Origin: a virus
Lineage: Duplodnaviria > Caudoviricetes
DNA: 64,000 bases
Virus record (IMG/VR): IMGVR_UViG_3300015050_001523
Coordinates: 128,001 to 192,000 of that record
Direction: 5' to 3' (one strand)
Part shown: one piece after another, positions 1-64,000 of the stretch
Layout of the letters: every line of letters begins with the position of its first letter
Numbering within the stretch: position 1 is the first letter of the stretch
The notes under the pieces: generated by a model
Told to the model about the DNA's origin: nothing
Databases searched by the model: none
Seen by the model: only the letters and a program-made list of their open reading frames with translations
Translations under genes and position numbers: made by a program

Positions 1-1
1 C

Positions 2-175
2 GAGGATAACTTTGATGGGGAAATGGCTCTCGTTATCCGACAGATCGCTAACAAGATCCCACGGCTTCAAGCCCGGCGACCAGGGTGCGTATGTTCCTGG
101 CCCGAGGGCGATGATACCCTATTTGACAGCAATGGCAACACGATCGGCAGCATCGCCTATAAGGAAGCCAAGTAA
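2..175 (+). CDS. Partial small phage hypothetical protein (runs off 5' edge)
   Basis: Open frame from 2 (EDNFDGEMALVIRQIANKI...LFDSNGNTIGSIAYKEAK*); stop TAA overlaps next ATG (TAATG). Confidence 0.6.
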   Translation, partial: EDNFDGEMALVIRQIANKIPRLQARRPGCVCSWPEGDDTLFDSNGNTIGSIAYKEAK

Positions 176-531
176 TGAAAGTTCGCAAACCTAAAACCGA
201 AGCTGAAGATATGGCAATGTCTGCGCGGGCTCTGGATTTTCTTATTGAAAAAGAAAACAATTGGATTCCTATCGACGCTCCCAAGACACGAATGGATAAA
301 GTCCATTGTCAGCATATCCATATTGACAATGGCGGAATCTCAATGTCGGTTGAGGATACTGGGAAGAGCATCAATTTTGAAATATCTGCCCAATATTTTG
401 GATATCCGGCAATTTCGGCTTCTATGAACATTCAGGACCACGCAATCGAATTTGTTTCTGCGCTGAGGAAGCTAGCAGATTCCGTTGAAAAAGACATCGA
501 AAATATCAATTGGCAGGAACGATACGAATAA
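175..531 (+). CDS. Hypothetical protein (118 aa)
   Basis: ORF track; coupled to upstream stop. Confidence 0.75.
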   Translation: MKVRKPKTEAEDMAMSARALDFLIEKENNWIPIDAPKTRMDKVHCQHIHIDNGGISMSVEDTGKSINFEISAQYFGYPAISASMNIQDHAIEFVSALRKLADSVEKDIENINWQERYE

Positions 532-546
532 AGAAAAGGATGCCAT

Positions 547-614
547 TTGGCATCCTTTTTGCATGGCCAATTTTTATTAATTAATAATTTAACGATATGC
601 AAAAAAGATGCCAA
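547..614. promoter_or_regulatory. Convergent pair of sigma54-like -24/-12 boxes symmetric about TTATTAATTAATAA
   Basis: TTGGCATCCTTTTTGCA at 547-563 (+) and TTGGCATCTTTTTTGCA at 598-614 (-); each GC is 19 bp from the palindrome centre (580.5). Confidence 0.7.
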
Positions 615-641
615 GCTTGGCATCTTTCAATGTTACCAGAG

Positions 642-770
642 TCAGTCTCGCCTGGATGGCACGGCCGGCCATTGGCAGGCACACTTGGCAGTTCCACAGC
701 TCGAAGGGATCCAAATGTTCCCGCACCACGGACAGCGCGGGAAGGTCTTGGTCTTGGTCTTGGTTTCCAT
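642..770 (-). CDS. 42-aa Cys-rich microprotein (METKTKTKTFPRCPWCGNIWIPSSCGTAKCACQWPAVPSRRD), absent from ORF track
   Basis: ATG lies 6 nt downstream of TTGCGT-N16-TATGCT (804-777), the same geometry as neighbouring genes; CxxC plus CxxxxCxC. Confidence 0.7.
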   Translation of the reverse strand: METKTKTKTFPRCPWCGNIWIPSSCGTAKCACQWPAVPSRRD

Positions 771-882
771 AAACTAAGCATAACGTATTCTGGCGAGAAC
801 GCAACCCAGTTCAGTGATTTATTTTTGGCATTCTTTATGCATGCTTAAAATTTATTAATTAATTAAAAAAGAACATTAAAAG

Positions 883-905
883 AAAAGGCGCATTATGCGC
901 CTTTT
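883..905. terminator. Bidirectional intrinsic terminator (representative of about 18 similar ones in 0.9-12.6 kb)
   Basis: AAAAGGCGC-ATTAT-GCGCCTTTT; near-identical hairpins near 1957, 2360, 3541, 4457, 5779, 6303, 8731, 9063, 9555, 10074, 10696, 11064, 11605, 11978, 12545. Confidence 0.85.
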
Positions 906-907
906 GG

Positions 908-1453
908 TTATCGGGCCGTCATTTCTCCGAGCCAAAGCTTGGCATCCTTACTGTCTCGAAAGATAACAAAGCTGGCATCAATAACAAACCATCCAATATA
1001 ATTTAGATCTTTCATTCGTGGTTCTTCCTTATGGCGCAAGGCTGGCCGATCGTTATGTTGGTCTTCAACCAGCATGACTGCCATATCAAACTTTTCTTCG
1101 GGGCCAACAAACCAACCAAAGCTGCTATCTCCAACTTTGATTTCCTTAAAGGACAGAGCCTTGACAGCATGCAAAGCTCGCATTTCTCGCAAGGCGCTCG
1201 GCAAAGCTCCAAATTCAAACTCGGCCGAGCCCATATAATCGAAAGAGAAGTATTGGTCAACACCTTTACTTTGGCCTACAGAATGCTTCTTCGCACAAAT
1301 CCGCTGTACCAAATAAGTCGCCCGAGAAGGATAATTAATCTTCTCCCAATCAAGGCGCTGCTGACGCTGTGACTTTGTGGACTTTGTTTGCGAATCAGGT
1401 TGCGGCTTGGTCCAAGTGTTCGCAGAATTCATCAGTGACTTTAGGCTGGCCAT
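908..1453 (-). CDS. Hypothetical protein (181 aa), leaderless
   Basis: ORF track; TTGCAT-N16-TATCCT-N6-ATG upstream. Confidence 0.8.
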   Translation of the reverse strand: MASLKSLMNSANTWTKPQPDSQTKSTKSQRQQRLDWEKINYPSRATYLVQRICAKKHSVGQSKGVDQYFSFDYMGSAEFEFGALPSALREMRALHAVKALSFKEIKVGDSSFGWFVGPEEKFDMAVMLVEDQHNDRPALRHKEEPRMKDLNYIGWFVIDASFVIFRDSKDAKLWLGEMTAR

Positions 1454-1548
1454 GATTAAAAGGATAGCCTATCCGAATCAGGATGCAAGGCCAAAAATAA
1501 ATTTATTTTGATGTTGCGCGAGCGACCTTTATGGACCATCCTATAATC

Positions 1549-1953
1549 ATGGAAACCGAAGCCGCCGCTATCACTCTCAAGCCCGAGCCCACCAATAGCA
1601 AAGAAGAGCTTTTGCTGGCAAAGATTCCGATGCCTGACAGCGCCAATCAAAAGGAAGGCACGCGAAATGAATTGGAGATAAAGGTTCGGTATATCAAGGA
1701 TGGAATGGGAAGGCTCGGCGGCCGAGGCTTTTTCCTAACCATTCATGGATATGCGGTTGAAGGTCTATTTAAAACCTTTATGCTTTGTCAGGACCCTTCG
1801 GAGTATATCTTTGTCGAGCCCTGTCAGCGATTTGGCGCAAAGGCCATGAATCAGGCCGCTTCCCGCGCTTGCGGAGAAGAATTTCGCGCTAAGATCGAAA
1901 AAGAGGTTGTCAAGGCACAAAAGTATTATCTTGGAAAGACTTTTCCAATGTAA
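1549..1953 (+). CDS. Hypothetical protein, leaderless (start revised from 1531)
   Basis: TTGCGC-N17-CATCCT-N6-ATG. Confidence 0.75.
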   Translation: METEAAAITLKPEPTNSKEELLLAKIPMPDSANQKEGTRNELEIKVRYIKDGMGRLGGRGFFLTIHGYAVEGLFKTFMLCQDPSEYIFVEPCQRFGAKAMNQAASRACGEEFRAKIEKEVVKAQKYYLGKTFPM

Positions 1954-2111
1954 ATCAAAAGGCGCATAAAGCGCCTTTCTTTTTAAATGTTCTTTTTTAT
2001 TAATTAATAACAAGCCTTATGCATTAGCCATGCCAAGCGCCTTTGGCGCGGCATGAAATTAAAGATCGGTTTGAGGTTGCATCTTCGGAAAAATGCTTCA
2101 TGCTAAAAGAG

Positions 2112-2348
2112 ATGAAAGACAAGCCTCTTTATCCAGGAAATGTTTATGACAACCCGATTAAGGGGTATAACACCCTTTATGATGAGGTAAATATTGTGAT
2201 TAGGGAACTTGAGCGCCTTCGCAAGTTTGCTCATGATGATTCTCTCAAAAATGAACATGCACTTCACCGAGAAAATGCTTTAGGCCGAACTTGTGCCTAC
2301 GAAACTGCCAAATCATTGCTTAGTGATATCTTTGTTCGTCTTGAATGA
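2112..2348 (+). CDS. Hypothetical protein (start revised from 2043)
   Basis: TTGCAT(2077)-N16-CATGCT-N7-ATG. Confidence 0.7.
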   Translation: MKDKPLYPGNVYDNPIKGYNTLYDEVNIVIRELERLRKFAHDDSLKNEHALHRENALGRTCAYETAKSLLSDIFVRLE

Positions 2349-2529
2349 AACGATCCACTAAAAAGGCGCATAAAGCGCCTTTCTTTTAAATGTTCTTTTT
2401 TATTAATTAATAAATTAAGCCCATGCAAAAAGGATGCCAATGCGCCAAAGGCGCGGCATGAAATTAAAATCGATTTGGCCTTGCATCTTAGCTGGAATGC
2501 ATTATCATCAGAAGAGGAGCTAAAGAAAA

Positions 2530-2781
2530 ATGTCACGCACTACTCGAACGGTTCCAGGACATATGATTGATCGCGGCAGTTTGACAATTACTCCTGCCAT
2601 GCAAGATTATTTGGTGAAGGTTCAGCGAGGCCAGGCTCGGGCTGTAAGCACCGTTGTTTGCGAGCATGGCTGGCCCGAGCATATTTCCGGTTCAGACCGC
2701 AAGCGAATCAAGCGCTTTGTGGCGAAGGTTCGCCGCCGTCAGGCTCGGCAAGATATCCGAGATTCTTTTATGCTTGGCTGA
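2530..2781 (+). CDS. Small basic hypothetical protein (83 aa)
   Basis: TTGCAT(2481)-N16-TATCAT promoter; AGAGGAG SD. Confidence 0.75.
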   Translation: MSRTTRTVPGHMIDRGSLTITPAMQDYLVKVQRGQARAVSTVVCEHGWPEHISGSDRKRIKRFVAKVRRRQARQDIRDSFMLG

Positions 2782-2792
2782 GTCACCGCTAT

Positions 2793-3107
2793 ATGAATAA
2801 TCTCTCCGACCAAACCGCTTGCATCCATCCCAATCTCGCATCGCTTATTGCTGAGGAATTTACCCAATTTGGCTTTGTGCGAGTTAACCTCACAAACGGC
2901 TACGTGATCGAAATCGAACTTTACGATAGCGGTAACACCGCCGTGGTGGTCCGCGCGCCCGTAACGGAGCGATCCCCCTATGGAGGTTGCGATCTTATTT
3001 ACCAAACCAAGACTAAGCCCGCATCGGTTGCGATTGATGCGATGATGGCGCGGATCGTTGAATGGATGCGTCCGAAGACCGAGCCTGCTGACCTTGCACC
3101 ATTCTGA
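2793..3107 (+). CDS. Hypothetical protein (104 aa; start revised from 2658)
   Basis: In-frame ATG just after the upstream stop. Confidence 0.7.
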   Translation: MNNLSDQTACIHPNLASLIAEEFTQFGFVRVNLTNGYVIEIELYDSGNTAVVVRAPVTERSPYGGCDLIYQTKTKPASVAIDAMMARIVEWMRPKTEPADLAPF

Positions 3108-3220
3108 GAATCGAGGATGCCAGATTAAATCTGGCATCCTTTTTGCATTCTGGTTTAATTATTAATTAATAACTTTCTTTAAAATAAAAAGAGCGCAATA
3201 AATGCTGCGCTCTTTTTCCA

Positions 3221-3490
3221 TTAATAAAGTGTAAAGTTTTGGGCTGGACTTGGGCTTAGTCCGTTTAAAACGCATGCTCCAATTGCAGCAACCAAAGTAG
3301 AGGCATTATTCGTATTAAATTCGTATCCAACATATCGCTTTCCTTTGTGCATCCTGGTTTTATCCGAGCCTCCCCAAATGCAAAGTTTGTTCAAGTCTGT
3401 GCGAAGCTCGGGAGCCGAATCTTCACAAACAAAGATCCGATGTCCATAATAGGTTCCGCCAAGAACGACCACAAACTTTGGATTCTCCAT
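3221..3490 (-). CDS. Hypothetical protein (89 aa), leaderless
   Basis: TTGCTT-N16-TAGACT-N6-ATG. Confidence 0.75.
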   Translation of the reverse strand: MENPKFVVVLGGTYYGHRIFVCEDSAPELRTDLNKLCIWGGSDKTRMHKGKRYVGYEFNTNNASTLVAAIGACVLNGLSPSPAQNFTLY

Positions 3491-3568
3491 ATATAGAGTC
3501 TAATTCATGCTGAGCCAAAAGCAAGAAAGAAATCCTAAAAAAAAAGGCGCCTAAAGCGCCTTTCCTCG

Positions 3569-3766
3569 TTATTGAAGGTTAGCTAGAAATTTAGAGATCC
3601 TTTCACGAACCCATGGGTTTTCTGGGTCGTGCTCAATCGAGCCGCTTGCGGAGCTTTGGAAGGTGCTCGTGATTGCAAGAGGCGAGCCATAATGGCCCGT
3701 GCATCCGCGAAACATGCGAGCATCAATAACATCTGCCATGGTCATTTGAATAGAATTATTATTCAT
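3569..3766 (-). CDS. Hypothetical protein (65 aa)
   Basis: ORF track; follows 3773-4003 and precedes a terminator. Confidence 0.6.
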   Translation of the reverse strand: MNNNSIQMTMADVIDARMFRGCTGHYGSPLAITSTFQSSASGSIEHDPENPWVRERISKFLANLQ

Positions 3767-3772
3767 GATCTA

Positions 3773-4003
3773 TCATCCTTGCCAATTGCGCGGACGTGGA
3801 ACCGGCGGATCGTGCGGGTGTGGCTGGGCTTGAATAACAACCACTTCTGGCAAGAACCAGGACAAGTGTCCCGATGCCATGTTATAGCCAGCCAACCTTC
3901 CGCGCTCGTCGTAACGTGTTAGTCGCTTGTGTTTGGCACCGCTCCAAAACATATCTCCGTCTACAAGCTCGGACAGTGGAACTTTGATTGGGTCAGTCAC
4001 CAT
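3773..4003 (-). CDS. Hypothetical protein (76 aa; GTG at 4000 is an alternative start)
   Basis: TTGCAT-N16-CATTAT promoter, duplicated upstream of 4323. Confidence 0.65.
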   Translation of the reverse strand: MVTDPIKVPLSELVDGDMFWSGAKHKRLTRYDERGRLAGYNMASGHLSWFLPEVVVIQAQPHPHDPPVPRPRNWQG

Positions 4004-4137
4004 CTAATAATGCCAGAAGAAAGACAGGATGCAAGCAGACTTAATGATTTATTTTTTGCCGTGCCAAGGCACGGCTCATGCATGATGCTTGTTATTAATT
4101 AAGATTTTAATGCTAAATGCGCCAAAGGCGCTTCTTT

Positions 4138-4323
4138 TCAGTCGGACTTGCGCTTTGTGTCGGCCGCAATTTGAATCGCTCGTGCCGCAGCCGTAATTGC
4201 TGACAAGACGGCCGGCAACTGAGTAACTGCGAGAAAGCTCAGATCGCTGGCGAGCTTGCCGTATTTGCGAGCAGCATCCGCGATCTCCTTTTGAGTTTCG
4301 TTGTTGAGTATTGGATCAGCCAT
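4138..4323 (-). CDS. Small helical hypothetical protein (61 aa), leaderless
   Basis: TTGCAT-N16-CATTAT-N6-ATG. Confidence 0.7.
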   Translation of the reverse strand: MADPILNNETQKEIADAARKYGKLASDLSFLAVTQLPAVLSAITAAARAIQIAADTKRKSD

Positions 4324-4484
4324 AAGCTAATAATGCCAGAAGAAAGACAAGATGCAAGTACCTTCTGTCTATATTTATTTATTCCGCGCCTTTGGCGCTT
4401 GGCATCCTTTATGCATGAAAGTTTTTATTAATTAATTAATAACGGAACCTTAAATGAAAAAGGCGCTTTATGCGCCTTTTCAAA

Positions 4485-4937
4485 TTATTCGCACTTATTA
4501 TTGGAATCGATTGACGTCCAACAGCCAGAGTGTGGACCGACTTCGCCGATTTCCTCGTCAAGCATCAAAGCATAAACGGGAAAAAAGATAGAACCTCCAC
4601 CATGACTGTTAAAGTAAGGGAACCTCGCATCAATCGCTGTGCAGAGCGGCATGGTAATTGCACGATACAGAATCTCGGAATCAGAAGGTGCAATTTCCTT
4701 TCCATCATAATCGATAATGGAGGCAACAACCATCTTTCCAAGAGAGTCAACAATCGACTTGTAAGAATTGTCGACAATTTCGACCTTGATTCCTTCGGCG
4801 CTCAATTCCGCATGGATCTTCAAAGCCTTTTCGAAGGTATGATATTCTCCCTCAAAAACTCGCCTTCCGCTTCCATTACCAGGAACGCTAGGAACGAAAG
4901 AGAGGACAGCAAACGGAGCATTGATTGGCTGGCTCAT
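4485..4937 (-). CDS. Hypothetical protein (150 aa; start revised from 5105)
   Basis: TTGCTC-N16-TATCTT-N7-ATG. Confidence 0.7.
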   Translation of the reverse strand: MSQPINAPFAVLSFVPSVPGNGSGRRVFEGEYHTFEKALKIHAELSAEGIKVEIVDNSYKSIVDSLGKMVVASIIDYDGKEIAPSDSEILYRAITMPLCTAIDARFPYFNSHGGGSIFFPVYALMLDEEIGEVGPHSGCWTSIDSNNKCE

Positions 4938-5033
4938 CCCTAACAAGATAGCATCCTCCAATGAGCGAGCAACGATTAAAATAAATTTATTTTCGTTCTT
5001 GACTCTCTCGGATTCTCGGCCAGACTTATAATC

Positions 5034-5321
5034 ATGACCCGCCAGATCGCCATCGCTGAAGCTGCTCGGCCTTTCTATGTTGTGGAGGTTGCGCCGACCT
5101 ACCATCCTGTTACAGATGGAATTACTGGTTACCGCGAATACCGCGAAAGCGAAGCAAGCTACGAAACCTTTGGTGGCGCTAGCTGGCGCGTTGGAATGCT
5201 GGATCGGCGATATGGCGGGGATGTCTGGTATGCGATTCGTGATGCGCTTGGGCGTAGTGTTTACTTCCCGCGAGTCGAGCCCGAGCAGGCACCTTGCGAG
5301 GATGGCGATATTCCGTTCTAA
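5034..5321 (+). CDS. Hypothetical protein (95 aa)
   Basis: TTGACT(4999)-N16-CAGACT-N7-ATG. Confidence 0.75.
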   Translation: MTRQIAIAEAARPFYVVEVAPTYHPVTDGITGYREYRESEASYETFGGASWRVGMLDRRYGGDVWYAIRDALGRSVYFPRVEPEQAPCEDGDIPF

Positions 5322-5357
5322 GCTTGCATCCCATCATTTTCGAGGTATAACTCTCTC

Positions 5358-5792
5358 ATGGAAACCGCCGAGTCTTTTATTTCCAAGTTGAATCTTTCTT
5401 TTACTGAAAGCTTCCCTAACGGATTCATTTCGACTCAGATTCACCGGTCACTTTGCAAGGCTGATGCCTTTAAAATTTATGTTGTTTTTACGATTCTTCC
5501 GCTTGGAGCGCAAACAAACGGAATCGTTGAAAACGATCCGAGCCTGAACAAATTTTTCATTTACATCGGCGAAAATCTTGAATCTTTGCCGGAATCGATC
5601 CAAACTGATCTATTCCAAGGAAATAGGCTTTACAGCCCAAAGGGACCGCAAGCGGGCAGCGAAAAGCTGGGCTGGCGCAATGGCAAGGCATCGGCCGAAA
5701 AGATCCTAAAAAAGTTTGATCTTTTCTTTAAGAAGGTTCGGGCGATGGTCGATGCCAATGGTGGAATTGAGGCTTATCAAAAGAGCGCATAA
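5358..5792 (+). CDS. Hypothetical protein (144 aa)
   Basis: TTGCAT(5324)-N16-TATAAC-N6-ATG. Confidence 0.8.
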   Translation: METAESFISKLNLSFTESFPNGFISTQIHRSLCKADAFKIYVVFTILPLGAQTNGIVENDPSLNKFFIYIGENLESLPESIQTDLFQGNRLYSPKGPQAGSEKLGWRNGKASAEKILKKFDLFFKKVRAMVDANGGIEAYQKSA

Positions 5793-5935
5793 CGCGCTCT
5801 TTTTCTTTTTAAGATCATGGCTTATTAATTAACAAGAAAAGCCATGCAGGAAGCATGCCAAGCGCCAAAGGCGCTGCATAAAATAAACCGTCAAAGTCCG
5901 CTTGCATCTTGGCTTCTATGAGGTATCATTACATC

Positions 5936-6199
5936 ATGCGAAATCGAAACTTTCTTCTTCCTTTGGTGCTTTGCTTTGGCTTTCTTATTGGCTGCACCGT
6001 GCCCAGCGATCGGGCTATGCACGTGCTAAAGGGAGCCGGTTATACTGAGGTCAACCTCGGTGATCATGCGTGGTATAGCTGCGGAAAGGATGATACCCTC
6101 GCAACTGAGTTTGTGGCCAAAGGTCCAAATGGCCAGCGTGTTCAGGGTGCGGTTTGTTGCGGTGTTTGGGGCAAGAGCTGCACCGTTCGGCTTGACTAG
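5936..6199 (+). CDS. Small lipoprotein (87 aa)
   Basis: TTGCAT(5902)-N16-TATCAT-N6-ATG; basic N-terminus, hydrophobic stretch, lipobox LIGC. Confidence 0.8.
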   Translation: MRNRNFLLPLVLCFGFLIGCTVPSDRAMHVLKGAGYTEVNLGDHAWYSCGKDDTLATEFVAKGPNGQRVQGAVCCGVWGKSCTVRLD

Positions 6200-6203
6200 A
6201 TTT

Positions 6204-6299
6204 ATGACGACCGCGATCGGTATGCCTCTAACAATTCTAGTATGCTTATTCTCTGGAATAGCCGTTTCGCTGCTCCTAAACAAGAAACGAAGGAGCTAA
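6204..6299 (+). CDS. Possible 31-aa single-TM peptide
   Basis: MTTAIGMPLTILVCLFSGIAVSLLLNKKRRS; hydrophobic core and basic tail; lies between a gene and a terminator. Confidence 0.4.
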   Translation: MTTAIGMPLTILVCLFSGIAVSLLLNKKRRS

Positions 6300-6459
6300 A
6301 CCTAAAGGCGCATTACGCGCCTTTTCTTCTTTGCCAAAAACATTTATTAATTAATAAAAATTCTTCATGCACAAGGCATGCCAAGGCGCCAAAGGCGCGG
6401 CATGAAATTAAAGATCGATTTGAGGTTGCATCTTGATTTGGATAGGTTATCCTTGGAGT

Positions 6460-6705
6460 ATGGGAAAGACGCAACGAAACCGGAAGCAGCAGTCCAAGGG
6501 CCAAGAAATGACCCGAGCCGCCGCCCGAGCATACATGGTTCGAAACCTCAAGGATTACACCGATCGAATCAGCGGCGATGTCAATCTGACCCGCCTCGCC
6601 GAGTCATGTTGTCAAGCTTTCAATTGTAACCATGATGGTGGTCCCCTCGATCAAGAGGATCATTGGATTTGGGATGTTACCGCGGATTTCTCAAATATCC
6701 GGTAA
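6460..6705 (+). CDS. Hypothetical protein (start revised from 6433)
   Basis: TTGCAT(6426)-N16-TATCCT-N6-ATG. Confidence 0.75.
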   Translation: MGKTQRNRKQQSKGQEMTRAAARAYMVRNLKDYTDRISGDVNLTRLAESCCQAFNCNHDGGPLDQEDHWIWDVTADFSNIR

Positions 6706-6712
6706 AACCCAT

Positions 6713-6943
6713 ATGACCACAATCCTAATGTTTTTCGTGGGAATCGTTGTTGGCACAATGATTGGCTGGATTCTTGGCTGGAGCCTCATTGTTATTTGTA
6801 GCTATCCTTTGGAATGGCTCCGAAGGCGCAAGCGACTCAAGGAATTTGAGCGCGAGGAGCGCGAAAAAGAAAATGATTTGATCCTCAACTTGGATCCTCA
6901 ACTTCTAACCGAGCTAATTCAAGCATTCCGAAACCAAAAGTAA
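6713..6943 (+). CDS. Small membrane protein
   Basis: N-terminal TM helix (MTTILMFFVGIVVGTMIGWILGWSLIVI) then charged tail. Confidence 0.7.
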   Translation: MTTILMFFVGIVVGTMIGWILGWSLIVICSYPLEWLRRRKRLKEFEREEREKENDLILNLDPQLLTELIQAFRNQK

Positions 6944-7058
6944 AAAAATCAAACGAAAAAATGGCGAATTTTCGCCATTTTTTGCTTAAGGTATCAGGTT
7001 ATTAATTAATTAATCTTAAGAATGCAAAAAATGTTCCAAAGGATTTCCTTTGGAACAT

Positions 7059-7160
7059 TGCACCAAATAGGATTTGAACCTATATCCCTCCAGACAACGC
7101 TGGTAGCACTTAATTCTTGCAAAAATCAGTGCAGTGCTTTACCCATTAAGCTATTGGTGC
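7059..7160 (-). ncRNA. Atypical 102-nt tRNA-like RNA (anticodon not assignable)
   Basis: Acceptor GCACCAA/TTGGTGC, D-arm GCTT-AATGGGTA-AAGC, T-arm ATAGG-TTCAAAT-CCTAT; about 52-nt central region with two hairpins; terminator hairpin at 7031-7058. Confidence 0.75.
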
Positions 7161-7405
7161 GATTTAAATTGCCCAGTCCCAAAAAGAACTTGACAAAAGA
7201 TAAAGCGCGAAAAGGCACATTCCAAAAACAGCGCAGGTTGCAACAACCATTGTCCAAGTAATAATGTCTGAAATGAGCATTTGGGTGGAGACCTTCATAT
7301 GCTTAATGATGGCAGAAAAAATCAGAAGCGCAAGCCATTTTTTCGTTTGATTTTTTGGCAAAAATTTAAATAAAAAAGGGAGCCCGACCGGCTCCCTTTC
7401 TCGCA

Positions 7406-7661
7406 TGTCTTTCCAGGCTGTCAAGCATGCCAAGATTTGATCAAAACTAGATTGTTCATGCTGAAACTTTCTAGCCTTTAGCTTGTCTTTCCAAGCTGTC
7501 AAGCATGCCAAGATTTGATCAAAACTAGATTGTTCATGCTGAAACTTTCTAGCCTTTAGCTTGTCTTTCCAAGCTGTCAAGCATACCAAGATTTGATCAA
7601 AACTAGATTGTTAATGCTGAAACTTTCTAGCCTTTAGCTTGTCTTTCCAAGCTGTCAAGCA
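7406..7661. repeat. 78-bp tandem repeat (about 3.3 copies), plus a solo core copy at 7770-7791
   Basis: TGTCTTTCCA recurs at 7406, 7484, 7562, 7640; core GCTTGTCTTTCCAAGCTGTCAA. Confidence 0.95.
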
Positions 7662-8315
7662 TATCTTTTTAAGATCCAGGTGCTATTATGCCGGATAGCC
7701 GCCTTTAAGACTGTTATTCCAAGTTAATCCCGACCAAGTGTGCAAAACAGCCAAAAAGTTTGGTCGAATGCTTGTCTTTCCAAGCTGTCAACCCTTAGAC
7801 TTGCGTCACAGGCTTTAAGAAGCTGTCCGCCGACTTTTCGGCGGAGCTAAGAGTTAGTTTTATCTGGACCATTCCAGTCGAGCCATTGGCTCTAATACAC
7901 TTTTTTTCAGAAATTTTTGTTAGGGGTTGAAAGCGACTTATCGCTTCGGAGGAGCCCGCGCAGTGTTATTAGATTTGTTCATTTTTGTCCTTTCAGACAG
8001 AAGATGGCTGAATCAGACAGAAGAGAAGATGGCCGAAGGAACCGTAATCAAGAAAACAAAGGTAAAAACGATGAAAGCGGTCGTCATTTTGGTTTCTTTC
8101 TGGCGGGAGAAGTTCTCCGCTGCCGACCCTCAAAGTATGAGGCATTCTGCCGAGGATGCAAGCCGCCTTTGACGATTTAATTTGCGGCGACAAAGGCGCC
8201 TTGGCATGGTTCATGCATGGCTTAATTTATTAATTAAGAACATTGCGTCAAAGGCGCAAAAAATTTAAGATCGATTTGGGCTTGCATCTTACCTTGGCCA
8301 TGGTATCCTGAAGTC

Positions 8316-8711
8316 ATGGCACTAACCAAAGCTGTCGCTGGTCTTGCTCGCGTGATGGGTCTCCAATCCTCGCGCTTGGCGCTCCCAAACGAAAAGGGAG
8401 ACGCAGAAGTTGCGCGATGCAAGAAATGCGCGAGCTACATTCTGAGCGAGAATCGCCATGACTTTGTGACTTGTTTTTGTGGCGCAGTTTCGATTGATGG
8501 TGGCCGAGACTACACGCGAATTACTGGAAATGACGAGGATTATGAACTTTTGTCGGTTGTGTTCGGATACGATACGGAGGAACAACTAAAACAAAAAATC
8601 CTAATTCTTTCCGCGCGATTAATGCCAAAAATTAATACAGAATTATATGGGCTCTTGCTCGAATTGATGCAAGCCGAAATTGAGCTAGATCGGGTTCGCG
8701 CTAGGCACTAA
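8316..8711 (+). CDS. Cys-rich putative Zn-binding phage protein (131 aa)
   Basis: CKKC...HDFVTCFCGAVSIDGGRDY motif; TTGCAT(8282)-N16-TATCCT-N6-ATG. Confidence 0.8.
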   Translation: MALTKAVAGLARVMGLQSSRLALPNEKGDAEVARCKKCASYILSENRHDFVTCFCGAVSIDGGRDYTRITGNDEDYELLSVVFGYDTEEQLKQKILILSARLMPKINTELYGLLLELMQAEIELDRVRARH

Positions 8712-8896
8712 ACAAACCAAACATTCCTTAAGAGCGCCTTGTGCGCCCTTTTCTTCTTGAGTTATTAATTAATAACAATTATCATGCATTAAGGATGCCA
8801 AGGCGCCTTTGGCGCGGCATAAAATAAATCGACCGAAGGCTTGCATCTTCTCTAGACTCTGATAAGATAAACCTGACTCCAAAAAGGAACCCAACC

Positions 8897-9043
8897 ATGC
8901 AAAAGTTCATCATCGCCTCCATCATCGCTTTTTCTCTCTTTCTTTCTGGTTGCGATCTCGCCGAGCAGGGTTACACTTGCGACGACGCTGGTCAGCTTAT
9001 CGAGCCGACCGGAAAGCCGACCGGCCTGCCCTGTCCTTTCTGA
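8897..9043 (+). CDS. 48-aa lipoprotein, absent from ORF track
   Basis: MQKFIIASIIAFSLFLSGCDLAEQ...; lipobox LSGC; AAGGA SD; TTGCAT(8841)-N16-TAAGAT. Confidence 0.75.
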   Translation: MQKFIIASIIAFSLFLSGCDLAEQGYTCDDAGQLIEPTGKPTGLPCPF

Positions 9044-9221
9044 GAGGAAAGACACAACTTTGGAAAAGGGCGCTTTATGCGCCCTTTGTTTTTTAAAGTT
9101 TTCGACTTATTAATTAATAAAACTTATTATGCATGAAGGATGCCAAGCGCCAAAGGCGCGGCATAAAATAAATCGTCAAAGATGGGTTGCGTCTTATGTA
9201 AATCCACACTAATATGAAGTC

Positions 9222-9536
9222 ATGTCCAGTCCATTTCTTGTCGATGTCAAGCGGTATCTCCTCCATTTGATTGCAACTGACATTGTTACTGGATTACCAT
9301 TTGGAGGTGGTTTTCCGAAATCGCTAATGATGCAACTGCTTCCGTGGTCAAACTTGCAAGCTGATTTCATTGAAGCAATGCGCGGCAAAACTTGCGGCGT
9401 GGGAGAGGCTACTGATACAGACCCCGATGGTGAATGTGTGTACTACATGGATAATGTCGTCGACTGGCTCCAAAGCGACGAAACCGAACAAGTCTCTCCC
9501 TATGTTAAAAGCCTCTCAAAACTCAAGGACATGTAA
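9222..9536 (+). CDS. Hypothetical protein (104 aa), leaderless
   Basis: TTGCGT-N17-TAATAT-N6-ATG. Confidence 0.75.
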   Translation: MSSPFLVDVKRYLLHLIATDIVTGLPFGGGFPKSLMMQLLPWSNLQADFIEAMRGKTCGVGEATDTDPDGECVYYMDNVVDWLQSDETEQVSPYVKSLSKLKDM

Positions 9537-9712
9537 AAAATCCAGCCGCATCTAAAGGGGCATAAAGCCCCTTTTTTCTTTAAGTTTCCTAAATTATTAA
9601 TTAATAAAAATCCTTCATGCATAGTCCATGCCAAAGCGCCAAAGGCGCTTCATAAAATAAATCGTCAATGCGGCTTGCATAACTCTTTGATTGGTTTATG
9701 CTTCGGATTGCA

Positions 9713-10057
9713 ATGCTTCTCACTTTCGAAGAAAAGCTCATCGGGATTTCTCTCATGCAAGCGGGATGCTCGGCTTCCTCGGCTTCCGTTCAAATGAATG
9801 CATATTCAGGAGGCCAGTACACACTGGAAAAGATGCGCGATCTTTTCAAGTCCTTGGAAGAGGCCAAGAAAACTCACAAGGCGATTGGCGGCGTATTGAT
9901 CGAACTTCAAAACCCAGAAGCCACGGTAGAAGATCGCGTGTTTTTTCTGTATTCCATGGACAATCGAAGCGTGCAAGTAACAAAAGCGTTTCTGAACACC
10001 TGCTTGCCAGAATGGGCGATCCAGCTCGAAAAGATCATGGATTCGTGGGATTTCTAA
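9713..10057 (+). CDS. Hypothetical protein (start revised from 9698)
   Basis: TTGCAT(9675)-N16-TATGCT overlaps the track start codon. Confidence 0.7.
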   Translation: MLLTFEEKLIGISLMQAGCSASSASVQMNAYSGGQYTLEKMRDLFKSLEEAKKTHKAIGGVLIELQNPEATVEDRVFFLYSMDNRSVQVTKAFLNTCLPEWAIQLEKIMDSWDF

Positions 10058-10234
10058 CAAGTCACACGTTCAAAAAGGGCGCACAAAGCGCCCTTTTTCT
10101 TTTTTAAGTTCCTGAGTTTATTAATTAATAAAGCTTATTATTCATGAATCGTGCCAAAGCGCCAAAGGCGCATGATAAAATAAATCGTCAAAGATGGCTT
10201 GCGCCCCTCGCCAATCCAAGCTAAGGTTAATCCG

Positions 10235-10678
10235 ATGGCAAATTTCAAAACCCTCCTCGCTGCTTCCCTCGTTCGCAATTCGCGCAAGGAACAGGCCCAG
10301 GAATGGCAGCAATCCATCGCGCTTGCCGCGCAAAGCGAAGATAACTTCGAGCGCGAGGTTGAAGTCCGAACCCGTGCGATTTGTGAGCATGATTTCTGCG
10401 CGAGTTTCACCAGCCTCGTGGAAAGCGAGGTTCACAGCGCGCTTCTCGCGCAGGTCAAGGAACTTTCGATTTGCGCGGCATGCGCAGAGTATGAAAGTCG
10501 GCATTGTTCGGATTGTCGCGGATATGGCTTCACTTCATGGGAGAATCGTTCGACTCGGGCCATGCTTGCCGATCCGCATACTGTGAACAAAATCGATGAA
10601 TCCATCCGAGCCGAGCTTGAAAGCCGCTTGGGAAAAGGAGCTTGGGAGGATATGATGGAATGCATGAATGATGCATAA
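10235..10678 (+). CDS. Hypothetical protein with CxxC pairs (start revised from 10199)
   Basis: TTGCGC-N17-TAAGGT-N7-ATG; CAAC and CSDC motifs. Confidence 0.75.
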   Translation: MANFKTLLAASLVRNSRKEQAQEWQQSIALAAQSEDNFEREVEVRTRAICEHDFCASFTSLVESEVHSALLAQVKELSICAACAEYESRHCSDCRGYGFTSWENRSTRAMLADPHTVNKIDESIRAELESRLGKGAWEDMMECMNDA

Positions 10679-10851
10679 CAAATCAAACATTCCCAAGGGC
10701 GCATAAGGCGCCCTTTTTCTTTTTAGACTTCCAATTTATTAATTAATAAATTTGAATATGCATGAAGGATGCCAAGGCGCCAAAGGCGCGGCATAAATAA
10801 AAAATAAATCGTTGCTTGACTTCGGCCGAGACTCGATTAGAATGATCTTCG

Positions 10852-11043
10852 ATGGAAACCGTCCGCTTCACCTTCACCGCTACCGCCATCGGCTCGACTC
10901 ACGAGATCACGATTGTCGTTCCGATTGAAGATGATCCAGAGCTTGCTTACTCGGAACTTGCGGACAACGCGCAAGAGCAAGCTGAGCAGATCGCGCGCGA
11001 GCGACTCGGAGTCGAGGATGTCGAGGTTCTGCTGCGCAGCTAG
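10852..11043 (+). CDS. Small acidic hypothetical protein (63 aa)
   Basis: TTGACT(10816)-N16-TAGAAT-N8-ATG. Confidence 0.75.
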   Translation: METVRFTFTATAIGSTHEITIVVPIEDDPELAYSELADNAQEQAEQIARERLGVEDVEVLLRS

Positions 11044-11222
11044 CGCCGCTCTCTTCGGATCCTTAAGGGCGCTTGAAGCGCCCTTTTCTTTTTAAGTTTC
11101 CTGAGCTATTAATTAATAAAGTTTACTATGCATAAAGGATGCCAAAGCGCCAAAGGCGCGGCATAAAATAAATCGACCGAGGTTGCTTGCATCTTCTCAA
11201 TCATGATTTATAGTTCCTTTGC

Positions 11223-11579
11223 ATGGCGACCCAAATGGTTCCGACCCTCTCGATCTTCTCTATGCCTGAGAACGTCTATTGGCAGGCGAACGAATTGCGC
11301 AATTCGGACAATCCGCATCGATACTCTGCGTGCAATTATTTCACGCATGGTAGCGTATACTTCCAAAAAGGCCATTGGCTGAGCGAAGACATGTGGATCG
11401 TCGAAATCGATGGCGAGGAGATCGCTACCTTTAAGCTTCGATTCTTGACCGAGGCGGTTGCTTTTATGTCGGTCCAAGTCGACAAGGATGGTGATCGTGA
11501 TGCGATGGTGAATGCTATGCAAAGCACGCAAAGTGACTATGAGGAGGATTGGGATTATGAAGAGGAGTTTCGTGAATAA
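11223..11579 (+). CDS. Hypothetical protein with acidic tail (118 aa)
   Basis: TTGCAT(11187)-N16-TATAGT-N8-ATG. Confidence 0.75.
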   Translation: MATQMVPTLSIFSMPENVYWQANELRNSDNPHRYSACNYFTHGSVYFQKGHWLSEDMWIVEIDGEEIATFKLRFLTEAVAFMSVQVDKDGDRDAMVNAMQSTQSDYEEDWDYEEEFRE

Positions 11580-12024
11580 ACAGGATAAAATCAAACATTC
11601 CTTAAGGGCGCTTTGTGCGCCCTTTTTGCTTTAAGTTTCCTAAATTATTAATTAATAACCCCTAGCCATACACCTTCTATGCCAACGTCTTTATTTTGTT
11701 GCACATTATTCGCAGCATAAGCTGGCTTCCTAGAAGCTTCCAGAAGGCGGCGAGGACTCGGCCGGTACCCTCGCCGCCCGACAGGCCGAAAACGGCTCAG
11801 CAAGGCGCATAACAATGTTTCCTTTGATGCTAGCATCTGGCCGGCGCTGCCCAAAAACGGAGGAGAAGATCGAACCCTAGCCTCCACCCCCCTCCAAAAA
11901 ATGGCCCAAATCTTGCTTAAATTCTGGGCGTTAATTAATTAAAATTCTCTATGCAAAAAATGGACCAAAGTTAAATAAAAAAGGGCGCTTTATGCGCCCT
12001 AACAAAATGAAAGCTTTGGGAGGA

Positions 12025-12408
12025 TTAAATGAAATAATCGCTTTCGTACCAAAGATCATGGTCAAAGGTATCAAAACCCATAACCTCGTTGAAGGCGTGA
12101 GCGCCTCCTATCATTCCTGCATGAACTGCCATTTCATCCAAGCATGCACGCTCGAATTGCGCAGCTTCATGCGCCTTTTGCGCATTCATTTGCGCAATTT
12201 CTGCGTCAGTTTTGACGCGGCGAGAAACTCCCAAATCTGGGATCTCAAGCCAAGCTGTCCAAACCAACATTTTATTTAGAGGTTTTGAATCGTGAGGATT
12301 GTGAAAAAACTCCAAAGCCTCAGCTTCCGTTTCGAACGAAACGCTAGAATGACAATCATCGTTACCATTGGCAGGATTGGAACCCCAGAAAAAAACTTCG
12401 ATAGCCAT
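12025..12408 (-). CDS. Hypothetical protein (127 aa)
   Basis: ORF track; TTGCCT...TATAAA upstream. Confidence 0.75.
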   Translation of the reverse strand: MAIEVFFWGSNPANGNDDCHSSVSFETEAEALEFFHNPHDSKPLNKMLVWTAWLEIPDLGVSRRVKTDAEIAQMNAQKAHEAAQFERACLDEMAVHAGMIGGAHAFNEVMGFDTFDHDLWYESDYFI

Positions 12409-12620
12409 CGCACAAATTTATAGCAAAGGACATGCTCCAAGGCAAGCCAACTTAAAGATTTATTTTTTGGCATCATTTATGCATGAGCCAAATTTATTAA
12501 TTAATGAATTTCTCGATGCAAAAAATAGGCCGAAACATTAAAATAAAAAGGGCGCATAAAGCGCCCTTCAAAAGCTATTAATAAAAAATGGCGCGGATCT
12601 TGCAACCCGCGCCATTGGCG

Positions 12621-13586
12621 CTAACCGAGCACCGCTTCGATTTTCTCGACCGCGAACTTCACGCGATCGTTACCCTTCGCGTCGAAATGATTGCGCTCGT
12701 CGGACAAAACCCACAAAACATAATCAACCATCGATTTGTTAGCATGGATCTTCGAGGGATGCGGGATTCGCGCGATGTCGGCGCGAAGGTCGCGCATCAA
12801 CCGATTGAGCCGATCAAACGCGGTCTCGGCGCGCTCGGGATCCGGCGCAGCCTGGCCATCATGCGCACGGAGCGCTTCATCGGTCACGTTGAGGATCTCG
12901 CGGTAAATGCGCCCAAGCATGCCGGGGTTGTTGCAGTGGCGGTGATCGCGCCCTTCGGTCCAAGTGCCAAGGCGCCCAACGCGCTTCACAGTGTGACCCT
13001 TGCGCTGGTCGCGCGTCTTCGAGCTGACGCCGGGAGCGCAGATCCGAATCTGATCCGAGCCGAGCGGCCGAACGGCGCCGCCAACGCGCTTGCCGTTGGC
13101 GCTCTTGCCGCCAACAATCGAAGTGAAGACCGAGACCACGATCGGCATGCCGCGCGAGTCGCGCCCAACCTCACGAACCCAGATCTCCTCACCGGGAGTC
13201 AGCGGAGATCCCGCGGTCTCGCTGGCGAACGCGAACCCCGCAATGAGCAGAACATCGCGGATCGCGCCAGCGAGCATTTCGCGCGATTGCGTGCTATGCG
13301 GATCGTACTTGGTTTCCGCGGTGTACGCGGTATGCGGGGTTTGCGCCCACGTCTGCGACTCTCGCGCAGCATCGGCCGCGGCTTGCGCAGCCGCACGCAA
13401 ATCTTGCTCCGGGTTCTCAGCGCGCAGTTCCCGCGAAGCTTGCGCGAGGAGCGCATCGTAATCCAGACCATGCTCGGCGCAGATCTTGCACGCGTTAAGT
13501 CGCGCGTTAAGCGCTTCGGTCGAGCTAGTCGCGGGATGCGCAACGATCTTAAGGAGCTTTACCACTTTGGAGGAGAAGTTCGACAT
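12621..13586 (-). CDS. Hypothetical protein with DUF2786-like N-terminus (321 aa)
   Basis: KVVKLLKIVAHPATSSTEALNARLNACKICAEHGLD resembles the DUF2786 helical motif; TTGCTT-N16-CATAAT promoter; most GC-rich gene in the window. Confidence 0.65.
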   Translation of the reverse strand: MSNFSSKVVKLLKIVAHPATSSTEALNARLNACKICAEHGLDYDALLAQASRELRAENPEQDLRAAAQAAADAARESQTWAQTPHTAYTAETKYDPHSTQSREMLAGAIRDVLLIAGFAFASETAGSPLTPGEEIWVREVGRDSRGMPIVVSVFTSIVGGKSANGKRVGGAVRPLGSDQIRICAPGVSSKTRDQRKGHTVKRVGRLGTWTEGRDHRHCNNPGMLGRIYREILNVTDEALRAHDGQAAPDPERAETAFDRLNRLMRDLRADIARIPHPSKIHANKSMVDYVLWVLSDERNHFDAKGNDRVKFAVEKIEAVLG

Positions 13587-13899
13587 GGTAGCTTTGTCGC
13601 TTTCGGCACCGGTCAGCGGCGCATCGGGAAAAAATCAGGATCGATTTGATTATGGTCCGAGATCAAGATTAAGCAAGCGATACGCAAAGAAAAAAATCCA
13701 CCTAATTAAATCAATCACTTACACTTGGCACCAATCTTGCCGATCAGAATTCCTAACATAAGCGATTTTTTAACTTTCTTTTAACTAATATTCCTATGGA
13801 TCGAATCTTGCAAAGGATCTTCCTTGGATCAGATCTTGCATAAAAAGCACGTTATTAATTAATAGCTCAGGCATATGCATAAAAGATGCCAGCGCAAGG

Positions 13900-16610
13900 T
13901 TTGCGCTCCAAAGCAAGCCAAAATCATTGAACATTTAAGGCATAGGGCTGGGACGTCGTATAAGGCTCATGGCGAGGCGATCGCCAAAACAAGGGAGAGG
14001 TTAGGGGTCACCCTTAAAAACCCGTCTCCGTCAATCCTCGCGCGTCGAGCCTAGAACCGCTGCTAGTCGCCGATCCAAGCCCGAAACCGCCAAAATCCCT
14101 TAAATCCGCAAGCCGCGCACAAGAAAAGATAAGGAAAGGTGAGCAAACCTCATGAAATGTAATTAAAGGTAAAGAGATGGAATCAATCATAAACAAACCT
14201 CCCACCATGTAAGTAAAGGTCATGACGTCTGGGATAATGTCATGACATATAAGTGAATTGGATCAAAGATAATAAAATATAACCAAACATAATGAAAGGT
14301 AGGCAAACATCGGGAAAGGTAATAAGAGGTAGCCTAAGATAATCCAAGGAAATGAAAGGTAGGCAAATGTCATGAGACTTGGGGAAACCTAAGAGAAGTA
14401 AACACGCGCCGCATAACCTATACAAAAAACTTATATTGAAGGGAAATAAAATCAAATATCCCTCATGTATGACACCATCCCAGCTTGTAAACCGTTGCAG
14501 CATTTACTGTAACAGCATTCATTGATTCAATAAACACTGAAACATCTTAACCGTCTCACTCGCAACCGTTACAGTAAACGCTGTCACAGTGTTCGCTGAA
14601 ACACTAATCAATGTCTCAATAAAAATGTTTCAGTAAACAATGACATAATAACATAACTAACCCTTATCCCATCCTTGCCTACATATAAGCTTTCCTCATG
14701 ACATTTCCTTACCCCTTTTTGTGAACTAGCTTACATATCGTTTCATGCGTTGCAACATCACTTGAAACACTCCGCGCATGATTCGCAAACATCGTTCCAG
14801 CATGGCTAAACATCATGCTAGACCCCCATATCCCTCAGGTTTGGCGTGAAACATGGGGGCAATGGTCCTATCGCCCCCCATCCTATCGCCTCGCAGAATC
14901 CATCCTGGCGCGCGACAGCCTATGAAGGTTTCTTGCCTACATATAAACTTTCCATAAACTAACTCTCCCATAATAAATCTAACCTTCCTATAACCAACTA
15001 TTTCCTAACTCTATACAAATTATATGCCATCAAATTCCTAACTTTCCTTAACCCTTTCATAATTCCTTCTATATCTTCCGTTCCTTCCTCTCCTATTACC
15101 ATTTAAAGCTAATAATAATCAGATAACCCATTTCCCTTATGGATCAATGGCCCAATTACCATTTCAAACATTCCTGCCATATCTAATATGTTTGTTTTGC
15201 TATATTTGGCCAAATAACTGCTTAAACTATTATAAATAGTAAAGCTTACTTTACTATCTCCTTAGTTTTTCAAAATATTGAATATTAATTATATCATTAT
15301 TTTTTGAATTGTTGGGATTGTCTAAAACGATAGCTATGTTCGATTAGGGAGCTTTTTGACATATTAGCCGCTATAAATAACGATCAGTTTCTTGCATATT
15401 TCATGCCAGTTAAAAGGCTACCATTCCTCAAAAACCTATTATGCCGAATCATTCATATTTAATGATCCTAACTCCACGAATTCAAACATTTCGCATTAAT
15501 TAATAACCCCTTATTTCATTATTTCCAGAATATCAAAGAAAGCTAGCAAAACAAAAGGATGGAAAAAGCTAACAAAAGCGATATTTCCAAGAAAGCTAAA
15601 ATGCCGAATCATTCATATTTAATGATCCTAGCTATTCGAATTCGAAGTTTTGATAGTTATGTTTGGATTGGTAGAAATATAAGGAAAGTTAGAAATGGGA
15701 GTTATTAATTAAGAAGGTAAAGGCATGCACAAGGCATGCCAACCACAAAAGTTAGGAATGATAGATTAGGAAGGAAAGTTAGGAAGGAAAGTTAGGAATG
15801 AGAGAAAGAGGAGGAGAACCCAGCCAAATCAAACCTCCTATTCCTACCTAACCTTATATCTCTTATGCTAGATATATGGGATATGTCTGGGTTGATAGGT
15901 TATGCTCGCCCATCCTTAATTAACAATCCTTCTCTATGCAATCCCTATGCCATGTCTCCATGTTCGATATGTTAGCTTTGTTCCAAAAGCTCTTAATTAA
16001 CAAATCCGATTCATGCAACCCTTATGCCAATAGCTTTGATACTAATGTTAGGAATGGGAGCCTTATATCCCTTCAGCTTTGTTAGGTTATGCTTTGGCAT
16101 GAAGTATGCAAGATGTTAGGTTTGGTAGGCTAACATTGTTCTAAATTTAGTTATAGGAATGGATGCTATGTTGGGATTGTTAGGATTGATAGGTAAATTT
16201 TAAATAGCTTTGGCAGCTTTGATGCTTTCGCGCCAAGGCCGCCATGTTCGGTTTGTTATTAATGTTTGATATGGGAGGATTGGGTATATTAGTTTTCTTC
16301 GATATGTTAGCTTCGCCGGGTTTGCGCTCGGGCCGCATAGCTCCTATTCCTCCCGGTAGGATACCCGCCTACATCACCCCCCTTTAGACCCCCCCTGTTT
16401 ACCCCCCCTTACACCCCCCTACCATGCGTCACTAATCGCCCCCTTATGGACCTGCTCTAAGAGCCCTCGCAAAAATTTTCTAAATTTTTAACATTTTTAA
16501 ATGATTACATTTTTCCGAAAATGTAATCAAAAAATATTTGATATATGGGTCGAAAAAATTTTTGGGGAAAATTTTTGAAAATTAGGAATTTATAGATGTT
16601 TATGTTTATG
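13900..16610. other. About 2.7-kb non-coding, repeat-rich region (candidate genome terminus or origin)
   Basis: No credible ORF; CCTAAC and GTTAGG repeats in opposite arms; 30-bp direct repeat at 15441 and 15601; sigma54-like boxes at about 15392, 15725, 15937, 16014, 16094. Confidence 0.55.
16377..16419 (-). other. G-quadruplex-forming motif
   Basis: Minus strand G6-TGTAA-G7-TAAACA-G7-TCTAAA-G6. Confidence 0.7.
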
Positions 16611-16629
16611 TTTTATATTTATAGTTTAT

Positions 16630-17316
16630 ATGAGACTGTTAGAGAATGTTTACAGGGCAATATTGAGGGAGGCGCGCGCACAATCGCAAGAATTTGAAAA
16701 CGGAGCGATTGAGTGGACTCTTCCGAGCGGAGTGCTGCACAATGAAAACGGCCCAGCCATTGAACAGGGAGATGGTAGCAAATATTGGTACATTGATGGA
16801 GATCGTCACCGAGATGGAAATCTTCCTGCCATTGAAATGGCAAATGGAGACAAGGAATGGTGGGTTGAAGGGAAGCGTCACAGAGACGGAGGTCTTCCTG
16901 CTGTTGAAAAGGCAAACGGAGATAGAGAATATTGGTTCAATGGAAAGCGTCACAATGAAGACGGACCAGCCATTGTTTCAGGAAAGAATTCTAGTTTTTG
17001 GATAAACGGGAAACGCATTGAAACGATTGATGAATTTTTAAAACAAGCATATTTTTTTGGAATTTATATACCTATTGAGGGGCCATTTCGAGGCAATCGA
17101 GATTTAAATCGGGAAGTATTTTCAAAATACGACGAGTCTTTTGAAGTTATTTCAGATTTATTGATGGCTCGTGGATTTTCGGAAGAGAAGGTAGATAACA
17201 TGATGTCAGGAACCTTGCTTCCTGACGGAGAATATTATATTCTTATTCCGCAAGAGGTAAGTGACATTGTATCAAGAATTTTGGAACGCGATAATATTTC
17301 TTATTATCATTCTTAG
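16630..17316 (+). CDS. HRxDGPA (YwqK/MORN-variant-like) repeat protein
   Basis: Repeats HNENGPA, HRDGNLPA, HRDGGLPA, HNEDGPA; TATTTATA 6 nt upstream. Confidence 0.8.
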   Translation: MRLLENVYRAILREARAQSQEFENGAIEWTLPSGVLHNENGPAIEQGDGSKYWYIDGDRHRDGNLPAIEMANGDKEWWVEGKRHRDGGLPAVEKANGDREYWFNGKRHNEDGPAIVSGKNSSFWINGKRIETIDEFLKQAYFFGIYIPIEGPFRGNRDLNREVFSKYDESFEVISDLLMARGFSEEKVDNMMSGTLLPDGEYYILIPQEVSDIVSRILERDNISYYHS

Positions 17317-17825
17317 GTCAAATGCCAATGGAGTCTTCGTGCTTCATCTTCGATATCCTTGGCGCCCCAGCCGGCCTTAATTGGGTCGAGAACAGGTTGC
17401 CCGAATATGGCTCGTTTAGAATTGATGTATTCTAGCTGCTGCCGAACAAGTTCGGGACAACTTGTTTCATCTTTCTTCTCAAAAGATTTGATAGAGACCC
17501 AGGTATCCAGCCACTCATGACCGATTGCCAGAATCTCGGGTTCAAACCCTGTTTCCGATCCTCTTGAAAGGATGAGTCGGCATTTGGAAAGTCCGCCCAA
17601 GGCAAGAACCAAGGCGGCTGAAATATCGCCCAGCATGGATGGGATTGTAGATATAATATATGGAGGTTTAAGATTGCCTTCTACACAAAGGAGCAGGAGC
17701 AGATTTTGCGACCCGAGCTTTAAAACGAGTTTTCGAAGCTCTGCTGAAACTACGCTACCTTCTGGCATATTTTTAATGGATTGGGTTACGATCTTCATTT
17801 GGATTTCCTGGGAGAAGGATGACAC
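17313..17825 (-). CDS. Hypothetical protein (170 aa)
   Basis: ORF track. Confidence 0.65.
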   Translation of the reverse strand: MSSFSQEIQMKIVTQSIKNMPEGSVVSAELRKLVLKLGSQNLLLLLCVEGNLKPPYIISTIPSMLGDISAALVLALGGLSKCRLILSRGSETGFEPEILAIGHEWLDTWVSIKSFEKKDETSCPELVRQQLEYINSKRAIFGQPVLDPIKAGWGAKDIEDEARRLHWHLT

Positions 17826-17872
17826 AAGGAAGAAGAAAAGTCAAGGGACCGATTTAAGCTTTAAACCCCCGT

Positions 17873-18139
17873 TTATTTCTGGATTGTTATTTCCCAATCA
17901 CCCAACGAGCCAATGATCGCGGGTAGGTCCGAAGGAGACATAGCTCCAGCTGTCAGCATATGATCTAGCATATGGCCGACGATCTCGCATAGGCGATTGT
18001 GTTTAGCGGCCAATAAATTTGCGGGGTTGCATACCTCGTTTTCACAGGCTCGCTCGACTAAATCGACAGCGGAGGTTTCTCGTGGAGCTGCTAATCGCGG
18101 GTTGAACTTATGACGGATCCATATCGTGTTATCGGTCAT
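17873..18139 (-). CDS. Hypothetical protein (88 aa)
   Basis: ORF track; overlaps upstream stop. Confidence 0.7.
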   Translation of the reverse strand: MTDNTIWIRHKFNPRLAAPRETSAVDLVERACENEVCNPANLLAAKHNRLCEIVGHMLDHMLTAGAMSPSDLPAIIGSLGDWEITIQK

Positions 18140-18693
18140 TGGCCATTCTCCTGAGAAAAGTTTTCCTTTGTTCTTAATTTATACATAACATCAGTTCTTA
18201 AGACATATTTTACACCAGAAATAACAGGAAGCCCTTCATGCATTAGGTGATGAAGAAACAGAGTAGCTTGGCCGATTTTTGGAGAGATTGTTTCCATTCC
18301 AAGGAATTCGGTTTCGCCGCCTTCATAATCTTCATTTAGATATATTAGAAAAGTTTGGAAGCTTTTTTCTTTTTCATTTCTTATAAAGGAAGCATCTGTA
18401 TGCAATGCAAAGCTTTGCTCTGGTTTATAGCGATAAACTTTAAATCTTTCATTTAGGCCGGCTGGTTGCCATTCTAGATCGCTGTATATTAATTGTGATT
18501 TTATTTTATCAAATAAACTTTGAGCTAGATCAGGATCATCAAAAATATAACGATCATTATTTCTATAGCTTGTATCTATTTTGTTTCCGTTTGGTGTTGT
18601 AATTGAAGCTTGTTCCATGCCAGACTTTTCTGCCAAGTCAATAAAGTGCTGACATTCTTCGGGGGTTAATAAGTTTTCTATAATTGTTCTCAT
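18136..18693 (-). CDS. 2OG-Fe(II) oxygenase (prolyl 4-hydroxylase-like)
   Basis: HxD motif (ALHTDAS), FLIYLN...GGET, distal H (LMHEG), K-Y-V-L-R. Confidence 0.9.
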   Translation of the reverse strand: MRTIIENLLTPEECQHFIDLAEKSGMEQASITTPNGNKIDTSYRNNDRYIFDDPDLAQSLFDKIKSQLIYSDLEWQPAGLNERFKVYRYKPEQSFALHTDASFIRNEKEKSFQTFLIYLNEDYEGGETEFLGMETISPKIGQATLFLHHLMHEGLPVISGVKYVLRTDVMYKLRTKENFSQENGQ

Positions 18694-18705
18694 ATATTTC
18701 TCATT

Positions 18706-19425
18706 TTAGCAGCCCCATGGATGTGTAAATATAACGCTAAATTTGCCCATAAGATTTGGTTTTCCTGTTTTTGGATCGGTTCCGGTAAACCCTTTTCCTT
18801 CAGGAATTTCGCAACCATAAACTCCTGGCTCGCAGCTATTTCTTTCAATTTGGTTGGCGGCTGCTCGTAAAAGATCTGCCAAACGTTTATTTGCTACTTC
18901 GAATGAGCCTGCGGCTCGAACCATTGTCATATAGATTTCGTGAGGATCTGTTTTATTGATATGTTCTTCGGTTTTGTTTTCTTTGTTTTCTTCCATATTG
19001 GTGTTTTCCGTCTCTTCTTGAATTTTCTCATTTAAAATTGCTTCATGAATTGCTGCGACCCATTTCTTATAGAAATTCATAATCTCTTCAAATTTAGAAT
19101 GATTTGGATTGAGGATATCTTTCCCATAAAAATGCCCATAAAAATGAGTAATTTCGTGAGAGACAGATCTATTCCTTATATTATATTCTTTAGCCGCCAT
19201 TTCTCGTAGCGGCATGTTTGCATCGATATTTGCTTGCGCCAAACGAATCCTCATAACAAGCAAGACATATAACATGCTCTCCATCGCCTCCAAAGAAAGG
19301 GCATGCATTGATGGCCTCTTTAGAATGTCCTGAATATAATTATCAATAAATTCTTCGTTCGAATATATCTTATTGAATTTTTCTATTGTTAGATTTGTTT
19401 CATTATCAATAAATGTGTTTTTCAT
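18706..19425 (-). CDS. Hypothetical protein (239 aa)
   Basis: ORF track; N-terminus resembles 42087-42380 (S.EA.E..L..LL). Confidence 0.7.
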   Translation of the reverse strand: MKNTFIDNETNLTIEKFNKIYSNEEFIDNYIQDILKRPSMHALSLEAMESMLYVLLVMRIRLAQANIDANMPLREMAAKEYNIRNRSVSHEITHFYGHFYGKDILNPNHSKFEEIMNFYKKWVAAIHEAILNEKIQEETENTNMEENKENKTEEHINKTDPHEIYMTMVRAAGSFEVANKRLADLLRAAANQIERNSCEPGVYGCEIPEGKGFTGTDPKTGKPNLMGKFSVIFTHPWGC

Positions 19426-19437
19426 AAAATAATTCCT

Positions 19438-19908
19438 CTAAGAAGATTTTTTTTGAGCGGCTTCGAGGGCAGCTACAAGAGCTTCAGATTTGGTTGATCC
19501 TTTTGCTAATAGAGGGAGATCCATGCCCCATACCAACCACTCTATTGGTTCGCCATAGTTTGGACAAACCGTTTCGCAGCGACGGCCCCATTCGACCTTG
19601 ATATGGCGCCCTAACGCCTTTTGAATAAGCTCAAGAAAGCATCCAATTGTGGCGGGGTCCTCTAGATCAGGTACCAAATTTTCTTTTAGCCACCACATAA
19701 TCGACCTTGAAAAGTCCATCATTCTTGGTTGCAAATCACAAACAATTACAGAATTGCTGGCTGGGTTTGGAGTTTCAACAATCGTTACATACACTTCGCG
19801 CTGAGTATCAAAAGCTCTCATTCCTTGGATTAGTGAAAAGTCTGCACATGCAACAGCGCGCTTGGCCAAATCAAGATTTATTATATTTGTTTGTTTTATA
19901 TCTTTCAT
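19438..19908 (-). CDS. Hypothetical protein
   Basis: ORF track (start possibly 19908 rather than 19938). Confidence 0.65.
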   Translation of the reverse strand: MKDIKQTNIINLDLAKRAVACADFSLIQGMRAFDTQREVYVTIVETPNPASNSVIVCDLQPRMMDFSRSIMWWLKENLVPDLEDPATIGCFLELIQKALGRHIKVEWGRRCETVCPNYGEPIEWLVWGMDLPLLAKGSTKSEALVAALEAAQKKSS

Positions 19909-19947
19909 AAAGATTTCTTTATTTTGATCGATTACCATATTACAATA

Positions 19948-20412
19948 ATGGAATCAACCATGGAAAAGGATAGGATATTTAATGAAGCGCGCGAGAAGGC
20001 CAAGGAGCACGGAATAGAATTTAAAATTAAGATTGAAGAGATGCCGGAATTGCCTGAGTATTGTCCGGTTCTTGGAATAAAGATAAACGAGAGCGAAGTT
20101 GATCGTCGCGCAACATTGGATAGGATTGATCAAGAATTGGAATATGTTCTTGGAAATGTTAAAGTTATTTCCGCGCGCGCTTCGCGCTTGCGTTCTGATG
20201 GAACGGCTGAAGAGTTTCAGCGGATAATAAATTATATGAGGGGAATATCGAATAAGAAGAACAAATTATTGGATGAAGAGGTTCTTGAGATTCGGAGATT
20301 ATTGAAAAAGGGAATGAGTCAAAGAAAGTTGGCTCATAAATACAACGTTTCCCAGGCAGTAATTGGAAAGATAAATCGAGAAGAGATTTGGAAGAACATC
20401 ATTTCAGAATAG
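19948..20412 (+). CDS. Degenerate His-Me finger (Endo VII/HNH-like) domain plus C-terminal HTH
   Basis: CPVLG...TLDRID...YVLGNVKVISARAS; C-terminal MSQRKLAHKYNVSQAVIGKI. Confidence 0.6.
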   Translation: MESTMEKDRIFNEAREKAKEHGIEFKIKIEEMPELPEYCPVLGIKINESEVDRRATLDRIDQELEYVLGNVKVISARASRLRSDGTAEEFQRIINYMRGISNKKNKLLDEEVLEIRRLLKKGMSQRKLAHKYNVSQAVIGKINREEIWKNIISE

Positions 20413-20469
20413 CCTGGAAGGTCGTATAAAGAAATGATTGATTTGCTATAACGCGAGAAATAATTCATA

Positions 20470-20762
20470 TTATTGATCATGAACATTTTGATAATCTTTC
20501 GTTATTTTAATAAATTCTTTTTCAGAAAGCTGTTTTCCATCGATCCACCATTGAGGAAAGGCACTATGTTCTAAAGCTGGTCCATCAATTCTATGTTTCT
20601 TATTATTTACAGCCCATATTTTTATATCATATGTTTCATATGCTGGGCCGTTTTCTCGATGCCATTCTCCATTTAGACGACACGGCCGCCATATACAGGA
20701 CCACTATAAATAACTCCATTGTTAATAATTGAGTTATTAACTTGCCAATTTATATTCGTCAT
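20470..20762 (-). pseudogene. Frameshifted HRxDGPA-repeat paralogue
   Basis: ATG coupled to upstream stop reads MTNINW...GGRVV*; the shifted frame continues RLNGEWHRENGPA...HRIDGPA...WWIDGKQLSEKEF*; length 293 nt = 3n+2. Confidence 0.6.
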
Positions 20763-21115
20763 AGATTTGTTACAAACCAAACAACTAATCCGATTGCTGC
20801 AAGAATAAGTGACCATTTCATTACAAACATTCCGATGATTATTGAACGAACGACCCATGTTTTTGGAACAAAGTCTTCTAGAACGTTGATAAGCTTACAT
20901 GCTCGTTCAGAATTCCCTGCCTTACAGAGTTTGCTGACATGTTTTGCAAATCGCGGTGCGTCGGTTAGTCCTGGAATTAGATCGGCCAGGGCTTCAACTT
21001 TTGTTTCAATTTCGGAGAATTCAAGTTCTTTATCAAGGGCGATCTTAACCATCTCAGATTTTAGGTCTCGACAATCGAACATGAACCATGTTTTTTTTGA
21101 TTTTATATTTGTCAT
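20759..21115 (-). CDS. Membrane-anchored hypothetical protein
   Basis: C-terminal hydrophobic segments. Confidence 0.7.
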   Translation of the reverse strand: MTNIKSKKTWFMFDCRDLKSEMVKIALDKELEFSEIETKVEALADLIPGLTDAPRFAKHVSKLCKAGNSERACKLINVLEDFVPKTWVVRSIIIGMFVMKWSLILAAIGLVVWFVTNL

Positions 21116-21130
21116 TTGAATCTCATTTTA

Positions 21131-24100
21131 TTATTGTAAATGTCTAAATTTTTTGTCAATAGATTTATTTTCTGGTGTTTCATTTGATAAATTGAATTCC
21201 TTCAATTCTTTTTTAGAAAGGGCTTCTATTTTATATGAAGACTTTGCAGGGACTATAATCCATTTTCCATCAGAATCTTTTTTTCTGATTCCATTTTTAT
21301 CGCATTCATAGCTTTGCGAAAAGTTTTTTGATTTTAAATAATTTGGATGGCCATACATTCGAATATAAGTTTTTGAACTTTGAATATATTGCTTTATAAA
21401 ATCTTCTTCTTTTACATCGTCAGAATATGTTACTGAATGCCAAATTTTATTTTGGCCAATTTCAAACTTAATAAGAAACTTCTTTTTGCTAAGTTTTCTA
21501 ATTATATGATCAATGCTCAATTTGTTTTTGCAAATATCTTTTAATTGGCGAGAAATATTCATTTAAATATTTTGAGCCGCCAGCACTTCCCAGACCTTTC
21601 ATTGAAATGTTTTTGTCGGCATCTGATTCAATAAAATAACCTTCTTCATCTTCTACAGAAACAATTTTACATTTCTTTCTTTCATTCCTTGGAATGGCTC
21701 TCATTTTGTCTTTGGATCTTGAGCTTCCACCAAGTCTTGGCCTTAGACAAAGAAGCTTATGCATATCTTTTCTCATATAGTCTTATCTCAAGCGATATCA
21801 TAGCAAGAACTTATTCCATTGTCAAGCTTTTAGCCTTGATATCATATCTTTGAACATTCTTGCTTTTTGGCATTTTTCGCACATAAGAACGGTATATAAT
21901 TTTCCTGTTATTTTAGATTTAAGTTTCCACAAATCTGTAGAAAGTGCTGGTCCATTGCAATCCTCACAACGTGGTTTATTTTGCTTTATTTTATTAAAAC
22001 AATAATTTGAAATGATAGAATTTAGATTACTCATATTGATTTATAGGATTTCGATGAATAACAAGCTTAACAGCTATAGAAATTAAGGGTTTAAGCAAAT
22101 TATAAAGCTCTACTTCATTTATATCTCCATGATAGTCTAGGAATATTTCGCCCTTTCCTATATTTGTGCTGAAAGAGTCAACTCTAACAAAGCTATTGGC
22201 CAAACTCAAAATATCTCTTTCAGATGATCTAGCAGATTCTACAATCTGCATATGCAATTTGCTGCATATTTTTATATTATTTAATATTGTATTTAATTTC
22301 ATAATCTTTGGCTAATAATTTGTTTGTTAGATTAACATAATCCATAATACAATCAATATAATATTTGTTCCAAGCATGTATTTTATATTCTGTAAGAATT
22401 TTATTTAAATTATTCATATTCGCTTATTATTCTCCATCATTATTGAATTCAAACATTTTTCTTTCAAATATTTGTTCTTCCTCTTCAAACATTATCCTTT
22501 CTAATTCTCTATTAGTTTCTATGATCATTTTAAATAAAGCTTTATTTAAAATAAAATTATTAATTATATAATTTAAATTATTCATTTTTTGCTTTCTGTG
22601 TTTTGAGTGCATCAAGCATTGCATTGAATTGTTCCCCATTGATTGCTTGCTCCAATGTCAATTCTTCGGCGTAGAATCTCCATTCTTCAGAACTATCTTT
22701 TTTGGGGGTTCCCAAGCTCGCAGTTCCCAAGCTATCACTGTTTCCAGACCCTCTTCAGGATTGTCATCGCCTTGCCAAACTTCTAGAAGTCCATAGTTTG
22801 GAAAATTATCTAAAAAATAATAGGCAACCAATGTTGAATTGGCAGAATTATTTACCCTACTTGGAAGCTGTCCTGTATGAAGCTCGCAGAGAGAAATCAT
22901 AGCTCTAAATAAAGCAGCTTGTTTAGGAATGATTCGCGGAGTAAGCTCATCATAAGGTTTCTCAATCGCTTTTTGAATGCGGGCTTCAATTTCTGGCCAT
23001 GATAAAATTTTGTTTTTTTCCATAATTATTATTCTTTATAAATTGATAGAAAGTGTTCTATAAGAGAATTGCTTAGCCAAAAGGATCGATCTTTTATTTT
23101 TTTGCCTTCCCAATAAATGCAAACAACATTTATTCCTGGAGTTATGCTGCTTGGCTTAATCATCCAAATAATGTCAGAACTTCCTCTCCATGAGACTTCA
23201 ACAATCCCTGATTCAAAACTAATATCAGCTTCAAGTCTTGGATTCTCATATAAGGCCATCCTAATAAGTCTTGCTGTTTGGCGAACTAAATTTTTTGATG
23301 CACCTTTTGATTTCATATCTTCAAGAGCTGAAGTCAGGGTTGGCGGAGTTTCTCCCATTTTTGGTTCTGGAATGTCACGAACTTGAATTCTAATCTTTGC
23401 TTCAATATTATCTAGCCAGCGCTTTTGATATCGGGCAATAAATTCAAGGAGAAATAGGCTTAAATGCTTCATAAAATAAGATTTTTTATATTTTTTGGAT
23501 TTGAAAGAATTGTTTGGTATAGGACGCGAAACTGCATATGAATGACTTCCTTGTCGTTCGATAACCGTTACTTCCATTATCCGATCTGGAGAGTTTAAAT
23601 CTCTCATCGCCTTTTGAACCGTTTCAAGCGCTTGTTTTTTTGTTCTTCGATGCTTCATGACGACGCCCTCGCTGTTTTTCTTCAATCTCTATAAGACGTT
23701 CAATATTTGCTATTGTTCTTTTTATTTGCGATACAAAATATTTGTCTTCTGAGAAGATTTGAATTAATGGTTCAAATGACTTAATTTCGGCTTGTCGACT
23801 TTCTTTTGTTGGGCGCTTTGTCAGGCATACTAGACAAGATTCATTATTTCCAATATAACTTCCACATGCTCCGCAAGAACAATTTATGCAACAAACATCC
23901 TCATCTATTGGTTCATTACAAGTTTGGCAATAAAGTTGTTTTTGTTTTTTGGTCATTTTATTTCCATATTGTATGGAAGTGAAATAAAATCATCGGTTCC
24001 AGGCATCCATTCAGAGAAATTTTCAGGTTCGCAACTATCTACAATATCAAGCATACAAATAGAATTATTAGAAATTAATTCTTCAATTCCAAGAATTAAA

Positions 24101-24354
24101 CGATTCCATGTATCATTAAATGGATATGTATCATCATTTTTGGTTGATGCCCATGCAACTGGGGTTCTAGAGTGTGTAATAAATGTAGGATACCCTTGAT
24201 TATTTAAAATTCCATAAAGAGCTGGGCCAACCTTGAGTGGATTCTCTTCTTTTGGATGTATAATATATGTTGGAAAAGGTGCTCCGCCTCTAACAACCTT
24301 AGTAAATTGTAAATTTCTATCCATCATTTCTAAGTTCTCTCCATCTTTCTTCAA
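21131..24354 (-). CDS. Run of small hypothetical proteins (21131-21562, 21510-21776, 21822-22034, 22027-22302, 22427-22639, 22658-23023, 23029-23685, 23624-23956, 23953-24354)
   Basis: Tightly packed co-oriented ORFs in the track; CxxC pairs in 21822-22034 and 23624-23956. Confidence 0.6.
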
Positions 24355-25048
24355 TCATTCTTGCGTAAAGAATACTTCCTATTCCATAATTCCCTAATGA
24401 ATATGAATCATTTACTTCAACAAGAACAGTTTTTCCATCTTTAGTTACTCCAACATCAATTGATCCAGATACAGGTTTTTCTTTATATGATTTAAAAATT
24501 TCTTCAATAATTTTTCTATCAGGAAAAATTAAAGAATCTCCATGATAATGTTTGCATCCGACAATTTCATTTTTTAAAAAATAAACTCTGTACTCCGATT
24601 TAAATTCTAAGCATTCACTAATATAAATTTCAGTTCCCTTTTTCAAATGTGCAACCTGCAATAAATCTAAAAAAGATGAAAAAACAAATCCTTTAAATTC
24701 TTTTTCTTTGACTGGTTTTAGAAAAAAAGGTTTAATATTTTCATTATTTGCTTCTTGCCTTGCAAAATCAATTGTTGATTTTTCTATTTTTCTATGAAGA
24801 AATTTTTCCAATGATTCTGGGTAATTCATTTCTTTTGGTTGTGGAATTCCCATTTTTGTCATGGCATCTAAAACAATTGGAATTCCCCCAAATAAAATAT
24901 CATCTTTTTCATATTCAAAATTTGGAGCTTGAAGTTCTTTAATCTCAAAAGGAATTACCTCATAGCCTAAAATATCAAATCCTTTTGAGGCATGAAATGA
25001 ATTTATTGTCATATCATTTCCTTGCACATGTTGAATATATGCCTTCAT
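24317..25048 (-). CDS. ATP-grasp domain protein (DUF4343/R2K-like)
   Basis: PFFLKPVKEK, EFKSEYRVYF, IDVGV...LVEVND.YSLG.YG. Confidence 0.8.
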   Translation of the reverse strand: MKAYIQHVQGNDMTINSFHASKGFDILGYEVIPFEIKELQAPNFEYEKDDILFGGIPIVLDAMTKMGIPQPKEMNYPESLEKFLHRKIEKSTIDFARQEANNENIKPFFLKPVKEKEFKGFVFSSFLDLLQVAHLKKGTEIYISECLEFKSEYRVYFLKNEIVGCKHYHGDSLIFPDRKIIEEIFKSYKEKPVSGSIDVGVTKDGKTVLVEVNDSYSLGNYGIGSILYARMIEERWRELRNDG

Positions 25049-25081
25049 GATTTGATGTGCCTTTGTAATGATTTTGAATTT

Positions 25082-25567
25082 CTATCCATAACACCTATTA
25101 ACAGATGGGTTAGTTCGTTTTCCGATAGAGATTGCTTGATCTATAAGTGCAGCCACCCATTTTTCTTTTTCTTCGGGGTTGTCTACGTTGCCATATATTA
25201 CATATCCAGAAATATATGAGATCAGATCACTACGCTCTTCGTCCAGTCCTGCCTGATATTCAAATGGAAATTGCACATGTAAAGGAAGGTTTGTAATTTG
25301 GCTTTTTGGCACTGGCTGTGCATCATCCCGCTGTCGCTCAAGATCGAGACACCCCATTTCAAGAGGGCAAAAGTCTGGGAAGTCATGACCTTTACGTTTT
25401 TCTCTATCCCACTCTACATAACCTGCAACAATTTTTCGAGGGGTAACTGCATTGCAATAATAATCAATTGCATAACCTGCTCCTGGTGTTTTCTCCTCCG
25501 AAATATGTTGGCATTGATGACAATTGGTAATTTTATTAATTCTAATTTGTTTATTCATAGGAGTCAA
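25082..25567 (-). CDS. Hypothetical protein (Cys-rich N-terminus)
   Basis: ORF track; CHQC...C...CPL. Confidence 0.7.
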   Translation of the reverse strand: MTPMNKQIRINKITNCHQCQHISEEKTPGAGYAIDYYCNAVTPRKIVAGYVEWDREKRKGHDFPDFCPLEMGCLDLERQRDDAQPVPKSQITNLPLHVQFPFEYQAGLDEERSDLISYISGYVIYGNVDNPEEKEKWVAALIDQAISIGKRTNPSVNRCYG

Positions 25568-26421
25568 ATAATTTCAATAACATGAAATGCTTTTGGTTGT
25601 ATTATTTCAATCTTAGATCTTATAATAGAATGCAAGCTATCATTAGGATTTGAAGATTTACATAAATAAATTGAATAAATGTTCATAAGAATAGATGGAC
25701 TTAAAAATGATTTTCCTCTTTGCGCTAAAATAATTTTTTCTTTAGGCAAGAATGGAGAATGCTCTGCTTCTATTTTTATAAAATTAGTAATAATTTGAGT
25801 ATTGATTATTTTACAGATTTCTTTTGATTCCGAAAAAACAGTAACTTTATCTGAATTATGTGTCCGTGAATAAATTGCAGATGCAGCCCTAATAACTGTT
25901 TCTTTTATATTTTTTATATCAGAATTATATATAAAATTATTTTCTGCACAAATATGCAACATATTAAAAAATAATTCGTGGTCAATTTCTATAGCTATTT
26001 GCTCAAGGAATGAATCAAAAATATCAGATTCACATTCTCCATGAATGCTTATTATTTCATTTAGTGAATTCTCTGACAAAAAACGTGCTTTTAAATGTTT
26101 TGATTGAGCTATTATATTTTTTTGTTTTAAATCAAAATTTATTTCAGGAACTCCATTATTTAAAACTGGTTCAGATAATGAATTCCAAAATAAAGTTCCT
26201 GAAGGACTTTTCATAGCTCCAATATAGCATCCTTTAGAGCTAATCATTTTTGACCACATAGTTTCTAAATTTTTTTCATCTGATAATTTTAATTGCATCT
26301 TTAAAGCATAATCAGAGTAATAATCTTTTATTCTTTCAGAATAAATTCTATTATTTTCAGATACAATTTTCCATGGCTCATCATAAATTATTTTTTGTTC
26401 TTCTGTATTTATTACATTCAT
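25564..26421 (-). CDS. Divergent, truncated T4 gp23-like major capsid protein paralogue
   Basis: VPEINFDLKQKNIIAQSKHLKA...IHG...EQIAIEIDHEL parallels the gp23 core EMGFRIDKQVIEAKSRQLKA...VHG...TEIMLEINREV (recalled); MKSPSGTLF resembles MxxPTGxxF. Confidence 0.6.
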   Translation of the reverse strand: MNVINTEEQKIIYDEPWKIVSENNRIYSERIKDYYSDYALKMQLKLSDEKNLETMWSKMISSKGCYIGAMKSPSGTLFWNSLSEPVLNNGVPEINFDLKQKNIIAQSKHLKARFLSENSLNEIISIHGECESDIFDSFLEQIAIEIDHELFFNMLHICAENNFIYNSDIKNIKETVIRAASAIYSRTHNSDKVTVFSESKEICKIINTQIITNFIKIEAEHSPFLPKEKIILAQRGKSFLSPSILMNIYSIYLCKSSNPNDSLHSIIRSKIEIIQPKAFHVIEII

Positions 26422-26432
26422 AAATTACTCTT

Positions 26433-26699
26433 TTAGAAATTTTCGTCATAGAATTTGTCATATGCAAATCTTTTTAAGGATTCATATACAGGTTTGCGCA
26501 TCAAAGGATGTGGAATTGCTTTTCCATTTTTCCATCGATTTACTGTAGATCTAGAAACTGCCAAACTATTAGCAAAAACTATATCTTCCAAATTAAGATC
26601 TTGCATAGTTTGTGAAACACATTCTTTAAAAAGATCGTCATCTGTTAGATTAAATTGAGCATATTCAATTCTATTTTTAATTTCATTAAAATTATCCAT
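26433..26699 (-). CDS. XRE-type HTH protein
   Basis: FANSLAVSRSTVNRWKNGKAIP. Confidence 0.8.
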   Translation of the reverse strand: MDNFNEIKNRIEYAQFNLTDDDLFKECVSQTMQDLNLEDIVFANSLAVSRSTVNRWKNGKAIPHPLMRKPVYESLKRFAYDKFYDENF

Positions 26700-26720
26700 T
26701 TTTGCCTTGATGAAAATATA

Positions 26721-27140
26721 TTATTTGTCTTTTATCTGGGAAAGTAGCTCTCGCTCTGTTGGTTCATTTCGCATAAACCAAGCCATCCAACCACAAAGAA
26801 CAGTGGTAAACCCATATAATCCAACAACCCACAATTTATCGTTAGAATGATCAAATATACACATAATATTAGCGACGGCACATAGCAAGAACATGTAGAA
26901 TGGAGTTATTCTTTTCATCAAGAGCAGGATAGAGATCGCTATCAAGGCGCCGAATCCAATCCATCCCAATACTGTTAGAGGTCCTAAAATCCCCAACGAG
27001 ATGAGTAGTAGTTCGATTATTGTACTTACTAAAAAGACGAATTTATAAAATTGAAAGGAATCAAGGAGTGAATCCGCTACAGAATTACTTTTTGACGACA
27101 TTGTGGGTTCTTGTATAATATTCATTAATTCGATATCCAT
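26721..27140 (-). CDS. Multi-pass membrane protein
   Basis: About 4 hydrophobic segments. Confidence 0.75.
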   Translation of the reverse strand: MDIELMNIIQEPTMSSKSNSVADSLLDSFQFYKFVFLVSTIIELLLISLGILGPLTVLGWIGFGALIAISILLLMKRITPFYMFLLCAVANIMCIFDHSNDKLWVVGLYGFTTVLCGWMAWFMRNEPTERELLSQIKDK

Positions 27141-27142
27141 AC

Positions 27143-28039
27143 TTAATAATCTATTTCCCCATCATCATAATGGCTGTCGTCGTCGTCATCATAGTCACTA
27201 TAGTCATCATCATAATTGTCATCATTGTCATCATCATTGTCATATTCTTCAGAACTATCATCATATTCAGATGTATATGTGTCATCAAGTGCTCTTTCAA
27301 ATTCGGCAACCACTTTATATTTACAGGTTCTTAGTTTCTGATGTTCGCAATCAACTGGGATGCTAACAACATCAGCAGGATTGATTTCTACAATAACAAC
27401 TTTACCACCTCTTCCTGCAAACTCTTGTGCATAAGACAAACTCCCAGCATGCATTCCTGTAGAGCAGCCAATACTGCTATCATCACAAACCTGAGTCCTA
27501 ACACATTCAATCTCTTCTCCTATACCATTATAGATTTGGCCACCTTCATTAACTTTTCCAGAAAGAAGCGTAAGGTTTCCAGAGCGAATACTCCAATAAT
27601 CATCTGTTAGTCCTTTATAAGCCAAAAAGTTTCCATTTGGAATTATTGGCATATTTTTATGTTCAAGGAATTTGTATAATTCATCAATTGCCCTTCTTGA
27701 AGGATTACTTAATAGTTTTTCAAGGAATCTAACAATTGTTTCAAAGGGCAAGTTTTTAGCATAGAATTCAAGAATTCTATCAACAACAACACCGCCTATT
27801 GAAACTCCTTTATATAAAAGGTTTCCTCTTTCAATTGAAATATTTCCATTTGAATATTTCATAATCGAATTGGCAGTATCTAACAGTCTTGGAATTAATT
27901 CTTCATTTTTTTCATTAATTGCATCCAGGATCTCAGACCATTTTGGATGAGATGAATTGGCACTATATGTTTTTGATTCTCCATTTTCATCAATGATAAG
28001 AATGGTTAGATTGTTGTTTGTTAGTGATGTAGTTATCAT
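27143..28039 (-). CDS. rIIB: rIIB-like protein
   Basis: NPSRRAIDELYKFL, NFLAYKG, CSTGMHAGS, INPADVVSIP...KLRTCKY; directly downstream of rIIA-like. Confidence 0.85.
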   Translation of the reverse strand: MITTSLTNNNLTILIIDENGESKTYSANSSHPKWSEILDAINEKNEELIPRLLDTANSIMKYSNGNISIERGNLLYKGVSIGGVVVDRILEFYAKNLPFETIVRFLEKLLSNPSRRAIDELYKFLEHKNMPIIPNGNFLAYKGLTDDYWSIRSGNLTLLSGKVNEGGQIYNGIGEEIECVRTQVCDDSSIGCSTGMHAGSLSYAQEFAGRGGKVVIVEINPADVVSIPVDCEHQKLRTCKYKVVAEFERALDDTYTSEYDDSSEEYDNDDDNDDNYDDDYSDYDDDDDSHYDDGEIDY

Positions 28040-28057
28040 GGATTTTTCTCTTCCTAT

Positions 28058-30361
28058 TTAAGCGCTCTTCATAAGAGTTTGGTCTAAAGTATTATCTTTT
28101 TCCTTATAAGACTTTATAGAATTCATATCTTCAATATAGTCTATAATAATTTTATCAAAACCATCAAGGATACCATATGGTTTATTGAAGTAACCAATCA
28201 TTGGATAGGTTGTTTTTATATCTAAAAAGCATTTTTTAAGCCTTTTGTAATATTCATTGTTTTTTATTTCTTGATTTGTAATTTTCATTCTATGAAGTAT
28301 AGAATGAAAATTGTTTTCTTGCAATTTTTTTATTGCTCCATTTATTATACTACTTTTTATAGTGAAAAAATCATTAAATGGACCATCTTTACAATTAGGA
28401 TTTTTTAAGATCTCATTTAATATTTTTTCATTTTCCAAAATAAATGACAAACATTTTGCAGAATCGACCAATTTCATTGCTTCACGAAAAACCCCATAAT
28501 CTAAAAAGCTTTGAAGCTTCAGAAGATTGTCTAGTCCTTCATCAACATATTGAGAGACTTCAGTCCAATTTTTTTCATTGTCTTTAAAGTCTTTAGATTG
28601 CATTATCTTTTGTCCAAAAATATAAATTTTATTTAAAGCAACATCATTTGATAATATTTTATAACAATCAATATTTTTTCTAATAGAACCAATATCAGTT
28701 CCAAAAACACTATCAAATTGACCATTGGCCTTTTTAATATAAAATCCTTTTTCTGCCTTTAAATCCAATTTAGATTGGAAAAATGATTCTGTTGTTTCAT
28801 ATTTTTTTGAGAATTCAAAACCAGACACATCATTTATAACATTTGGAATTTTTATTACTTTTGCTTTTTTATTATTTTCTTGTTTATTTGATTTAAGTCC
28901 GCGACGCGATTTTAGAGTTTCATGCAAATCGCTATATTTTATCATTGGATAAGTTCCAATTTCGCCTTCCAAAACCTTCTTTTTGGTTTCTTCGCTTTGA
29001 AACTTTATAACATAAACAAACTTTATTTCATCATTTTCTTCAAAAATTAGCTCAGCAGCTTTCTTTTCTCCTATTTTTCTAGAGTCCATTAGGAGAAACT
29101 TTTTTTCTTCTGAACAAAGAATATTATCGACACCAGACTTAGCCGATTTTTGTTTTATTTTATCGCCGGTATTCTCATAAAGAAAACACCATCTTTCTCT
29201 TCTATTAGATGCAGAAATGTCAAGGTATTCTTGATTTATTAATTTATCTGCCCATATTATTTTTATATGCTTGCACAAGCGGCGCAAATTATAATTTCCA
29301 TTATTTGAAAATAATTTTCCATACAAACTTCTTGCTTCAAATAAGTTTTTGCAATTTTTAAATTGTTTAGAAATGTTTGTTTTAAATTCTGCAAACACTT
29401 CTAATATAAGATCTTTTATTACTTTTTTTGTATGATCTGTATATTGTAAACTTTCTCGACTTGGAGAAAATTGCACCGAACCTATTGGGACTTGTAAAAT
29501 AAAACTTTCTGATCTAAGATATAATATAAAATCACTTATTTCTTCATTCCAATCAATTGCACTTGAAAAGCAAGTATTCCAATCAATTGGATATGGGGTA
29601 TTTCCCATAACTGCATAACTTTTTTGATCTACTGAATAATAAGAATTATATGATTGTTTTGAAGCGGAAATTTCCCAATTGCTTCCTGAAAATAAGATTT
29701 CTTTTTTCTTAAGAAGTTGTTCTTCTTCTTCTTTATTAAAGTTTACATCTGGCATTACGCGCCAGAACTTAAAAAAGTTTAAAGCTGTTTTTCTTACAGT
29801 CTCAACGTCGGCTAATTTTATATTAATTACAATTTCAATGCCAGGCAAGTCATCTTTTCCCATTTGACTTGAATGCATTACAATAAGAGAACCTACACTA
29901 TCTTCGCCGATGGCACAATTATAAACCGTTTTAATCCCAGAATTGAAGCTGGTGACTATAAAATTATCTGTATAACAAAAGCCGGCCTTGCTTCCGATTC
30001 CCATTTGGCCAATTGCATCATTTGTATTTCTTTTTGTAGATTCCCCATAACTAATAAAAGTATCTACTATTTCTTGTCGATTTAGCCCATTTCCATAGTC
30101 TCTAATTTTTAGACTTTGGTCAAATTTATTTGGAAGAGAAACAGATATCGGCCAATCTTTTTTTCCCGCTTCTACATTTGCATCATGGGCATTACAAGAA
30201 TATTCTCTAATAATTGCCAAGATTTTGTCTGAATAAACATCATTTCTAAGCAATCCAATGAGAATCGGAAGATTTTTGGCCTTAATTCCAAAGCTATGAT
30301 TTTCAAGCTCGCTTGAATTTGTAATAGTTTGGATTTCTTCAGAAGATTTAATTATTTTCAT
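28058..30361 (-). CDS. rIIA: rIIA-like protein with N-terminal GHKL ATPase
   Basis: IIREYSCNAHDA, IRDYGNGL, GQMGIGSK, PSRESL. Confidence 0.85.
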   Translation of the reverse strand: MKIIKSSEEIQTITNSSELENHSFGIKAKNLPILIGLLRNDVYSDKILAIIREYSCNAHDANVEAGKKDWPISVSLPNKFDQSLKIRDYGNGLNRQEIVDTFISYGESTKRNTNDAIGQMGIGSKAGFCYTDNFIVTSFNSGIKTVYNCAIGEDSVGSLIVMHSSQMGKDDLPGIEIVINIKLADVETVRKTALNFFKFWRVMPDVNFNKEEEEQLLKKKEILFSGSNWEISASKQSYNSYYSVDQKSYAVMGNTPYPIDWNTCFSSAIDWNEEISDFILYLRSESFILQVPIGSVQFSPSRESLQYTDHTKKVIKDLILEVFAEFKTNISKQFKNCKNLFEARSLYGKLFSNNGNYNLRRLCKHIKIIWADKLINQEYLDISASNRRERWCFLYENTGDKIKQKSAKSGVDNILCSEEKKFLLMDSRKIGEKKAAELIFEENDEIKFVYVIKFQSEETKKKVLEGEIGTYPMIKYSDLHETLKSRRGLKSNKQENNKKAKVIKIPNVINDVSGFEFSKKYETTESFFQSKLDLKAEKGFYIKKANGQFDSVFGTDIGSIRKNIDCYKILSNDVALNKIYIFGQKIMQSKDFKDNEKNWTEVSQYVDEGLDNLLKLQSFLDYGVFREAMKLVDSAKCLSFILENEKILNEILKNPNCKDGPFNDFFTIKSSIINGAIKKLQENNFHSILHRMKITNQEIKNNEYYKRLKKCFLDIKTTYPMIGYFNKPYGILDGFDKIIIDYIEDMNSIKSYKEKDNTLDQTLMKSA

Positions 30362-30535
30362 TTATATTCCTTTCAAGAAATACGAACAATACATAACATA
30401 TAAAAGCAAAGAAGTTGATAGTCCATAAACTGTGAGAAGGTTGCGGCGGCCAGTTAAGACCCAGACAACCAGCACAAATTGCGCAAAGATGATCGGAGCT
30501 GTAATAATTTGATGAAGAGTTAGTGTTATGTTCAT
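30362..30535 (-). CDS. 57-aa two-TM membrane protein, absent from track
   Basis: MNITLTLHQIITAPIIFAQFVLVVWVLTGRRNLLTVYGLSTSLLLYVMYCSYFLKGI*; stop abuts rIIA ATG. Confidence 0.55.
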   Translation of the reverse strand: MNITLTLHQIITAPIIFAQFVLVVWVLTGRRNLLTVYGLSTSLLLYVMYCSYFLKGI

Positions 30536-30561
30536 AAAATATGTTTCTCTGCTTTTATATC

Positions 30562-30840
30562 TTATAGATCTGCATACTCACAATCTAGCACAGAGTTACC
30601 TAAAGTGCAAGTACAAACTGTCAGCATGCATCGTGGTGCAGAATAATTGACCAACTTGGCATTTGCTAGCCATCTATCATGTTTTCGGATAGTATCAACA
30701 AAAATGGATTCTGGGATTGTTTGGCCAAGCAAATTATCTAACATTATGGCAGCAGTTCGAGCCCGAAATTCTATTTCGAATTTAGGCATTGATTCTTTTC
30801 TATCTGACCACCTTTGTTCACGGTTAGATTTAGTCATCAT
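30562..30840 (-). CDS. Hypothetical protein
   Basis: ORF track. Confidence 0.55.
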   Translation of the reverse strand: MMTKSNREQRWSDRKESMPKFEIEFRARTAAIMLDNLLGQTIPESIFVDTIRKHDRWLANAKLVNYSAPRCMLTVCTCTLGNSVLDCEYADL

Positions 30841-31414
30841 TTGATATCATTTCCATATATTCTTCATCCATATAAGAATTTAATGCATCTTTTATATGGC
30901 CACGAGCTACCGAATATCCAACATCAAGACCTGAATTATATTCAGAATCAGGATCAGCACCAGGATCAAGACGTAATTCTTTGATTATATTATTGAGAAT
31001 TTTTTTAATATTTTCTAAATAAGAATTGGAATTTTGTGCTTCTTCTTTAACATTGGCTATTTCTTTTTTTAATTCTTCATTTTCTTTTTTTAATTCTTCA
31101 TTTTCTCTTTCAAGACCTTCAGGAAATATTTCTGTTTTGAAATTTGACAAAATATAATTTATAGATTTTCTCCTTTCAATTTCTTTCCAATAATTTTCTT
31201 TGGAAAAGTTTTTTCCATTTAGATAATAACTTTCAGGCTCTGATTTGTCCCCATATTCACAAGCAGGTCCGTCTTCTCTATGAAGAAGATCATTGATGTA
31301 CCAAAATTTATTTCCAACTGTATTTTCAACAGCAGGTCCATCTTCTCTATGAAATTTATCATTTAAATAGTAAATTTTTGTTTTCCATTCATTAATAATT
31401 AATCCATTTTTCAT
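30830..31414 (-). CDS. HRxDGPA repeat protein fused to a coiled-coil domain
   Basis: Two HREDGPA repeats, YWKEIERRKSINYILSN, then ENEELKK repeats. Confidence 0.8.
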   Translation of the reverse strand: MKNGLIINEWKTKIYYLNDKFHREDGPAVENTVGNKFWYINDLLHREDGPACEYGDKSEPESYYLNGKNFSKENYWKEIERRKSINYILSNFKTEIFPEGLERENEELKKENEELKKEIANVKEEAQNSNSYLENIKKILNNIIKELRLDPGADPDSEYNSGLDVGYSVARGHIKDALNSYMDEEYMEMISNDD

Positions 31415-31424
31415 ATTTATTTCC

Positions 31425-31700
31425 TTAAGCTCTAATATCATGCCATTCAACTTTTTGAAGAGGTTCGACTTTGAAGGTTTTAATCATCTCCATAACACAT
31501 TTTTCACAGAGTGAAAAGGTAAAAGAATTCATGTCTCCTATAAATTTAGAAAAATAACCTCCACGAACACAAACTTCTATTAATCCATCATATTCTCCAA
31601 ATTCAATATCTGTTTTACAGGATTCTCCGCATTTATTACAAATAATATCTTTAATGACTGTAATAGTTTCTGTTATTGTTTCTTCTTTTGTTATTTTCAT
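31425..31700 (-). CDS. Zn-ribbon-like protein (paralogue of 53776-54042)
   Basis: ICNKCG...FSLCEKC. Confidence 0.7.
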   Translation of the reverse strand: MKITKEETITETITVIKDIICNKCGESCKTDIEFGEYDGLIEVCVRGGYFSKFIGDMNSFTFSLCEKCVMEMIKTFKVEPLQKVEWHDIRA

Positions 31701-31703
31701 AAA

Positions 31704-32183
31704 TTAGTCTACGGCATTCCACGCATTTTCTTCCGCTTTGCGAGCAGCTTCATATTCAATAGCGGCTGCAACTCGTTCGGTGGTTGGTATGCTGGACATG
31801 GAAAGATCTTGTGCGCGACACTTGGCTTGTGCCCTGCGAGCGCGAAGAGTGGCCTCTTCGGCAACATTAAGAATCTCATTGTCATGACGAAATGATGAAA
31901 TATTTTCTAATATATTTACATTTGTTTTTGTATCATAACAAATTAGTTCAATTTTACATCTAAGAACCTTGCAATTATTTGCTTCTATTTGAGAAACAAT
32001 AGCATTCATTTCTTTTAAAAGTTCATTTGCATCTTCTTTGTATTGGGTTAAATAACAATATGCTTCTTTTCCCATAATTGGATCTCCTAAAATTTTAGAA
32101 AAAGTCCAATTGGAATTAAGTCCAATTTTTTTAATTTCCTCCTCAGAAGAAATTGAAATTGTTATATGCGCTTCATATTTCAT
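31704..32183 (-). CDS. Hypothetical protein
   Basis: ORF track. Confidence 0.7.
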   Translation of the reverse strand: MKYEAHITISISSEEEIKKIGLNSNWTFSKILGDPIMGKEAYCYLTQYKEDANELLKEMNAIVSQIEANNCKVLRCKIELICYDTKTNVNILENISSFRHDNEILNVAEEATLRARRAQAKCRAQDLSMSSIPTTERVAAAIEYEAARKAEENAWNAVD

Positions 32184-32403
32184 AATATAATTTTTTATTG
32201 ATAATACCGAATCATAGACTATTTTCTATATTTCTAGAATGAAATAAAAAATAATCAATTTAATATTTAATGATTTCTTAAGAATATATATTTCTGACAA
32301 CTGGATGACTGATGGACAGACATCGATAGCTCTTGCAGCTTAATTAAAGCAATAAACCTCAAACTTTAATCAATTTGAGGTTTATTGCTTTAATTTTCAT
32401 TAA

Positions 32404-32805
32404 TTATCCAAATGATTTTTTGGTAAATTTATAAACATTATCCATATTGTTAGATTTTGAATCTCTAATTTTTTCTAGAGCCACACTAAATGTTTTTTCA
32501 GAAACTTCATCAATTTCATTAATTCGATATAGTGGAACGCCATCTTTATGCCTATCTTTTGAAGATTTCGCCAAGGACAAAATTTGCGCTAATGAAGGAT
32601 TATCTGAATAATTTAAAACAATCGCATTTTTTTCTTCAGCTCTTCCAAAGGCAATATTTTGGCCCATCTGTTTTGACCAGGGATCTCCTGGGCGGCATAA
32701 AGATATTCCAATTTTTGTTAATGGCCCATCTTGAATAAGGGCCATAGTTCCAAATGGACGCTTTTTATTGTCTCTTAGATAAAAGAAAGTTTTGTTGGAT
32801 TGCAT
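32404..32805 (-). CDS. Hypothetical protein, leaderless
   Basis: TTGACA(32840)-N17-TACCTT-N6-ATG. Confidence 0.8.
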   Translation of the reverse strand: MQSNKTFFYLRDNKKRPFGTMALIQDGPLTKIGISLCRPGDPWSKQMGQNIAFGRAEEKNAIVLNYSDNPSLAQILSLAKSSKDRHKDGVPLYRINEIDEVSEKTFSVALEKIRDSKSNNMDNVYKFTKKSFG

Positions 32806-32881
32806 GGAAGGAAGGTAGCAGGAAATAGAACTGATGTCAACTAGCTTTATTATTTGCTCTTAAATCTGCTTTTGAAAGCTA

Positions 32882-33389
32882 TTAGACCTTATTTTTCTTT
32901 GGAAAATCATCGTCAAAATCATTATCGTCATCAAAATAATCATCGTCATCGTCTTCAAATTTGTCATCGTCTTCAAATTTGGCAACTCTTTCCTGTTCCG
33001 CAGGGTCCATAGCCATAAATTGGTCTTGTTCTTCTGGAGTCATTGAACTAAGCAACTCCTTCCAGCCATTGAGATAAAATACCCTTGGCCCAGCCATTGA
33101 GATAAAATACCCTTGGCAAAGCATGCCATCCTTCTGGAAAGTCTGGATGAACCTCTCTATGTGCTGCCATAAAGTCTGGCGTCCAATTCGAACTCTTATG
33201 AGGGGGCTTGTCCTGGTAGCTCTTCGGACCCAGTCCTTGTGCCTCCCGAGCCCAGCGATCTGACTTCTTACCAAACATTTTACTTAAAAAGCTGGCTTCA
33301 TTTATTTGCTTTGCTTTTTTATCAGAAAGGGCTTCTATATATACTTCTCTTATAAGTTGCTTAAGTTTAGACTTAGGGACCTTAATCAT
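32882..33389 (-). pseudogene. Gene split by a 28-bp tandem duplication (track ORFs 33048-33440 and 32882-33274)
   Basis: CCAGCCATTGAGATAAAATACCCTTGGC at 33062 and 33090; PRVFYLNGW appears in both frames. Confidence 0.7.
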
Positions 33390-33442
33390 GACAATAAATA
33401 TAGTAAATAAATGAAAATATTGACTTTTCCAATAAATCATCC

Positions 33443-34864
33443 TTATTTTAAGGAATTTTGAAAAATTATTAGATCTTCTTCTGAAAGATTTAGTAGCCGA
33501 GTTACGCTATCTCCATAATAAACAGGAGGAATTTTATTTGATTCCAAAACTGGTGGGAAATATGCTTCTATCGTTCGATTGTCAAAATCGATTTTGATGT
33601 TTGTAGCTATTCCTTTTTTTATCAATCTTAACAATTCAGTTTTTAACATTTTATTATTTCGGTCTAATTTTTATTTCTGAAACTTTTATTTTTTTAGATT
33701 TTCTTCCGCCAAAAAATTTAATTAATGTTGTAAAATTACTATCTTGATAGTATCCACATTGTCCTTTTGGATTCATTGAATTCTGATTTACTTCTCCGCC
33801 CGATGGAAGTCCTATGCAAACTTTACTATACGCAAGTTTTTTTTCCCATTTACACCAACAACACCTGCTAACAATTTCAATTTCTTCAGGAGCTATCGAG
33901 CTTTTATAAATATCAATATTTTTTTCTTCCATTTTCTTTATATGGCAACAGCAGTCTCAACTGCATCTAGTAATTCATAAAATTCCATTACTGATTCTTC
34001 TCTATCATTGGCAACTTTGCGCAATTCGACTGCAAGAATGCGAAGTTCATCAAGCTTAGAATTTAGTAAATCAATTTTAGCATAAGCTTCACTTGAATTT
34101 TGATTTTGTGCCGTAAGAACTTCAACGTATGCAACAGTCCTGGCGTATACTCTTCCCAATGCATCAAGTTGGTATTGTAAAGCATCACGTTCTGCGCCTC
34201 GACGTTTGCTTGTAACAAGTCCTTGATCTACAAGCATTTGTGCCCTTGGTAGAGTGTTAGAAAGTATTTCTAGAATAAAGATAGCATCTTCTTTATTTAT
34301 AGAAATCTCATTAAAGTCTTGGTTGGCTGTGGCGCTCCCAACATAATTTCTCAAATCATGTGCAATTCTTGCTCTTTCCATCTGTGATGAATTGTTCATC
34401 GTGGGATAATAGCATCTGACAAATTTAAAGTCAAGTAACAAGATTTATTTTATATTTTTAGCTAAACAACACGACTTTATTAATTTTAAAGCTTCTCTGA
34501 TTGAGCAATCTTGAGCATCTGAAATGCTTTGAGCAACAATAAATTGCGCTTTTGATCGAGTCTCTGCATAGATTTCATTGCTTTTCTCTCCATTTGAAAA
34601 TTTAATGATATAAGCACGACCCTTTCTTTGGCTTCGAGGATCTGCTTCAACTGCATTAATTCCATTATCATTTAAATGAAAAGTTCCTTCATTTCGAGAT
34701 GAGGGATATGCAAGTCCTCGCGCAACAAGCGAGAGCCACATTGGCTCATCACAAAATGCTGCTGCATAATAATTTCTTCCTCCATGAATGCTGCAACTTT
34801 TTGAACTATGATGACCTATACAATGAGCCATTGCATCGCGTTCTTTTTCTGATAATTTAATCAT
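33443..34864 (-). CDS. Run of hypothetical proteins (33443-33649, 33654-33932, 33938-34399, 34445-34864)
   Basis: ORF track; TTGACT-N17-TATTAT-N6-ATG places one start at 34399. Confidence 0.65.
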
Positions 34865-35144
34865 TCTTCTTTTCGCAATATTCTTTCAGAATGTAATTGA
34901 GAGATTTTCTTCTTTTAATTTCTTTCCAATAATCTTCTTCAGAAAAAGATATATCATTTAAACAATAAAACTTATATCCTTTTGGGCCTTCAATGGCAGG
35001 TCCGTCTTCTCTATGAAGCTTCCCATGAATATAATATCGTTTAGCTCCACTTAAATATTCAATTGCAGGAAGCCCTTCTCGATGAAGAATTCCATTATTG
35101 TTTAGATAATACTTTCTTATTCCCATACAAATCAATGCTTCCAA
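34857..35144 (-). CDS. HRxDGPA repeat protein
   Basis: HREGLPA, HREDGPA, EEDYWKEIKRRKSLNYIL. Confidence 0.8.
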   Translation of the reverse strand: MEALICMGIRKYYLNNNGILHREGLPAIEYLSGAKRYYIHGKLHREDGPAIEGPKGYKFYCLNDISFSEEDYWKEIKRRKSLNYILKEYCEKKND

Positions 35145-35485
35145 TTAGTTTCAAGAAATTCTATAAATTCAGTAATATCATTTTCTGATGTACAATAAAA
35201 AGGATCAATATTCGTTGCACGAATTTTTTCACTAAGATCTGGGCGTATTTCATATAATTTATTGAATAAAACTTGGCCAAGTCTTAAATGTTTATTTTCT
35301 TCAACTTCTTTAAGTGAATCCATATAAAATTTATATAAAGTTACTTTAGGCACTCGACTGGTCGAATCATTTTCGTGATCGTTCGACCGTCGCAGGAGCC
35401 CAGCTAGTCCTAGCTTTAAGGTATTATTTTTTATTTCTTCAGTAATTTCTTTTAGTTCCATAAATTCCTTTATACTGGAAGGCAA
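35132..35485 (-). CDS. Hypothetical protein
   Basis: ORF track; LRLGQ..FN.L...RP...DPFY motif. Confidence 0.7.
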   Translation of the reverse strand: MPSSIKEFMELKEITEEIKNNTLKLGLAGLLRRSNDHENDSTSRVPKVTLYKFYMDSLKEVEENKHLRLGQVLFNKLYEIRPDLSEKIRATNIDPFYCTSENDITEFIEFLETNWKH

Positions 35486-35712
35486 AAAGAATCACATTCA
35501 TTATATTCTTCTTCTGTGCAAACGACATGTTGATTTGTTTCGCAATCACAGATGCATTCTTGCAAAAAATCTCCTAATTCATCAGCTGACTCACTCATTT
35601 CTGATGATGTTTCTTCTGTTCCGTCATCAGTTTCGACAATGATATCTTCTTTTGGCTGTTGGCACCCAAGAACGCCAAGTAATGATAAAATGATTATTGT
35701 TTGTTTTTTCAT
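35470..35712 (-). CDS. Small acidic Cys-rich lipoprotein
   Basis: Lipobox VLGC; C-terminal CxCxC...C...CxxxC. Confidence 0.7.
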   Translation of the reverse strand: MKKQTIIILSLLGVLGCQQPKEDIIVETDDGTEETSSEMSESADELGDFLQECICDCETNQHVVCTEEEYNECDSFCLPV

Positions 35713-35733
35713 ATTTTCCTATTTTATTTATTT

Positions 35734-36294
35734 CTATTCTTCAATAACAATATAAGAAGGATTTAGATAATTTTGATGCCCTAGATATAGGGCCAAAAAT
35801 GGCCCGTGTATTCTAGAAATATTAGAATAATATTCTTCTTTTGAAGGATTTAAATTATTATTAGTTTTTATTTCTTTTTTTGGATTCTCAATTTTGAGAT
35901 TAGGCATTTTTCCTATATTAATTTTTGTACCTTGTTCAGTTGCTTCGAACCAATAACCTCCGCGTTCATTTATAAGAGAATTAGCCAATTCTCTTATAGT
36001 TTGATCATTGCTGTTTAATAATTTAATCAAATCTAAATCATTCATAATTTATTTTCTAAATCTAGTTCTAGAAAGGCCGCCAGAACAAAGTTGAAAAAGT
36101 TTACCTTCTGCAAATTCTTTTATTATTTGATTATAAATCTCTTTATAAAATGAAACTGAAAAGTTAAATTCATGTAAATAATCTAATAAATCTCTATAGC
36201 TATGTTGATCCCGATTCCGAATAAAATAACTATAGAGCAGTTGTTCTGGTGATAAGTTTTCAATTATATTTCTACATGCTTGATTAAGGTTCAT
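35734..36294 (-). CDS. Two hypothetical proteins (35734-36045, 36049-36294)
   Basis: ORF track. Confidence 0.6.
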
Positions 36295-36839
36295 TCTTCA
36301 ATTTCCTCAAGAATAAAATTGAACAAATCTGTTAATTCAAAAAATTGTTCTTTGAGTTCTTTTGTTGGAAGAAGATGCTCAAAAAAATTTGGCAATTCTT
36401 TTTTATACATCTTTGCCATTCTGTTTTTTGTATTTGTTGATTCCGCCATGTTGGCCATTCTGTCACACAATTTAACTAATATTGCAACAGGGCCAGCATC
36501 CACAATCCCAGCATAATATGCATCACTTGCCCTTTCGGCTCTCGTTTTTCCTTTTAGATTTGTTAGGGCATATGCAACTTCTGCAACTTCGACACCAACA
36601 TTTGCAACAACATCATTATATGTTTGTCTGGCGTCTTCAATGGCATCATGAACCCAGGCCGCAGCCATAGCAATTTCAACTTCTTTTTCGGTTTTTAGCA
36701 AATGAGCAAAATAACAAACATTCTCATAAACTTTTTCAAGATGATATTCATACGGATGAATTCCATACATATGATTCGTTTCTTTATGGACTTTAGTTCC
36801 ATAAATTTTTGCAGTAGATACTAAATCGAAATTATTCAT
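36291..36839 (-). CDS. HD-domain hydrolase (SpoT/Mesh1-like)
   Basis: PYEYHLEKV, AAWVHDAIED, VKLCDRMAN. Confidence 0.85.
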   Translation of the reverse strand: MNNFDLVSTAKIYGTKVHKETNHMYGIHPYEYHLEKVYENVCYFAHLLKTEKEVEIAMAAAWVHDAIEDARQTYNDVVANVGVEVAEVAYALTNLKGKTRAERASDAYYAGIVDAGPVAILVKLCDRMANMAESTNTKNRMAKMYKKELPNFFEHLLPTKELKEQFFELTDLFNFILEEIEE

Positions 36840-36914
36840 CTGATTTGACCTTTATGATCTGAAACAATTAGCAATGTTTTAATTATTGAAATTATGTTTT
36901 CTAATATATTCATT

Positions 36915-37169
36915 TTAATCATTTCCTGAATTCATAGTTGGGGAAGATAGAAATTTAAATCTTGATGGAAAGAAGCTTCCATAATTTACATAATTTCCAC
37001 TACCACAAACTTCTCTTACTCTAATTGTTTCTTCATCGTATACACATTTATCTATAACTTCATAAATAATCCCCTTTTTAAGGGAGCTTTTTGGATCTAT
37101 GCATTCAACCAAAGATTTGATTGGAATAATCTTTGCTGAAAACATATTGCATATAGAATCAAGATTCAT
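36915..37169 (-). CDS. Hypothetical protein
   Basis: ORF track. Confidence 0.6.
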   Translation of the reverse strand: MNLDSICNMFSAKIIPIKSLVECIDPKSSLKKGIIYEVIDKCVYDEETIRVREVCGSGNYVNYGSFFPSRFKFLSSPTMNSGND

Positions 37170-37453
37170 TTTGATAATTCCTTTTTAATATTTAAAAAGA
37201 TGTAATTAAGAGATTTTCTCCTTTTAATTTCATTCCAATAATCTTCTTCAGAATATCCTATTCCATTTAAATAATAAGCTTTAGAACCAATACGCCATAT
37301 AACCGCAGGACCATCTTCTCTGTGAAGCTTTCCATGAATTCTCCATTCTTTGCCAAGATCCGAATCAAATGCAGGACCGTCTTCTCGATGAAACTTATCA
37401 TTTAAATAATAGCATTTATCACCATATTTGTCAATAATTAATCCATTTTTCAT
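37166..37453 (-). CDS. HRxDGPA repeat protein
   Basis: Two HREDGPA repeats, EEDYWNEIKRRKSLNYI. Confidence 0.8.
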   Translation of the reverse strand: MKNGLIIDKYGDKCYYLNDKFHREDGPAFDSDLGKEWRIHGKLHREDGPAVIWRIGSKAYYLNGIGYSEEDYWNEIKRRKSLNYIFLNIKKELSK

Positions 37454-37485
37454 ATGTTTTTATCCTTTTTTATTTGGGCTATTTG

Positions 37486-38514
37486 TCATTTTAAATCTTG
37501 AACCATTTGATGAAAATATTTTCTTGCATTTTCATTTACGGCTTTGGAAACTTGGCTCCATTCTAATTTGTTGTCTTCTAACTCAAGACAACACTCTCTT
37601 GCAACATCATTGCCAATCCACTTCAAATAATGTCCAGTGCTACTAAGCTCAAGAGGATGGCCAGCTTCTTTGATTGCCTCAATTCCTTGGTTTAGCCTGT
37701 TTGGAGTTAGTGCGAACCTAACAAAATCTTCAATATTCTGAATAATTTCAGGATTTAATTGTTCTTTATGTTCTTTCGGAGATGTATTTTTATGCTTCTC
37801 TCCTTTTGTTTTAAAGAACAAGTCTGTATTTCCCCAAAATTTTCCAATTGGCTGCCAAACAATTCCTTCTCCCAAGCCAGAAATATTCCATTGTTTTGCC
37901 CAAGGACATTCCTTTTCTACTTCATCTGTCCATTTAGTAAATTGAGCTACAGCATTTTCTTTGCTTTCTGTATTATCAAAATCGACTGTGATATTCCATT
38001 GAGGAATATCAAACACAGAAAAGATATTATCTTTTTTAAACTTTTCTTCAAAAGAAGGTTTTATATCAATATAGTATTCTTTTCCACCATCTTCAATAAC
38101 CTTGAAAGCAAAAAGAACCCATTGTTTTTCTACAAGCTGGCTAATTGCCATTCCTTTTTGAATCCCGGGGCCGATCCACTCTCCATAAATAATCAAATCA
38201 TTGTTTGGATCTATTCCATAAGAGTCTCGAACTATTTTAGCTATTTCTAAAATAGAATCCTTCTTTTTTTCAACAAAAAAAGCAAATCCTGCATTGTCTG
38301 AAACTGGAGTTATTACTCTTGTTCGGCTTTGAGCAATTAGTTCTCCATCTTTTGTATGGTGGACGCTTGAATTTGTTCCATGTAATTTGATCGTCCCTCT
38401 AAAAGAAACAGGTTCTTTTATTTTGTGAATTTCAGGAACAGCTTCAGATTTATTTGTTTTGCTTATAAATCTAGAAACTTGATAAAATGCATCTATATGT
38501 GTAAATGAGTACAT
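37486..38514 (-). CDS. ATP-dependent RNA ligase (Rnl2-like)
   Basis: Motif I TIKLHGTN, YGEWIG, GEGIV, FKTK. Confidence 0.85.
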   Translation of the reverse strand: MYSFTHIDAFYQVSRFISKTNKSEAVPEIHKIKEPVSFRGTIKLHGTNSSVHHTKDGELIAQSRTRVITPVSDNAGFAFFVEKKKDSILEIAKIVRDSYGIDPNNDLIIYGEWIGPGIQKGMAISQLVEKQWVLFAFKVIEDGGKEYYIDIKPSFEEKFKKDNIFSVFDIPQWNITVDFDNTESKENAVAQFTKWTDEVEKECPWAKQWNISGLGEGIVWQPIGKFWGNTDLFFKTKGEKHKNTSPKEHKEQLNPEIIQNIEDFVRFALTPNRLNQGIEAIKEAGHPLELSSTGHYLKWIGNDVARECCLELEDNKLEWSQVSKAVNENARKYFHQMVQDLK

Positions 38515-38589
38515 AATTTCTTTCTTCTTTGTTGCTTGAGTTTTAGCATGTTCTCATGAAAGAGGCAAGCAAAAATTGCTTAACATAAA

Positions 38590-39282
38590 TTATAAATTAT
38601 AATAATTTAATATTTCATTTGAAGAATTATGATTTAATTTTCTATAGTCATAATTTTGAGCCTCAATAAAGTTGTTGCAAGAAATTAAATTTGCTATTTT
38701 TGTTGGCAAAGAAAGATCATTGGTCATAACTCCGACAACAAGATCATATTCTATTTCTTTTAATGAAGTTTCTGAAGAGTGCTCGTCTCCTTCTGTATCA
38801 ATATCAATTCTTACTATTTTTATAATAGTTCCATTATTTTTTAATATAAAACTTGCTTCATTTGGAAATCTTAAATCAGAAATTAAGATTTTCTTTTTAT
38901 CTTTAATTTTTGAAAATAAATCTTCTGCCCAAAAATTTGGATTTTTCTTTCTTACATATTCTGTTCCAAAAAATTGCATAACTTCACGAACACATGTTGC
39001 AATACAATTTGCTGGTTCTAAATCTAATCCTGTCATTTTTTTCATGGATGGCAAATAATCATCCATTACAATAAAATTTTCAAATTTTTCTTCTTTTTTT
39101 ATTGCATCAAACATTTGAATTTTTGATAAACCAAATATTTTTTGACACATGTCTTTCAACATATCTGCAAAATGAAACAATTCAAAATCATTATTTTGAG
39201 AAATTATAAGATTTGAAAATGTGTCTTTTCCATGGCCTTTAAGTCCGCAAATTCCATATAATTCTTTTTCATTTTGATTCAT
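38590..39282 (-). CDS. Deoxynucleoside monophosphate kinase
   Basis: GICGLKGHGKDT, REVMQFFGTE, ISDLRFPNE. Confidence 0.85.
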   Translation of the reverse strand: MNQNEKELYGICGLKGHGKDTFSNLIISQNNDFELFHFADMLKDMCQKIFGLSKIQMFDAIKKEEKFENFIVMDDYLPSMKKMTGLDLEPANCIATCVREVMQFFGTEYVRKKNPNFWAEDLFSKIKDKKKILISDLRFPNEASFILKNNGTIIKIVRIDIDTEGDEHSSETSLKEIEYDLVVGVMTNDLSLPTKIANLISCNNFIEAQNYDYRKLNHNSSNEILNYYNL

Positions 39283-39634
39283 TAAGATCCTTTTTGATAT
39301 TTGAAAGAATATAATTCAGAGATTTTCTTCTTTTAGCTTCATTCAAAAAATTTCGTTCTGATAATTCTTTTCCATTTAAAAAATAATACTTATCTCCATC
39401 TGAATATTCAACTGCTGGGCCGTCTTCTCTATGCAATTTTCCATGAACATAATACCATTTACTTCCATTTGAATTAATAACGGCAGGAAGATTTCCTTCT
39501 CGATGAAATTCTCCATAGAGATACCATGCTTTATATCCTTGTTTACATTCAATAGCAGGACCATCTTCTCGGTGAAGAAGATTATTTAATAAATATTGTT
39601 TATTTCCATATCGATCAACAGTTATTTTTTTCAT
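39269..39634 (-). CDS. HRxDGPA repeat protein
   Basis: Three repeats; KRRKSLNYILSNIKK; start revised from 39748. Confidence 0.8.
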   Translation of the reverse strand: MKKITVDRYGNKQYLLNNLLHREDGPAIECKQGYKAWYLYGEFHREGNLPAVINSNGSKWYYVHGKLHREDGPAVEYSDGDKYYFLNGKELSERNFLNEAKRRKSLNYILSNIKKDLNESK

Positions 39635-39638
39635 AAAT

Positions 39639-40754
39639 TTATTTCTTTTGGGCAAGCATTTGAACAAGTTCATGGCGCTTTTTATGTTCTTCAATACGCT
39701 CAAATGCTCGCTCTTTTCCAAGCATTTCAACATCATCACAGTATGCATCTATATACGCAATTGGCATAGAACGCAGAATTTTTGCCGCCTCTTCGTCAAC
39801 TCCTTTAATTTTTGCAGAGATGATTTCTTCATCAAGTTTATCAATATGGATATATTCATCAAAACGACCAGCACGCAAGATTGCGTAATCAAGAAGCTTT
39901 GGATCATTAACGCTGACCAAGAAAAGGACTTTTTTCTCTCGTAATAATTCAATTTCAGTTAAAATTTGCGAAGAATTACTTGCTCGATCCAGATCGTCAA
40001 CAAGTATGACCGAAGGCTGTAGAAGATTAAAAATCTTTACTAAACCCAAATTCGCCAAGTCACGAGCATCAACTCGAAAAGAAGTTCCGCCTGCAAGACT
40101 TGCAACATATTTCATCATTTGACTTTTGCCGGTGCCTGGTTCTCCATGCAACAATACTGTTCTCCCACGTCCACGCTCTAGATACTTTTGAAGATCTTTA
40201 AAAAGATCCTGACCTTTTTTAGAAGGTAGTACAGACGAAAGATCGTCAGGGACAATTTCACGCTGAAAAGAATTATTTGTTCTTGATTGGAGTTTGGCTT
40301 TAGTTCCAACAGACTCCCAGATTAGTCGACCTAATGCATTAGATATGTCTGCATTATCTTCATGCCATGGATTTTTGAGTGGATATTCACTTTGTTTTTG
40401 CCAAATAACTCTAACTCCGTGAATATCTCCTTCAAAAAGATTATCTCCATGCCATGAAGGAGTTACTCCTTTTAATGGACCAAGAAGCCCTTGAGCCAAT
40501 GCAAGTTCAAAACAATATTCATTAATAGGTCCTGCATCAAATTTTTTCCAACTCTTAATAAAATCATAAAAATTAATTTTTCGTGCATGCTCTACTACTG
40601 TTAAAAGCTTTGCACCAACAGCAACTAAGGCTGCTGGGGATGGTTTTTCAAGATGGACAAACAATGGACTCATTTCTGCACCTACTAATAATGCTTTCTT
40701 CCCATAAAAAAGTAGGTTTTTTATAAATTTTGGCTTGTCTCGATTTTTTGTCAT
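39639..40754 (-). CDS. AAA+ ATPase
   Basis: Walker A GEPGTGKS, Walker B ILVDDLD, LRAGRFD. Confidence 0.9.
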   Translation of the reverse strand: MTKNRDKPKFIKNLLFYGKKALLVGAEMSPLFVHLEKPSPAALVAVGAKLLTVVEHARKINFYDFIKSWKKFDAGPINEYCFELALAQGLLGPLKGVTPSWHGDNLFEGDIHGVRVIWQKQSEYPLKNPWHEDNADISNALGRLIWESVGTKAKLQSRTNNSFQREIVPDDLSSVLPSKKGQDLFKDLQKYLERGRGRTVLLHGEPGTGKSQMMKYVASLAGGTSFRVDARDLANLGLVKIFNLLQPSVILVDDLDRASNSSQILTEIELLREKKVLFLVSVNDPKLLDYAILRAGRFDEYIHIDKLDEEIISAKIKGVDEEAAKILRSMPIAYIDAYCDDVEMLGKERAFERIEEHKKRHELVQMLAQKK

Positions 40755-40783
40755 GAGATTTTTATTTTCAAACTTTCTTAATA

Positions 40784-41356
40784 TTATTTGTGATGATCTA
40801 CTGGTGTATAAGTTCTTTTGTCCATTATTTTTTTTAATTCTAAAAAAGAATAAGGAGCATACAATGTGTTTGGTGAGTATTTTACTGTAGTGTCAACCCC
40901 AACATCAAATCTTTTTGTTTTCATATCTAAAGAATCAATAGAATGATGGCAATGACCATGAAGATTCCAAGAACCATGATGGCTTGAATTCCATGTCAAA
41001 AATGGGTAATGGCACATTACAATTTTTGTACCATCTTCTGTCTTGCTTTCATAATAGGGTTTAATCCATTCAAACAAATGACGTGTTTCTTTACTGTCAA
41101 TATCTTTATCATGATTCCCAACAACAAGCCTTATTGTTCCATTTAATTTATGACGAATGCTTGATAATTCTTTTGGATTTAAAAATCCAAAATCTCCAAG
41201 ATGATAGACTATTGAACCTTTTGGAACTTTGTTATTCCAAGCCTCAATAAAATAAGAATTCATTTCATCTTTATTTTTAAATGGACGCTTTGCATATTTT
41301 ATTATATTTTCATGACCGAAATGATGGTCACTTGTTACAAATTCATTATTTTTCAT
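40784..41356 (-). CDS. Calcineurin-like metallophosphoesterase
   Basis: TSDHHFGH, HLGDF, VGNHD, CHYP, HGHCH. Confidence 0.9.
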   Translation of the reverse strand: MKNNEFVTSDHHFGHENIIKYAKRPFKNKDEMNSYFIEAWNNKVPKGSIVYHLGDFGFLNPKELSSIRHKLNGTIRLVVGNHDKDIDSKETRHLFEWIKPYYESKTEDGTKIVMCHYPFLTWNSSHHGSWNLHGHCHHSIDSLDMKTKRFDVGVDTTVKYSPNTLYAPYSFLELKKIMDKRTYTPVDHHK

Positions 41357-41657
41357 AATCGTATAAATAATATGCAAGAATAAAATCAAGAGATTTTCTC
41401 CTGATTTGAATTTTTTTCCTGATTTCAATTTTTTTCCAATAATTTTCTTCAGAATAATCAATTCCATTTAAAAAATAATATTTATCTCCATTACAATATT
41501 CGATAGCAGGTCCATCAATTCGATGAAGCTTATCGTTTATATAATACCATTTACTTCCATCATAGCCCTCAACAGCAGGGCCGTCAGCCCGGTGAAGAAG
41601 ATCATTAAAATAATAGCGCTTGGTTCCATATTCGTTAGTAATTAATCCATTTTTCAT
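41346..41657 (-). CDS. HRxDGPA repeat protein
   Basis: HRADGPA, HRIDGPA, SEENYWK. Confidence 0.8.
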   Translation of the reverse strand: MKNGLITNEYGTKRYYFNDLLHRADGPAVEGYDGSKWYYINDKLHRIDGPAIEYCNGDKYYFLNGIDYSEENYWKKIEIRKKIQIRRKSLDFILAYYLYDYEK

Positions 41658-42055
41658 TTTTGATTTTCTTCTGTTTTAGAATCTTTTTTGGGCCAAATTT
41701 TTTGTTTTATATTCGCCGCTGCTGCCGCCACAGCATTTCCTGTAGCACTTCCTGTAGCCATCGCAGCATTTCCAACAGCAACAGCTGCATTACCAACGGC
41801 GCTTCCTGTAATCAATGCAGCGTTTCCAACAGCAACAGCTGCATTACTAGCCTTGTCTTTTGTCTTTTGAATATTATAACTTCTAATTTTTGATCTATAT
41901 TCTGCATTTTCATGCTTTAGCTTATTTATGGCGACTTGCTGTTCTTGAAGTCTTACAAGGCGCATATTGAATGTTAGTTTCCATCCAATAAAACCACCAA
42001 CAATAACTCCAATAGCAAATGCGATTAAAATTGCTTGAATTGCTGTAATTATCAT
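41654..42055 (-). CDS. Membrane protein with Ala-rich internal repeats, leaderless
   Basis: N-terminal TM; GNAAVAVGNAA repeats; TTGACA(42090)-N17-TATCAT-N6-ATG. Confidence 0.75.
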   Translation of the reverse strand: MIITAIQAILIAFAIGVIVGGFIGWKLTFNMRLVRLQEQQVAINKLKHENAEYRSKIRSYNIQKTKDKASNAAVAVGNAALITGSAVGNAAVAVGNAAMATGSATGNAVAAAAANIKQKIWPKKDSKTEENQK

Positions 42056-42086
42056 TCTTTGATGATATCACTAAAATTTTTTTGTG

Positions 42087-42380
42087 TCAAGCTAATCCAC
42101 GAGCGAATTGGCTAAGAATTTTAATGAATTCTTGTTGCTTTAATTGATTTTTATATAATGGAGGATAGATATTTAATTTTTTTAAATAAAAATTATATGA
42201 CTCTAAAATCCAAGACGAATAATCGTTTGGTTCGTCTATAAATCCAATCAATTCAAGAAGAATGAGAACTTGCATTTCTACAGCTTCTTGGGAACCAAAT
42301 GCATAAGGCATATCAAAAATCTGATCTAAATAATTTGTCGCCCATTCTCTAACAAGTGTTAGTGAATTATTTAAGACCAT
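42087..42380 (-). CDS. Hypothetical protein
   Basis: ORF track. Confidence 0.65.
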   Translation of the reverse strand: MVLNNSLTLVREWATNYLDQIFDMPYAFGSQEAVEMQVLILLELIGFIDEPNDYSSWILESYNFYLKKLNIYPPLYKNQLKQQEFIKILSQFARGLA

Positions 42381-42409
42381 GCCTTAAATATCTTTGTATT
42401 TAAATTAAA

Positions 42410-42480
42410 CGGCTCTAGGGAGAATCGAACTCCCATCTTTTGCGCGACAAGCAAACGTCCTACCATTGAACGATAGAGCC
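42410..42480 (-). tRNA. tRNA-Asp(GTC)
   Basis: Cloverleaf; TTTGC-TTGTCGC-GCAAA. Confidence 0.9.
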
Positions 42481-42484
42481 ATTA

Positions 42485-42880
42485 TTATAATTTTAAACTA
42501 GCATTATAAGCTAAATCATATGAACTTTTTATTTTTGAATAAAAAACATCTGGGGTGTATTTTATTAGATCATGACTTGATAAAAAATCAAGTGGCGTGC
42601 TTTTTGATAAGTACAAAAGCACAAGCTCTGCATTCCAATGACATCCATGTTCTTTACTCATAGATAATTTTGGACTTTTACTTGGGTCACATAAGCTTAT
42701 TCCATTTTCTTTTACATACCCACCATTTGGTAAAATCTCTCTTGGAGTAATATGATGAGCATCTAATTCTTTTTCACAGTTTTCTAATGAAGATTGAAAT
42801 CCACAAACAATACATTTATATCCATCTCTTTTAAAGACAGAATCTCTAAATTTTTTGCGAATTTCTTTTTTTGAAAGCAT
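42485..42880 (-). CDS. HNH endonuclease-like protein
   Basis: CIVCG...LDAHHI...NGISLC...CH. Confidence 0.75.
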   Translation of the reverse strand: MLSKKEIRKKFRDSVFKRDGYKCIVCGFQSSLENCEKELDAHHITPREILPNGGYVKENGISLCDPSKSPKLSMSKEHGCHWNAELVLLYLSKSTPLDFLSSHDLIKYTPDVFYSKIKSSYDLAYNASLKL

Positions 42881-42903
42881 AAGAATTATTTTCTATTTTG
42901 TTT

Positions 42904-42976
42904 TGACTTCGGGGGGACTTGAACCCGCCATTATCTGATTGAAAGCCAGATATCCTAACCTTTGAACGACGAAGCC
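42904..42976 (-). tRNA. tRNA-Glu(TTC)
   Basis: Cloverleaf; TCTGG-CTTTCAA-TCAGA. Confidence 0.9.
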
Positions 42977-42987
42977 TTATTTTATTA

Positions 42988-43058
42988 TGGAGAATTGGGG
43001 AATCGAACCCCAGTTTTCGCCGTGCAAAGGCGATGTAATCCCGTTATACTAATTCCCC
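42988..43058 (-). tRNA. tRNA-Ala(TGC)
   Basis: Cloverleaf; G3:U70. Confidence 0.9.
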
Positions 43059-43069
43059 TTTATTGACAA

Positions 43070-43141
43070 TACGAGATAAAAGATTCGAACTTTTGACCTT
43101 CACCTTGTAAGAGTGACACTCTACCACTGAGTTAATCTCGC
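43070..43141 (-). tRNA. tRNA-Val(TAC)
   Basis: Cloverleaf; TCACT-CTTACAA-GGTGA. Confidence 0.9.
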
Positions 43142-43318
43142 AAAAAAAAACCGAAATGTGACTTTCGGTTTTTGAATGATACGTCACATCATCATTCAGA
43201 ATAACATATGCTCTCGCTCAATGGCCTTGACCATTACCTTAGCTAATACATCATTTTTGTTCATTTTCATAATAATATAACTATATCGGAAAAATATAAA
43301 AATGTAAATTATTTACAA

Positions 43319-44116
43319 TTATTTTTTAGAAGGAGAAGTAACCGAAACAGCATTTTGGTTCAAGTTTGGACTTCCCATAAAGATATCATACTCTACCTTG
43401 GTTGCATCTGTCAAGGAACTTCCATCATGAATTTTTATTTCAATTTTTGGTTTTGTAGCACTATCTTCTGCCACAACATCAGAATAAAAAGAATCAGACA
43501 TTACAATTCCTTTTTCTCTACCTATAAAATAATTAGATAAGCCTCTTGTAAGATTTACAGAAGAAGCCATAACAGAGTCGCCTGTCGCATTAAAGGCCAT
43601 AGTATTTCCAACAGGAAGATTATAAGTTTTTGCAACTTTATTTAGATCTTGATTTGCTCCAAGATAAGTAAATGTCCATCCTTCTGACTGAAGGGTTTTG
43701 ATCATATTTGAAACACTTACTTGCGAATATTCTTTGCTAGCATTTTCAGCGCCATCTGTAATAATAACAAATAAATGCGACAAGTCTTTTTTGCTTGGAT
43801 CAGAAGTTTGTTTAAACTTATCTATAATAAGGCCAGTTGCATCATTAAGCGCTGTCATTCCATTTGGCCTATATTCCTCATGTTTTAAATGATGAAATTC
43901 TTCTATTGGCTTATCAAAAATTCTAATATCAGTTAGGCTGTCAAAAAAAGCCAATGTAACTGTAATTTTTTGATTTTTGATTTTCTTTAAATGATCTATT
44001 TGTTCATTAAATGAATCAACAACAAATTTAGATAAAGGGCTCATTGAGGAGCTATTATCAATAATAATAGCGACTTTTGTTTCGGGTTGTTGCAAAATTT
44101 CATTTAGTTTCGGCAT
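43319..44116 (-). CDS. vWA domain protein, leaderless (start revised from 44173)
   Basis: MIDAS DNSSSM, TALNDA, IITDGAEN; TGcTATAAT-N6-ATG. Confidence 0.85.
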   Translation of the reverse strand: MPKLNEILQQPETKVAIIIDNSSSMSPLSKFVVDSFNEQIDHLKKIKNQKITVTLAFFDSLTDIRIFDKPIEEFHHLKHEEYRPNGMTALNDATGLIIDKFKQTSDPSKKDLSHLFVIITDGAENASKEYSQVSVSNMIKTLQSEGWTFTYLGANQDLNKVAKTYNLPVGNTMAFNATGDSVMASSVNLTRGLSNYFIGREKGIVMSDSFYSDVVAEDSATKPKIEIKIHDGSSLTDATKVEYDIFMGSPNLNQNAVSVTSPSKK

Positions 44117-44138
44117 AGTTTCATTATAGCATAGCCAC

Positions 44139-44840
44139 CTATGGATTTGAACATCTTTTTTTTGCAGATGCAAAAATTTTTAAATCTTTTAATGTTCCTG
44201 ACCAACGATTAATATCTGCAATCCCAACTCCAGGAACTTCTGGATGATATTGAAAAGAGCCTCCTCCAGAGTATTGCCATAATGCCCAATTAGGCCATGG
44301 AGTTTTTGCAGGGATTTCTGCATCTTTAGAATAAAAAACTTGCCATAATGGATAATTGATAAATTTATCAGAGTTTCCAACTTCATACTTCCAAATATTA
44401 GCGCCAGTATAAATCATTGGAGTTCTGCCTAATCGACGCTCAACAACTTCAATCCAACCTTCAATCCAAGGAATATTTTCTTTTATATCAGATTCTGAAT
44501 ATTTTTCAAAATCTAATGCAGGAGGCATAAAATCATGAAGAATATCCCCACAGACTCTTTCAACAATATTGCAAAAATTTTCTCCTTCTTTTTGTCCGTC
44601 CTCATAATTTCCTCCATCTGTATCAGGTCTTGCAAAATGATAAGCTCCTGGATAGTAGACTTTTCCTGAATTTAAAACTTTTCTAATTTCTTGTATATTT
44701 CTTTCAAATGTAGGGTCTTCATATGTTCGGCCTTCTGATGCTTTACATATGCAAAAACTCATCCCAGACTTATAGACAAGAGTATGTTTAATTTTTTTTC
44801 CTTGATGATGGCTAATATCAATTCCTTTTATGTTATTCAT
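44139..44840 (-). CDS. GH25 lysozyme (probable endolysin)
   Basis: GIDISHHQG, KASEG, GAYHFA, PALDFE, LWQYS. Confidence 0.9.
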   Translation of the reverse strand: MNNIKGIDISHHQGKKIKHTLVYKSGMSFCICKASEGRTYEDPTFERNIQEIRKVLNSGKVYYPGAYHFARPDTDGGNYEDGQKEGENFCNIVERVCGDILHDFMPPALDFEKYSESDIKENIPWIEGWIEVVERRLGRTPMIYTGANIWKYEVGNSDKFINYPLWQVFYSKDAEIPAKTPWPNWALWQYSGGGSFQYHPEVPGVGIADINRWSGTLKDLKIFASAKKRCSNP

Positions 44841-44914
44841 TACTCAATAAATAATCAATAAAATACATTATGTTTCTCTATATAATATTTTTTTAAAATA
44901 TATTTATATTTGTA

Positions 44915-45526
44915 ATGAAATCTTTGGCCAGCTTTCTTATGATAGTAATGGCAATGTTTTTACTAACATGCTGCATACGGCCAACTTCACTAAATTTTCA
45001 TGAAAATAAAAATATTGAAGAATTAGAAATTCCAATTGTATTTCATGTAAGAAATAATGATGATATTAAATATAGAATACCTGAGTATTGGGATAGTTTT
45101 TCTGCTCCAATGTTTATACAGGCAGGAATATCTCCAAAAATAAATATTTCATTTTCAGATTATGATTTAAATCCAGACTTAAGTAACAAATCTACAAAAG
45201 ATGAATTTTATAACTTATCAAATGATGGAAAAATTCATATATTTTTTGTTGATACAATTTATAAAAATAAAATTAAATCAAATTATAATGGGGTTCATGA
45301 ATCAAAAAGTTTATGCAAATCTTTTATTTTAATTCAAGACAAAACAGACTTAAAAACAATAGCACATGAAATCGGTCATTATCTTGGACTTGGGCATGTT
45401 AGCAATAATATGGGAAATGTAATGAATCGAACTTCCAGAAATAAGAATGCAAGTTTTTCATCTGCTCAAATTAGAATAATGAGAAGCAATATAAAAAAAC
45501 AAAAATTATTCTGTAATATGATTTAA
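44915..45526 (+). CDS. Metzincin-type Zn metalloprotease, probable lipoprotein
   Basis: HEIGHYLGLGH plus Met-turn NVM; signal peptide ending LLTCC. Confidence 0.8.
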   Translation: MKSLASFLMIVMAMFLLTCCIRPTSLNFHENKNIEELEIPIVFHVRNNDDIKYRIPEYWDSFSAPMFIQAGISPKINISFSDYDLNPDLSNKSTKDEFYNLSNDGKIHIFFVDTIYKNKIKSNYNGVHESKSLCKSFILIQDKTDLKTIAHEIGHYLGLGHVSNNMGNVMNRTSRNKNASFSSAQIRIMRSNIKKQKLFCNMI

Positions 45527-46272
45527 GACGGAAGGTTTTCATCAATAAAATTATTTATTTGTTCTAACGTTGGTCCAAATGCTATATCGTATGATGGAGT
45601 TATGACGCTAGTAATAATTCCAACAAGGTTTCCAGTTTCTGGGTCATATACTGGTGAGCCGCTTGATCCCTTTTGTGCAACTATTGAATAAAGAGCTACT
45701 TCTTCTTTATATTCGTTATGTGGTCCTTTGTAATTTCCTTGAAACTCTCCATAAAAATGAAGTGCAGTTTCTTTTGACCAAAGACCAGCCGGAGCTGCTA
45801 TATTTATTATCTTTATATGTGATTTGATTTTTTTATTTTCAATAATTGCAGGCATCATAGAAACTTTTTTTGATTCAAGTAAACAAAGATCATGTTTCTC
45901 GTCAATAGCAACAACTGTTGCAATGTTGTTTTGTCCACTAGAATCCATCAAATGAAATTCTGATTTTACTATTGTGCTAAAGTCTTTATGTTGATTTGGA
46001 TTTTCTAAAGATGGAGTGATGCAGACATGTCCAGCAGTCAAATAATAACTTTTATTTGTTTTTTTGCTATGAGATACCAAAACACCAGATGCCATTGTTT
46101 TTCCAGCATTAGAAACAATACAAGAATCTGAGCTTTTATGGCATAGTGAAATTTCTATATGATTTTCAATATAAATAAATTGTTTTTCAGGATTTTTAAA
46201 ATCATTTTTTATATTACATCCAGATAAAATAATTGTCAAAGATAAAAAAAGTCTGCCGAAAAATTTTTTCAT
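45523..46272 (-). CDS. Trypsin-like serine protease, probable lipoprotein
   Basis: LTAGHVC, DLCLL, GSSGSP; lipobox LSGC. Confidence 0.85.
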   Translation of the reverse strand: MKKFFGRLFLSLTIILSGCNIKNDFKNPEKQFIYIENHIEISLCHKSSDSCIVSNAGKTMASGVLVSHSKKTNKSYYLTAGHVCITPSLENPNQHKDFSTIVKSEFHLMDSSGQNNIATVVAIDEKHDLCLLESKKVSMMPAIIENKKIKSHIKIINIAAPAGLWSKETALHFYGEFQGNYKGPHNEYKEEVALYSIVAQKGSSGSPVYDPETGNLVGIITSVITPSYDIAFGPTLEQINNFIDENLPS

Positions 46273-46356
46273 ATCCCTCCATAAGAAACCCAATCCTTAA
46301 ATACATATGGATAGAAAACTCACAAAAAATATGAAAAAAATTTAATTTTAATAAAA

Positions 46357-46429
46357 AGACCGAGATCGGATTTGAACCGATTTCATTTTGATTTGCAGTC
46401 AAAAGCCTAAACCATTTAGGAACTCAGTC
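46357..46429 (-). tRNA. tRNA-Cys(GCA)
   Basis: Cloverleaf; TTTGA-CTGCAAA-TCAAA. Confidence 0.9.
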
Positions 46430-46469
46430 AAAGCAACTTATGTTATATATTTATACTAAAGCCAAATCT

Positions 46470-47192
46470 ATGAACATCATTAAAGAATATATTAGAGCAT
46501 TATTAAAAGAAGCAGCAATTCAAGATATTTCCAATCTTGGACTTTTGATTCATTCAACAGGTTCTGTTTTAGATATTGTACTATATGATGCCCCAAGATT
46601 TATTGAAGAAACAAAAAAAAATAAATCTTTTACATTTTCTAATGACATGATTCTTGGAATGATTAAGGCTAAAAAGAGTGGATTTGGAAAATGTCATGGA
46701 GCGTGGGAAGTTGCAATGGTCGCTGCGAATAAAGGATTCGGCCCAACAATGTATGATATTGCAATGATGTCGGTTCCAACAAAAACAATAATGCCAGATA
46801 GAGGAGAGGTTAGTGGTCAAGCAAGATCAATTTGGCAATATTATAAAAATAAAAGATCTGATGTAAAAATTCTTCCGTTTGGAAAAGAAGAAGAAGACGA
46901 TACAAGTTCAAAATCATTATATAATTTTGATGACGATAGCGCCAATATCAAAGAAGACAAAGGAGGAGAAGGAGAATGTTTTTCTGCTCACTTTGGCCCT
47001 GGAAAGGAATATTTAGATGCAGCATATCGATTAGTTGGACCTCCGCCAATCGATATAAGCCAAGCTGTAAATAAGCACAACCTATTGGTCAAGTCTTTAA
47101 ATAATAAAAAGCCAGGTCTAGGAGATTCTTTTTCTGCATCTCTTAGAAATGGCTCTACAAGTTTTTTTACAGCTAAAAATACTAGAAATTAG
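46470..47192 (+). CDS. Hypothetical protein (possible virion-packaged protein)
   Basis: N-terminal IKEYIRALLKE; TATTTATA at 46448. Confidence 0.7.
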   Translation: MNIIKEYIRALLKEAAIQDISNLGLLIHSTGSVLDIVLYDAPRFIEETKKNKSFTFSNDMILGMIKAKKSGFGKCHGAWEVAMVAANKGFGPTMYDIAMMSVPTKTIMPDRGEVSGQARSIWQYYKNKRSDVKILPFGKEEEDDTSSKSLYNFDDDSANIKEDKGGEGECFSAHFGPGKEYLDAAYRLVGPPPIDISQAVNKHNLLVKSLNNKKPGLGDSFSASLRNGSTSFFTAKNTRN

Positions 47193-48058
47193 CTCATGTA
47201 CTTCTTGATTTCTAGTAAAGCCTTTTCAGCTCCACTTGAAATTTCAATCCCATTATCATTTAATCCTAAAATTTGAAAGTCTCTTGGATTAATCCTAATT
47301 AATTTTCCATTATACTTTGAAGCTAATTTGGTACTTAATGAACGAATTGTTGGAATATCAATGCCAGCACCAGTTTCAATAATCACCAATCTTGAAAGAT
47401 CAGATTTTTCAGCCCATTTTTCAAAATTTAATTGTTGCTCATGCTCTCTTGATTGCAAAAAAGCATAATCCATAAACATTAAAATATTTGGACGAAGAAG
47501 TTTTCCTTCAGACATTGGAAGATCTCCAACTACCCGGAATGTCTCTTCATCAATTTCAATATTAAAAGAATCTGCCGAAATAACTTCAGAATTATGCCAT
47601 TTGTCATTCATAAAATACTCTGAATGATGACATTTTTGCAAGTGATGAATTGAGCCATGTACTTCCCAAATATTTGAATCAGAAAATCCTGATTTTTTAT
47701 AAAATCCATCAACGTTTGAAGTTATTGCAAAATGATTATATTTTTTTGAAAGTTCATGCAAAAAACTATATCCAAGATGCGGAACATGCTCCCTATACAT
47801 TTTTAAACGATGTCCATAAAAAGCCCAAATCATTCTTGGATCCTTAATGAACCAAGAAGGCTGAGCAATATCATGAAAAGAAATTCCAATACGAGAAAAT
47901 ACTGGGTATGCTTTCCAAAATCCATTTTCTCCACGAAAATCAGGAAGCCCAGAATCAACTCCCATTCCAGCCCCAGAAGAAAAAATAAGAGCTGATGCAT
48001 TAGTAATCACATCGGCGGCCCTTTTCAAGTTGTCTTCAAGATGGATTTGTTGGCTCAT
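47189..48058 (-). CDS. Sir2/CobB-family NAD-dependent deacylase, leaderless
   Basis: GAGMGVDSGLPDFRG, TSNVDG, HGS, RPNILMF; TTGACA-N16-TATAGT-N6-ATG. Confidence 0.9.
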   Translation of the reverse strand: MSQQIHLEDNLKRAADVITNASALIFSSGAGMGVDSGLPDFRGENGFWKAYPVFSRIGISFHDIAQPSWFIKDPRMIWAFYGHRLKMYREHVPHLGYSFLHELSKKYNHFAITSNVDGFYKKSGFSDSNIWEVHGSIHHLQKCHHSEYFMNDKWHNSEVISADSFNIEIDEETFRVVGDLPMSEGKLLRPNILMFMDYAFLQSREHEQQLNFEKWAEKSDLSRLVIIETGAGIDIPTIRSLSTKLASKYNGKLIRINPRDFQILGLNDNGIEISSGAEKALLEIKKYMS

Positions 48059-48189
48059 GCATAAACTATAGCATCCAAATGGCATCTGTCAACCAGAAAT
48101 GACTTTGAAATTTAATTGCGCCATAAATCTATTACTTCACTTCCATTTATTTATAAAATAAACGAATCCATATTTTGACTTTAACAACG

Positions 48190-48292
48190 TGGCGCCGCTG
48201 GAATCTTCCGATTCGAGGGGTTTTATTTGCGATAGTGATCGCTTCAATCACAGAGTACCACTCTGCTAGCTGGTTCACTACTTCAGCACGGC
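48190..48292 (-). ncRNA. Unclassified CCA-ended multi-branch RNA
   Basis: Closing GCCG(TG)CTG/CAGCGGC plus GCCA; hairpins AGAGT/ACTCT, GTGAT/ATCAC, GAATC-GGAA-GATTC. Confidence 0.5.
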
Positions 48293-48299
48293 TTTCTTA

Positions 48300-48370
48300 T
48301 AGCAGGAGCGGGATTTGAACCCACAACTCTGGGTTATGAGCCCAGTAAGTTACCATTACTCTATCCTGCG
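48300..48370 (-). tRNA. tRNA-fMet(CAT)
   Basis: Unpaired C1, GGG/CCC anticodon stem. Confidence 0.9.
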
Positions 48371-48996
48371 TTAATTATTTTTGAGAAACAAGGATTCGAA
48401 CCTTGATTGACGGAATCAGAACCCGCGATCTTGCCATTAGATGATTTCCCATTAATTAATTTCTTTTCTCTTTTTGCAACTGCTGCCGAAGATACTCCCA
48501 ACCTATCAGCAATTTTTGCTCTTGTTGAATGTTTTAATTCCTCAAGAAGATCAATTGAGTCCCAATCTGCTTTATAGGCCAACTTGGCAGAACAAACATA
48601 TGAACAGGTTTTATTATAAGAAGGTTTTAAACTATTACATACTTTACATGGTGTCATTTTTGATATTTTTTGAACTTCTTTATAATCTGCAAATTCTTCA
48701 TTGAATGAATTATAATTTTCTGGAAGAGCTATTACATTTGCATGAAGTTCTCTATGGCATCGACAACACAATAAAACACATTTTCTAAGTTCATTTACAA
48801 TTTTTTCCCAAGATTTTGCAGAGCTTCTTGTCGCACCAAGAGCAAAGTCTTTTTCTTTTGGATCTATATGATGAAGATCAAATGCATCATGGCATAAACT
48901 ATATTCACATATAGCACATTTTCCTCCAAACGATTCCACTATTCGAGCTTTTGTAGCCTTTCTCCACACCTTAACTCGTTCTGATTCTTTTGACAT
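48361..48996 (-). CDS. HNH endonuclease whose 3' end overlaps tRNA-Gln
   Basis: CAIC...DLHHIDP...CVLLCCRCHRELH. Confidence 0.8.
   Translation of the reverse strand: MSKESERVKVWRKATKARIVESFGGKCAICEYSLCHDAFDLHHIDPKEKDFALGATRSSAKSWEKIVNELRKCVLLCCRCHRELHANVIALPENYNSFNEEFADYKEVQKISKMTPCKVCNSLKPSYNKTCSYVCSAKLAYKADWDSIDLLEELKHSTRAKIADRLGVSSAAVAKREKKLINGKSSNGKIAGSDSVNQGSNPCFSKIINAG
48381..48451 (-). tRNA. tRNA-Gln(CTG)
   Basis: Cloverleaf; U1-A72. Confidence 0.85.
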
Positions 48997-49036
48997 GTAT
49001 AAGCATACCATGTCAAATTACGAAACTACAAAAAAA

Positions 49037-49114
49037 CGACCCCGGTAGGATTTGAACCTACGCTGACAGAGTTTAACAGACTCTCGCTCTAAAACCAAAC
49101 TGAGCTACGGAGTC
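49037..49114 (-). tRNA. tRNA-Asn(GTT)
   Basis: AGAGT-CTGTTAA-ACTCT. Confidence 0.9.
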
Positions 49115-49221
49115 AAGAACTTGGACCTCTCATCCAATTATTCTTTTTATACAGAGTACAAAAGAAGGAACTACGTTCCAAAGTTTTGATTATGGCTCAA
49201 ACTTATAAAAGCCAAAATACA

Positions 49222-49294
49222 AGCGGGAGACGAGACTTGAACTCGCAACATTCAGTTTGGAAAACTGACACTCTACCAATTGAGTTACTCCCGC
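49222..49294 (-). tRNA. tRNA-Gly(TCC)
   Basis: TCAGT-TTTCCAA-ACTGA. Confidence 0.92.
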
Positions 49295-49302
49295 AATTAA
49301 CA

Positions 49303-49376
49303 AGCCCCAGGTCGGAGTCGAACCAACTACCTGATGATTACAAATCAACCGCTCTAGCCAAATGAGCTACAAGGGC
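49303..49376 (-). tRNA. tRNA-Thr(TGT)
   Basis: Cloverleaf; loop TTTGTAA. Confidence 0.9.
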
Positions 49377-49451
49377 AAAATTGCTCGTCTTTCCGAGCTG
49401 TCATTTTCTTAGTATTCTGGAACATCTAAGAACAACAGAACAATTAAGAAA

Positions 49452-49522
49452 CAGGCGGCGAAGGAATCGAACCCTCGACCATTGGTTTGGAATCAATTAT
49501 TTTACCACTAAACTAGCCGCCT
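49452..49522 (-). tRNA. tRNA-Trp(CCA)
   Basis: Cloverleaf; loop TTCCAAA. Confidence 0.88.
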
Positions 49523-49560
49523 TCATTACAAAGTATTTTCTTCTATTTAATTTTCAAAGA

Positions 49561-49635
49561 TCCAACCAGAAAGATTTGAACTTTCGACCTTTTGCTTATC
49601 AGACAAATGCTCTAACCAGGCTGAGCTATGGTTGG
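49561..49635 (-). tRNA. tRNA-Ile(GAT)
   Basis: TTTGT-CTGATAA-GCAAA. Confidence 0.88.
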
Positions 49636-49640
49636 TTAAG

Positions 49641-49711
49641 TTCGGGATAATGGAATCGAACCACTGTTGAGGCGTTCAAAGCGCCTTTTCTTACCACTAG
49701 AAGAATCCCGA
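49641..49711 (-). tRNA. tRNA-Gln(TTG)
   Basis: AGGCG-CTTTGAA-CGCCT. Confidence 0.9.
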
Positions 49712-49848
49712 ATAAACAATTTTTTTTAGGTTAAGGCCAAGAACATTTAATGGACTTTGTTCTTGGCTAAATAATGCCTGTCCATCCTTGAATAATCAAG
49801 TTTGCATTGTTGCAAGTTTGATTTGTCTGAGTCAGCATCGTAGATATA

Positions 49849-49877
49849 AGTATAGGGCATCTCGGGAAACTTGTCAA
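49849..49877 (-). promoter_or_regulatory. Consensus sigma70 promoter inside tRNA cluster
   Basis: TTGACA-N17-TATACT. Confidence 0.8.
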
Positions 49878-49890
49878 GTTTTTTTTGGAG

Positions 49891-49977
49891 CGGAAAGTAA
49901 GAGATTCGAACTCTTATCGCTTTTTAGACGAACACGCTTTCCAGGCGTGCGCAACCAACCGTATTTGCCTACTTTCC
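49891..49977 (-). tRNA. tRNA-Ser(GGA)
   Basis: CACGC-CTGGAAA-GCGTG; long V-arm. Confidence 0.9.
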
Positions 49978-50030
49978 ATAAATTATCCTAATCATTATGT
50001 TTATTTGTTTCCATTTTTTATTTTCTTTCA

Positions 50031-50117
50031 CGGAACGTGTAGGGTTCGAACCTACTCAAGATTTTACACTTCACTCAGATTAGCAATCTGGGGCCTTACC
50101 AATTCAGCCAACGTTCC
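50031..50117 (-). tRNA. tRNA-Ser(GCT)
   Basis: Loop TTGCTAA; long V-arm. Confidence 0.9.
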
Positions 50118-50124
50118 AAATAAA

Positions 50125-50196
50125 TTCTGAAAGCGGGAATTGAACCCACGTAGCGGGCTTATGAGACCCGTGCCTAAACCTCTCGGCCATTTCAGA
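50125..50196 (-). tRNA. tRNA-CAT (elongator Met or Ile2)
   Basis: CGGGT-CTCATAA-GCCCG. Confidence 0.85.
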
Positions 50197-50203
50197 TTGT
50201 TTA

Positions 50204-50560
50204 TTATTTGATAAGATTTGAAAGAATATAATTAAGAGATTTTATCCTTTTAATTTCTTTCCAATAGTCTTCTTCATGGAGAAAATATGTTCCATGTATA
50301 TAATATTCTTCATATTGGATACGTCCTTCCCATATTCTTGCAGGTCCATCTTCTCTATGGCGCATTCCGCTAATGCACCATTCTTTATATCCATTTTTCC
50401 ATTCAATTGCAGGACCATCTTCTCGATGAAGTCTTCCATTTATATAATAAGCCTTGCCTCCATTTGAATCTTCAAAAGCATGGCCGTCTTCTCTATGAAG
50501 AAGACCATTTAAATAATAACTTTTATTACCAAATTCATCAATAATCAATCCATTTTTCAT
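50204..50560 (-). CDS. HRxDGPA repeat protein
   Basis: Three repeats; EEDYWKEIKRIKSLNYILSN. Confidence 0.8.
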   Translation of the reverse strand: MKNGLIIDEFGNKSYYLNGLLHREDGHAFEDSNGGKAYYINGRLHREDGPAIEWKNGYKEWCISGMRHREDGPARIWEGRIQYEEYYIHGTYFLHEEDYWKEIKRIKSLNYILSNLIK

Positions 50561-50572
50561 ATATAAAATCCT

Positions 50573-51079
50573 TTAATTTTTTTCAAATAGCCAATTAGAC
50601 CATTGCTCAGGGATATTTCCATCAACATAATCTGAATACATTGTTTTTACACTTGGTACAGTGGGCCTTTGAGCAATCCTCATATTCGCCTGTTGCGGTG
50701 TTCTGTTCGCTTTTTCAGTGTTGCATGTTTTGCAACATGCAACAATATTTGTCCAAGTTGTCTTGCCGCCAACAGATTTTGGAATAACATGATCAAGAGT
50801 TAGGTCTTGGCTTCGAAATTTCCCTTCACAATATTGACAAGTATTATTATCACGGCTTAAAATATTTGCACGAGAATAACGAATTCTCATTGGTTCAGCC
50901 TTTGTTGATTTTCTCAATCTAACAACAGCCGGAACATTAAATTCAACAGATGGAGAACTTATTGTTTTTTCGTAACCTTCAAGAATGTCAACTTTTCCAA
51001 GAAAATGCATGCAAATAGCACGCTGCCATGAAATTGCTTTTATCGGTTGATAACCTTGATTAAGAAGAAGAGTTTTCAT
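50573..51079 (-). CDS. HNH endonuclease (McrA-like)
   Basis: CQYC...TLDHVIPKS.GG.TTWTNIVACC..CN..K. Confidence 0.9.
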   Translation of the reverse strand: MKTLLLNQGYQPIKAISWQRAICMHFLGKVDILEGYEKTISSPSVEFNVPAVVRLRKSTKAEPMRIRYSRANILSRDNNTCQYCEGKFRSQDLTLDHVIPKSVGGKTTWTNIVACCKTCNTEKANRTPQQANMRIAQRPTVPSVKTMYSDYVDGNIPEQWSNWLFEKN

Positions 51080-51578
51080 ATATTTCTTTCATTCCATATT
51101 TCTCTGCCTCTAAAGGCAGAGTGTAAATTGTTGTGTCTACATTAATTGATTCTTTTATAATTTCTTCAATTTTGTCCCAGGATCCACCAGCCAAGCCGGC
51201 GCCCATTCTGGGCATATGCAGGGTTGGATTCTTCCCTTCGTAAGTTTGCATTAATTCTTGGATGTTGTCAAGTCCTTTTTTTATTGCTTCATAACGAATC
51301 GGAGGAACACCATCAACTGTCCATATTCCTTCTTGACCAATTAAATTTATAACTATAATATCTTTTTCAACAGGGACAACTTGAATAGTACCTAATTCAT
51401 ATTCATTTCCATTACCCCATTTTCTATAAATTAGCTCAGGCATTCCCCATCGTTTTGATAATGCAATTACAAATCCACTTCCCCAAGCTCCTACGTTGTT
51501 GCAGCAATGAGTAATGAATTTAATTCCTTTAGCACCAACAGGATTGGTGGCATCGCCGATTACATGTTTTATAGCCAT
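51060..51578 (-). CDS. Macrodomain ADP-ribose hydrolase-like protein
   Basis: GDAT, HCCNNVGAWGSGF, PRMGAGLAGG. Confidence 0.88.
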   Translation of the reverse strand: MAIKHVIGDATNPVGAKGIKFITHCCNNVGAWGSGFVIALSKRWGMPELIYRKWGNGNEYELGTIQVVPVEKDIIVINLIGQEGIWTVDGVPPIRYEAIKKGLDNIQELMQTYEGKNPTLHMPRMGAGLAGGSWDKIEEIIKESINVDTTIYTLPLEAEKYGMKEIYENSSS

Positions 51579-51587
51579 ATGGCTATA

Positions 51588-51986
51588 CTATACCACTAAA
51601 TCTTGCTCTTGCAAACCAGGAAGGACAAGATTTTTTATTTCCTGATATCCTTCTCCACCCAATCCTAAATAACTTTTGATAAAGTATTCTGCTTGACTAT
51701 CCATTTCAAGAACTTTTTTCAAAATTGATCTTTCTCTAATTTTATCAATTTCCATGTAATTTTTCATATATTTTACAATATCTTGAAAGAGTTTTGCCTT
51801 TTCAGGACTAATCTTGTTTGAAGGTTGTTGTGGCCTTTTGGCCATTTTTTGTCTTTCTTCTTCTTTTTGTTTTTTATATAATGCAGAATTTTCTCTGTTT
51901 TGAGTATAGTCTATAAATTCTTTTTCATCAAATTCATATTCAAATAAAATTCTTCTTATTGTTTCTCTTAATAAAGATGGCCGCAT
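51588..51986 (-). CDS. Hypothetical protein (possible virion-packaged protein)
   Basis: N-terminal LLRETIRRILFE; TATTTAC upstream within a 14-bp inverted repeat. Confidence 0.65.
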   Translation of the reverse strand: MRPSLLRETIRRILFEYEFDEKEFIDYTQNRENSALYKKQKEEERQKMAKRPQQPSNKISPEKAKLFQDIVKYMKNYMEIDKIRERSILKKVLEMDSQAEYFIKSYLGLGGEGYQEIKNLVLPGLQEQDLVV

Positions 51987-52019
51987 ATTAGTAAATATGC
52001 GGCCATCAACAAAGAATCA

Positions 52020-52142
52020 TAGGCAAAATATATAGAGATTATTTTTAACGTGCAGCCCTTACACTTCAGACACAAAGTGTCCGTTAGGAATCGAACCTAA
52101 TCTTTTCTATTAACAGTAGATGTAATCCCTAAAAGCATCCTA
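52020..52142 (-). ncRNA. Y RNA-like 1 (YrlA-type, T-arm-containing)
   Basis: 5' UAGGAUG...GGAUUACAU and 3' ...UUUUGCCUA; internal UUAGG-UUCGAUU-CCUAA; starts 3 nt after Ro60 stop. Confidence 0.75.
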
Positions 52143-52145
52143 TAT

Positions 52146-53747
52146 TTATATTTTATTATAAATGTCTATATTGTTTATAACGTCAAGCCAATAAAATCCA
52201 TTTTTTCCATGTTTTGCAAATTGTGCAATTGTGTCCCAAACAGTATCAGAGAATCCTCCAATATTTAGAATATCATCACGATTTGGAGCCTGTGATGAAG
52301 TATAAGGTTGAATATCGATGCAAACCATTTTTGCATTTGGATTATTCTTTTTGACCATATCCCAATATTTAAGTGTTTCTGTTTGATAATGGCCTCTTGC
52401 TCGATCTCCAATCCAAGACTCATTATCTGAAACATAAATAACCAAATCAACATTTTGTTTTGTTTCTGCAAGATGTTTGACTCCAAGATAAGAGTATGTT
52501 CCTCCTCCTGGATATGCAGACAATTTTTTAGCATTTGTCATCACAGAATCTCTTGGATTCAATTGTAAATTCATTTTTAATGCTGTATCAAATGGAATAA
52601 CATTTGATTGTCTATTTTTTCTTAGAATTGCTGAAGCTACAAGAGCTGCAACATCAATGCATCTAATTGAAGATGGTTTTTTATTTCGTCCAGTAATTGA
52701 CGAACCCATTGAACCTGATACATCAGGAAACACCCAGATATTTCCTGGGATGTTTGGAATATTTTCAAGCGAAATATCAAGAGCATCTTGAAGAGCTTCT
52801 GTAATTTCAAAAGGCATACCTTTTGTTGATACAGTGTTCATATATGCAGCCATTAGCTGATATGGGAACACTTTTGCATTTTTGATATCCTCTGGATCTC
52901 TTAGTCTTTGAGCAATAAGATTTACCATTTCTTTTTTCTCAAAGACATTATGACGCATAAATGTATTTAGATTCATGCGAGTCATTGTCCATTTTGCATT
53001 TCTTGCAATTTCTTTCCAATGACTATCATTTAGTCCCAAGCTATCTAACATTTGAAATGGAAGATCTGGAATTGTTACTTCGTCCGAATTTGATGCAATT
53101 GCACTTTTGCAATTTTCATAATTTTTAATTATTTCAGGAAGATCCTTTTCTGAGGAATTAAACAGTTTTCCACTCACTTCTTTGTTCCCAATTAAATAGG
53201 AATAAAGAGCTTCCTGTTGCGCATCTTGTGGTTTTGGATGCACCATTTTAATAATGTCTGCAACTGATGGAGTATTTCCAACACTATCTTTAAAAAGACG
53301 ACTATTATTCATTCGCACAAACCACATTTTTAATTGTCGGCGCATTGCTCTTGGAAAGCTTTTTTTCCCATCAACAAGTCCAGAACGAACAAACTGAACA
53401 TGGTTTCGAACCATTTTTGTGTTGTCCATTACAGTTGGAAAAACTTCCTCATATAATGTTGGATTTCTGAATGCCAAATAAGAAAGTAAAAGAGCTGGCA
53501 TGTCTTTCATAAACGCATTTTTGCGTGAATAAATCGCAAGTTTTGCTATAAAAACTGTTCCGTCAGGTGTTTCTGAAATCTTATTTACAAGATTTTTAAC
53601 AGTTTCTAGCTGAGCATCTTCTGATGCATAATAAGTGTCTGAAATACACCCAGTTGCCGCAATTTGCGCCAACGAAGCACGATCTCCAAGATCGTATGCA
53701 AGACCACCAGCTTCATTTACAGTTAGTTTATTTGATTTATTTTTCAT
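52146..53747 (-). CDS. rsr: Ro60/TROVE-domain RNA-binding protein (Rsr)
   Basis: MKDMPALLL, AKVFPYQL, vWA MIDAS DVSGSM, SDNESW, CIDIQPY, NIGGFSD. Confidence 0.92.
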   Translation of the reverse strand: MKNKSNKLTVNEAGGLAYDLGDRASLAQIAATGCISDTYYASEDAQLETVKNLVNKISETPDGTVFIAKLAIYSRKNAFMKDMPALLLSYLAFRNPTLYEEVFPTVMDNTKMVRNHVQFVRSGLVDGKKSFPRAMRRQLKMWFVRMNNSRLFKDSVGNTPSVADIIKMVHPKPQDAQQEALYSYLIGNKEVSGKLFNSSEKDLPEIIKNYENCKSAIASNSDEVTIPDLPFQMLDSLGLNDSHWKEIARNAKWTMTRMNLNTFMRHNVFEKKEMVNLIAQRLRDPEDIKNAKVFPYQLMAAYMNTVSTKGMPFEITEALQDALDISLENIPNIPGNIWVFPDVSGSMGSSITGRNKKPSSIRCIDVAALVASAILRKNRQSNVIPFDTALKMNLQLNPRDSVMTNAKKLSAYPGGGTYSYLGVKHLAETKQNVDLVIYVSDNESWIGDRARGHYQTETLKYWDMVKKNNPNAKMVCIDIQPYTSSQAPNRDDILNIGGFSDTVWDTIAQFAKHGKNGFYWLDVINNIDIYNKI

Positions 53748-53775
53748 ATTTTTATCCTTTTAATCTTAAGGCAAC

Positions 53776-54042
53776 TCAGTAATATTTTGTTTCTGGTTGA
53801 AACTTAAATGTTTTAAATATTTCTTCTAAACATTCATCACAAATAGAAAATGAGTAACAAACACTATCACAGAGACCTTTCTGGTCTCCATTGATCTCAA
53901 TTTCTGCTAACCCATAATGGGAATTATTTTTATTTTCACAATTGACCTCATAGTGGTCGCAGCCGAATCTGATTCCGCATTTATTACAAATAATATCTGT
54001 TTCTTTTTTTGTTTCTTTAATTGGCATTTTAAGCCCTTTCAA
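53776..54042 (-). CDS. Zn-ribbon-like protein (paralogue of 31425-31700)
   Basis: ICNKCG...FSICDEC. Confidence 0.7.
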   Translation of the reverse strand: MKGLKMPIKETKKETDIICNKCGIRFGCDHYEVNCENKNNSHYGLAEIEINGDQKGLCDSVCYSFSICDECLEEIFKTFKFQPETKYY

Positions 54043-54074
54043 AATGAATTTGGGAGATTATAAAAAATTTAAAT

Positions 54075-54200
54075 TAGGCAAAAGTGATAAAGATATTTTT
54101 TCGCGCTTTAACCAATTAAGCTATCCCTTTATATAAAGGGAACAGGACTCGAACCTGTAACTCGTCTTCCGTATAGATGTAATCCCTATCTGACATCCTA
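54075..54200 (-). ncRNA. Y RNA-like 2 (YrlA-type with circularly permuted tRNA domain)
   Basis: Conserved terminal helix; order T-arm (ACAGG-UUCGAGU-CCUGU), closed acceptor-like hairpin (UCCCUUU/AAAGGGA), D-arm (AGCUUAAUUGGUUAAAGC). Confidence 0.8.
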
Positions 54201-54205
54201 ACTTA

Positions 54206-54278
54206 TGCTGTGAGCGAGGGTCGAACTCGCGCTGGATAGGTTCTTAGCCTATTGTCTCTGCCATTGGACTACCACAGC
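54206..54278 (-). tRNA. tRNA-Leu(AAG), short variable loop
   Basis: ATAGG-CTAAGAA-CCTAT. Confidence 0.8.
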
Positions 54279-54352
54279 AAATGAAACGGGTCAAGAGAAA
54301 TATAGCCATTTCTTGTTGGGATTTGAACCCAATATATTTCTTACTTACCCTA

Positions 54353-54435
54353 TACCTGAGATGGGATTCGAACCCACATGGGCTTTCGCCAAAAGATTTT
54401 GAGTCTTCCTCCTGCTACCGTTCGGATACTCAGGC
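54353..54435 (-). tRNA. tRNA-Leu(CAA)
   Basis: Loop CTCAAAA; long V-arm. Confidence 0.9.
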
Positions 54436-54613
54436 AAAAATAAAAGAGAGGGCTCAAAAATTATATATAATTTTTTTGAGTTTCAAGTCATTGTGTATAT
54501 ACAACTCCCTCGCACAAAATAACTGAAAAAGGGACCTCGTAAAATCCCCTTTTCGCCTCTGACTTACCTTTTACGAGACTTATAAGTTAAATAAAGATGT
54601 TATTTTGTCTTGA

Positions 54614-54695
54614 TGCGCAAAGTGGGAATCGAACCCACACGAATAAATCACCCGGTTCTAAGCCGAGCCTGTCTACCAAATTTCAGCATATGCGC
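54614..54695 (-). tRNA. tRNA-Leu(TAG)
   Basis: CTCGG-CTTAGAA-CCGGG. Confidence 0.9.
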
Positions 54696-54701
54696 AAAAT
54701 A

Positions 54702-54821
54702 AATTGGAGAACGAATAAGTTCGTTTTTTCAAGGTATGCCTGATCGATCAAGGCACTCTCCACCCAGCAGTATTTTCCATGTCTGCTCAATCCTTCAAGG
54801 GATTTTTCCCACTTCCCAATT
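54702..54821 (-). ncRNA. Unclassified structured RNA (about 120 nt)
   Basis: Closing AAUUGGGAA/UUCUCCAAUU; hairpins AGCAG/CUGCU, UGCCU/AGGCA, ACGAA/UUCGU. Confidence 0.5.
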
Positions 54822-54864
54822 AATTAGATCGGGCTTTATGTAAGGGACTTATAGGTCTTGAAAG

Positions 54865-54937
54865 TCCTCAAAATGGGATTCGAACCCATACTTTACAGAT
54901 TTTAAGTCTGGTGTCTCTGCCGTTGGACTACTTGAGG
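54865..54937 (-). tRNA. tRNA-Leu(TAA), short variable loop
   Basis: Loop CTTAAAA. Confidence 0.85.
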
Positions 54938-54944
54938 TTAAAAA

Positions 54945-55106
54945 TGGGGCGGCTATCCAGTCAAACTCCATGTGCCGCCCCCGACACCGAGTTTCATAAA
55001 CCAAGCCAATAGGGCCTTGAGCCGAAGAGCTTGGAGGATTTGGTAAACGACCGACTACGCCGATCCTCTACCAAAAATCGGATTTGCATTGCATCTCCGA
55101 GGGATT
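54945..55106 (-). ncRNA. Unclassified GC-rich structured RNA (about 160 nt)
   Basis: Stems GAGGAU/AUCCUC, CCAAGC/GCUUGG, GGGGCGGC/GCCGCCCC within AT-rich context. Confidence 0.5.
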
Positions 55107-55112
55107 AAAATA

Positions 55113-55198
55113 TAGGCAAAAATTTGAAAAGATTGGGTATCGGCGCTTTATAGGATATCTCCTACCGATTTTTGCATGTAATCCTTTTTAGCATCCTA
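55113..55198 (-). ncRNA. Y RNA-like 3
   Basis: UAGGAUGCUAAAAAGGAUUACAU...AAUCUUUUCAAAUUUUUGCCUA. Confidence 0.7.
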
Positions 55199-55205
55199 CA
55201 TAAAG

Positions 55206-55280
55206 GTTGATTGACGGGACTTGCACCCGCTAAATTCTGATTCACAGTCAGAAGCCAATCTTCTTTGGTCGTCAATCAAC
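55206..55280 (-). tRNA. tRNA-His(GTG) with encoded G-1
   Basis: TCTGA-CTGTGAA-TCAGA; atypical D-loop and T-loop TGCAAGT. Confidence 0.8.
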
Positions 55281-55289
55281 ATAAATTAT

Positions 55290-55396
55290 TAGGCAATATA
55301 ATACAAAATGTTATTGATGAATTGGCGTCCCAATTAGCGAGTCCCCCCGTTAATCGAACCCCAAACCGATTGCGATGTAATTCTGTATCCATCCTA
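55290..55396 (-). ncRNA. Y RNA-like 4
   Basis: UAGGAUGGAUACAGAAUUACAUC...AUUUUGUAUUAUAUUGCCUA; internal GGUUCGAUU. Confidence 0.65.
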
Positions 55397-55399
55397 ATA

Positions 55400-55472
55400 T
55401 GGGAAGTCCTGGTTTCGAACCAGGCCATCAGAGGCTTCAACTCTGCGTAACTACCATGCTCACTCACTTCCC
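55400..55472 (-). tRNA. tRNA-Phe(GAA)
   Basis: CAGAG-TTGAAGC-CTCTG. Confidence 0.85.
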
Positions 55473-55487
55473 GAAATCATAAAAAAT

Positions 55488-55560
55488 TAGGCAAAACAAT
55501 ATAAAACTTTTGTGTAATCGCCGGTTAACAGCGAGCAGGTGTATTTCTATATTCATCCTA
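55488..55560 (-). ncRNA. Y RNA-like 5
   Basis: UAGGAUGAAUAUAGAAAUACAC...UUUUAUAUUGUUUUGCCUA. Confidence 0.65.
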
Positions 55561-55573
55561 ATAAAATTTAAAA

Positions 55574-55725
55574 GCCGGTCTTTTCCCGGCTGTCAAGCAG
55601 GCTTCACTAAAAGATTCGTATCTATCTTTCACAACTCCCGGAGGTAATGGGGTTGGGCCTATTTGTGACGTTATTTGTTTTGTTTCCGCAACGCACCAAC
55701 GGAATCCTCTTTTGCGCAGGAACTA
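55574..55725 (-). ncRNA. Unclassified RNA ending in GACAGCCGG-GAAAAGA-CCGGC hairpin
   Basis: 3' motif matches the 7.4-7.8 kb repeat core with compensatory changes; internal UUCCG/CGGAA and AAAGAU/AUCUUU stems. Confidence 0.55.
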
Positions 55726-55732
55726 AAAATTT

Positions 55733-55793
55733 TAGGCAAAAACTATAAGATGTTTTTATCAATAAATGCGATGTAATCCTATAAAGCATCCTA
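55733..55793 (-). ncRNA. Y RNA-like 6 (minimal)
   Basis: UAGGAUGCUUUAUAGGAUUACAU...AUCUUAUAGUUUUUGCCUA. Confidence 0.7.
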
Positions 55794-55813
55794 AAATAAA
55801 ATTATAAATAAAA

Positions 55814-55875
55814 TAGGCAAAAATTTGAAAAGATTTTTTGTATTTGGTAAAAATGTAATCCTTTCTAGCATCCTA
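55814..55875 (-). ncRNA. Y RNA-like 7 (minimal)
   Basis: UAGGAUGCUAGAAAGGAUUACAU...AAUCUUUUCAAAUUUUUGCCUA. Confidence 0.7.
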
Positions 55876-55883
55876 TTAAATTA

Positions 55884-55972
55884 TGGGCAGGGAGGGATTC
55901 GAACCCCCATCGCTTACTTTATTCGGGCTAGATTTACAGTCTAGTGCAGCCATCCGTATCTGCGTCCTACCC
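55884..55972 (-). tRNA. tRNA-Tyr(GTA)
   Basis: CTAGA-CTGTAAA-TCTAG; long V-arm. Confidence 0.9.
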
Positions 55973-55984
55973 TAAAATTACTAA

Positions 55985-56059
55985 TCGAGGTAGCAGGATT
56001 CGAACCTGCGGTCTCTTGTTTCCAAAACAAGCGCGATAACCAGACTTCGCTATACCTCG
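55985..56059 (-). tRNA. tRNA-Pro(TGG)
   Basis: CTTGT-TTTGGAA-ACAAG. Confidence 0.92.
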
Positions 56060-56108
56060 ATAATAATCTCCCATGTTCATTTCTATTTAATTTTCAAAAA
56101 AACAAAAG

Positions 56109-56184
56109 TACCTGATGGGGGAATTGAACCCAAAACCATCTTATCGTTCGAAGCGATAAATTCTATCCGTTAAAATAATCAGGC
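56109..56184 (-). tRNA. tRNA-Arg(TCG)
   Basis: TATCG-CTTCGAA-CGATA; weak T-stem. Confidence 0.8.
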
Positions 56185-56197
56185 ATATTAGAAGAAG

Positions 56198-56269
56198 CGC
56201 CCGATCAAGGACTTGAACCTTGAATTTAACCTTCGCAAGATTATGTGATATCCGTTTCACTAACCGGGC
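56198..56269 (-). tRNA. tRNA-Arg(GCG)
   Basis: TAATC-TTGCGAA-GGTTA. Confidence 0.85.
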
Positions 56270-56401
56270 AGAAATTTAGAAGCTTTGTAACAAGCTATAA
56301 AACCGATGCTTATAGGTTTGACGGAGACATGGATATAAGGGCTTCGGCTTTGTTCCGAAATCTTCAACCTTTGCTTTGTTTTGAGCGTCCATGATGTTTA
56401 C

Positions 56402-56430
56402 ACTATATCAGATCTAAGTAGGGGTGTCAA
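56402..56430 (-). promoter_or_regulatory. Consensus sigma70 promoter heading the tRNA/Y-RNA cluster
   Basis: TTGACA-N17-TATAGT. Confidence 0.85.
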
Positions 56431-56528
56431 CAGGTTTTTTCTTTGACCATGCAAGAAAATTTTTAAGTCCATTTAATTAAATAATTAAGCCGAGCATTGC
56501 TCGGCTTAGGATTCGATAAATTATTACT

Positions 56529-57410
56529 TTATAAGTTCCAAAGAGAAGGTTTATTATTTGCAATATCTTGCATTTCTGAATCGTCTTCAAATCCAAGATG
56601 CTTTAAGTAATCAGATGGAGACATTCCATTTTTTTGTGCAAGAGAAATAATTTGATTTCTTGTATCTTTTGGATACATCTTTAGCATTTGAATATCTTCT
56701 CGACGGTCTCGATTTCCCGTCGACACAATATCTCCAAGAGTTTTTGGACTTAGATGTTCCTCCCAGTCTGAGGCCATTTCGTCCTCCCATGTAAGGTCGT
56801 TCGGAGCATCCTTCCATTCATAATCATCATCATAAGGAGATGATTTGTCATCAAAATTTCTTCCTGTCCATGGGCCAGCTTCTGCCAAAGATAAAACAAC
56901 TCCATCAATATCCTCATCCTCATCGCCCATGTCATCCATATCCATGTCGTCATCCATATCCATATCATGTTGTTGATATTGAGGAGTTGCTGCGCCAAGT
57001 CGGCTTGGAGGAGTCATTGCAGGATTTTGTGACATAATTGGCATTCTTTCAGATTGGGCTTGTTTTTCTCCGCAACCACCGCCAGAATACACAGGAGCAG
57101 AAGAAGCTGCTGCAAAATTTGTTCCTCCTCCCATTTGAACATTTGCAGCATAAGCGCTATTACTATATTCAATATAATGTTTTACATCGCTTATGCTTTG
57201 TGATGCTTTAGAAATTTTATCTTCAACCCAATCAGGTGCTTCTGAATCTTTTGAAAGCATTGACATCAACTCTCCAGAATATTCATGAATTTTTGCCAAA
57301 TTTGCCATAAGCATATTTTCGCCACTTTCTGCACTACAAGCTGAGCACATTTCAAGTAGCGCGGTAAACTCATCATTTCCCATAAATTTGTTATTGTACG
57401 GTAATTCCAT
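56529..57410 (-). CDS. Acidic hypothetical protein (possible virion protein)
   Basis: APDWVEDKISKA...VKHYIEY motif; TATTTATA 3 nt upstream; terminator hairpin near 56487. Confidence 0.7.
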   Translation of the reverse strand: MELPYNNKFMGNDEFTALLEMCSACSAESGENMLMANLAKIHEYSGELMSMLSKDSEAPDWVEDKISKASQSISDVKHYIEYSNSAYAANVQMGGGTNFAAASSAPVYSGGGCGEKQAQSERMPIMSQNPAMTPPSRLGAATPQYQQHDMDMDDDMDMDDMGDEDEDIDGVVLSLAEAGPWTGRNFDDKSSPYDDDYEWKDAPNDLTWEDEMASDWEEHLSPKTLGDIVSTGNRDRREDIQMLKMYPKDTRNQIISLAQKNGMSPSDYLKHLGFEDDSEMQDIANNKPSLWNL

Positions 57411-57469
57411 AACTATAAATAGTTATATATCAAACAAAAAAACCTCTTGATATCAAGAGGTTTTAAAGA

Positions 57470-57610
57470 TTACTTTCCAAGAAGTATGTTTTGAATAAGC
57501 TTTAATTCATAAACTATAATATGGTCTCCACGTTCATGGAGCTTTTCAAGAGATTTAATCTTTTTGTCAATGTGAATAATTGTTTTAGCAATTTTATCTT
57601 TATCAGCCAT
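57470..57610 (-). CDS. 46-aa hypothetical protein, absent from track
   Basis: MADKDKIAKTIIHIDKKIKSLEKLHERGDHIIVYELKLIQNILLGK*; followed by a terminator hairpin near 57438. Confidence 0.45.
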   Translation of the reverse strand: MADKDKIAKTIIHIDKKIKSLEKLHERGDHIIVYELKLIQNILLGK

Positions 57611-57749
57611 TACCATATTTTTTTCGCTTTCCATTAAATCTAATCATAAGTATGGTTATTCGTTCCATTTATAATAAATATAAACTTTATTTAGTCCATA
57701 CATTGTAATCATTCCAATAATAAAAAATATTATTTTACTTAACATAAAT

Positions 57750-58238
57750 TTATACTTTAACAATTATATTATCTTTTTTAGCAAAAGGAGAATCTCCTTT
57801 TATAGAAAATCTTTGTTCTAGACTTGAATAGATATCAAGATATTCAAACAATCTATAGTTGTAGAACCCAAAATTTGCAAAAACGCCAGAATGTTTTTTG
57901 CACATAATGTGAGGAGAGACCCATGCAACAATACCTTCTCCTTCAATTTGTTTTGGTCCATTTAAACATTTATTCCAAATAAATGTTGTTGTCAAATATC
58001 CTTTATTGTCATGGCCATAACAAACAGAAGTAAATATTGGAATTCCTCCTTCTGCCACAACTCCTGTCTCTTCTTCTAGTTCTCTTTTTGCTGCTGATTC
58101 AAGAGTTTTGTCGGCAGCATCTACTTTTCCACCAGGAAGTCCAAAAATAGAATGATCATTTTTTCTTGAGGTTGCAAGAATTAATCCATCTGAGTTTATA
58201 ATAAGAGAACATACTGCTTTTGAATACTGTTGAATCAT
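57750..58238 (-). CDS. NUDIX hydrolase
   Basis: GLPGGKVD...AAKRELEEETG. Confidence 0.92.
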   Translation of the reverse strand: MIQQYSKAVCSLIINSDGLILATSRKNDHSIFGLPGGKVDAADKTLESAAKRELEEETGVVAEGGIPIFTSVCYGHDNKGYLTTTFIWNKCLNGPKQIEGEGIVAWVSPHIMCKKHSGVFANFGFYNYRLFEYLDIYSSLEQRFSIKGDSPFAKKDNIIVKV

Positions 58239-58304
58239 ATATTATTTCCGATAATAAAAATGGGACGATTTCTCGTCCCATCATCCCACAATCAAGATGG
58301 AATG

Positions 58305-59066
58305 TCAAGCCACACAAGATAGATCAATTTCAAGTCCATCATTTGTTATACTAACTTGAAATTTATCTCCAGAAACCCAATCTATACTATTCTCTGGTTT
58401 ATATTTAACACGTCCTCGGTCTCGGGTTAAATCATAAGCTTTTGTATTTTGACTTTCATTTAGAGTTACAGATACTTTATTTTTAGTTTCGTCAAATGCA
58501 ATATAAATTTTGTCTCCAAAAGCTATTGATTTTCCTGTTTTTTGCATAAAAGAATCAAAGGCTGCTCTTGGAATTGCAAGTCTATTATCTCCCTGAACAG
58601 TTGCCACAAGTTTTTCATTTCCATTATTTACAAATGAACGTTTTGGACCTTCGTTTTGCTGGCTTCCATATTCATCATATGGAAGAGATAAATCTCCTTG
58701 CGCTCTTGGAATTTCTACTTCAAATCTATGAGAGTTTGCAACATTGTAATTTTCTCCATAAACAAATACTTCCATATTCGCTGGGGTTCTTGTATTTCCC
58801 GATGTTCTTCGTGGAACATGGACAGCGACTGTGCAATCGTCATAACGACCATAGGTCATTGAACCATTATAATAGAGATCTCTCATAAACTGTCCTACAT
58901 CCCAGTGGCTAAATCTAAGATCTGGTCTGGCAATTCGAATTTCTCTAGTTATTTCCCCGGATGAAAAACATTCATAATTTTTTAATTTTTCATCTATAAC
59001 AATACAAACAGCATCTCTCCAAGTTTTTGTTTCTTCTAATGTTTCATTATAATTTAATTTACTCAT
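58305..59066 (-). CDS. Hypothetical protein coupled to the PARP-like gene
   Basis: ORF track; ATGA overlap with upstream gene. Confidence 0.75.
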   Translation of the reverse strand: MSKLNYNETLEETKTWRDAVCIVIDEKLKNYECFSSGEITREIRIARPDLRFSHWDVGQFMRDLYYNGSMTYGRYDDCTVAVHVPRRTSGNTRTPANMEVFVYGENYNVANSHRFEVEIPRAQGDLSLPYDEYGSQQNEGPKRSFVNNGNEKLVATVQGDNRLAIPRAAFDSFMQKTGKSIAFGDKIYIAFDETKNKVSVTLNESQNTKAYDLTRDRGRVKYKPENSIDWVSGDKFQVSITNDGLEIDLSCVA

Positions 59067-60733
59067 TTTAGTTCTCCTTCTACGATATATCTTATTCTTT
59101 GATAATTTTGATTGAAAATAATATGTTCATCATTTTCAAGATGTCCGCCAAATTTTCTAGTCTTTCCACCAACAGCAACAATGCTGTCTTTATTGTCAGG
59201 TGGTTCATTCCAACAATAGCTTTCTTTTGCCAAATGAGCATCTCCCATGATTACATCATTTAAGAACATGAAAAATCCACGATTTGCAACAGAACCTCCG
59301 CCACCATAAATTGCGGAGCCATGACCAGTATATCCATATGCTTTCCTCCAATCAGTTGCAAAATAAATTCCTGGTCCAAAAGCAGCTCCAGTAATAACAA
59401 CTCCTTTTCCTGCTAACTGTTTTGGCAATCTAAGATTTGTTGATAAAATCGGCTGCACATTTACAGCTCTTGTTCCATGAATTCCAAAAAAAACATTTGC
59501 ATTTTTTGCATAATCTGAAATATCTAAAATATCATTTCTATTATTTGGTTGCAAAATTGCTAAATTGGAATATCTTTTTTTATCATTCTTTTTTGCAACT
59601 TCTTTCACCTCTTTTATAAAAAGGTTATCAAATTTAGGTCTACTTACTTCAAATATATTTTTGATTTGAAGCTTTTGGCTTGACATATAGCCATGTCGAT
59701 TATTTGACATTGATTCAAAAGTCGATTTTAGCCATTTTCCTTTTACTGTTGACGGATCAATCCAAAGGATGTCAGCGCCAAGAACTTCATTCGGGTTTAT
59801 TCCAAATGCATCTTGTTCAACTTCTTCAAATAAATCTTCATTTTTTAGAGAAGATTCAAATGTATCTAAATCTTGTTGAATTTGGAGGATATTCTCAGAA
59901 GATAAAATAACAGCATTTTCTCGAACTTCTTTTGAGGCATATCTTGGGATTGGCCTTGGAACCAAAGCTGCAACAAGATTTGAAATATCAATTAAGTCTT
60001 TGTCTTTAACTTGTTTTTTAGGATCGTCTCCAATTTTAGAAAGTCTAGACATCGCAGCGCCAAGAAGATCGTCACGAACCTTTATGATACTTTCGATAGT
60101 TGGAACAACTCCAGTTGCAGCAGATGCATCTCTTGCATATTTCATTGTTCCTCCAGCCAATGACTTGGCCAGCTCAACAACTTGTAATTGGAAATTTTTT
60201 GTTGAGCTTTTTGATATCTTTTTCTTTGGCTTAGAGACAACTTCTTCAAGACCTGAAGAGTCCTTTATCAAATAAGCATCAGGAAGACCTCGTTCACGTG
60301 TCGCAAGAGACTGGACGATGTATCCATCTTTTCCATTCTTCCCAACCCAAATTTCCTTGCCGGCAATTGTTTTTTTCTCAAGGCGTTTTATATTTTTTTC
60401 ACGACATTTTTTTTGAAATTCATGTCGAGCCATTTCTTCAGAATCACATGGAATAAATTGAAAATCTTGGCCAGCAAACGCTGGACTCCATGACTTCCCA
60501 GAAAATACACGGCCCCATTCAAGATAAACAAACCATTTTGTTTTTGCCTGGACAACTCCTACATGATAATACTTAGCTTTGTTGGAGTCGCCAAACTGAT
60601 CAACGCAAGCCATATCAGAAATGCCGACATCTGAACCAAAATCATCTTGGTTTTTAGCCGGCCTTCCTTGATACTGAAAGTCGTTTACATTAAATCCAAT
60701 TGGAAATTCTTTTCGTCCTAATTTGTTTGCCAT
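59063..60733 (-). CDS. WGR-domain plus PARP-like ADP-ribosyltransferase, leaderless
   Basis: EWGRV; catalytic H-Y-E: IHGT, FGPGIYFA, ENDEHII; TGgTATAAT-N7-ATG. Confidence 0.85.
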   Translation of the reverse strand: MANKLGRKEFPIGFNVNDFQYQGRPAKNQDDFGSDVGISDMACVDQFGDSNKAKYYHVGVVQAKTKWFVYLEWGRVFSGKSWSPAFAGQDFQFIPCDSEEMARHEFQKKCREKNIKRLEKKTIAGKEIWVGKNGKDGYIVQSLATRERGLPDAYLIKDSSGLEEVVSKPKKKISKSSTKNFQLQVVELAKSLAGGTMKYARDASAATGVVPTIESIIKVRDDLLGAAMSRLSKIGDDPKKQVKDKDLIDISNLVAALVPRPIPRYASKEVRENAVILSSENILQIQQDLDTFESSLKNEDLFEEVEQDAFGINPNEVLGADILWIDPSTVKGKWLKSTFESMSNNRHGYMSSQKLQIKNIFEVSRPKFDNLFIKEVKEVAKKNDKKRYSNLAILQPNNRNDILDISDYAKNANVFFGIHGTRAVNVQPILSTNLRLPKQLAGKGVVITGAAFGPGIYFATDWRKAYGYTGHGSAIYGGGGSVANRGFFMFLNDVIMGDAHLAKESYCWNEPPDNKDSIVAVGGKTRKFGGHLENDEHIIFNQNYQRIRYIVEGELK

Positions 60734-60841
60734 ATTTAATATTATACCATATCGATGTTTTATTTTTGATTGTAACTAGTTGTAATTATTGATGAATTTG
60801 ACTAAATTTTACACACTTTTAACGCAGTAAATCATTATAAT

Positions 60842-61096
60842 TTATGTTGAAATTAAGATATGAGGAACTTTAGATTCATTGGTTGGAGAGGTTGGAGAAC
60901 CAAAAAGTTCATCAGGTTTATCAGATTTGACAGCCGGTACTACATTTACAAACTTGACTGGAAGGTGTTGTGGACCTTCCCAGCCTGTGTACAATAAAAC
61001 AGAAAAATTTAATTGTTCTTCTGAAAGCTGTAAAAGTCGCTCTAAAAGATCTTTTCCTGTTTTTATTCCCTTAATTTTTGTAGATTTTTTAGGCAT
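60842..61096 (-). CDS. Hypothetical protein
   Basis: TTGAAC-N17-TATGAC-N5-ATG. Confidence 0.7.
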   Translation of the reverse strand: MPKKSTKIKGIKTGKDLLERLLQLSEEQLNFSVLLYTGWEGPQHLPVKFVNVVPAVKSDKPDELFGSPTSPTNESKVPHILIST

Positions 61097-61143
61097 GACA
61101 AGTCATACCATACAAAGTCTGCATGTTCAAGAGCTTAAAATAA

Positions 61144-61554
61144 TCAAACTTTATTCAGTTTTTTTGCATCAATTTTAATAGATTTATTATTTTTTTGAGT
61201 TGAAGATTTTAAAATAACCTTTACTTCAATTTCTTTTTTATTAATATTGACTTCAATATCTTCAATCTTAATATTAATAGCAGAAGAATTTTCTATTCTT
61301 TTTTTAATTTCATTTGATATCGGAATAGATAATTGTTGATCATTAGAAGAAATAAGAGATGCGAATATTGTATATTCTTCATACTTCTCTTCATCTTTTA
61401 TGTAATCTTTTCTTTTTGAACTTGATTTACCAACAACTTTTCTTCTTGTAACACTTTCAATCGCTTCAATAATAATTTCTTCGATATTGATTCCATATCC
61501 TTGAGTTATTATTGCCTCATTTATAACTCCAAATCCGCGAGTAATTAAGGACAT
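61144..61554 (-). CDS. Hypothetical protein (virion-module associated)
   Basis: ORF track; LITRGFG/IITQGYG repeats. Confidence 0.7.
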   Translation of the reverse strand: MSLITRGFGVINEAIITQGYGINIEEIIIEAIESVTRRKVVGKSSSKRKDYIKDEEKYEEYTIFASLISSNDQQLSIPISNEIKKRIENSSAINIKIEDIEVNINKKEIEVKVILKSSTQKNNKSIKIDAKKLNKV

Positions 61555-61563
61555 AATTAATAA

Positions 61564-62949
61564 CTATGGAACAACTACTCTCTCTGCCGGGGCGTTTGGT
61601 TCGCTGAAGAATGGATCTCCTTCGGTATCAAATAAATTATATCTGATTACTTCTGTTGTATTATCTTCATCATAAAAAATCATTTGAGAACCATCAATAA
61701 TCCAGCGACCACATGTGACTCCTCTAATTTTATCAATTGATTGAGAGGTTATTAGCATTTTATTTTGAAGCCATCCCATTGTTCCTGATGTATTATTTGA
61801 GGAGGCTACGCGATCCCATACAGCTGTGGCTATAGCTTCATTATCCGCTTCAAATGAGCCACTAACTGTTCCATTGAATGAACCATCAACATTCAATGGA
61901 ACAACATTACAGTTTGCTCCGCTATTATCAACTAATTGACAAAGTCCTGCAACAGTTATAGTTCCAGATACACATGTAGGATCAATTGTGACAAGTCCAG
62001 AATTGCATTCAATATTGGCAATTCCAATATTGTTTGAAAAGTTTTTAAACAATAAATTTCCTGCAAAATTCTTAATATTGATTCGTGGATTTGTACAATT
62101 GTTGGCGTCAATTATTGGAAATAATGAACCAGATGTTGCATTTGAATGGCAATCAATAAAACTATAAGACTCTTCTTGGGTATTTAAAAGTGTAATTGTT
62201 CCACTAATTTCAGAGCCAATAACTGTTCCAACAAAATTAGACAAATTATATAATTTGGCCAATTCTATTTGAACAGTTCCACTTAAAATTCCTGTAGCAC
62301 TAATCGCCTTCGCAAACATTCCTTGTGTTGGACTTCCATCAAAATCAATTAATGAAAATTTTCTTCCTGCTCCCAAAATGTCATAATAAGAAAGAGAATT
62401 CCCAGAAATATCTATATTTCCTCTAAGACTAATTCTGTTTGGCATCGATCGATTTAATATAATTGATTGAGCATTTGTTAGATTATTTACAGGAGCACCA
62501 GGAGTACCTAAAGGAAATAATGTTCCTGCCTCTCCTGTGTCCGTATCAATCCAAACACGAGAATTAAGAAATGCTTGATTTTCTATTAATTTTGAATAAG
62601 TTAAGCCAGCAGTATTTGCTGATCGGATTGATACACTATTTACATTTGTTACGTCTGCTATATTTGAATTCGCGCCAACAAGATTTACAGCATAAGTACC
62701 GTTTTCAAACGTTATAGTATATCCATTAATAATTTCAACAACGCGGGCCAAGGTAACACCTGCAACTGTTACAGGCGCTGTATGATTGTGAGTTGTTAAT
62801 TCTGTGATTCCTTCTTCGCCTGCTTGTAATGAATTAAGTGCCAATCGAAACACATCAATATCTAATTCATAAATTCCTCCACCAAGATCTGTTAGATCTG
62901 CTTGGGGAATATTTATAACTTTGGTTGCCCATGTAATTGAAATAGCCAT
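61564..62949 (-). CDS. Probable virion (tail-associated, beta-rich) protein
   Basis: G/S/T/N-rich, beta-strand-like composition; C-terminal IA.AVWD motif. Confidence 0.6.
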   Translation of the reverse strand: MAISITWATKVINIPQADLTDLGGGIYELDIDVFRLALNSLQAGEEGITELTTHNHTAPVTVAGVTLARVVEIINGYTITFENGTYAVNLVGANSNIADVTNVNSVSIRSANTAGLTYSKLIENQAFLNSRVWIDTDTGEAGTLFPLGTPGAPVNNLTNAQSIILNRSMPNRISLRGNIDISGNSLSYYDILGAGRKFSLIDFDGSPTQGMFAKAISATGILSGTVQIELAKLYNLSNFVGTVIGSEISGTITLLNTQEESYSFIDCHSNATSGSLFPIIDANNCTNPRINIKNFAGNLLFKNFSNNIGIANIECNSGLVTIDPTCVSGTITVAGLCQLVDNSGANCNVVPLNVDGSFNGTVSGSFEADNEAIATAVWDRVASSNNTSGTMGWLQNKMLITSQSIDKIRGVTCGRWIIDGSQMIFYDEDNTTEVIRYNLFDTEGDPFFSEPNAPAERVVVP

Positions 62950-62954
62950 TTATT

Positions 62955-63281
62955 TTAATTCGCTTTCATTTTTTCAATAATTTGATTTGCGGCTTTTAGT
63001 TGAGTTTGCAAATTTAAAATTTGATTACTTAAATCTTGAATTTGTAAATTCCCTGAATTAAGTTGATTCGATACAATTGTTTTTTGAATCATTAATGCTT
63101 TTTCTGCATTTTCAAGAAGAGCTGTTTTCTTTTTTATTTCCACAGCCAAAGCATTTCTTTCTTTTTGCATAATATCTGCTGCATTGTTCATGGAACTAGC
63201 CAAATCTTTGAGATATGAAATCTTTTCTGAATCCTTTCTACTTTCAAATTCTTCACCAAATTTTATTCTTGGAATTTTCAT
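62955..63281 (-). CDS. Coiled-coil hypothetical protein
   Basis: ORF track; heptad-like pattern. Confidence 0.7.
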   Translation of the reverse strand: MKIPRIKFGEEFESRKDSEKISYLKDLASSMNNAADIMQKERNALAVEIKKKTALLENAEKALMIQKTIVSNQLNSGNLQIQDLSNQILNLQTQLKAANQIIEKMKAN

Positions 63282-63484
63282 AATATAATTCTCTTTCTAA
63301 AGATATTTATCTGCATCATATGTTTTTATGTTCTTTTGGCAATAATATCACATATCTATAGGTAAGATGCAAATTTATTCAAAGGATTTAGTTCAAAAAT
63401 GCTTTGGAATGATCTCAATTTTTAATATACAAAAATACAATATTGAGATAAACTAGTTTTAAGTTTTTAATAAAGGATTAATAA

Positions 63485-64000
63485 ATGGCGATAGCAGACG
63501 ACTTCTCGGTGGCAATTAATGGTGATATTCGGCACACATCTGGCACTACAAATTATACAGTATTGCAATTACACAGATTCTTACAAGGATTGGCGGATGA
63601 TACATCCGCCTCCGGTGATGATTTAGTCGATATTACAAGTGATACGCCATCAGAACGTTCAACTGACGCTATTATTACCCTACTCGGCGATTATAATATT
63701 GATGATGATGCTGCCGAGTATCTTTATGGTGGTTCGATTACACAAGACGGCGGCGCAACAGTATATTCTGGATTGCAGGTACTTGGTGCCGTTAATAATG
63801 CATCAACTCAATTGATGGTAATTCAGGACAACAAATTATATCAATTTACAACAACTCCAGCAACTCCATTTTGGGGAACTCAATCAGGCGGAGGATATAA
63901 TGGAGATGAAGCTGCCGGTATTTTAATGAGATGTTTAATTAAATCTCGTGTAAATGGAGTTGATATTAATAGAAAACGAATTAGAGTACAGGCTCGTCAT
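63485..64000 (+). CDS. Partial probable virion protein (MAIADDFSVAINGDIRHTSGTTNYTVLQLHRFLQ...), runs off 3' edge
   Basis: AAGGA SD; open frame to window end; not in the track because there is no stop. Confidence 0.75.
   Translation, partial: MAIADDFSVAINGDIRHTSGTTNYTVLQLHRFLQGLADDTSASGDDLVDITSDTPSERSTDAIITLLGDYNIDDDAAEYLYGGSITQDGGATVYSGLQVLGAVNNASTQLMVIQDNKLYQFTTTPATPFWGTQSGGGYNGDEAAGILMRCLIKSRVNGVDINRKRIRVQARH

Follow-up and report, generated by a model that had tools for sequence, protein, structure and literature searches.

The window analyzed here is a 64-kb stretch of the 322,518-bp genome of an uncultured jumbo phage, called T4-type because that genome encodes a gp23 match (199.6 bits) and an rIIA-like protein; coordinates are positions in the window unless marked as genome positions. 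Its left part holds an array in which about 22 to 25 copies of a ~150-base module punctuate ~25 unrelated small genes (Table 1). The sequence-only reading had placed the array at 530-13900, with about 30 ORFs. Module units and many unrelated small genes do lie there, but by our own promoter-anchored calls this interval contains ~24 protein genes and one tRNA-like RNA, and the array passes it on both sides, from about -7000, that is, ~7 kb left of the window, to about 16100, the orphan units extending to 16.1 kb. The array is confined to a GC-rich island (GC of 44-49%, with 0.44-0.52 in window 1-14 kb versus ~0.32 elsewhere), in line with the earlier remark that this zone is richer in GC than 16.6-64 kb. 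The orphan units sit inside a 2.6-kb noncoding stretch adjoining the island, which carries helically phased short repeats and could be an origin. The contig is a metagenome assembly in which, in principle, cassettes could have been placed in the wrong order owing to repeats of ~54 identical bases.

The ORFs are mutually unrelated, as had been claimed: in an all-versus-all BLASTP comparison, only spurious frames crossing modules matched. Pfam scans covered ~30 island ORFs, with those in 175-4323 compared with PHROGs only; nearly all array ORFs were without a Pfam or PHROG family, and no integrase or transposase family was matched among the island ORFs scanned. Payload GC is heterogeneous (43-66% across measured homologue pairs), which fits separate acquisitions. 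The host-takeover or anti-defense role suggested for these genes is not supported, nearly all of them being familyless, and they are candidates only.

Table 1. Features of the array in window coordinates; (+) and (-) give the strand of a part
Position	Strand	Feature	Details
175-531	+	118-aa ORFan gene	No Pfam/PHROG family; hairpin 534-559 after stop
534-626		Tail-to-tail junction	Hairpin 534-559 overlapping box 548-563(+), palindrome 574-587, box 598-613(-) with hairpin 605-626
642-770	-	Cys-rich 42-aa gene	Leaderless type, TTGCGT-16-TATGCT-6-ATG
777-905	-	Module of gene 642-770	Promoter, A-tract, box 826-841, palindrome 852-866, terminator 883-905 (ends gene 908-1453)
908-1453	-	181-aa gene	Leaderless type, TATCCT-7-ATG; 78-81% identical homologues in two metagenome contigs; distant DUF488-like matches
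1454-1548		Head-to-head junction	No palindrome or box; divergent promoters share palindromic A/T tract 1494-1509; same layout in L119
1549-1953	+	134-aa gene	L119 homologue, 61% aa
1957-2111	+	Full module	Terminator 1958-1978, palindrome 1997-2010, box 2020-2035(-), hairpin 2037-2049, A-tract, -35 2077-2082
2112-2348	+	78-aa gene, cassette payload	Missing from L119
2361-2529	+	Full module	Terminator 2362-2382, palindrome 2400-2413, box 2424-2439(-), hairpin 2442-2454, -35 2481-2486, -10 2503-2508, GAGGAG leader
2530-3107	+	Two genes without intervening module	2530-2781 (83 aa; L119 homologue, 67%), 2793-3107 (104 aa)
3113-3218		Tail-to-tail junction	Terminator 3113-3141 containing box 3132-3147(+), palindrome 3159-3172, terminator of minus-strand gene
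3221-4003	-	Three ORFan genes	3221-3490 (89 aa), 3569-3766 (65 aa), 3773-4003 (76 aa); terminator 3543-3563 within block
4004-4131	-	Module of gene 3773-4003	Promoter, A/T tract, hairpin with AGGCAC-N5-ATGCAT box 4067-4082, palindrome 4092-4102, hairpin 4119-4131
4138-4323	-	61-aa ORFan gene	
4327-4480	-	Full module, reversed	Promoter, hairpin 4386-4398, box 4400-4415(+), palindrome 4425-4442, terminator 4458-4480
4485-4937	-	150-aa gene	Leaderless type, TATCTT-7-ATG
5034-5391		Uncertain ORF, 95-104 aa	Directly before gene 5358-5792
5358-5792	+	144-aa ORFan gene	
5779-5935	+	Full module	Terminator 5779-5803, palindrome-like 5822-5835, box 5845-5860(-), hairpin 5862-5874, -35 5902-5907
5936-6199	+	87-aa gene	Leaderless type; phrog_902 (unknown function); L121 homologue inverted and displaced
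6304-6459	+	Full module	Terminator 6304-6324, palindrome 6344-6357, box 6368-6383(-), hairpin 6386-6398, -35 6426-6431
6460-6705	+	81-aa gene	Leaderless type; homologues in L121 and L132
6632-6943	+	Possible 103-aa ORF	After gene 6460-6705
6956-7058		Junction	Bidirectional terminator 6956-6983, palindrome 6999-7016, degenerate box 7023-7038 inside hairpin 7030-7059
7059-7160	-	tRNA-shaped RNA gene as payload	33-nt insert in anticodon region
8140-8315		Head-to-head junction	Single shared palindrome 8227-8240; minus-strand side, box 8202-8217(+); plus-strand side, hairpin, A-tract, TTGCAT-16-TATCCT-6-ATG
8316-8711	+	131-aa gene	Leaderless type; Pfam DUF7695
8730-8896	+	Full module	Palindrome 8762-8775, box 8785-8800(-), hairpin 8803-8815, -35 8841-8846, 28-nt leader
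8897-9043	+	48-aa gene	Hydrophobic N-terminus then Cys; lipoprotein-like by eye
9065-9221	+	Full module	Terminator 9065-9087, palindrome 9107-9120, box 9130-9145(-), hairpin 9147-9159
9222-9536	+	104-aa gene	Leaderless type
9554-9712	+	Full module	Terminator 9554-9574, palindrome 9594-9607, box 9618-9633(-), hairpin 9636-9648, -35 9675-9680
9713-10057	+	114-aa ORFan gene	
10072-10234	+	Module with degenerate box	Terminator 10072-10098, palindrome 10118-10131, hairpin 10159-10171
10235-10678	+	147-aa gene	Leaderless type
10695-10851	+	Full module	Terminator 10695-10715, palindrome 10736-10749, box 10759-10774(-), hairpin 10777-10789
10852-11043	+	63-aa gene	58% GC; L121 homologue at different place
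11065-11222	+	Full module	Terminator 11065-11085, palindrome 11106-11119, box 11129-11144(-), hairpin 11147-11159, -35 11187-11192
11223-11579	+	118-aa gene	Leaderless type
11604-12000		Region without convincing ORF in its GC-rich middle (11690-11900)	Left, terminator 11604-11624, palindrome 11645-11658, degenerate box; right, palindrome 11931-11944, degenerate box, terminator 11982-12000(-)
12025-12408	-	127-aa gene	Leaderless type, TATAAA-8-ATG
12415-12569	-	Module without GCGCC hairpin	Promoter, A-tract, box 12468-12483(+), palindrome 12494-12507; far end, degenerate second box, terminator 12547-12569(-)
12621-13586	-	321-aa gene, ~62% GC	Called from protein-like composition on minus strand only and terminator placement; overlying 353-aa plus-strand ORF rejected as antisense shadow
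13836-13907		Last unit inside 530-13900	Palindrome 13852-13865, box 13876-13891(-), hairpin 13891-13907
15393-16110		Orphan palindrome and box units, geneless	Boxes at 15393, 15726, 15937, 16014, 16095

The repeated module and its promoters

In order, the module consists of a terminator hairpin, the palindrome TTATTAATTAATAA, a sigma54-type box (TGGCAT-N5-WTGCAT), a GCGCC-N3-GGCGC hairpin, an A-rich tract, a TTGCAT -35 and a TAnnnT -10. Every motif is far above chance, which confirms the repeated ordered module of the earlier description. Within the 64-kb window, TGGCA-N7-TGCA occurs 24 times (0.79 expected), TATTAATTAATA 13 times (0.07 expected) and GCGCC-N3-GGCGC, previously put at ~10 copies, also 13 times (0.01 expected); terminator-like hairpins number 43 in window 1-16700, versus 22 expected. 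When the whole 322,518-bp genome was searched, genome positions 121-144 kb held 15/15 copies of TATTAATTAATA, 15/15 of GCGCC-N3-GGCGC and 27 of the 31 boxes. A generic TTGACA/TATAAT promoter scan showed no enrichment (26 versus 26.7 expected) because the -35 of the array is TTGCAT.

Three spacer pairs singled out earlier as near-exact copies hold on reading the sequence: 1957-2010 and 2360-2413 are a single 1-nt indel apart, 2035-2086 and 6384-6435 are identical save for 1-2 bases and a hairpin loop that is flipped (TTT/AAA), and 4004-4035 and 4327-4357 match at 31/32 positions. Modules are also mosaic. For example, the left part of the module at 1957 is nearest to that at 2361 (85%), its right part to that at 6304 (76%), and its box part to a module left of the window.

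The gene promoters are of the sigma70 type (TTGCAT, 16-17 nt, TAnnnT, with the A-rich tract upstream), and the start codon mostly lies 6-8 nt past the -10, so that most array genes should yield leaderless mRNAs. TTGC-type promoters lie 5-9 nt before 12 island ATGs (4.5% of candidate ATGs versus 0.5% elsewhere), and the leaderless layout is retained in homologous cassettes of two relatives, L119 and L121. Promoter and terminator activity and start sites are predictions from sequence, and early expression of the array is suggested only by the sigma70-like promoters with A-tracts.

Rearrangement at module borders in related phages

In L119, the homologue of 1549-1953 is joined directly to the promoter of the 2530-2781 homologue; thus, 524 nt (window 1954-2477; module, gene and module) are present only in the phage studied here. 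The borders of this block are the stop codon and a point just before the -35, and only the portion of module 2361-2529 from the -35 onward is found in L119. In L121, eight homologues (43-69% aa) are scrambled in order and orientation, and 14 palindrome variants, mostly TTATTTATTAATAA, occur in the same part order. The more distant L131, L132 and L134 carry ~40 small genes per locus around an AAA+/HTH pair, almost none with a homologue here. Each relative has more boxes than chance predicts (2-7 versus 0.02-0.12 expected), and five distinct phages share, upstream of the AAA+ gene, a palindrome-like tract, box, A-tract, -35 and -10 whose register is conserved. The available relatives are 45-80% identical in protein, and no very close pair of genomes, the kind behind the PeSL case, was found. 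Block gain or loss at exact module borders, the scrambled homologues and near-complete turnover of the flanking small genes all support the recombination shuffling proposed from sequence; gene order in relatives, named there as the check, is not conserved and so does not refute it.

Ordinary gene punctuation, in which spacer similarity reflects shared terminator and promoter constraints with no role in rearrangement, is already disfavored and, in our judgment, very improbable. The hairpin, T-run, A-tract, -35 and -10 are indeed standard signals, and homology between relatives (45-55% protein identity) stops inside coding sequences. However, the identical or near-identical stretches of 32-54 nt include positions without known signal function, the 14-nt perfect palindrome and the two-part box are conserved with a variable spacer, nearest neighbors are discordant along one module, and a module-gene-module block is missing from L119.

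An integrated foreign mobile element (a satellite, plasmid-like element or higher-GC phage piece) or a chimeric assembly would account for an island whose GC lies 13-17 points above the rest of the genome, for the TTGCAT promoter type that is rare elsewhere in the genome and for the adjacent noncoding stretch with its phased repeats, a possible origin; the relatives' loci are likewise 39-46% GC throughout. Nevertheless, we regard such an origin as improbable. Phage DNA of 32% GC flanks both sides within one contig, GC changes gene by gene, not as a single block, and no integrase or transposase family was matched among the island ORFs scanned. In addition, the island AAA+ gene of L121, L134, L136 and L137 adjoins homologues of genes that lie outside the island here (genome 60, 93, 96, 106.6, 107 and 112 kb), which indicates that the region belongs to this phage lineage.

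The array is probably a hyperplastic, that is, fast-changing accessory, region of a T4-type jumbo phage, built from PeSL-like regulatory cassettes. The payload would usually be one small orphan gene, sometimes an RNA gene, forming a self-contained transcription unit: A-rich tract, sigma70-type promoter, start 6-8 nt past the -10, ORF and intrinsic terminator. Units would be separated by an insulator of ~120 nt, running from the terminator hairpin through an AT palindrome of 14 nt and a sigma54-type box to the A-tract; the box points inward and in many copies contributes to a second hairpin. With ~25 partly identical copies within 23 kb, homologous recombination by the phage could delete, insert, invert and exchange units, leaving neighboring units undisturbed. 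Recombination as the mechanism is what we infer from these rearrangements. The L119 junction has no module at all, so that simple recombination of two flanking modules, with one left behind, is insufficient alone; the insulator may spread on its own.

Box, palindrome and likeness to PeSL cassettes

The box (logo TTGGCAT-N5-WTGCAT) always lies between palindrome and gene, on the opposite strand and directed away from the gene, which does not support the earlier assignment of the sigma54-like box to the gene's own promoter. Our leading guess is that it may be a site where the host's sigma54 holoenzyme binds, serving as a roadblock or a divergent mini-promoter. A working sigma54-dependent promoter firing away from the gene, or a closed complex that insulates or blocks read-through, is possible but tentative, and would supplement the cassette reading without displacing it. 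The product of such a promoter would be a ~55-nt RNA (palindrome, A-rich stretch and hairpin), or an antisense RNA where the hairpin lacks Ts. GG and GC keep the exact sigma54 spacing in 24/24 window boxes despite spacer variation, and the predicted +1 is the first or second palindrome base in nearly all copies, yet no gene lies downstream in the box's direction. A hairpin with a T-run follows 35-56 nt beyond the +1 in 9 of the 26 copies scanned, and in a few more by eye; on the other hand, TGGCA is the 3' arm of a hairpin in 17/28 copies, and 8 resemble plain terminators, so that box conservation could be partly structural, and the WTGCAT half is the gene-promoter -35 hexamer, 17 nt from the palindrome TAATAA. 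Relatives contain the canonical TGGCACG-N4-TTGCAT, the box is kept at the orthologous site upstream of the AAA+ gene in five phages, and the same pattern search found seemingly real sigma54 promoters before glnB/K-like genes in L123 and L125. Salmonella commonly has sigma54 sites within genes or in antisense orientation, a subset of them active (PMC3844500). In the phage studied here, however, neither an RpoN DNA-binding domain nor a specific enhancer-binding ATPase was found.

At tail-to-tail and head-to-head junctions, two boxes ~50 nt apart face one another, a layout that would be unusual among promoters but is what a symmetric operator would naturally have. The palindrome and flanking boxes could then be bound by a phage protein that switches all cassettes jointly, for instance in a shut-off after the early phase, or could mark borders for a dedicated recombination protein; the candidate binders are the conserved island-encoded HTH protein and HTH-AAA+ ATPase. 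We consider this doubtful. Symmetric box-palindrome-box arrangements occur at 534-626 and also between the genes for the AAA+ and HTH proteins, and no other part of the region than this gene pair is retained in all relatives. The distance from box to -35 varies from about 22 to 50 nt, which speaks against an operator. The palindrome consensus is lineage specific (TTATTAATTAATAA here, TTATTTATTAATAA in L121, TTAGTAATTAA in L132 and TTGTTAGTTAA in L134), as expected from coevolution with a binding protein, but gene conversion among copies predicts this equally. A helper protein was also proposed by the PeSL authors (PMC2839356). The link of either protein to the site is a proposal only; the AAA+ protein is modeled as a generic AAA+ fold (MoxR/NorQ, RFC, RuvB; TM about 0.44) and gave no match in PDB sequence searches.

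The analogy with PeSLs drawn in the sequence-only reading fits a T4-type genome with terminator-plus-promoter composites in an ORFan-rich region. Like the PeSLs of T4-type phages, for which a mini-circle model exists (PMC2839356, PMC4122927), the cassettes combine a terminator and a promoter and are probably shuffled. A classic PeSL has one stem-loop and a Shine-Dalgarno site, whereas the module here has a second hairpin as well as a palindrome and a sigma54-type box, and a Shine-Dalgarno site is missing from most of the genes; part of the module is thus without a PeSL counterpart. The array is an elaborate version of the known PeSL cassettes, with two features not described for PeSLs.

A GC-rich island and its repeated module

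By its sequence, the phage is a T4-type jumbo phage: its gp23 capsid gene (genome 287 kb) matches Pfam Gp23 at 199.6 bits, and a 767-aa rIIA-like protein matches the rIIA of many T4-like phages. The genome, a single 322,518-bp viral contig that is 93% complete by CheckV and is classed as linear in IMG/VR, without recorded end repeats, also carries 25 tRNA genes and genes for Ro60, PARP, Sir2, and RNA ligase. Genome-wide GC content is ∼32%, compared with 44 to 49% (5-kb bins) in an island at genome 121 to 144 kb, a difference of 13 to 17 points. In window numbering, where negative values lie to the left of the window, the island extends from about -7000 to 16100. Because the GC-rich stretch starts ∼7 kb left of the window, the region pointed out in the sequence-only reading is the larger part of the island.

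A repeated, ordered module had been proposed to lie between the small ORFs, and this is borne out by motif counts far above expectation and by 15 modules that can be aligned (gene calls are our own). The pattern TGGCA-N7-TGCA, representing the sigma54-type box, occurs in 24 copies in the window against 0.79 expected, with identical spacing in all; GCGCC-N3-GGCGC and TATTAATTAATA each occur in 13 copies (0.01 and 0.07 expected, respectively). Hairpins followed by a T-run, resembling terminators, number 43 against 22 expected from shuffled sequence, an approximately twofold excess. Across the genome, the box, the AT palindrome, and GCGCC-N3-GGCGC are essentially confined to the island. Aligned over ∼150 nt, the modules yield a consensus whose first half consists of an A-run, a GGCGC-N4-GCGCC hairpin, a T-run to TTTAAG, ∼9 nt, and TTATTAATTAATAA; there follow ∼9 nt, ATGCAT-N5-ATGCCAA, GCGCC-AAA-GGCGC, GGCATAAAATAAATCG, ∼10 nt, TTGCAT (-35), 16 to 17 nt, and TAnnnT (-10). 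All promoters, terminators, and start sites named here are sequence predictions. A generic sigma70 scan showed no enrichment, and Rfam at a permissive threshold found only terminator look-alikes within the modules.

The composition of a junction varies with the orientation of the genes that it separates. The full module is present at tail-to-head junctions. At tail-to-tail junctions (534-626 and 3113-3218), one palindrome lies between two inward terminators, and the box doubles as the 3′ arm and T-run of a terminator. Where genes stand head to head, a single palindrome is shared at 8140-8315 and left of the window, between the genes for an HTH-AAA+ ATPase and a small HTH protein (the AAA+/HTH pair); the head-to-head junction at 1454-1548 has none. 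The palindrome was considered as a T4 late promoter, and this was rejected: TATAAATA is found at 60 sites in the rest of the genome and at none in the island.

Sequence comparison confirmed the three pairs of near-exact spacer copies that had been noted earlier. Furthermore, some modules are mosaics: along the length of the module starting at 1957, the nearest match is three different modules in turn, and in the right part, it departs from the module at 6304 chiefly by having its hairpin loop flipped. Both observations are consistent with exchange between copies of the module. Most copies of GCGCC-N3-GGCGC have an AAA loop, and a few otherwise near-identical ones (2037-2049, 8803-8815, and 4386-4398) have TTT, a swap that suggests inversion of the hairpin in place.

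The contig is a metagenome assembly in which 54-nt repeats could put cassettes in the wrong order. Two DNA runs, both freshwater metagenomes, have words in common with the island; their contigs over it are only 150 to 400 nt long, at low depth, and provide no joints. Two single-contig hints from these runs, too weak to serve as evidence, are 9 nt of a hairpin missing at 2441 and a loss of likeness left of 5883, within a module.

Predicted leaderless starts and cassette contents

In most genes of the island, the start codon lies 6 to 8 nt past the -10 hexamer, with no room for a leader; evident leaders precede only three genes (2530, 8897, and 13586). Twelve island ATGs are found 5 to 9 nt after TTGCNN-16..18-TAnnnT, which is 4.5% of the candidate ATGs, compared with 0.5% in the rest of the genome. 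Transcription usually starts ∼7 nt after the -10 element; if this holds here, the mRNAs would begin at AUG. About six more genes have the leaderless layout (CTTGC..-16-GCTATC.T-6/7-ATG) at genome 104 to 120 kb (window -24000 to -7700), indicating that this promoter type reaches further than the palindrome modules. A mostly leaderless design would allow expression without a fit to the host ribosome-binding site, plausibly an advantage for genes that move between phages.

The small ORFs are unrelated to one another, as had been claimed. Family scans covered ∼30 ORFs against Pfam and 20 against PHROGs (those in 175-4323 against PHROGs only), and the matches among ∼40 ORFs were limited to DUF7695, phrog_902, generic AAA, and HTH_7. 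PDB sequence searches and two Atlas look-ups were uninformative on protein function. Host-interaction functions may reasonably be sought among the ∼25 orphan genes, and the hyperplastic regions of T4 offer an analogy that makes early timing and host-takeover or anti-defense roles plausible. Among the homologue pairs measured, GC content ranges from 43 to 66%, and individual values are alike between the homologues of the two phages; this gene-by-gene pattern fits separate acquisitions.

One cassette carries an RNA rather than a protein gene, and the AAA+/HTH pair, encoded left of the window, is the only pair of genes from the region that every recovered relative has retained (see the table). 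In the RNA, the acceptor, D, and T arms are normal, and a 33-nt insert replaces the normal anticodon loop. A fold search with the model of the AAA+ protein (pLDDT 90) returned the generic AAA+ fold.

Selected features of the island, with window coordinates, coordinates in L001 (a locus that includes DNA left of the window), strand, and basis
Feature	Window	L001	Strand	Basis
tRNA-shaped RNA, cassette payload	7059-7160		-	Rfam tRNA, 56 bits; missed by ARAGORN
HTH-AAA+ ATPase, 358 aa	-2978 to -1902	13022-14098	-	sequence and model
HTH_7 protein, 207 aa, 66% GC	-1531 to -908	14469-15092	+	sequence

Several other stretches deserve mention. A 42-aa Cys-rich ORF at 642-770 (minus strand), with a CPWC...C..C pattern and its own leaderless-type promoter, possibly encodes a tiny zinc-ribbon protein. 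A 353-aa plus-strand ORF at 12588-13649 was rejected as a gene because it merely shadows a 321-aa gene encoded antisense to it on the minus strand. At 7403-7662, 3.3 tandem copies of a 78-nt unit (96 to 98% identical, with a partial copy at 7770-7791) each contain a small GCTTG-N6-CAAGC hairpin and no convincing ORF. Likewise, a GC-rich segment between two palindromes (11690-11900) has no convincing ORF; 85 nt of it (11773-11857) match a freshwater metagenome contig at ∼94%, with different flanks, and the segment is possibly a small RNA or a mobile fragment. Finally, the 2.6 kb at 14000-16600 contain no credible genes. This stretch harbors short A-rich repeats of the AAAGGTAGGCAAA type spaced by multiples of 10 nt (14120-14390, with inverted copies at 14660-15050), GTTAGGAA repeats (15660-15800), four C-runs (16380-16420), and orphan palindrome-plus-box units, and may serve as an origin or as a further array of protein-binding sites.

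Relatives, the sigma54-type box, and the AT palindrome

Near-identity DNA searches of the phage collection recovered no relatives. In IMG/VR, the exact palindrome-plus-box pattern had 0 matches, a looser pattern had single chance matches only, among the matches listed, and locus searches seeded with three island proteins found none. Several relatives, all moderately distant and none a close pair, were recovered by protein searches and by one metagenome pattern scan. Among the six loci returned by the scan, the sole relative is one sequence present in two samples (L120 and L121); at L123 and L125, the pattern apparently marks sigma54 promoters of bacterial glnB/K-like genes, and the matches at L122 and L124 were discarded as due to chance.

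The proposal that cassettes are shuffled by recombination is supported by a block difference at module borders in one relative, by scrambled gene order and orientation in another, and by the mosaic modules. The first relative, the 1.3-kb locus L119, encodes proteins 61 to 78% identical to those of the island, including homologues of 908-1453 and 1549-1953, whose divergent leaderless promoters are the same as here. Its homologue of 2530-2781 begins ∼50 nt past the preceding stop codon, with only its own -35 and -10 before the start. This short spacing, also found in the contig of a second relative, implies that 524 nt at 1954-2477 (a module, a 78-aa gene, and a module) are present here and absent in L119; the borders of the difference are the stop codon and a point just upstream of the -35. 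The compared junction in L119 is without any module, so the 120-nt insulator may spread independently of the promoter or may have been lost there. The L121 locus (46% GC) contains eight homologues (43 to 69% aa identity) of island and left-flank genes in changed order and orientation, together with 14 copies in 12 kb of the same module, which has its own palindrome consensus, TTATTTATTAATAA.

The loci L131 and L132 (from contigs of 356 and 351 kb), L134, L136, and L137 have in common with the island only the AAA+/HTH pair, divergent or tandem, and an occasional small gene; around these, each locus has ∼40 small genes without a homologue in this phage. Every relative has more boxes than chance predicts (2 to 7 copies against at most 0.12 expected). 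Often the box takes the canonical form TGGCACG-N4-TTGCAT, with an AT-rich, palindrome-like TTAnTAATTAA ∼11 nt farther on and, in some cases, a terminator directly behind. Ahead of the orthologous AAA+ gene, five distinct phages have the palindrome-like tract, box, A-tract, -35, and -10 in the same register. The GCGCC-N3-GGCGC hairpin is found in this phage only. An N4-type hairpin promoter was rejected as an explanation of this 5-bp/3-nt hairpin, given that the relatives lack it and that there is no giant virion polymerase context. A role of the palindrome as a six-frame stop barrier was also dismissed, with the stops lost in the relatives' variants.

Two parts of the module call for an explanation: the box, which points away from the gene, and the palindrome at the predicted start of the box. 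The box always lies between palindrome and gene and faces away from the gene, with the palindrome ahead of it. A start predicted 12 nt from the GC falls on palindrome base 1 or 2 in nearly all 26 copies. A hairpin with a T-run lies 35 to 56 nt past this start in 9 of the 26 copies by scan, and in a few more by eye, with no ORF there; a short RNA transcribed from the box is possible. Of 28 copies here, 17 have TGGCA as the 3′ arm of a stable hairpin, and 8 resemble plain terminators; in relatives, TGGCA lies in such an arm in only about half of the copies. Nevertheless, the box is not a mere terminator remnant: in most copies the spacer is not T-rich, and TGGCA and TGCA are kept whether or not a hairpin exists.

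We regard the box as a candidate sigma54 site. It has GG at -24 and TGC at -12, at a spacing that remains exact while the spacer sequence varies, and the canonical form in relatives, the fixed geometry of the predicted start, and the retention of the element at an orthologous promoter all point the same way; moreover, antisense sigma54 sites are known in bacteria (PMC3844500). Speaking against this assignment, or leaving it undecided, the phage has neither RpoN (no Sigma54_DBD in its genome) nor a specific activator; a PF00158 search of the phage gave weak generic AAA matches only, and the model of the island AAA+ protein is not specifically like an enhancer-binding protein. In addition, nothing is encoded downstream of the box, boxes face each other in pairs at symmetric junctions, and the palindrome consensus differs by lineage. 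An operator for a phage protein would suit the last two points just as well. Alternatively, WTGCAT could serve as a -35 and TAATAA in the palindrome as a -10, a reading for which the relatives' printed sequences speak weakly.

It is conceivable, albeit rather unlikely, that in a clade of freshwater T4-like jumbo phages, a sigma54-holoenzyme site stands back-to-back with each accessory-gene promoter, aimed at the AT palindrome and terminator, so that the sigma54 polymerase, whether bound there or firing briefly, would give leaderless plug-in cassettes either a portable insulator or a supply of short divergent RNA. If true, this would be a use of sigma54 undescribed for any phage.

As a separate observation, an unrelated phage contig in IMG/VR (L077, 34% GC) has sigma54-type boxes at 6632-6700 and 8055-8120 (TGGCACGAAAATTGCA and TGGCATGGAAATTGCA), each followed by a common leader, ATTAATTAACCAAGTTGGTTAAAAA, and a gene in the same direction; these look like sigma54-dependent genes in another phage.

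Comparison with sigma54 promoters, SPO1, and PeSL cassettes

Sigma54 (RpoN) promoters, including antisense and intragenic sites, have been described in Salmonella, E. coli, and Vibrio (PMC3844500). The box resembles them in its GG and TGC elements, which lie one helical turn from each other around a variable spacer, in its near-consensus TGGCA(C/T)-N5-TTGCA, and, as with many chromosomal sites, in a direction opposed to the neighboring gene. Unlike known sigma54 promoters, it is known as a sequence pattern, with no activator, enhancer site, or downstream gene identified here; ∼25 copies are packed within 23 kb of a phage, and each has an AT palindrome at its predicted start, in most cases with a terminator after it.

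The host-takeover module of the Bacillus phage SPO1 lies in the terminal redundancy, is transcribed first by host RNA polymerase, and packs together small early-type genes that are each driven by a strong promoter of host type. The island is likewise a dense run of small genes with their own predicted promoters. However, it lies inside the contig, which has no recorded terminal repeat, and there is no homology to the SPO1 module.

To our knowledge, promoter-early stem-loops (PeSLs), known from a handful of cultured phages, are the only documented means for T4-type phages to exchange accessory genes in a form ready for expression. PeSL and PmSL cassettes have been described in RB49/phi1, T4/PST, and KVP40/nt-1, where mini-circles, which arise by recombination of neighboring elements, were demonstrated along with promoter and terminator activities and early timing (Arbiol et al. 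2010, PMC2839356; Comeau et al. 2014, PMC4122927). The cassettes of the island are predicted from sequence. At that level, the analogy drawn in the sequence-only reading holds. As with PeSLs, a T4-type genome carries many copies of a composite unit (a stem-loop terminator, an AT-rich tract, and a sigma70-like promoter, here all predicted) by the start of a small gene; the units cluster in a hyperplastic region where small ORFans abound; their consensus is lineage specific; and insertions, deletions, and replacements between relatives, here moderately distant ones, fall at the elements. The differences are equally clear. The module is about twice as long as a PeSL, with five ordered parts, of which the perfect 14-nt AT palindrome, the sigma54-type -24/-12 box directed off the gene, and the second hairpin (GCGCC-N3-GGCGC) have no PeSL counterpart. 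The -35 is TTGCAT; most genes lack the Shine-Dalgarno sequence that, with the start codon, marks the 3′ end of a PeSL; and the region stands 13 to 17 GC points above the genome.

The feature itself is real and well supported. Given the likeness to PeSLs, the mosaic modules, and the gene-wise GC content, the island is read as a PeSL-type shuffling region, in which insulated, mostly leaderless, single-gene transcription units would be shuffled by exchange among module copies. The logic of PeSLs would thereby extend to a lineage of uncultured jumbo phages. The module there is richer and is kept across diverged relatives, and its new elements are a conserved sigma54-type box and palindrome and a leaderless design.

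Follow-up and report, generated by a model that had tools for sequence, protein, structure and literature searches.

The cassette array and its boundary modules

The window, a stretch of 64,000 bp, belongs to a record of 322,518 bp from a T4-like jumbo phage with a G + C content of 32%. The T4-like identity is marked by rIIA/rIIB and a gp23-type capsid protein; in comparisons of this capsid protein an uncultured huge phage came closest (46%), ahead of a Flavobacterium phage (43%), and the matches included cyanophages. The first 16 kb of the window are part of the hyperplastic accessory region of this phage, an island of 30 kb with a G + C content of 45-52%. Within it, an array of small ORFan genes occupies positions 1-13900 and extends approximately 12 kb leftward beyond the start of the window; its approximately 30 accessory genes, whose orientation is backed by codon-position bias, are separated by one repeated terminator-promoter module. 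An nrdC.10-like ATPase encoded within the island likewise points to a T4-like phage. The array is followed by a non-coding stretch of approximately 2.7 kb (13900-16600, 37-42% G + C), which contains short repeats throughout and harbours the free-standing boxes described below. None of the RNA runs searched for the sequence contained it.

The ORFan genes are self-contained cassettes, each bounded by a composite module of approximately 150 nt that resembles the promoter-early stem-loops (PeSLs) of T4-type phages. The original prediction had described a TTGGCAT-N5-(T/A)TGCA box and had missed that this box is a sub-element of such a module, present at the boundary of every cassette. The order of elements is fixed: terminator, AT palindrome, box, GC hairpin, AT tract, promoter with -35- and -10-like sequences, and ATG. 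In a representative copy the terminator of the preceding gene (terminator A, 10696-10726, plus strand; a 7-bp GC stem, a 5-nt loop and a T run) is followed by the perfect 14-bp AT palindrome TTATTAATTAATAA (10736-10749), a sigma-54-like box on the minus strand that reads towards the palindrome (10759-10775), hairpin B (GCGCC-AAA-GGCGC, 10777-10789) and an AT-rich tract with a putative promoter on the plus strand (10790-10851). The predicted -35 and -10 of this promoter are TTGACT (10816-10821) and TAGAAT (10838-10843), both on the plus strand, with the ATG at 10852; in the modules the ATG usually lies 6-10 nt after the -10. The loop of hairpin B is AAA or TTT depending on the copy, and the hairpin is missing in the modules at 855 and 12497. 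Terminators were enriched (23 found, against 9.8 +/- 3.4 in shuffled sequence). A generic promoter scan showed no enrichment (12 found, 10.1 expected), and the cassette promoters match TTGACA/TATAAT weakly.

Distribution, phasing and conservation of the box

Within the window, TTGGCAT-N5-WTGCA was found 15 times, never beyond position 16110, against an expectation of 0.06; among 100 shuffles no sequence gave more than one. The repeat as originally described is confirmed. Over the complete record the count is 18, and 17 of these copies fall within genome positions 126.2-144.1 kb. For the exact pattern TGGCAT-N6-TGCA the island contains 24 copies and the remaining 292 kb a single one, and the relaxed pattern TGGCA[TC]-N6-TG[CT]A has 28 copies in the island (approximately 0.2 expected).

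All box positions listed in the original prediction are genuine copies, some of them variants. On the plus strand, boxes lie at 547-563 (14-mer 574-587), 825-841 (852-865), 3131-3147 (3159-3172), 4399-4415 (4425-4438), 8201-8217 (8227-8240, at a divergent junction) and 12467-12483 (12494-12507); those at 825 and 12467 belong to the two modules without hairpin B. On the minus strand they lie at 598-614 (sharing the 14-mer at 574-587), 2020-2036 (1997-2010), 2424-2440 (2400-2413), 5845-5861 (5822-5835), 6368-6384 (6344-6357), 8785-8801 (8762-8775), 9130-9146 (9107-9120), 9618-9634 (9594-9607), 11129-11145 (11106-11119), 11669-11685 (11645-11658; a variant with TGTA replacing TGCA) and 13876-13892 (13852-13865). 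The boxes at 3131 and 13876 start with CTGGCAT and the one at 15937 with ATGGCAT; the W position is C or G at 5845, 6368 and 15726. Three free-standing boxes on the minus strand are accompanied by AT elements: 15726-15742 (15702-15715; in the non-coding region, with neither hairpin nor promoter), 15937-15953 (15913-15926) and 16014-16030 (15990-16003). Two further boxes, at 15393-15409 (minus) and 16094-16110 (plus), have no palindrome.

The sequence TTAATTAA comes after 23 of the 28 boxes. It is specific to the island in that 33 of its 68 genomic copies are located there and the others stand in unrelated contexts. In 21 copies the 14-mer, or a variant with one mismatch, begins 9-11 nt past TGCA. 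This bears out the proposed phase lock, with the GC approximately 18-20 bp from the palindrome centre, and the predicted +1 is the start of the 14-mer. The boxes always point away from their own promoter. Of the 22 gene-flanked boxes, 17 face the 3' end of the preceding gene, 53-121 nt ahead, and 14 of these 17 have a divergent gene start 45-97 nt behind them. No box heads a gene, in agreement with the suggestion that they are not promoters of useful mRNAs; with nothing codable in front of the boxes, the unit would yield no mRNA. Of the convergent pairs reported, 547/598 is exact; the partners of the other two, at 12517 (CGGCCT) and 13824 (TTGGAT), are degenerate.

What is conserved and autonomous in the module is a directional unit, TTGGCAT-N5-WTGCAT and, 9-10 nt further on, the AT 14-mer. 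Constraint differs between the blocks of the module: pairwise identity averages 0.97 for both the palindrome and ATGCC and 0.90 for TGCAT, against 0.53 in the N5 spacer and 0.37 in the stretch between palindrome and box. The unit is retained in modules that lack hairpin B (855, 12497), in terminators of which it supplies an arm (547, 598, 3131) and at free-standing positions (15726, 15937, 16014). The distance from the box to the palindrome is constant, whereas that from the box to the -35 shifts by approximately 16 nt between modules with and without the hairpin.

An explanation that requires no dedicated reader is that the box is the descending arm and U tract of a backward-facing terminator. 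Each boundary would then consist of two face-to-face terminators around an AT spacer, kept alike by homogenisation through the phage recombination system, as proposed for PeSLs, and the main role of the module would be to supply homology for cassette shuffling. The boxes at 547 and 3131 do, as the original prediction had overlooked, form the 3' arm and T tract of the terminators of the genes at 175-531 and 2793-3107, and the same holds for a canonical terminator at 598 and for positions 3751 and 4989 of a related array (L322, see below). Most promoter-side copies fold, in the direction of the box, as ATGCC-GCGCC-loop-GGCGC-GGCAU followed by the T-rich N5. Relatives from two metagenome runs have cassette-level joints located at the modules, and one relative contig carries a partly different cassette set with the same gaps of approximately 150-170 nt; PeSL recombination and mini-circles are documented (Arbiol et al. 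2010, PMC2839356; Comeau et al. 2014, PMC4122927). Nevertheless, we consider this explanation unlikely. The two arms do not covary: deviations affect the partner arm in 5 of 13 modules but the box in none. The box is retained at five places that have no hairpin at all (855, 12497, 15726, 15937, 16014), and TGCAT is strongly conserved outside any stem next to spacers that have diverged, which indicates selection on the blocks and not recent copying. The same blocks alone are retained in the diverged relative.

Candidate readers of the box

Of a sigma-54 site the box preserves the two invariants, GG and GC, at their distance of 12 nt, within near-invariant flanks (T-TGGCA-Y and TGCA) around the variable N5. 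A search of metagenomes with the composite pattern retrieved genuine nitrogen-regulated promoters: the match lay upstream of a gene at 12 of 12 loci, and the downstream gene, tested in four gene families that account for 11 of these loci, encoded glutamine synthetase, an ammonium transporter or Gcw_chp. Glutamine synthetase promoters of SAR86 have the same form, TGGCAT-N5-TTGCAT. Only one other array (L322-L324) was found. L322 contains 13 boxes of the form TGGCA[TC]-N5-TTGCA, a still better sigma-54 consensus; an AT 14-mer is present at 8 of the 13 and lies 9-10 nt after the box at 7. In this lineage exactly TGGCA and TGCA are kept at sigma-54 spacing, the 14-mer is altered, and the module is otherwise different, its promoter side included. 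The sigma-54 identity originally proposed thus holds at the level of sequence, invariants and flanks being kept in the diverged array as well, and the designation sigma-54-like is correct in that sense; the decoy function attached to it is putative.

Tentatively, we regard the box and 14-mer as a protein-binding boundary element whose likeliest reader is the host sigma-54 RNA polymerase holoenzyme. If no enhancer-binding activator is present, the holoenzyme would remain at the box in a stable closed complex, with its back to the cassette promoter and directly opposing transcription that leaves the upstream cassette. It would in this way insulate the cassettes against read-through. A side effect could be depletion of the small sigma-54 pool of the cell by the 25-30 sites that each replicating genome carries. 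Several observations count against a sigma-54 reader. The phage encodes neither rpoN nor a PF00158-type activator. Position -15 is A in approximately half of the copies, while sigma-54 promoters prefer T, and most boxes have a complementary partner (ATGCC...GGCAT) or form a terminator stem, neither of which sigma-54 needs. Cyanophages are among the capsid matches, and cyanobacteria are not known to possess sigma-54. There is also a selection effect: the repeat was singled out in the first place for its resemblance to sigma-54 sites.

It is improbable that the boxes are active sigma-54 promoters, fired by some activator to produce short antisense RNAs. Such RNAs would start in the AT palindrome, enter the upstream cassette through its terminator and 3' end, and shut the early cassettes down together. 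The promoter geometry, with the predicted +1 at the start of the 14-mer, fits this idea, and in most copies terminator A, when read in reverse, has no more than 2-5 T behind it, so that many antisense transcripts would continue into the gene. However, an activator gene and a conserved activator site are both missing; cassette promoter and coding start take up the region 80-150 nt upstream of the box, and nothing past the palindrome is conserved across contexts.

A serious, though somewhat less likely, alternative is that the box and AT 14-mer form the operator of a sequence-specific DNA-binding protein other than sigma-54, encoded by the phage (or else by the host). The strongest candidate is P0003, a 207-aa protein encoded in the island immediately to the left of the window, which the original prediction had overlooked. 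It matches HTH_7 and is predicted to contain two Hin/resolvase-type HTH domains with a basic GRPR-like arm before each; three conserved arms (GRPR/RGRKG/RGRPA) are present, and an AlphaFold model shows two three-helix units, at low confidence (pLDDT 59). The HTH pair would read two GCAT repeats 11 bp apart (tandem GCAT-N7-GCAT), and the arms would occupy the neighbouring T/A-rich minor grooves and the AT palindrome. By binding to all boundaries, P0003 would insulate the cassettes, repress or time the early ones globally, or guide recombination. Its gene is divergent from an ATPase gene, with two convergent boxes in between, and a homologue (52% identical) adjoins the L322-L324 array. The putative recognition helices are conserved across both lineages, which would explain the conservation of the box, and the 14-mer is not the same in the two, as could be the case for a phage-specific operator. 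On the other hand, an unrelated protein would have to share the specificity of sigma-54 at approximately 10 positions by coincidence, and the distant family members L335, L336 and L337 are accompanied by neither box arrays nor AT 14-mers.

Comparison with known systems

PeSLs, as described for T4-type phages by Arbiol et al. (2010, PMC2839356) and Comeau et al. (2014, PMC4122927), are likewise short conserved intergenic cassettes in T4-like hyperplastic regions, flanking ORFans. They similarly comprise a stem-loop terminator, an AT-rich tract, a -35/-10 and a start codon, with cassette-level insertions and deletions between relatives. The module described here is approximately twice as long, and has a second hairpin, a perfect 14-bp AT palindrome and a backward-facing box at a fixed distance, which are absent from the PeSL descriptions consulted. 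Compared with the PeSLs as described there, its -35 is only TTG-like, many genes are seemingly leaderless, and cassettes lie on both strands.

Integron attC cassette arrays, too, have a repeated and in part palindromic element between small genes, most of which are unknown. Here, in contrast, each cassette has its own promoter and terminator, both strands are used, the repeat has no attC architecture and no integrase was found. Operator arrays of the lambda OR/OL type share the repeated bipartite site near the gene of a DNA-binding protein, its own upstream region included; their sites cluster at one promoter, whereas the sites here are spread over approximately 30 kb at every gene boundary.

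With sigma-54 promoters such as glnAp2 and that of SAR86 glutamine synthetase, the phage boxes have in common the GG and GC 12 nt apart, the direction, the variable spacer and the flanks YTGGCA(C/T) and (T)TGCA(T). They differ in having no downstream gene or operon, upstream activator site or activator gene, and in their density, up to 28 in 30 kb, with many overlapping hairpins or terminators. An AT palindrome at the predicted start was found in only 6 of 40 SAR86 glutamine synthetase promoters and is no feature of real promoters. Orphan, intragenic or antisense sites of the sigma-54 holoenzyme reportedly exist in Salmonella and E. coli. These likewise head no genes and may act by occupancy instead of productive transcription; they are scattered singly on bacterial chromosomes, whereas the boxes described here form a phased array in viral regulatory cassettes.

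The boundary module and its box

The sigma-54-like bipartite site TTGGCAT-N5-WTGCA (the box) was present in 15 exact copies in the window, where 0.06 were expected and no shuffled sequence held more than one. Genome-wide there were 18 copies, 17 of which lay within the GC-rich cassette island. The exact form TGGCAT-N6-TGCA had 24 copies in the island, as compared with one in the remaining 292 kb of the genome. With C accepted as sixth base and T within the -12 block (the relaxed form TGGCA[TC]-N6-TG[CT]A), there were 28 island copies versus approximately 0.2 expected. The box was followed by TTAATTAA in 23 of these 28 copies, and in 21 an AT palindrome, the 14-mer TTATTAATTAATAA or a variant with one mismatch, started 9-11 nt past TGCA. 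TTAATTAA was itself enriched in the island (33 of 68 genomic copies), the remaining copies being in unrelated, mostly coding contexts. The original prediction had described recurrent boxes phase-locked to an AT palindrome, and this observation was confirmed. Of the three convergent pairs that it listed, 547/598 is exact, whereas the other two (12467/12517 and 13824/13876) have degenerate partners.

The regions around all palindromes were aligned, oriented by the downstream gene, and proved to be copies of one composite element of approximately 150 nt, the module. It begins with the terminator of the preceding gene (terminator A), a GC hairpin with a loop of 4-5 nt and a T run. This is followed by a spacer of about 22 nt, TTATTAATTAATAA, a second spacer of 8-9 nt and ATGCAT-N5-ATGCCAA, the box as read on the gene strand. 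Next are a second hairpin, GCGCC-AAA/TTT-GGCGC (hairpin B), the sequence GGCAT leading into an AT-rich tract, and TTGCAT, separated by 16-17 nt from TAnnnT (CAnnnT in 3 of 13 modules). The ATG lies in most modules only 6-10 nt downstream of this -10-like element, for example in the cassettes at 5918, 6460, 9222, 10235, 11223 and 12588; because of this short distance many cassette mRNAs would be leaderless. The cassettes at 2530 and 8897 have an ordinary Shine-Dalgarno leader.

Terminator-like sites numbered 23, versus 9.8 ± 3.4 in shuffled sequences. Having a GC hairpin with a direct T run, terminator A and the boxes at 547, 598 and 3131 qualify as intrinsic terminators; the promoter-side boxes do so weakly, with two non-T bases and then a short, interrupted T run. 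The pair TTGCAT-N16-17-TAnnnT is conserved in position in 13 modules and on this basis was assigned as a putative promoter; TTGCAT agrees with TTGACA at three of six positions, and a generic sigma-70 scan found no enrichment (12 sites versus 10.1 expected). Hairpin B (13 nt) has two forms, GCGCC-AAA-GGCGC and the reverse complement GCGCC-TTT-GGCGC, in modules that are otherwise collinear (e.g. 2037 and 8803 versus 2442 and 9147), indicating that about one copy in three has been inverted in place.

Several other assignments were rejected. An N4-type promoter at hairpin B (5-bp stem, 3-nt loop) does not agree with a loop that flips between AAA and TTT, nor with the absence of the hairpin from some modules. 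T4 late (TATAAATA), MotA-box middle and Bacteroidota (TAnnTTTG) promoters had no match in the module, and their motifs were not enriched upstream of genes. A forward sigma-70 promoter with ATGCCA as -35, TAAAAT as -10 and hairpin B as an 18-nt spacer fails in modules that lack the hairpin, and an ATGCCA -35 leaves TGCAT and the phase lock of the palindrome unexplained. Genes on the box strand that would start in the terminator A loop had an ATG that was inconsistent between copies, and worse codon-position statistics. The purine/G bias at codon position 1 was approximately 0.60/0.33 in module-consistent ORFs versus 0.54/0.26 in ORFs on the opposite strand, and the gene orientation was also backed by gene calls on a relative contig.

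Every box is directed into the palindrome, away from the promoter of its own module. Among the gene-flanked boxes, 17 of 22 face the 3' end of a gene 53-121 nt ahead, and 14 of 22 have a divergent gene start 45-97 nt behind. Four boxes only appear to read in sense (8201, 12467 and a pair left of the window), as two modules meet back to back there; at that pair, the ATPase and HTH genes carry TTGCGT/TATCAT and TTGCAC/CATACT elements of their own. The boxes thus head no genes, in agreement with the original prediction, in which they usually point away from the adjacent gene.

Mean pairwise identity over 13 full modules was 0.97 for the palindrome and for ATGCC, 0.90 for TGCAT and for hairpin B, and 0.88 for the -35 element. 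It was 0.77 for GGCAT, the hairpin partner, 0.53 for the N5 spacer and 0.37 for the spacer between palindrome and box. Blocks at high identity next to spacers this divergent indicate block-wise selection, not recent copying. The partner arm able to lengthen hairpin B deviates in 5 of the 13 modules, and the box contains no compensating change. The box-palindrome unit is kept without hairpin B at 855 and 12497, free-standing in a 2.7-kb non-coding stretch at 15726, 15937 and 16014, and as the descending arm and T run of a terminator at 547, 598 and 3131; that the boxes have no dedicated reader, and act as backward terminators and recombination homology, we consider quite unlikely. The distance from box to palindrome is fixed and that from box to -35 element varies by about 16 nt with the presence of the hairpin; the box is therefore linked to the palindrome rather than to the cassette promoter.

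The cassette island and its relatives

The window spans positions 128,001-192,000 of an IMG/VR record that comprises 322,518 bp and is estimated to be 93% complete. Judged by its gene content (rIIA and rIIB, a gp23-type major capsid protein and 25 tRNA genes), the phage is T4-like in a broad sense. The closest named relatives of the capsid protein were those of an uncultured 484-kb phage (46%), Flavobacterium phage immuto (43%) and cyano- and Microcystis phages (32%); no close cultured phage was found. Among public runs, only a freshwater metagenome and a run labelled just 'metagenome' contained parts of the stretch, each as partial relatives, and no RNA run matched it. The G + C content is approximately 32% for the whole genome and 45-52% for genome positions of about 118-146 kb (to approximately 16 kb in the window). 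In both lineages, this phage (window 1-16000) and its relative (L322 1-12000), the island is 10-15 GC points higher than the rest of the phage, which suggests that the cassettes were drawn from another gene pool than the core genome. The cassette proteins are ORFans: in Pfam and PHROG, one matched DUF7695, two had only marginal PHROG matches (E about 0.004) and the remainder had no significant match. No homologues of cassette proteins were found in IMG/VR.

Other elements are present in the array. On the minus strand, 7059-7160 matched the Rfam tRNA model (56 bits over 102 nt) with no ARAGORN call, and may represent a tRNA or tRNA-like gene that is interrupted or unusual in some other way. It adjoins five tandem copies of a 78-nt unit (7403-7800, 96-100% identical) that contains GCTTGTCTTTCCAAGCTGTCAA and has no clear ORF. 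The stretch 13900-16600 holds free-standing box units in 2.7 kb without convincing ORFs and without an Rfam match. Its repeats are AGGAAAGTTAGG-like units, a 36-nt direct repeat at approximately 15440 and 15600, and C-rich blocks at 16340-16440. The stretch may function as an origin, in packaging or as a source of non-coding RNA. Left of the window, at L321:13022-15092 of the island locus (window -2978 to -908), lies the divergent gene pair of an ATPase (358 aa, nrdC.10 homologue, PHROG 1250) and P0003, a 207-aa protein with two HTH units and an acidic Ala/Glu/Pro tail. These two genes have the highest G + C content, about 52-54%, in both lineages.

A diverged array was reached through P0006, a homologue of P0003 with 52% identity, on contigs L322-L324, the first 11 kb of which is GC-elevated versus the flank. 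This array contains 13 boxes of the TGGCA[TC]-N5-TTGCA type versus approximately 0.1 expected, 10 of them with TTGCA. The AT 14-mer TTATTAATAAATAA or TTATTTATTAATAA lies 9-10 nt past the box in 7 of 13 cases, and any such 14-mer is present in 8 of 13. Two boxes double as terminator arms, and the promoter side of the modules could not be aligned with that of this phage. Full information is retained in both arrays at exactly the TGGCA and TGCA positions, spaced as in sigma-54 sites.

The 353-aa cassette protein has an 86%-identical relative on a 9.5-kb contig with the same gaps of approximately 150-170 nt and a partly different set of cassettes. In contigs from two metagenome runs (85-95% identity) modules were joined across skipped cassettes, which suggests cassette-level insertions and deletions among relatives, although repeats can mislead such joints. 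Three module patterns searched in IMG/VR and species genomes returned nothing related, and TTGGCAT-N5-ATGCATG gave single matches in IMG/VR at about chance frequency, with exceptions. A complete 144-kb phage with terminal repeats has seven TGGCA[TC]-N6-TGCA sites in both orientations within 520 bp of non-coding DNA (L269 4690-5260) and an eighth 2.7 kb away, and has no P0003 homologue; this repeat resembles TATG(G)CATA dyads and may represent the iterons of another protein. Near-identical repeats of approximately 80 nt, CTAC-TTGGCATG-N4-ATGCATG, occur on two viral contigs (L224 8949 and 9807, minus strand; L244 2857, plus strand), in L224 with a Shine-Dalgarno sequence and ATG about 45-55 nt downstream. 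They are candidates for genuine sigma-54-type or phage-specific promoters heading phage genes.

Candidate readers of the box

At the sequence level the box is sigma-54-like, as had been predicted. The exact 12-nt distance between -24 GG and -12 GC in the consensus TGGCAC-N5-TTGCW is matched by the array, with its 28 island copies of TGGCA[TC]-N6-TG[CT]A, and by the 13 boxes of the diverged array; position -15 is A, not T, in about half of the copies in this phage. The same form is found in SAR86, where 40 of 80 glutamine synthetase loci contained a box and the TGGC...TGC sites upstream of the gene read TGGCA(T 77%)-N5-T(88%)TGCA(73%)T(91%). In SAR86 genomes (L121-L200) a well-conserved TGGCAT-N5-TTGCAT lies about 45-60 nt upstream of the glutamine synthetase ATG, and several have GCAC-N7-GTGC dyads of the NtrC-site type farther upstream; the upstream element of other clades differs (GTTAAACCC...GAGTTTAAC).

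A metagenome scan for the AT element plus box yielded 12 loci, which fall into about five gene families without relation to one another. For the four of these that were tested (11 of 12 loci, L033 left out), a ribosome-binding site and ATG lie ahead on the box strand, the downstream gene being a glutamine synthetase (SAR86), an ammonium transporter (an alphaproteobacterium) or a Gcw_chp protein. These loci raised the idea that the AT palindrome is part of real sigma-54 promoters. An AT element was present in only 6 of the 40 box-bearing SAR86 promoters, and the idea was rejected; its presence in the metagenome matches results from searching AT-rich DNA with a pattern that includes it.

A phage-encoded rpoN was rejected, as no Sigma54_DBD match above cut-off was found in the phage genome. 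The same holds for a phage-encoded enhancer-binding activator: the PF00158 matches are generic AAA+ domains elsewhere in the phage genome, this profile also responds in control genomes without sigma-54, and the island ATPase is nrdC.10-like and not a convincing PF00158 activator. No conserved dyad was found 80-150 nt upstream of the box; an activator supplied by the host is possible. With no downstream gene, phage activator or upstream activator site, the array fails as a working sigma-54 promoter, and active antisense sigma-54 promoters are very unlikely. As a sigma-54 recognition sequence, judged from its bases, the array passes.

The leading possibility, realistic if tentative, is that sigma-54 holoenzyme binds the boxes and works through occupancy, forming an insulator or roadblock and being titrated in passing. 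In a fuller proposal, which we regard as decidedly doubtful, activator-less sigma-54 sites at every cassette boundary would combine a closed-complex insulator with a sponge on the host regulon. The most stable closed promoter complex of the host would serve as the protein insulator, thousands of sites during replication would silence the host sigma-54 regulon, and these effects would be tuned through the AT palindrome next to the box, serving as an operator specific to the phage. The enterobacterial sigma-54 regulon includes the phage-shock and RNA-repair operons. Which protein binds the boxes, and with what consequences, we infer throughout, and the RpoN decoy function originally put forward is a hypothesis.

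It is also possible, though rather unlikely, that another DNA-binding protein reads the box, with P0003 as the leading candidate. P0003 has a resolvase-type HTH_7 match and three conserved basic arms (GRPR, RGRKG and RGRPA), and its AlphaFold model predicts two three-helix units (mean pLDDT 59). Tandem HTH units with minor-groove arms could read the two GCAT repeats, which are 11 bp apart beside T/A tracts. Two convergent boxes lie between the P0003 gene and the divergent gene of the 358-aa ATPase, a homologue of T4 nrdC.10. The P0003 family comprises about 18 cluster representatives. A short relative contig (L333) has a canonical TGGCAC-N5-TTGCA upstream of a P0003-family gene. More distant members on L335, L336 and L337 are without arrays and AT 14-mers. 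The family is by this neither tied to the box nor freed from it. No P0003 homologues were found in species genomes, in IMG/VR or in four phage records with box clusters, and sequence matches to solved structures, for the ATPase as for P0003, gave no useful information.

Comparison with known cassette systems

The boundary module holds a directional, strongly constrained bipartite site that is indistinguishable in sequence from a sigma-54 promoter; a diverged relative retains this site, the remainder of its module having drifted. Should sigma-54 holoenzyme be the reader, the array would to our knowledge be the first known phage use of an alternative sigma factor purely by occupancy, as insulator or sponge. 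If P0003 is the reader, the array would be a new kind of system that sets boundaries or timing for accessory genes across a phage genome. Under either reader, the site provides a defined sequence handle on the transcriptional modularity of hyperplastic regions. Promoter-early stem-loop (PeSL) cassettes are a proposed engine of gene shuffling in T4-like phages, and we know of no dissection so far of their extra conserved parts.

The array differs from an integron, which is defined by intI, attC and promoterless cassettes in one orientation: its cassettes occur in both orientations, every one having a promoter-like element and a terminator, and no recombinase was found among the island proteins scanned. 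The island is a hyperplastic region of a T4-like genome, with homologues of rIIA/rIIB, gp23 and nrdC.10, in which small ORFans are flanked by modules. As outlined in PMC2839356 and PMC4122927, PeSLs are conserved intergenic cassettes in hyperplastic regions of T4-type phages. Each runs from a stem-loop terminator through an AT-rich tract and a sigma-70-like promoter to a Shine-Dalgarno sequence and start codon, and recombination of PeSLs shuffles the ORFans that they flank. The module fits this architecture clearly in its stem-loops and AT tract and putatively in its promoter, and adds to the parts in that outline a palindrome, a box and a second hairpin. The array was therefore assigned to the PeSL kind, with new parts.

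What the first reader, a model, noticed from the sequence alone, without database searches (positions are those of the whole stretch)
7406..7850. 78-bp tandem repeat whose core hairpin recurs, with compensatory changes, 48 kb away at the 3' end of an ncRNA
Seen in sequence: the minus-strand core GCUUGACAGCUUG-GAAAGA-CAAGC occurs at 7481, 7559 and 7637 and (from UUGACA) at 7770, with a variant GCCUG/CAUGC at about 7403. GCUUGACAGCCGG-GAAAAGA-CCGGC occurs at 55574-55598 in the tRNA cluster, with the stem swapped CUUG/CAAG to CCGG/CCGG. The units upstream of the 7637 and 7770 copies have different bodies with their own hairpins (CGACCAA/UUGGUCG; CCGCCGA/UCGGCGG). Inference: a processed array of small RNAs, each ending in the same motif. 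It could be a protein-binding or processing tag, or an RNA decoy analogous to phage pseudo-ToxI repeats or RNA anti-CRISPRs. I cannot place the motif in a named family from memory.
Basis: partly seen in the sequence, partly recalled or inferred. Interest (0 to 1): 0.7.

Follow-up and report, generated by a model that had tools for sequence, protein, structure and literature searches.

The report
Amplified phage RNA leader-hairpin array
A 22-base RNA hairpin that sits beside tRNA genes in phages and prophages of many bacterial phyla, and is in no RNA catalogue, occurs five times in a row in this giant freshwater phage; its job is unknown, most likely to mark boundaries between folded RNA units.

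Summary
A 78-bp unit is repeated 3.3 times at 98% identity. The minus-strand core, UGACA + 5-bp stem + GAAAGA + stem, occurs five times at 7403-7791.

The core is not private to this phage. In the viral hits the two unconstrained stem pairs were Watson-Crick in 108 of 118 cases and G.U in the other 10. Mismatches favour the sense strand, and the motif runs in the same direction as its neighbouring genes. In 33 of 239 hits a tRNA starts 2-12 nt downstream.

The motif also occurs just after IscB omega-RNA (HEARO), just before terminators, and twice in an early leader RNA of lambdoid E. coli prophages. Rfam 15 has no match. Earlier notes of this scan describe the same hairpin on other DNA.

Best reading: an RNA-level boundary hairpin between folded RNA modules, here recently amplified together with a 56-nt body. 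The mechanism (processing or end protection) is inferred. Decoy, antitermination and recombination-site readings remain open.

The parts
7770..7791 (-). Hairpin copy 1: TTGACA, stem GCTTG/CAAGC, loop GAAAGA. It is followed by ATT and then the helix CGACCAA.
7659..7769 (-). Body A: a unique 111-nt spacer with its own hairpins, including CGACCAA/TTGGTCG at 7766-7760 and 7737-7731.
7637..7658 (-). Hairpin copy 2, the start of the 78-nt tandem units.
7581..7636 (-). Body B, copy 1: 56 nt with an imperfect hairpin CTAGA...TCTAG and the palindrome TTTGATCAAA.
7559..7580 (-). Hairpin copy 3.
7503..7558 (-). Body B, copy 2.
7481..7502 (-). Hairpin copy 4.
7425..7480 (-). Body B, copy 3.
7403..7424 (-). 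Hairpin copy 5, degenerate: stem GCCTG/CATGC with one C.U mismatch. It lies at most 2 nt before the terminator.
7372..7402 (-). Intrinsic-terminator-like hairpin (13 pairs, then a T run) that closes the array.
7792..7935 (-). Structured, apparently non-coding RNA upstream of the array, including the hairpin CCGCCGA/TCGGCGG at 7844-7827. Fold z-score -2.6.
49383..49404 (-). Solitary hairpin ATGACA-GCTCG-GAAAGA-CGAGC, 6 nt (AATTTT) upstream of tRNA-Thr at 49303-49376.
55574..55596 (-). Solitary variant TTGACA-GCCGG-GAAAAGA-CCGGC, followed by a T run. It lies in the spacer between tRNA-Tyr and tRNA-Phe, at the end of a candidate ncRNA of about 150 nt.

Best explanation
The repeat is a recently amplified instance of a widespread, uncatalogued RNA hairpin of phages and other mobile elements. 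The consensus is c-UGRCR, a 5-bp stem (G-C, C-G, N-N, N-N, G-C), the loop GAAAGA, then A and an A/C/U-rich tail.

The hairpin acts in the sense transcript, here the minus strand, as a modular boundary between independently folding RNA units. It usually lies 2-12 nt in front of a tRNA, a tRNA-shaped RNA, an sRNA module or a terminator, and about 30-55 nt behind an IscB omega-RNA.

In this phage one transcript would carry, in order: a structured 5' part; hairpin; body A; three units of hairpin plus a 56-nt body B; a degenerate hairpin; and a terminator.

Shown: the hairpin is real, covaries, is strand-specific, keeps a tight distance to tRNAs, is widely distributed and is absent from Rfam.

Inferred: it marks where a conserved host RNA-processing activity (RNase P or RNase E type) separates modules, and/or it protects the new ends. 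Also inferred: the tandem copies arose by unequal recombination between hairpin copies.
For: Covariation without selection. The pattern left two stem pairs free. In viral hits, 108 of 118 were Watson-Crick and 10 were G.U.

Strand specificity. Over all 239 hits the free pairs were 439 Watson-Crick, 23 sense-strand G.U, and only 6 A.C, three of which are likely chance hits in Collinsella.

Orientation. Flanking ORFs were co-directional with the motif in 55 loci and opposite in 12.

Position relative to tRNAs. A tRNA starts 2-12 nt downstream in 33 of 239 hits, mostly at 4-6 nt. No tRNA ends within 15 nt upstream. A T-arm lies at tRNA distance downstream in 55 of 204 hits, against 7-12 of 204 at random positions. 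A terminator starts within 30 nt in 20 of 204, against 5 of 204.

Modular use elsewhere. In L031 all four tRNA-like genes have their own copy. L102 and the E. coli prophage leader L248 carry two copies about 50 nt apart. In L102 the second copy lies about 10 nt before an RprA-like module and terminator; in L248 that module lies about 280 nt further on. About 10 loci carry the hairpin 31-57 nt after HEARO, inside an ORF-less IS200/IS605 element.

Own window. All 7 copies are on the tRNA strand and one lies 6 nt before tRNA-Thr. The array ends at a terminator. The units are 98% identical.
Against: No cleavage or RNA end has been observed anywhere. The RNA run gave only two unstranded 151-nt contigs, at 7720-7870 and 7967-8117.

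A plain processing or stabilising hairpin would not need an invariant loop and 5' flank, and no binding partner has been identified.

About half of the hits have no recognisable module downstream. Local folding around the motif is only slightly stronger than in controls.

The bodies in this array are not tRNA-like, and single units fold no better than shuffles (z-score -1.45).

No promoter for the minus-strand transcript was located.
Confidence: 0.45

Rival explanations
1. Decoy or sponge. The hairpin is a high-affinity site for a conserved host protein, such as an RNA-binding regulator, a ribonuclease or a defence nuclease. The five-copy array titrates that protein, as CsrB/RsmZ titrate CsrA, or as amplified pseudo-ToxI repeats neutralise ToxN.
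For: The loop and 5' flank are invariant, which implies a sequence-specific partner. Multi-copy arrangements occur in several unrelated elements. The amplification here is recent, at 98% identity. The 8-mer GGAAAGAC equals 23S rRNA 2056-2063, as given in the abstract of PMC12887398 shown, so mimicry of an rRNA site is conceivable.
Against: Most copies are single and sit at a fixed short distance from a tRNA, which points to action in cis. The phage has no ToxN gene and no partner has been identified. An 8-mer match to rRNA is expected by chance in roughly 5% of cases (my estimate). GGA is not presented as in CsrA sites (own knowledge).
Confidence: 0.2
2. Transcription-level element. The hairpin is a boxB- or put-like structure in the nascent RNA that modifies RNA polymerase or recruits Nus factors. 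Untranslated operons (tRNA and ncRNA arrays, early leaders) would then escape Rho-dependent or intrinsic termination.
For: Its shape resembles lambda boxB, which has a 5-bp stem and a GAAGA or GAAAA loop (own knowledge). In E. coli lambdoid prophages two copies lie near the start of the early leftward leader, upstream of two terminators and beside a GAAGA hairpin. The hairpin precedes untranslated RNA genes. RNA polymerase and Nus factors are conserved across phyla, which would explain the cross-phylum invariance.
Against: A 4-6 nt spacing to each tRNA, with a copy before every tRNA in L031, is not needed for processive antitermination. No boxA-like sequence is present. The first ORF after the E. 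coli leader is acidic and not N-like. Copies also lie immediately before terminators and inside an IS-derived element.
Confidence: 0.15
3. DNA-level cassette boundary. The conserved 22-27 bp acts as a recombination or mobility site that shuffles RNA-gene modules between phages, comparable to the PeSL cassettes of T4-type phages or to folded attC sites. The tandem array is then a by-product of recombination between copies.
For: The motif flanks modules of very different kinds in unrelated mobile elements across phyla. The 78-bp unit begins and ends in the motif, as unequal crossing-over would produce. HNH endonuclease genes lie within the tRNA cluster.
Against: G.U pairs outnumber A.C pairs 23 to 6, and the motif is co-oriented with transcription. 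Both point to a sense single strand rather than duplex DNA. The stems vary, leaving only 7-8 bp blocks of identity. No recombinase is consistently nearby (one search shows heterogeneous neighbours).
Confidence: 0.1
4. Each unit carries a sigma-70-type promoter, with TTGACA as the -35 box, so the array is a row of promoters for short RNAs.
For: TTGACA is exact in six of the seven copies in this phage.
Against: No -10 element lies 16-18 nt downstream, and the promoter scan reports no site at 7400-7800. In other genomes the base before TGACA is C in about half of cases and T in only 37 of 236, and variants such as TGGCG occur. A start site placed by such a promoter would fall inside the tRNA.
Confidence: 0.03

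Closest known systems
Lambda nut-site boxB hairpins (and the RNA-only put elements of HK022)
   Same: A small hairpin with a 5-bp stem and a purine-rich G-A-A-type loop in the nascent RNA of phage early transcripts. In E. coli prophages the GAAAGA hairpins occupy the place in the early leader where nutL would lie.
   Different: The loop has six bases, not five. The 5' flank is UGRCR directly abutting the stem, instead of a boxA some bases upstream. No N-like protein was found. The motif occurs across phyla, tightly in front of tRNAs, and inside IS-derived elements.
Small tRNA-associated hairpin motifs in Rfam: Acido-Lenti-1 (RF01687) and Flavo-1
   Same: Short conserved hairpins of unknown function found next to tRNA genes.
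   Different: cmscan gives no match at any copy. The only weak Acido-Lenti-1 hits (E 0.53) fall on an unrelated hairpin, GCGCC-AAA-GGCGC, at 9147 and 11147. The sequence and the taxonomic range also differ.
ToxI antitoxin repeats and the phage pseudo-ToxI mimic of type III toxin-antitoxin systems
   Same: Tandem RNA repeats in a phage followed by a terminator, with recent copy-number expansion.
   Different: The unit is 78 nt, of which only about 22-27 nt is conserved elsewhere. That core mostly occurs singly. No ToxN-family gene is present in the genome. There is no evidence of a pseudoknot or of a cleavage site.
Promoter-early stem-loop (PeSL) regulatory cassettes of T4-type phages
   Same: Short conserved stem-loop cassettes that flank small modules and favour duplication and shuffling. 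The surrounding 45% GC island of this phage is full of such cassettes.
   Different: PeSLs are lineage-specific units of promoter plus terminator. This hairpin is neither, and it is shared across phyla.
Leader hairpins upstream of tRNA and tRNA-shaped RNAs, as noted earlier in this scan (e1-4387279, e1-2912181, e1-5322085)
   Same: The same UGAC / stem / GAAAGA / stem motif, a few bases upstream of tRNAs or tRNA look-alikes in phages of many phyla, and not in Rfam.
   Different: Here the hairpin is amplified in tandem with a body that is not tRNA-like. Only one of the 26 tRNA genes found in the window carries it.

Membership tests
Uncatalogued phage/MGE GAAAGA leader hairpin (defined here) | 5' flank UGRCR directly abutting the stem | tested here: met
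   All 7 window copies have TGACA, preceded by T in six and by A in one.
Uncatalogued phage/MGE GAAAGA leader hairpin (defined here) | 5-bp stem G-C, C-G, N-N, N-N, G-C with compensatory changes | tested here: met
   The window stems are TT/AA, CG/CG and TC/GA, and the 7403 copy has one mismatch. Across hits, 108 of 118 unconstrained pair sets are Watson-Crick.
Uncatalogued phage/MGE GAAAGA leader hairpin (defined here) | Hexaloop GAAAGA | tested here: met
   Six copies have it exactly. The 55574 copy has GAAAAGA. Rare loop variants also occur elsewhere.
Uncatalogued phage/MGE GAAAGA leader hairpin (defined here) | Sense orientation, 2-12 nt upstream of a folded RNA (tRNA, helix or terminator) | tested here: met
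   The 49383 copy is 6 nt before tRNA-Thr. The array copies are 2-5 nt before a helix or the terminator. All copies are on the tRNA strand.
Type III toxin-antitoxin antitoxin RNA (ToxI, CptI, TenpI) or phage pseudo-ToxI | Tandem repeats of about 34-45 nt that are the whole functional unit | tested here: not met
   The period is 78 nt, and only about 22-27 nt of it recurs elsewhere, mostly as single copies.
Type III toxin-antitoxin antitoxin RNA (ToxI, CptI, TenpI) or phage pseudo-ToxI | Cognate ToxN-family endoribonuclease, adjacent to the repeats or in the host | tested here: inconclusive
   PF13958 has no match in the phage genome, but the control genomes gave no match either, and the host is unknown.
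Lambda-type nut site | boxB: 5-bp stem with a GNRA-like pentaloop | tested here: inconclusive
   The stem length fits. The loop is a hexamer, GAAAGA, against GAAGA or GAAAA (boxB sequences from own knowledge).
Lambda-type nut site | boxA (CGCUCUUA-like) a few bases upstream, and an arginine-rich N protein | tested here: not met
   The upstream columns carry no conserved sequence beyond UGRCR. The first ORF behind the E. coli leader is acidic.
Rfam families, including Acido-Lenti-1, Flavo-1, the self-cleaving ribozymes and isrK | Covariance-model score at or near the gathering threshold | tested here: not met
   There is no hit at any copy at gathering or at E up to 10. The best is isrK, 18.8 bits against a threshold of 50, and it rests mainly on the terminator.
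Sigma-70 promoter | A -10 hexamer 16-18 nt after TTGACA | tested here: not met
   The scan reports no site in 7400-7800. The downstream columns show no TAnnnT pattern.
RNA anti-CRISPR (solitary CRISPR-repeat mimic) | Sequence and structure match to the host's CRISPR repeat | not testable with these tools
   The host is unknown and no CRISPR-repeat library is available. Near-invariance across phyla argues against this reading.

The most novel reading that the evidence does not exclude
The hairpin is a universal punctuation signal of phage and mobile-element RNA. A factor conserved in all bacteria would read it, for example the RNase P holoenzyme acting through the leader, or a factor that normally recognises the identical GGAAAGAC strand of the 23S rRNA peptidyl-transferase centre. 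Phages would then use one portable 22-nt tag to have tRNAs, tRNA look-alikes, guide RNAs and sRNAs cut out or shielded in any host. Arrays such as this one would double as competitive sinks for that factor.
Probability: 0.12. Interest if true: 0.85.

Novelty: new variant of a known kind. Interest (0 to 1): 0.6.

Why it matters
The motif is short, sharply defined and found in phages and prophages of Proteobacteria, Bacteroidota, Firmicutes, Spirochaetes and others. It is nevertheless absent from Rfam 15 and from the open literature I could search.

Its invariant loop and flank imply a specific, still unknown partner that is conserved across bacteria. Its position next to tRNAs, tRNA look-alikes, IscB guide RNAs and prophage early leaders suggests a general rule for how mobile elements organise untranslated transcripts.

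A stretch homologous to the E. coli prophage leader that carries it is present in about 8% of complete E. coli genomes, so the question can be tested in a standard laboratory host. This phage adds a natural amplification of the element, which may report selection on its dosage.

Tried and rejected
- Rfam at gathering and at permissive E-values, on the window and on 36 related loci: nothing at the hairpin.
- Literature searches on the sequence, on hairpins upstream of phage tRNAs, and on HEARO/IscB: nothing relevant. The one paper opened was about N4-type promoter hairpins.
- Relatives of this phage's array. The neighbouring DUF7695 protein gave no confirmed viral relatives. The 30-nt body pattern gave no viral contig. 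BLAST of 6500-9000 against phages hit only a terminator-sized stretch. Copy-number variation could therefore not be examined.
- Sequencing runs. Four runs held only single 151-178 nt contigs. RNA run X1 covers 7720-7870 and 7967-8117 at 100% identity, but without strand or ends, and DNA carry-over is not excluded. There is no cover over the 78-nt units.
- RNase P minihelix idea (hairpin followed by NCCA): the tail is A, then A or C, then C or U, and ACCA occurs in only 5 of 225.
- A conserved helix abutting the motif: the upstream helix abuts in 44% of hits against 33% of controls, and downstream there is no difference.
- A specific downstream gene: the downstream ORFs are heterogeneous, and SD-plus-start is not enriched (25 against 22 of 204).
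- Link to the phage's Ro60 gene: no Ro60 in the other hairpin loci.
- Model genomes: phage P1 has only a chance hit inside the portal gene, and E. coli K-12 MG1655 has no copy.
- Known hammerhead, twister, pistol, hatchet and HDV cores: no Rfam signal, and the sequence does not fit the hammerhead core (own knowledge).
- PHROGs and Pfam on ORFs around the array: only DUF7695 at 8316-8711.

Full report
**What is in the window.** The window is bases 128001-192000 of a 322.5-kb virus record, estimated 93% complete. The genome is about 32% GC. ARAGORN finds 25 tRNA genes, all on the minus strand between 42 and 56 kb, and Rfam adds one more at 7059-7160.

Tandem Repeats Finder reports 7406-7662 with period 78, 3.3 copies and 98% matches. 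Read on the minus strand, the region has this order:
- a structured, apparently non-coding stretch (7935-7792; fold z-score -2.6);
- hairpin copy 1 (7791-7770);
- a unique 111-nt body A;
- three units of hairpin plus a 56-nt body B;
- a fifth, degenerate hairpin (7424-7403, one C.U mismatch);
- a strong terminator-like hairpin with a T run (7402-7372).

The genome holds only two further copies, both on the same strand. The other is the variant with GAAAAGA and a CCGG stem at 55574-55596, followed by a T run.

**The core is a widespread hairpin.** I scanned IMG/VR for TGACAGC-NN-GGAAAGAC-NN-GC, leaving the two inner stem pairs free. In 108 of 118 matches the free pairs are Watson-Crick, and the other 10 contain one U.G pair. 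Chance would give about 1 in 16.

The contigs come from Proteobacteria, Bacteroidota, Clostridia, Spirochaetes and others, mostly in prophage-like settings.

Over all 239 matches the free pairs are 439 Watson-Crick, 23 sense-strand G.U and 6 A.C; three of the A.C cases look like chance hits in a Collinsella coding region. This asymmetry points to a single-stranded sense molecule. Flanking long ORFs are co-directional with the motif in 55 loci and opposite in 12.

Secondary copies in the same loci show which positions may vary. The flank is UGRCR (TGACA, TGGCA, TGGCG, TGACG, TGACT). The outer stem pairs also covary (TGCGG/CCGCA, AATCG/CGGTT, GATCG/CGATC). The loop is almost always GAAAGA. An alignment of 73 instances shows changes on both sides at four of the five pairs, but those rows were selected for pairing. 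The base after the stem is A in 76% of cases, followed by an A/C/U-rich tail. Nothing upstream of UGRCR is conserved.

**Where the hairpin sits.**
- In 33 of 239 matches ARAGORN finds a tRNA that starts 2-12 nt downstream on the same strand, mostly at 4-6 nt. No tRNA ends within 15 nt upstream.
- A T-arm lies at tRNA distance downstream in 55 of 204 unique sites, against 7-12 of 204 at random positions. A terminator starts within 30 nt in 20 of 204, against 5 of 204. A Shine-Dalgarno sequence plus start codon is not enriched.
- In L031 each of four tRNA-like genes has its own copy.
- In about ten loci the hairpin lies 31-57 nt after a full Rfam HEARO match, which is the IscB omega-RNA. In L169 this is inside an ORF-less element bounded by the typical IS200/IS605 end hairpins.
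- In enterobacterial prophages it closes a tRNA-tRNA-ncRNA operon just before the terminator.
- In a lambdoid E. coli prophage, two copies about 50 nt apart lie near the start of the non-coding early leader that follows the CI-like repressor gene. A stretch homologous to this leader is present in 454 of 5426 complete E. coli genomes. The leader ends in an RprA-like module (48 bits, below the Rfam threshold) and a terminator. A further copy precedes the next terminator.

The common denominator is a position at the boundary between independently folding RNA modules in untranslated transcripts. The hairpin is tightly coupled to the module downstream and loosely coupled to the one upstream.

**What it is not.**
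- Rfam 15 has no family for it, at gathering or at permissive thresholds. The best nearby hit is isrK at 18.8 bits against a threshold of 50, driven mainly by the terminator. The weak Acido-Lenti-1 hits fall on an unrelated hairpin, GCGCC-AAA-GGCGC.
- It is not a sigma-70 promoter. No -10 element follows, the base before TGACA is mostly C elsewhere, and a start site would fall inside the tRNA.
- It is not an RNase P minihelix with an NCCA tail.
- The phage has no ToxN-type gene.
- The 78-nt unit has no relatives in IMG/VR, so only the 22-27-nt core is conserved.

**Mechanism.** The data show an RNA-level, sequence-specific, modular hairpin. They do not show what reads it.

I rank a boundary function first: a site where a conserved host activity separates modules, and/or a structure that protects the new ends. 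This is the only reading that accounts for three things together: the 4-6-nt spacing to tRNAs, the copy before every tRNA-like gene in L031, and the position between omega-RNA and the rest of the IS.

The invariant loop and flank still require an unidentified partner. That keeps three rivals alive:
- a titration or decoy role for multi-copy arrays such as this one;
- a boxB- or put-like antitermination role, suggested by the shape of the hairpin and by its place in E. coli early leaders upstream of terminators;
- a DNA-level role in module shuffling.

The 8-mer GGAAAGAC is identical to 23S rRNA 2056-2063, as given in the abstract of PMC12887398. I treat this as a lead that could well be chance.

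The 98% identity of the units, each bounded by the motif, fits recent unequal recombination between hairpin copies. Whether the copy number is under selection is unknown.

**Transcription.** One freshwater metatranscriptome holds two 151-nt contigs identical to 7720-7870 and 7967-8117. This is only a weak hint, without strand information. I could not locate the promoter of the minus-strand transcript.

**Relation to earlier notes of this scan.** Other agents described the same UGAC / stem / GAAAGA hairpin upstream of tRNAs and tRNA-shaped RNAs in phages of many phyla, and also found no Rfam family and no function. I re-derived the distribution, covariation and tRNA spacing independently. I add the HEARO association, the terminator-proximal class, the E. 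coli early-leader copies, and this tandem amplification.

**Verdict.** It is an instance of an undescribed but widespread phage RNA element whose function remains open. Confidence that it belongs to this hairpin family and acts as RNA is about 0.85. Confidence in the processing or boundary mechanism is about 0.45.

Noticed in passing
window 52146-53747 (-) and 54084-54189 (-): The phage encodes a 533-aa Ro60-type protein (TROVE plus Ro60 vWA domains). Directly upstream of it, 15 nt after tRNA-Leu, lies a YrlA-like Y RNA candidate (35.7 bits, E 4e-5, below the gathering score of 69). Together they look like a Ro60/Y-RNA module inside the tRNA cluster.
   Followed up: partly
window 7059-7160 (-): This is a tRNA-shaped gene (Rfam tRNA, 56 bits) with a 33-nt insertion in the anticodon-loop region. 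ARAGORN does not call it. It sits between a small hydrophobic ORF and a terminator, about 240 nt downstream of the array.
   Followed up: partly
window 1-14000 (genome 124-144 kb): This is an island of 45-48% GC in a 32% GC genome. It holds only short ORFs with no PHROG hit and a single Pfam hit (DUF7695). It is packed with repeated cassettes: a terminator AAGGGCGC...GCGCCCTT, then TTATTAATTAATAA, then a sigma-54-like box TTGGCAT-N5-TGCA, then the hairpin GCGCC-AAA-GGCGC.
   Followed up: partly
L248 3490-4300 (E. coli NZ_CM132959.1, prophage early leader): The non-coding leader after the CI-like repressor gene is about 900 nt long. It contains the GAAAGA hairpins, a boxB-like hairpin CCCUC-GAAGA-GAGGG, and a module whose last 50 nt or so copy the seed and terminator of the host sRNA RprA (48 bits, below the gathering score of 70). 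A homologous stretch is present in 454 of 5426 complete E. coli genomes.
   Followed up: partly
L169 1815-2180 and similar loci (L124, L164, L207, L235): These are ORF-less HEARO (IscB omega-RNA) elements bounded by matching end hairpins. Each carries the GAAAGA hairpin 31-57 nt after the Rfam model, and a host gene follows directly.
   Followed up: partly
window 54000-56300 (-), spacers of the tRNA cluster: Two short motifs recur between the tRNAs: TAGGATG just after several tRNAs or ncRNAs, and TTTTGCC(T/A)A followed by a T-rich run before several tRNAs. They may be processing or promoter signals of this phage.
   Followed up: no
window 42485-51079 (-): Two HNH endonuclease genes, a Sir2-family gene, a VWA-domain gene, a trypsin-like peptidase gene and a GH25 lysozyme gene are interspersed among the tRNA genes.
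   Followed up: no
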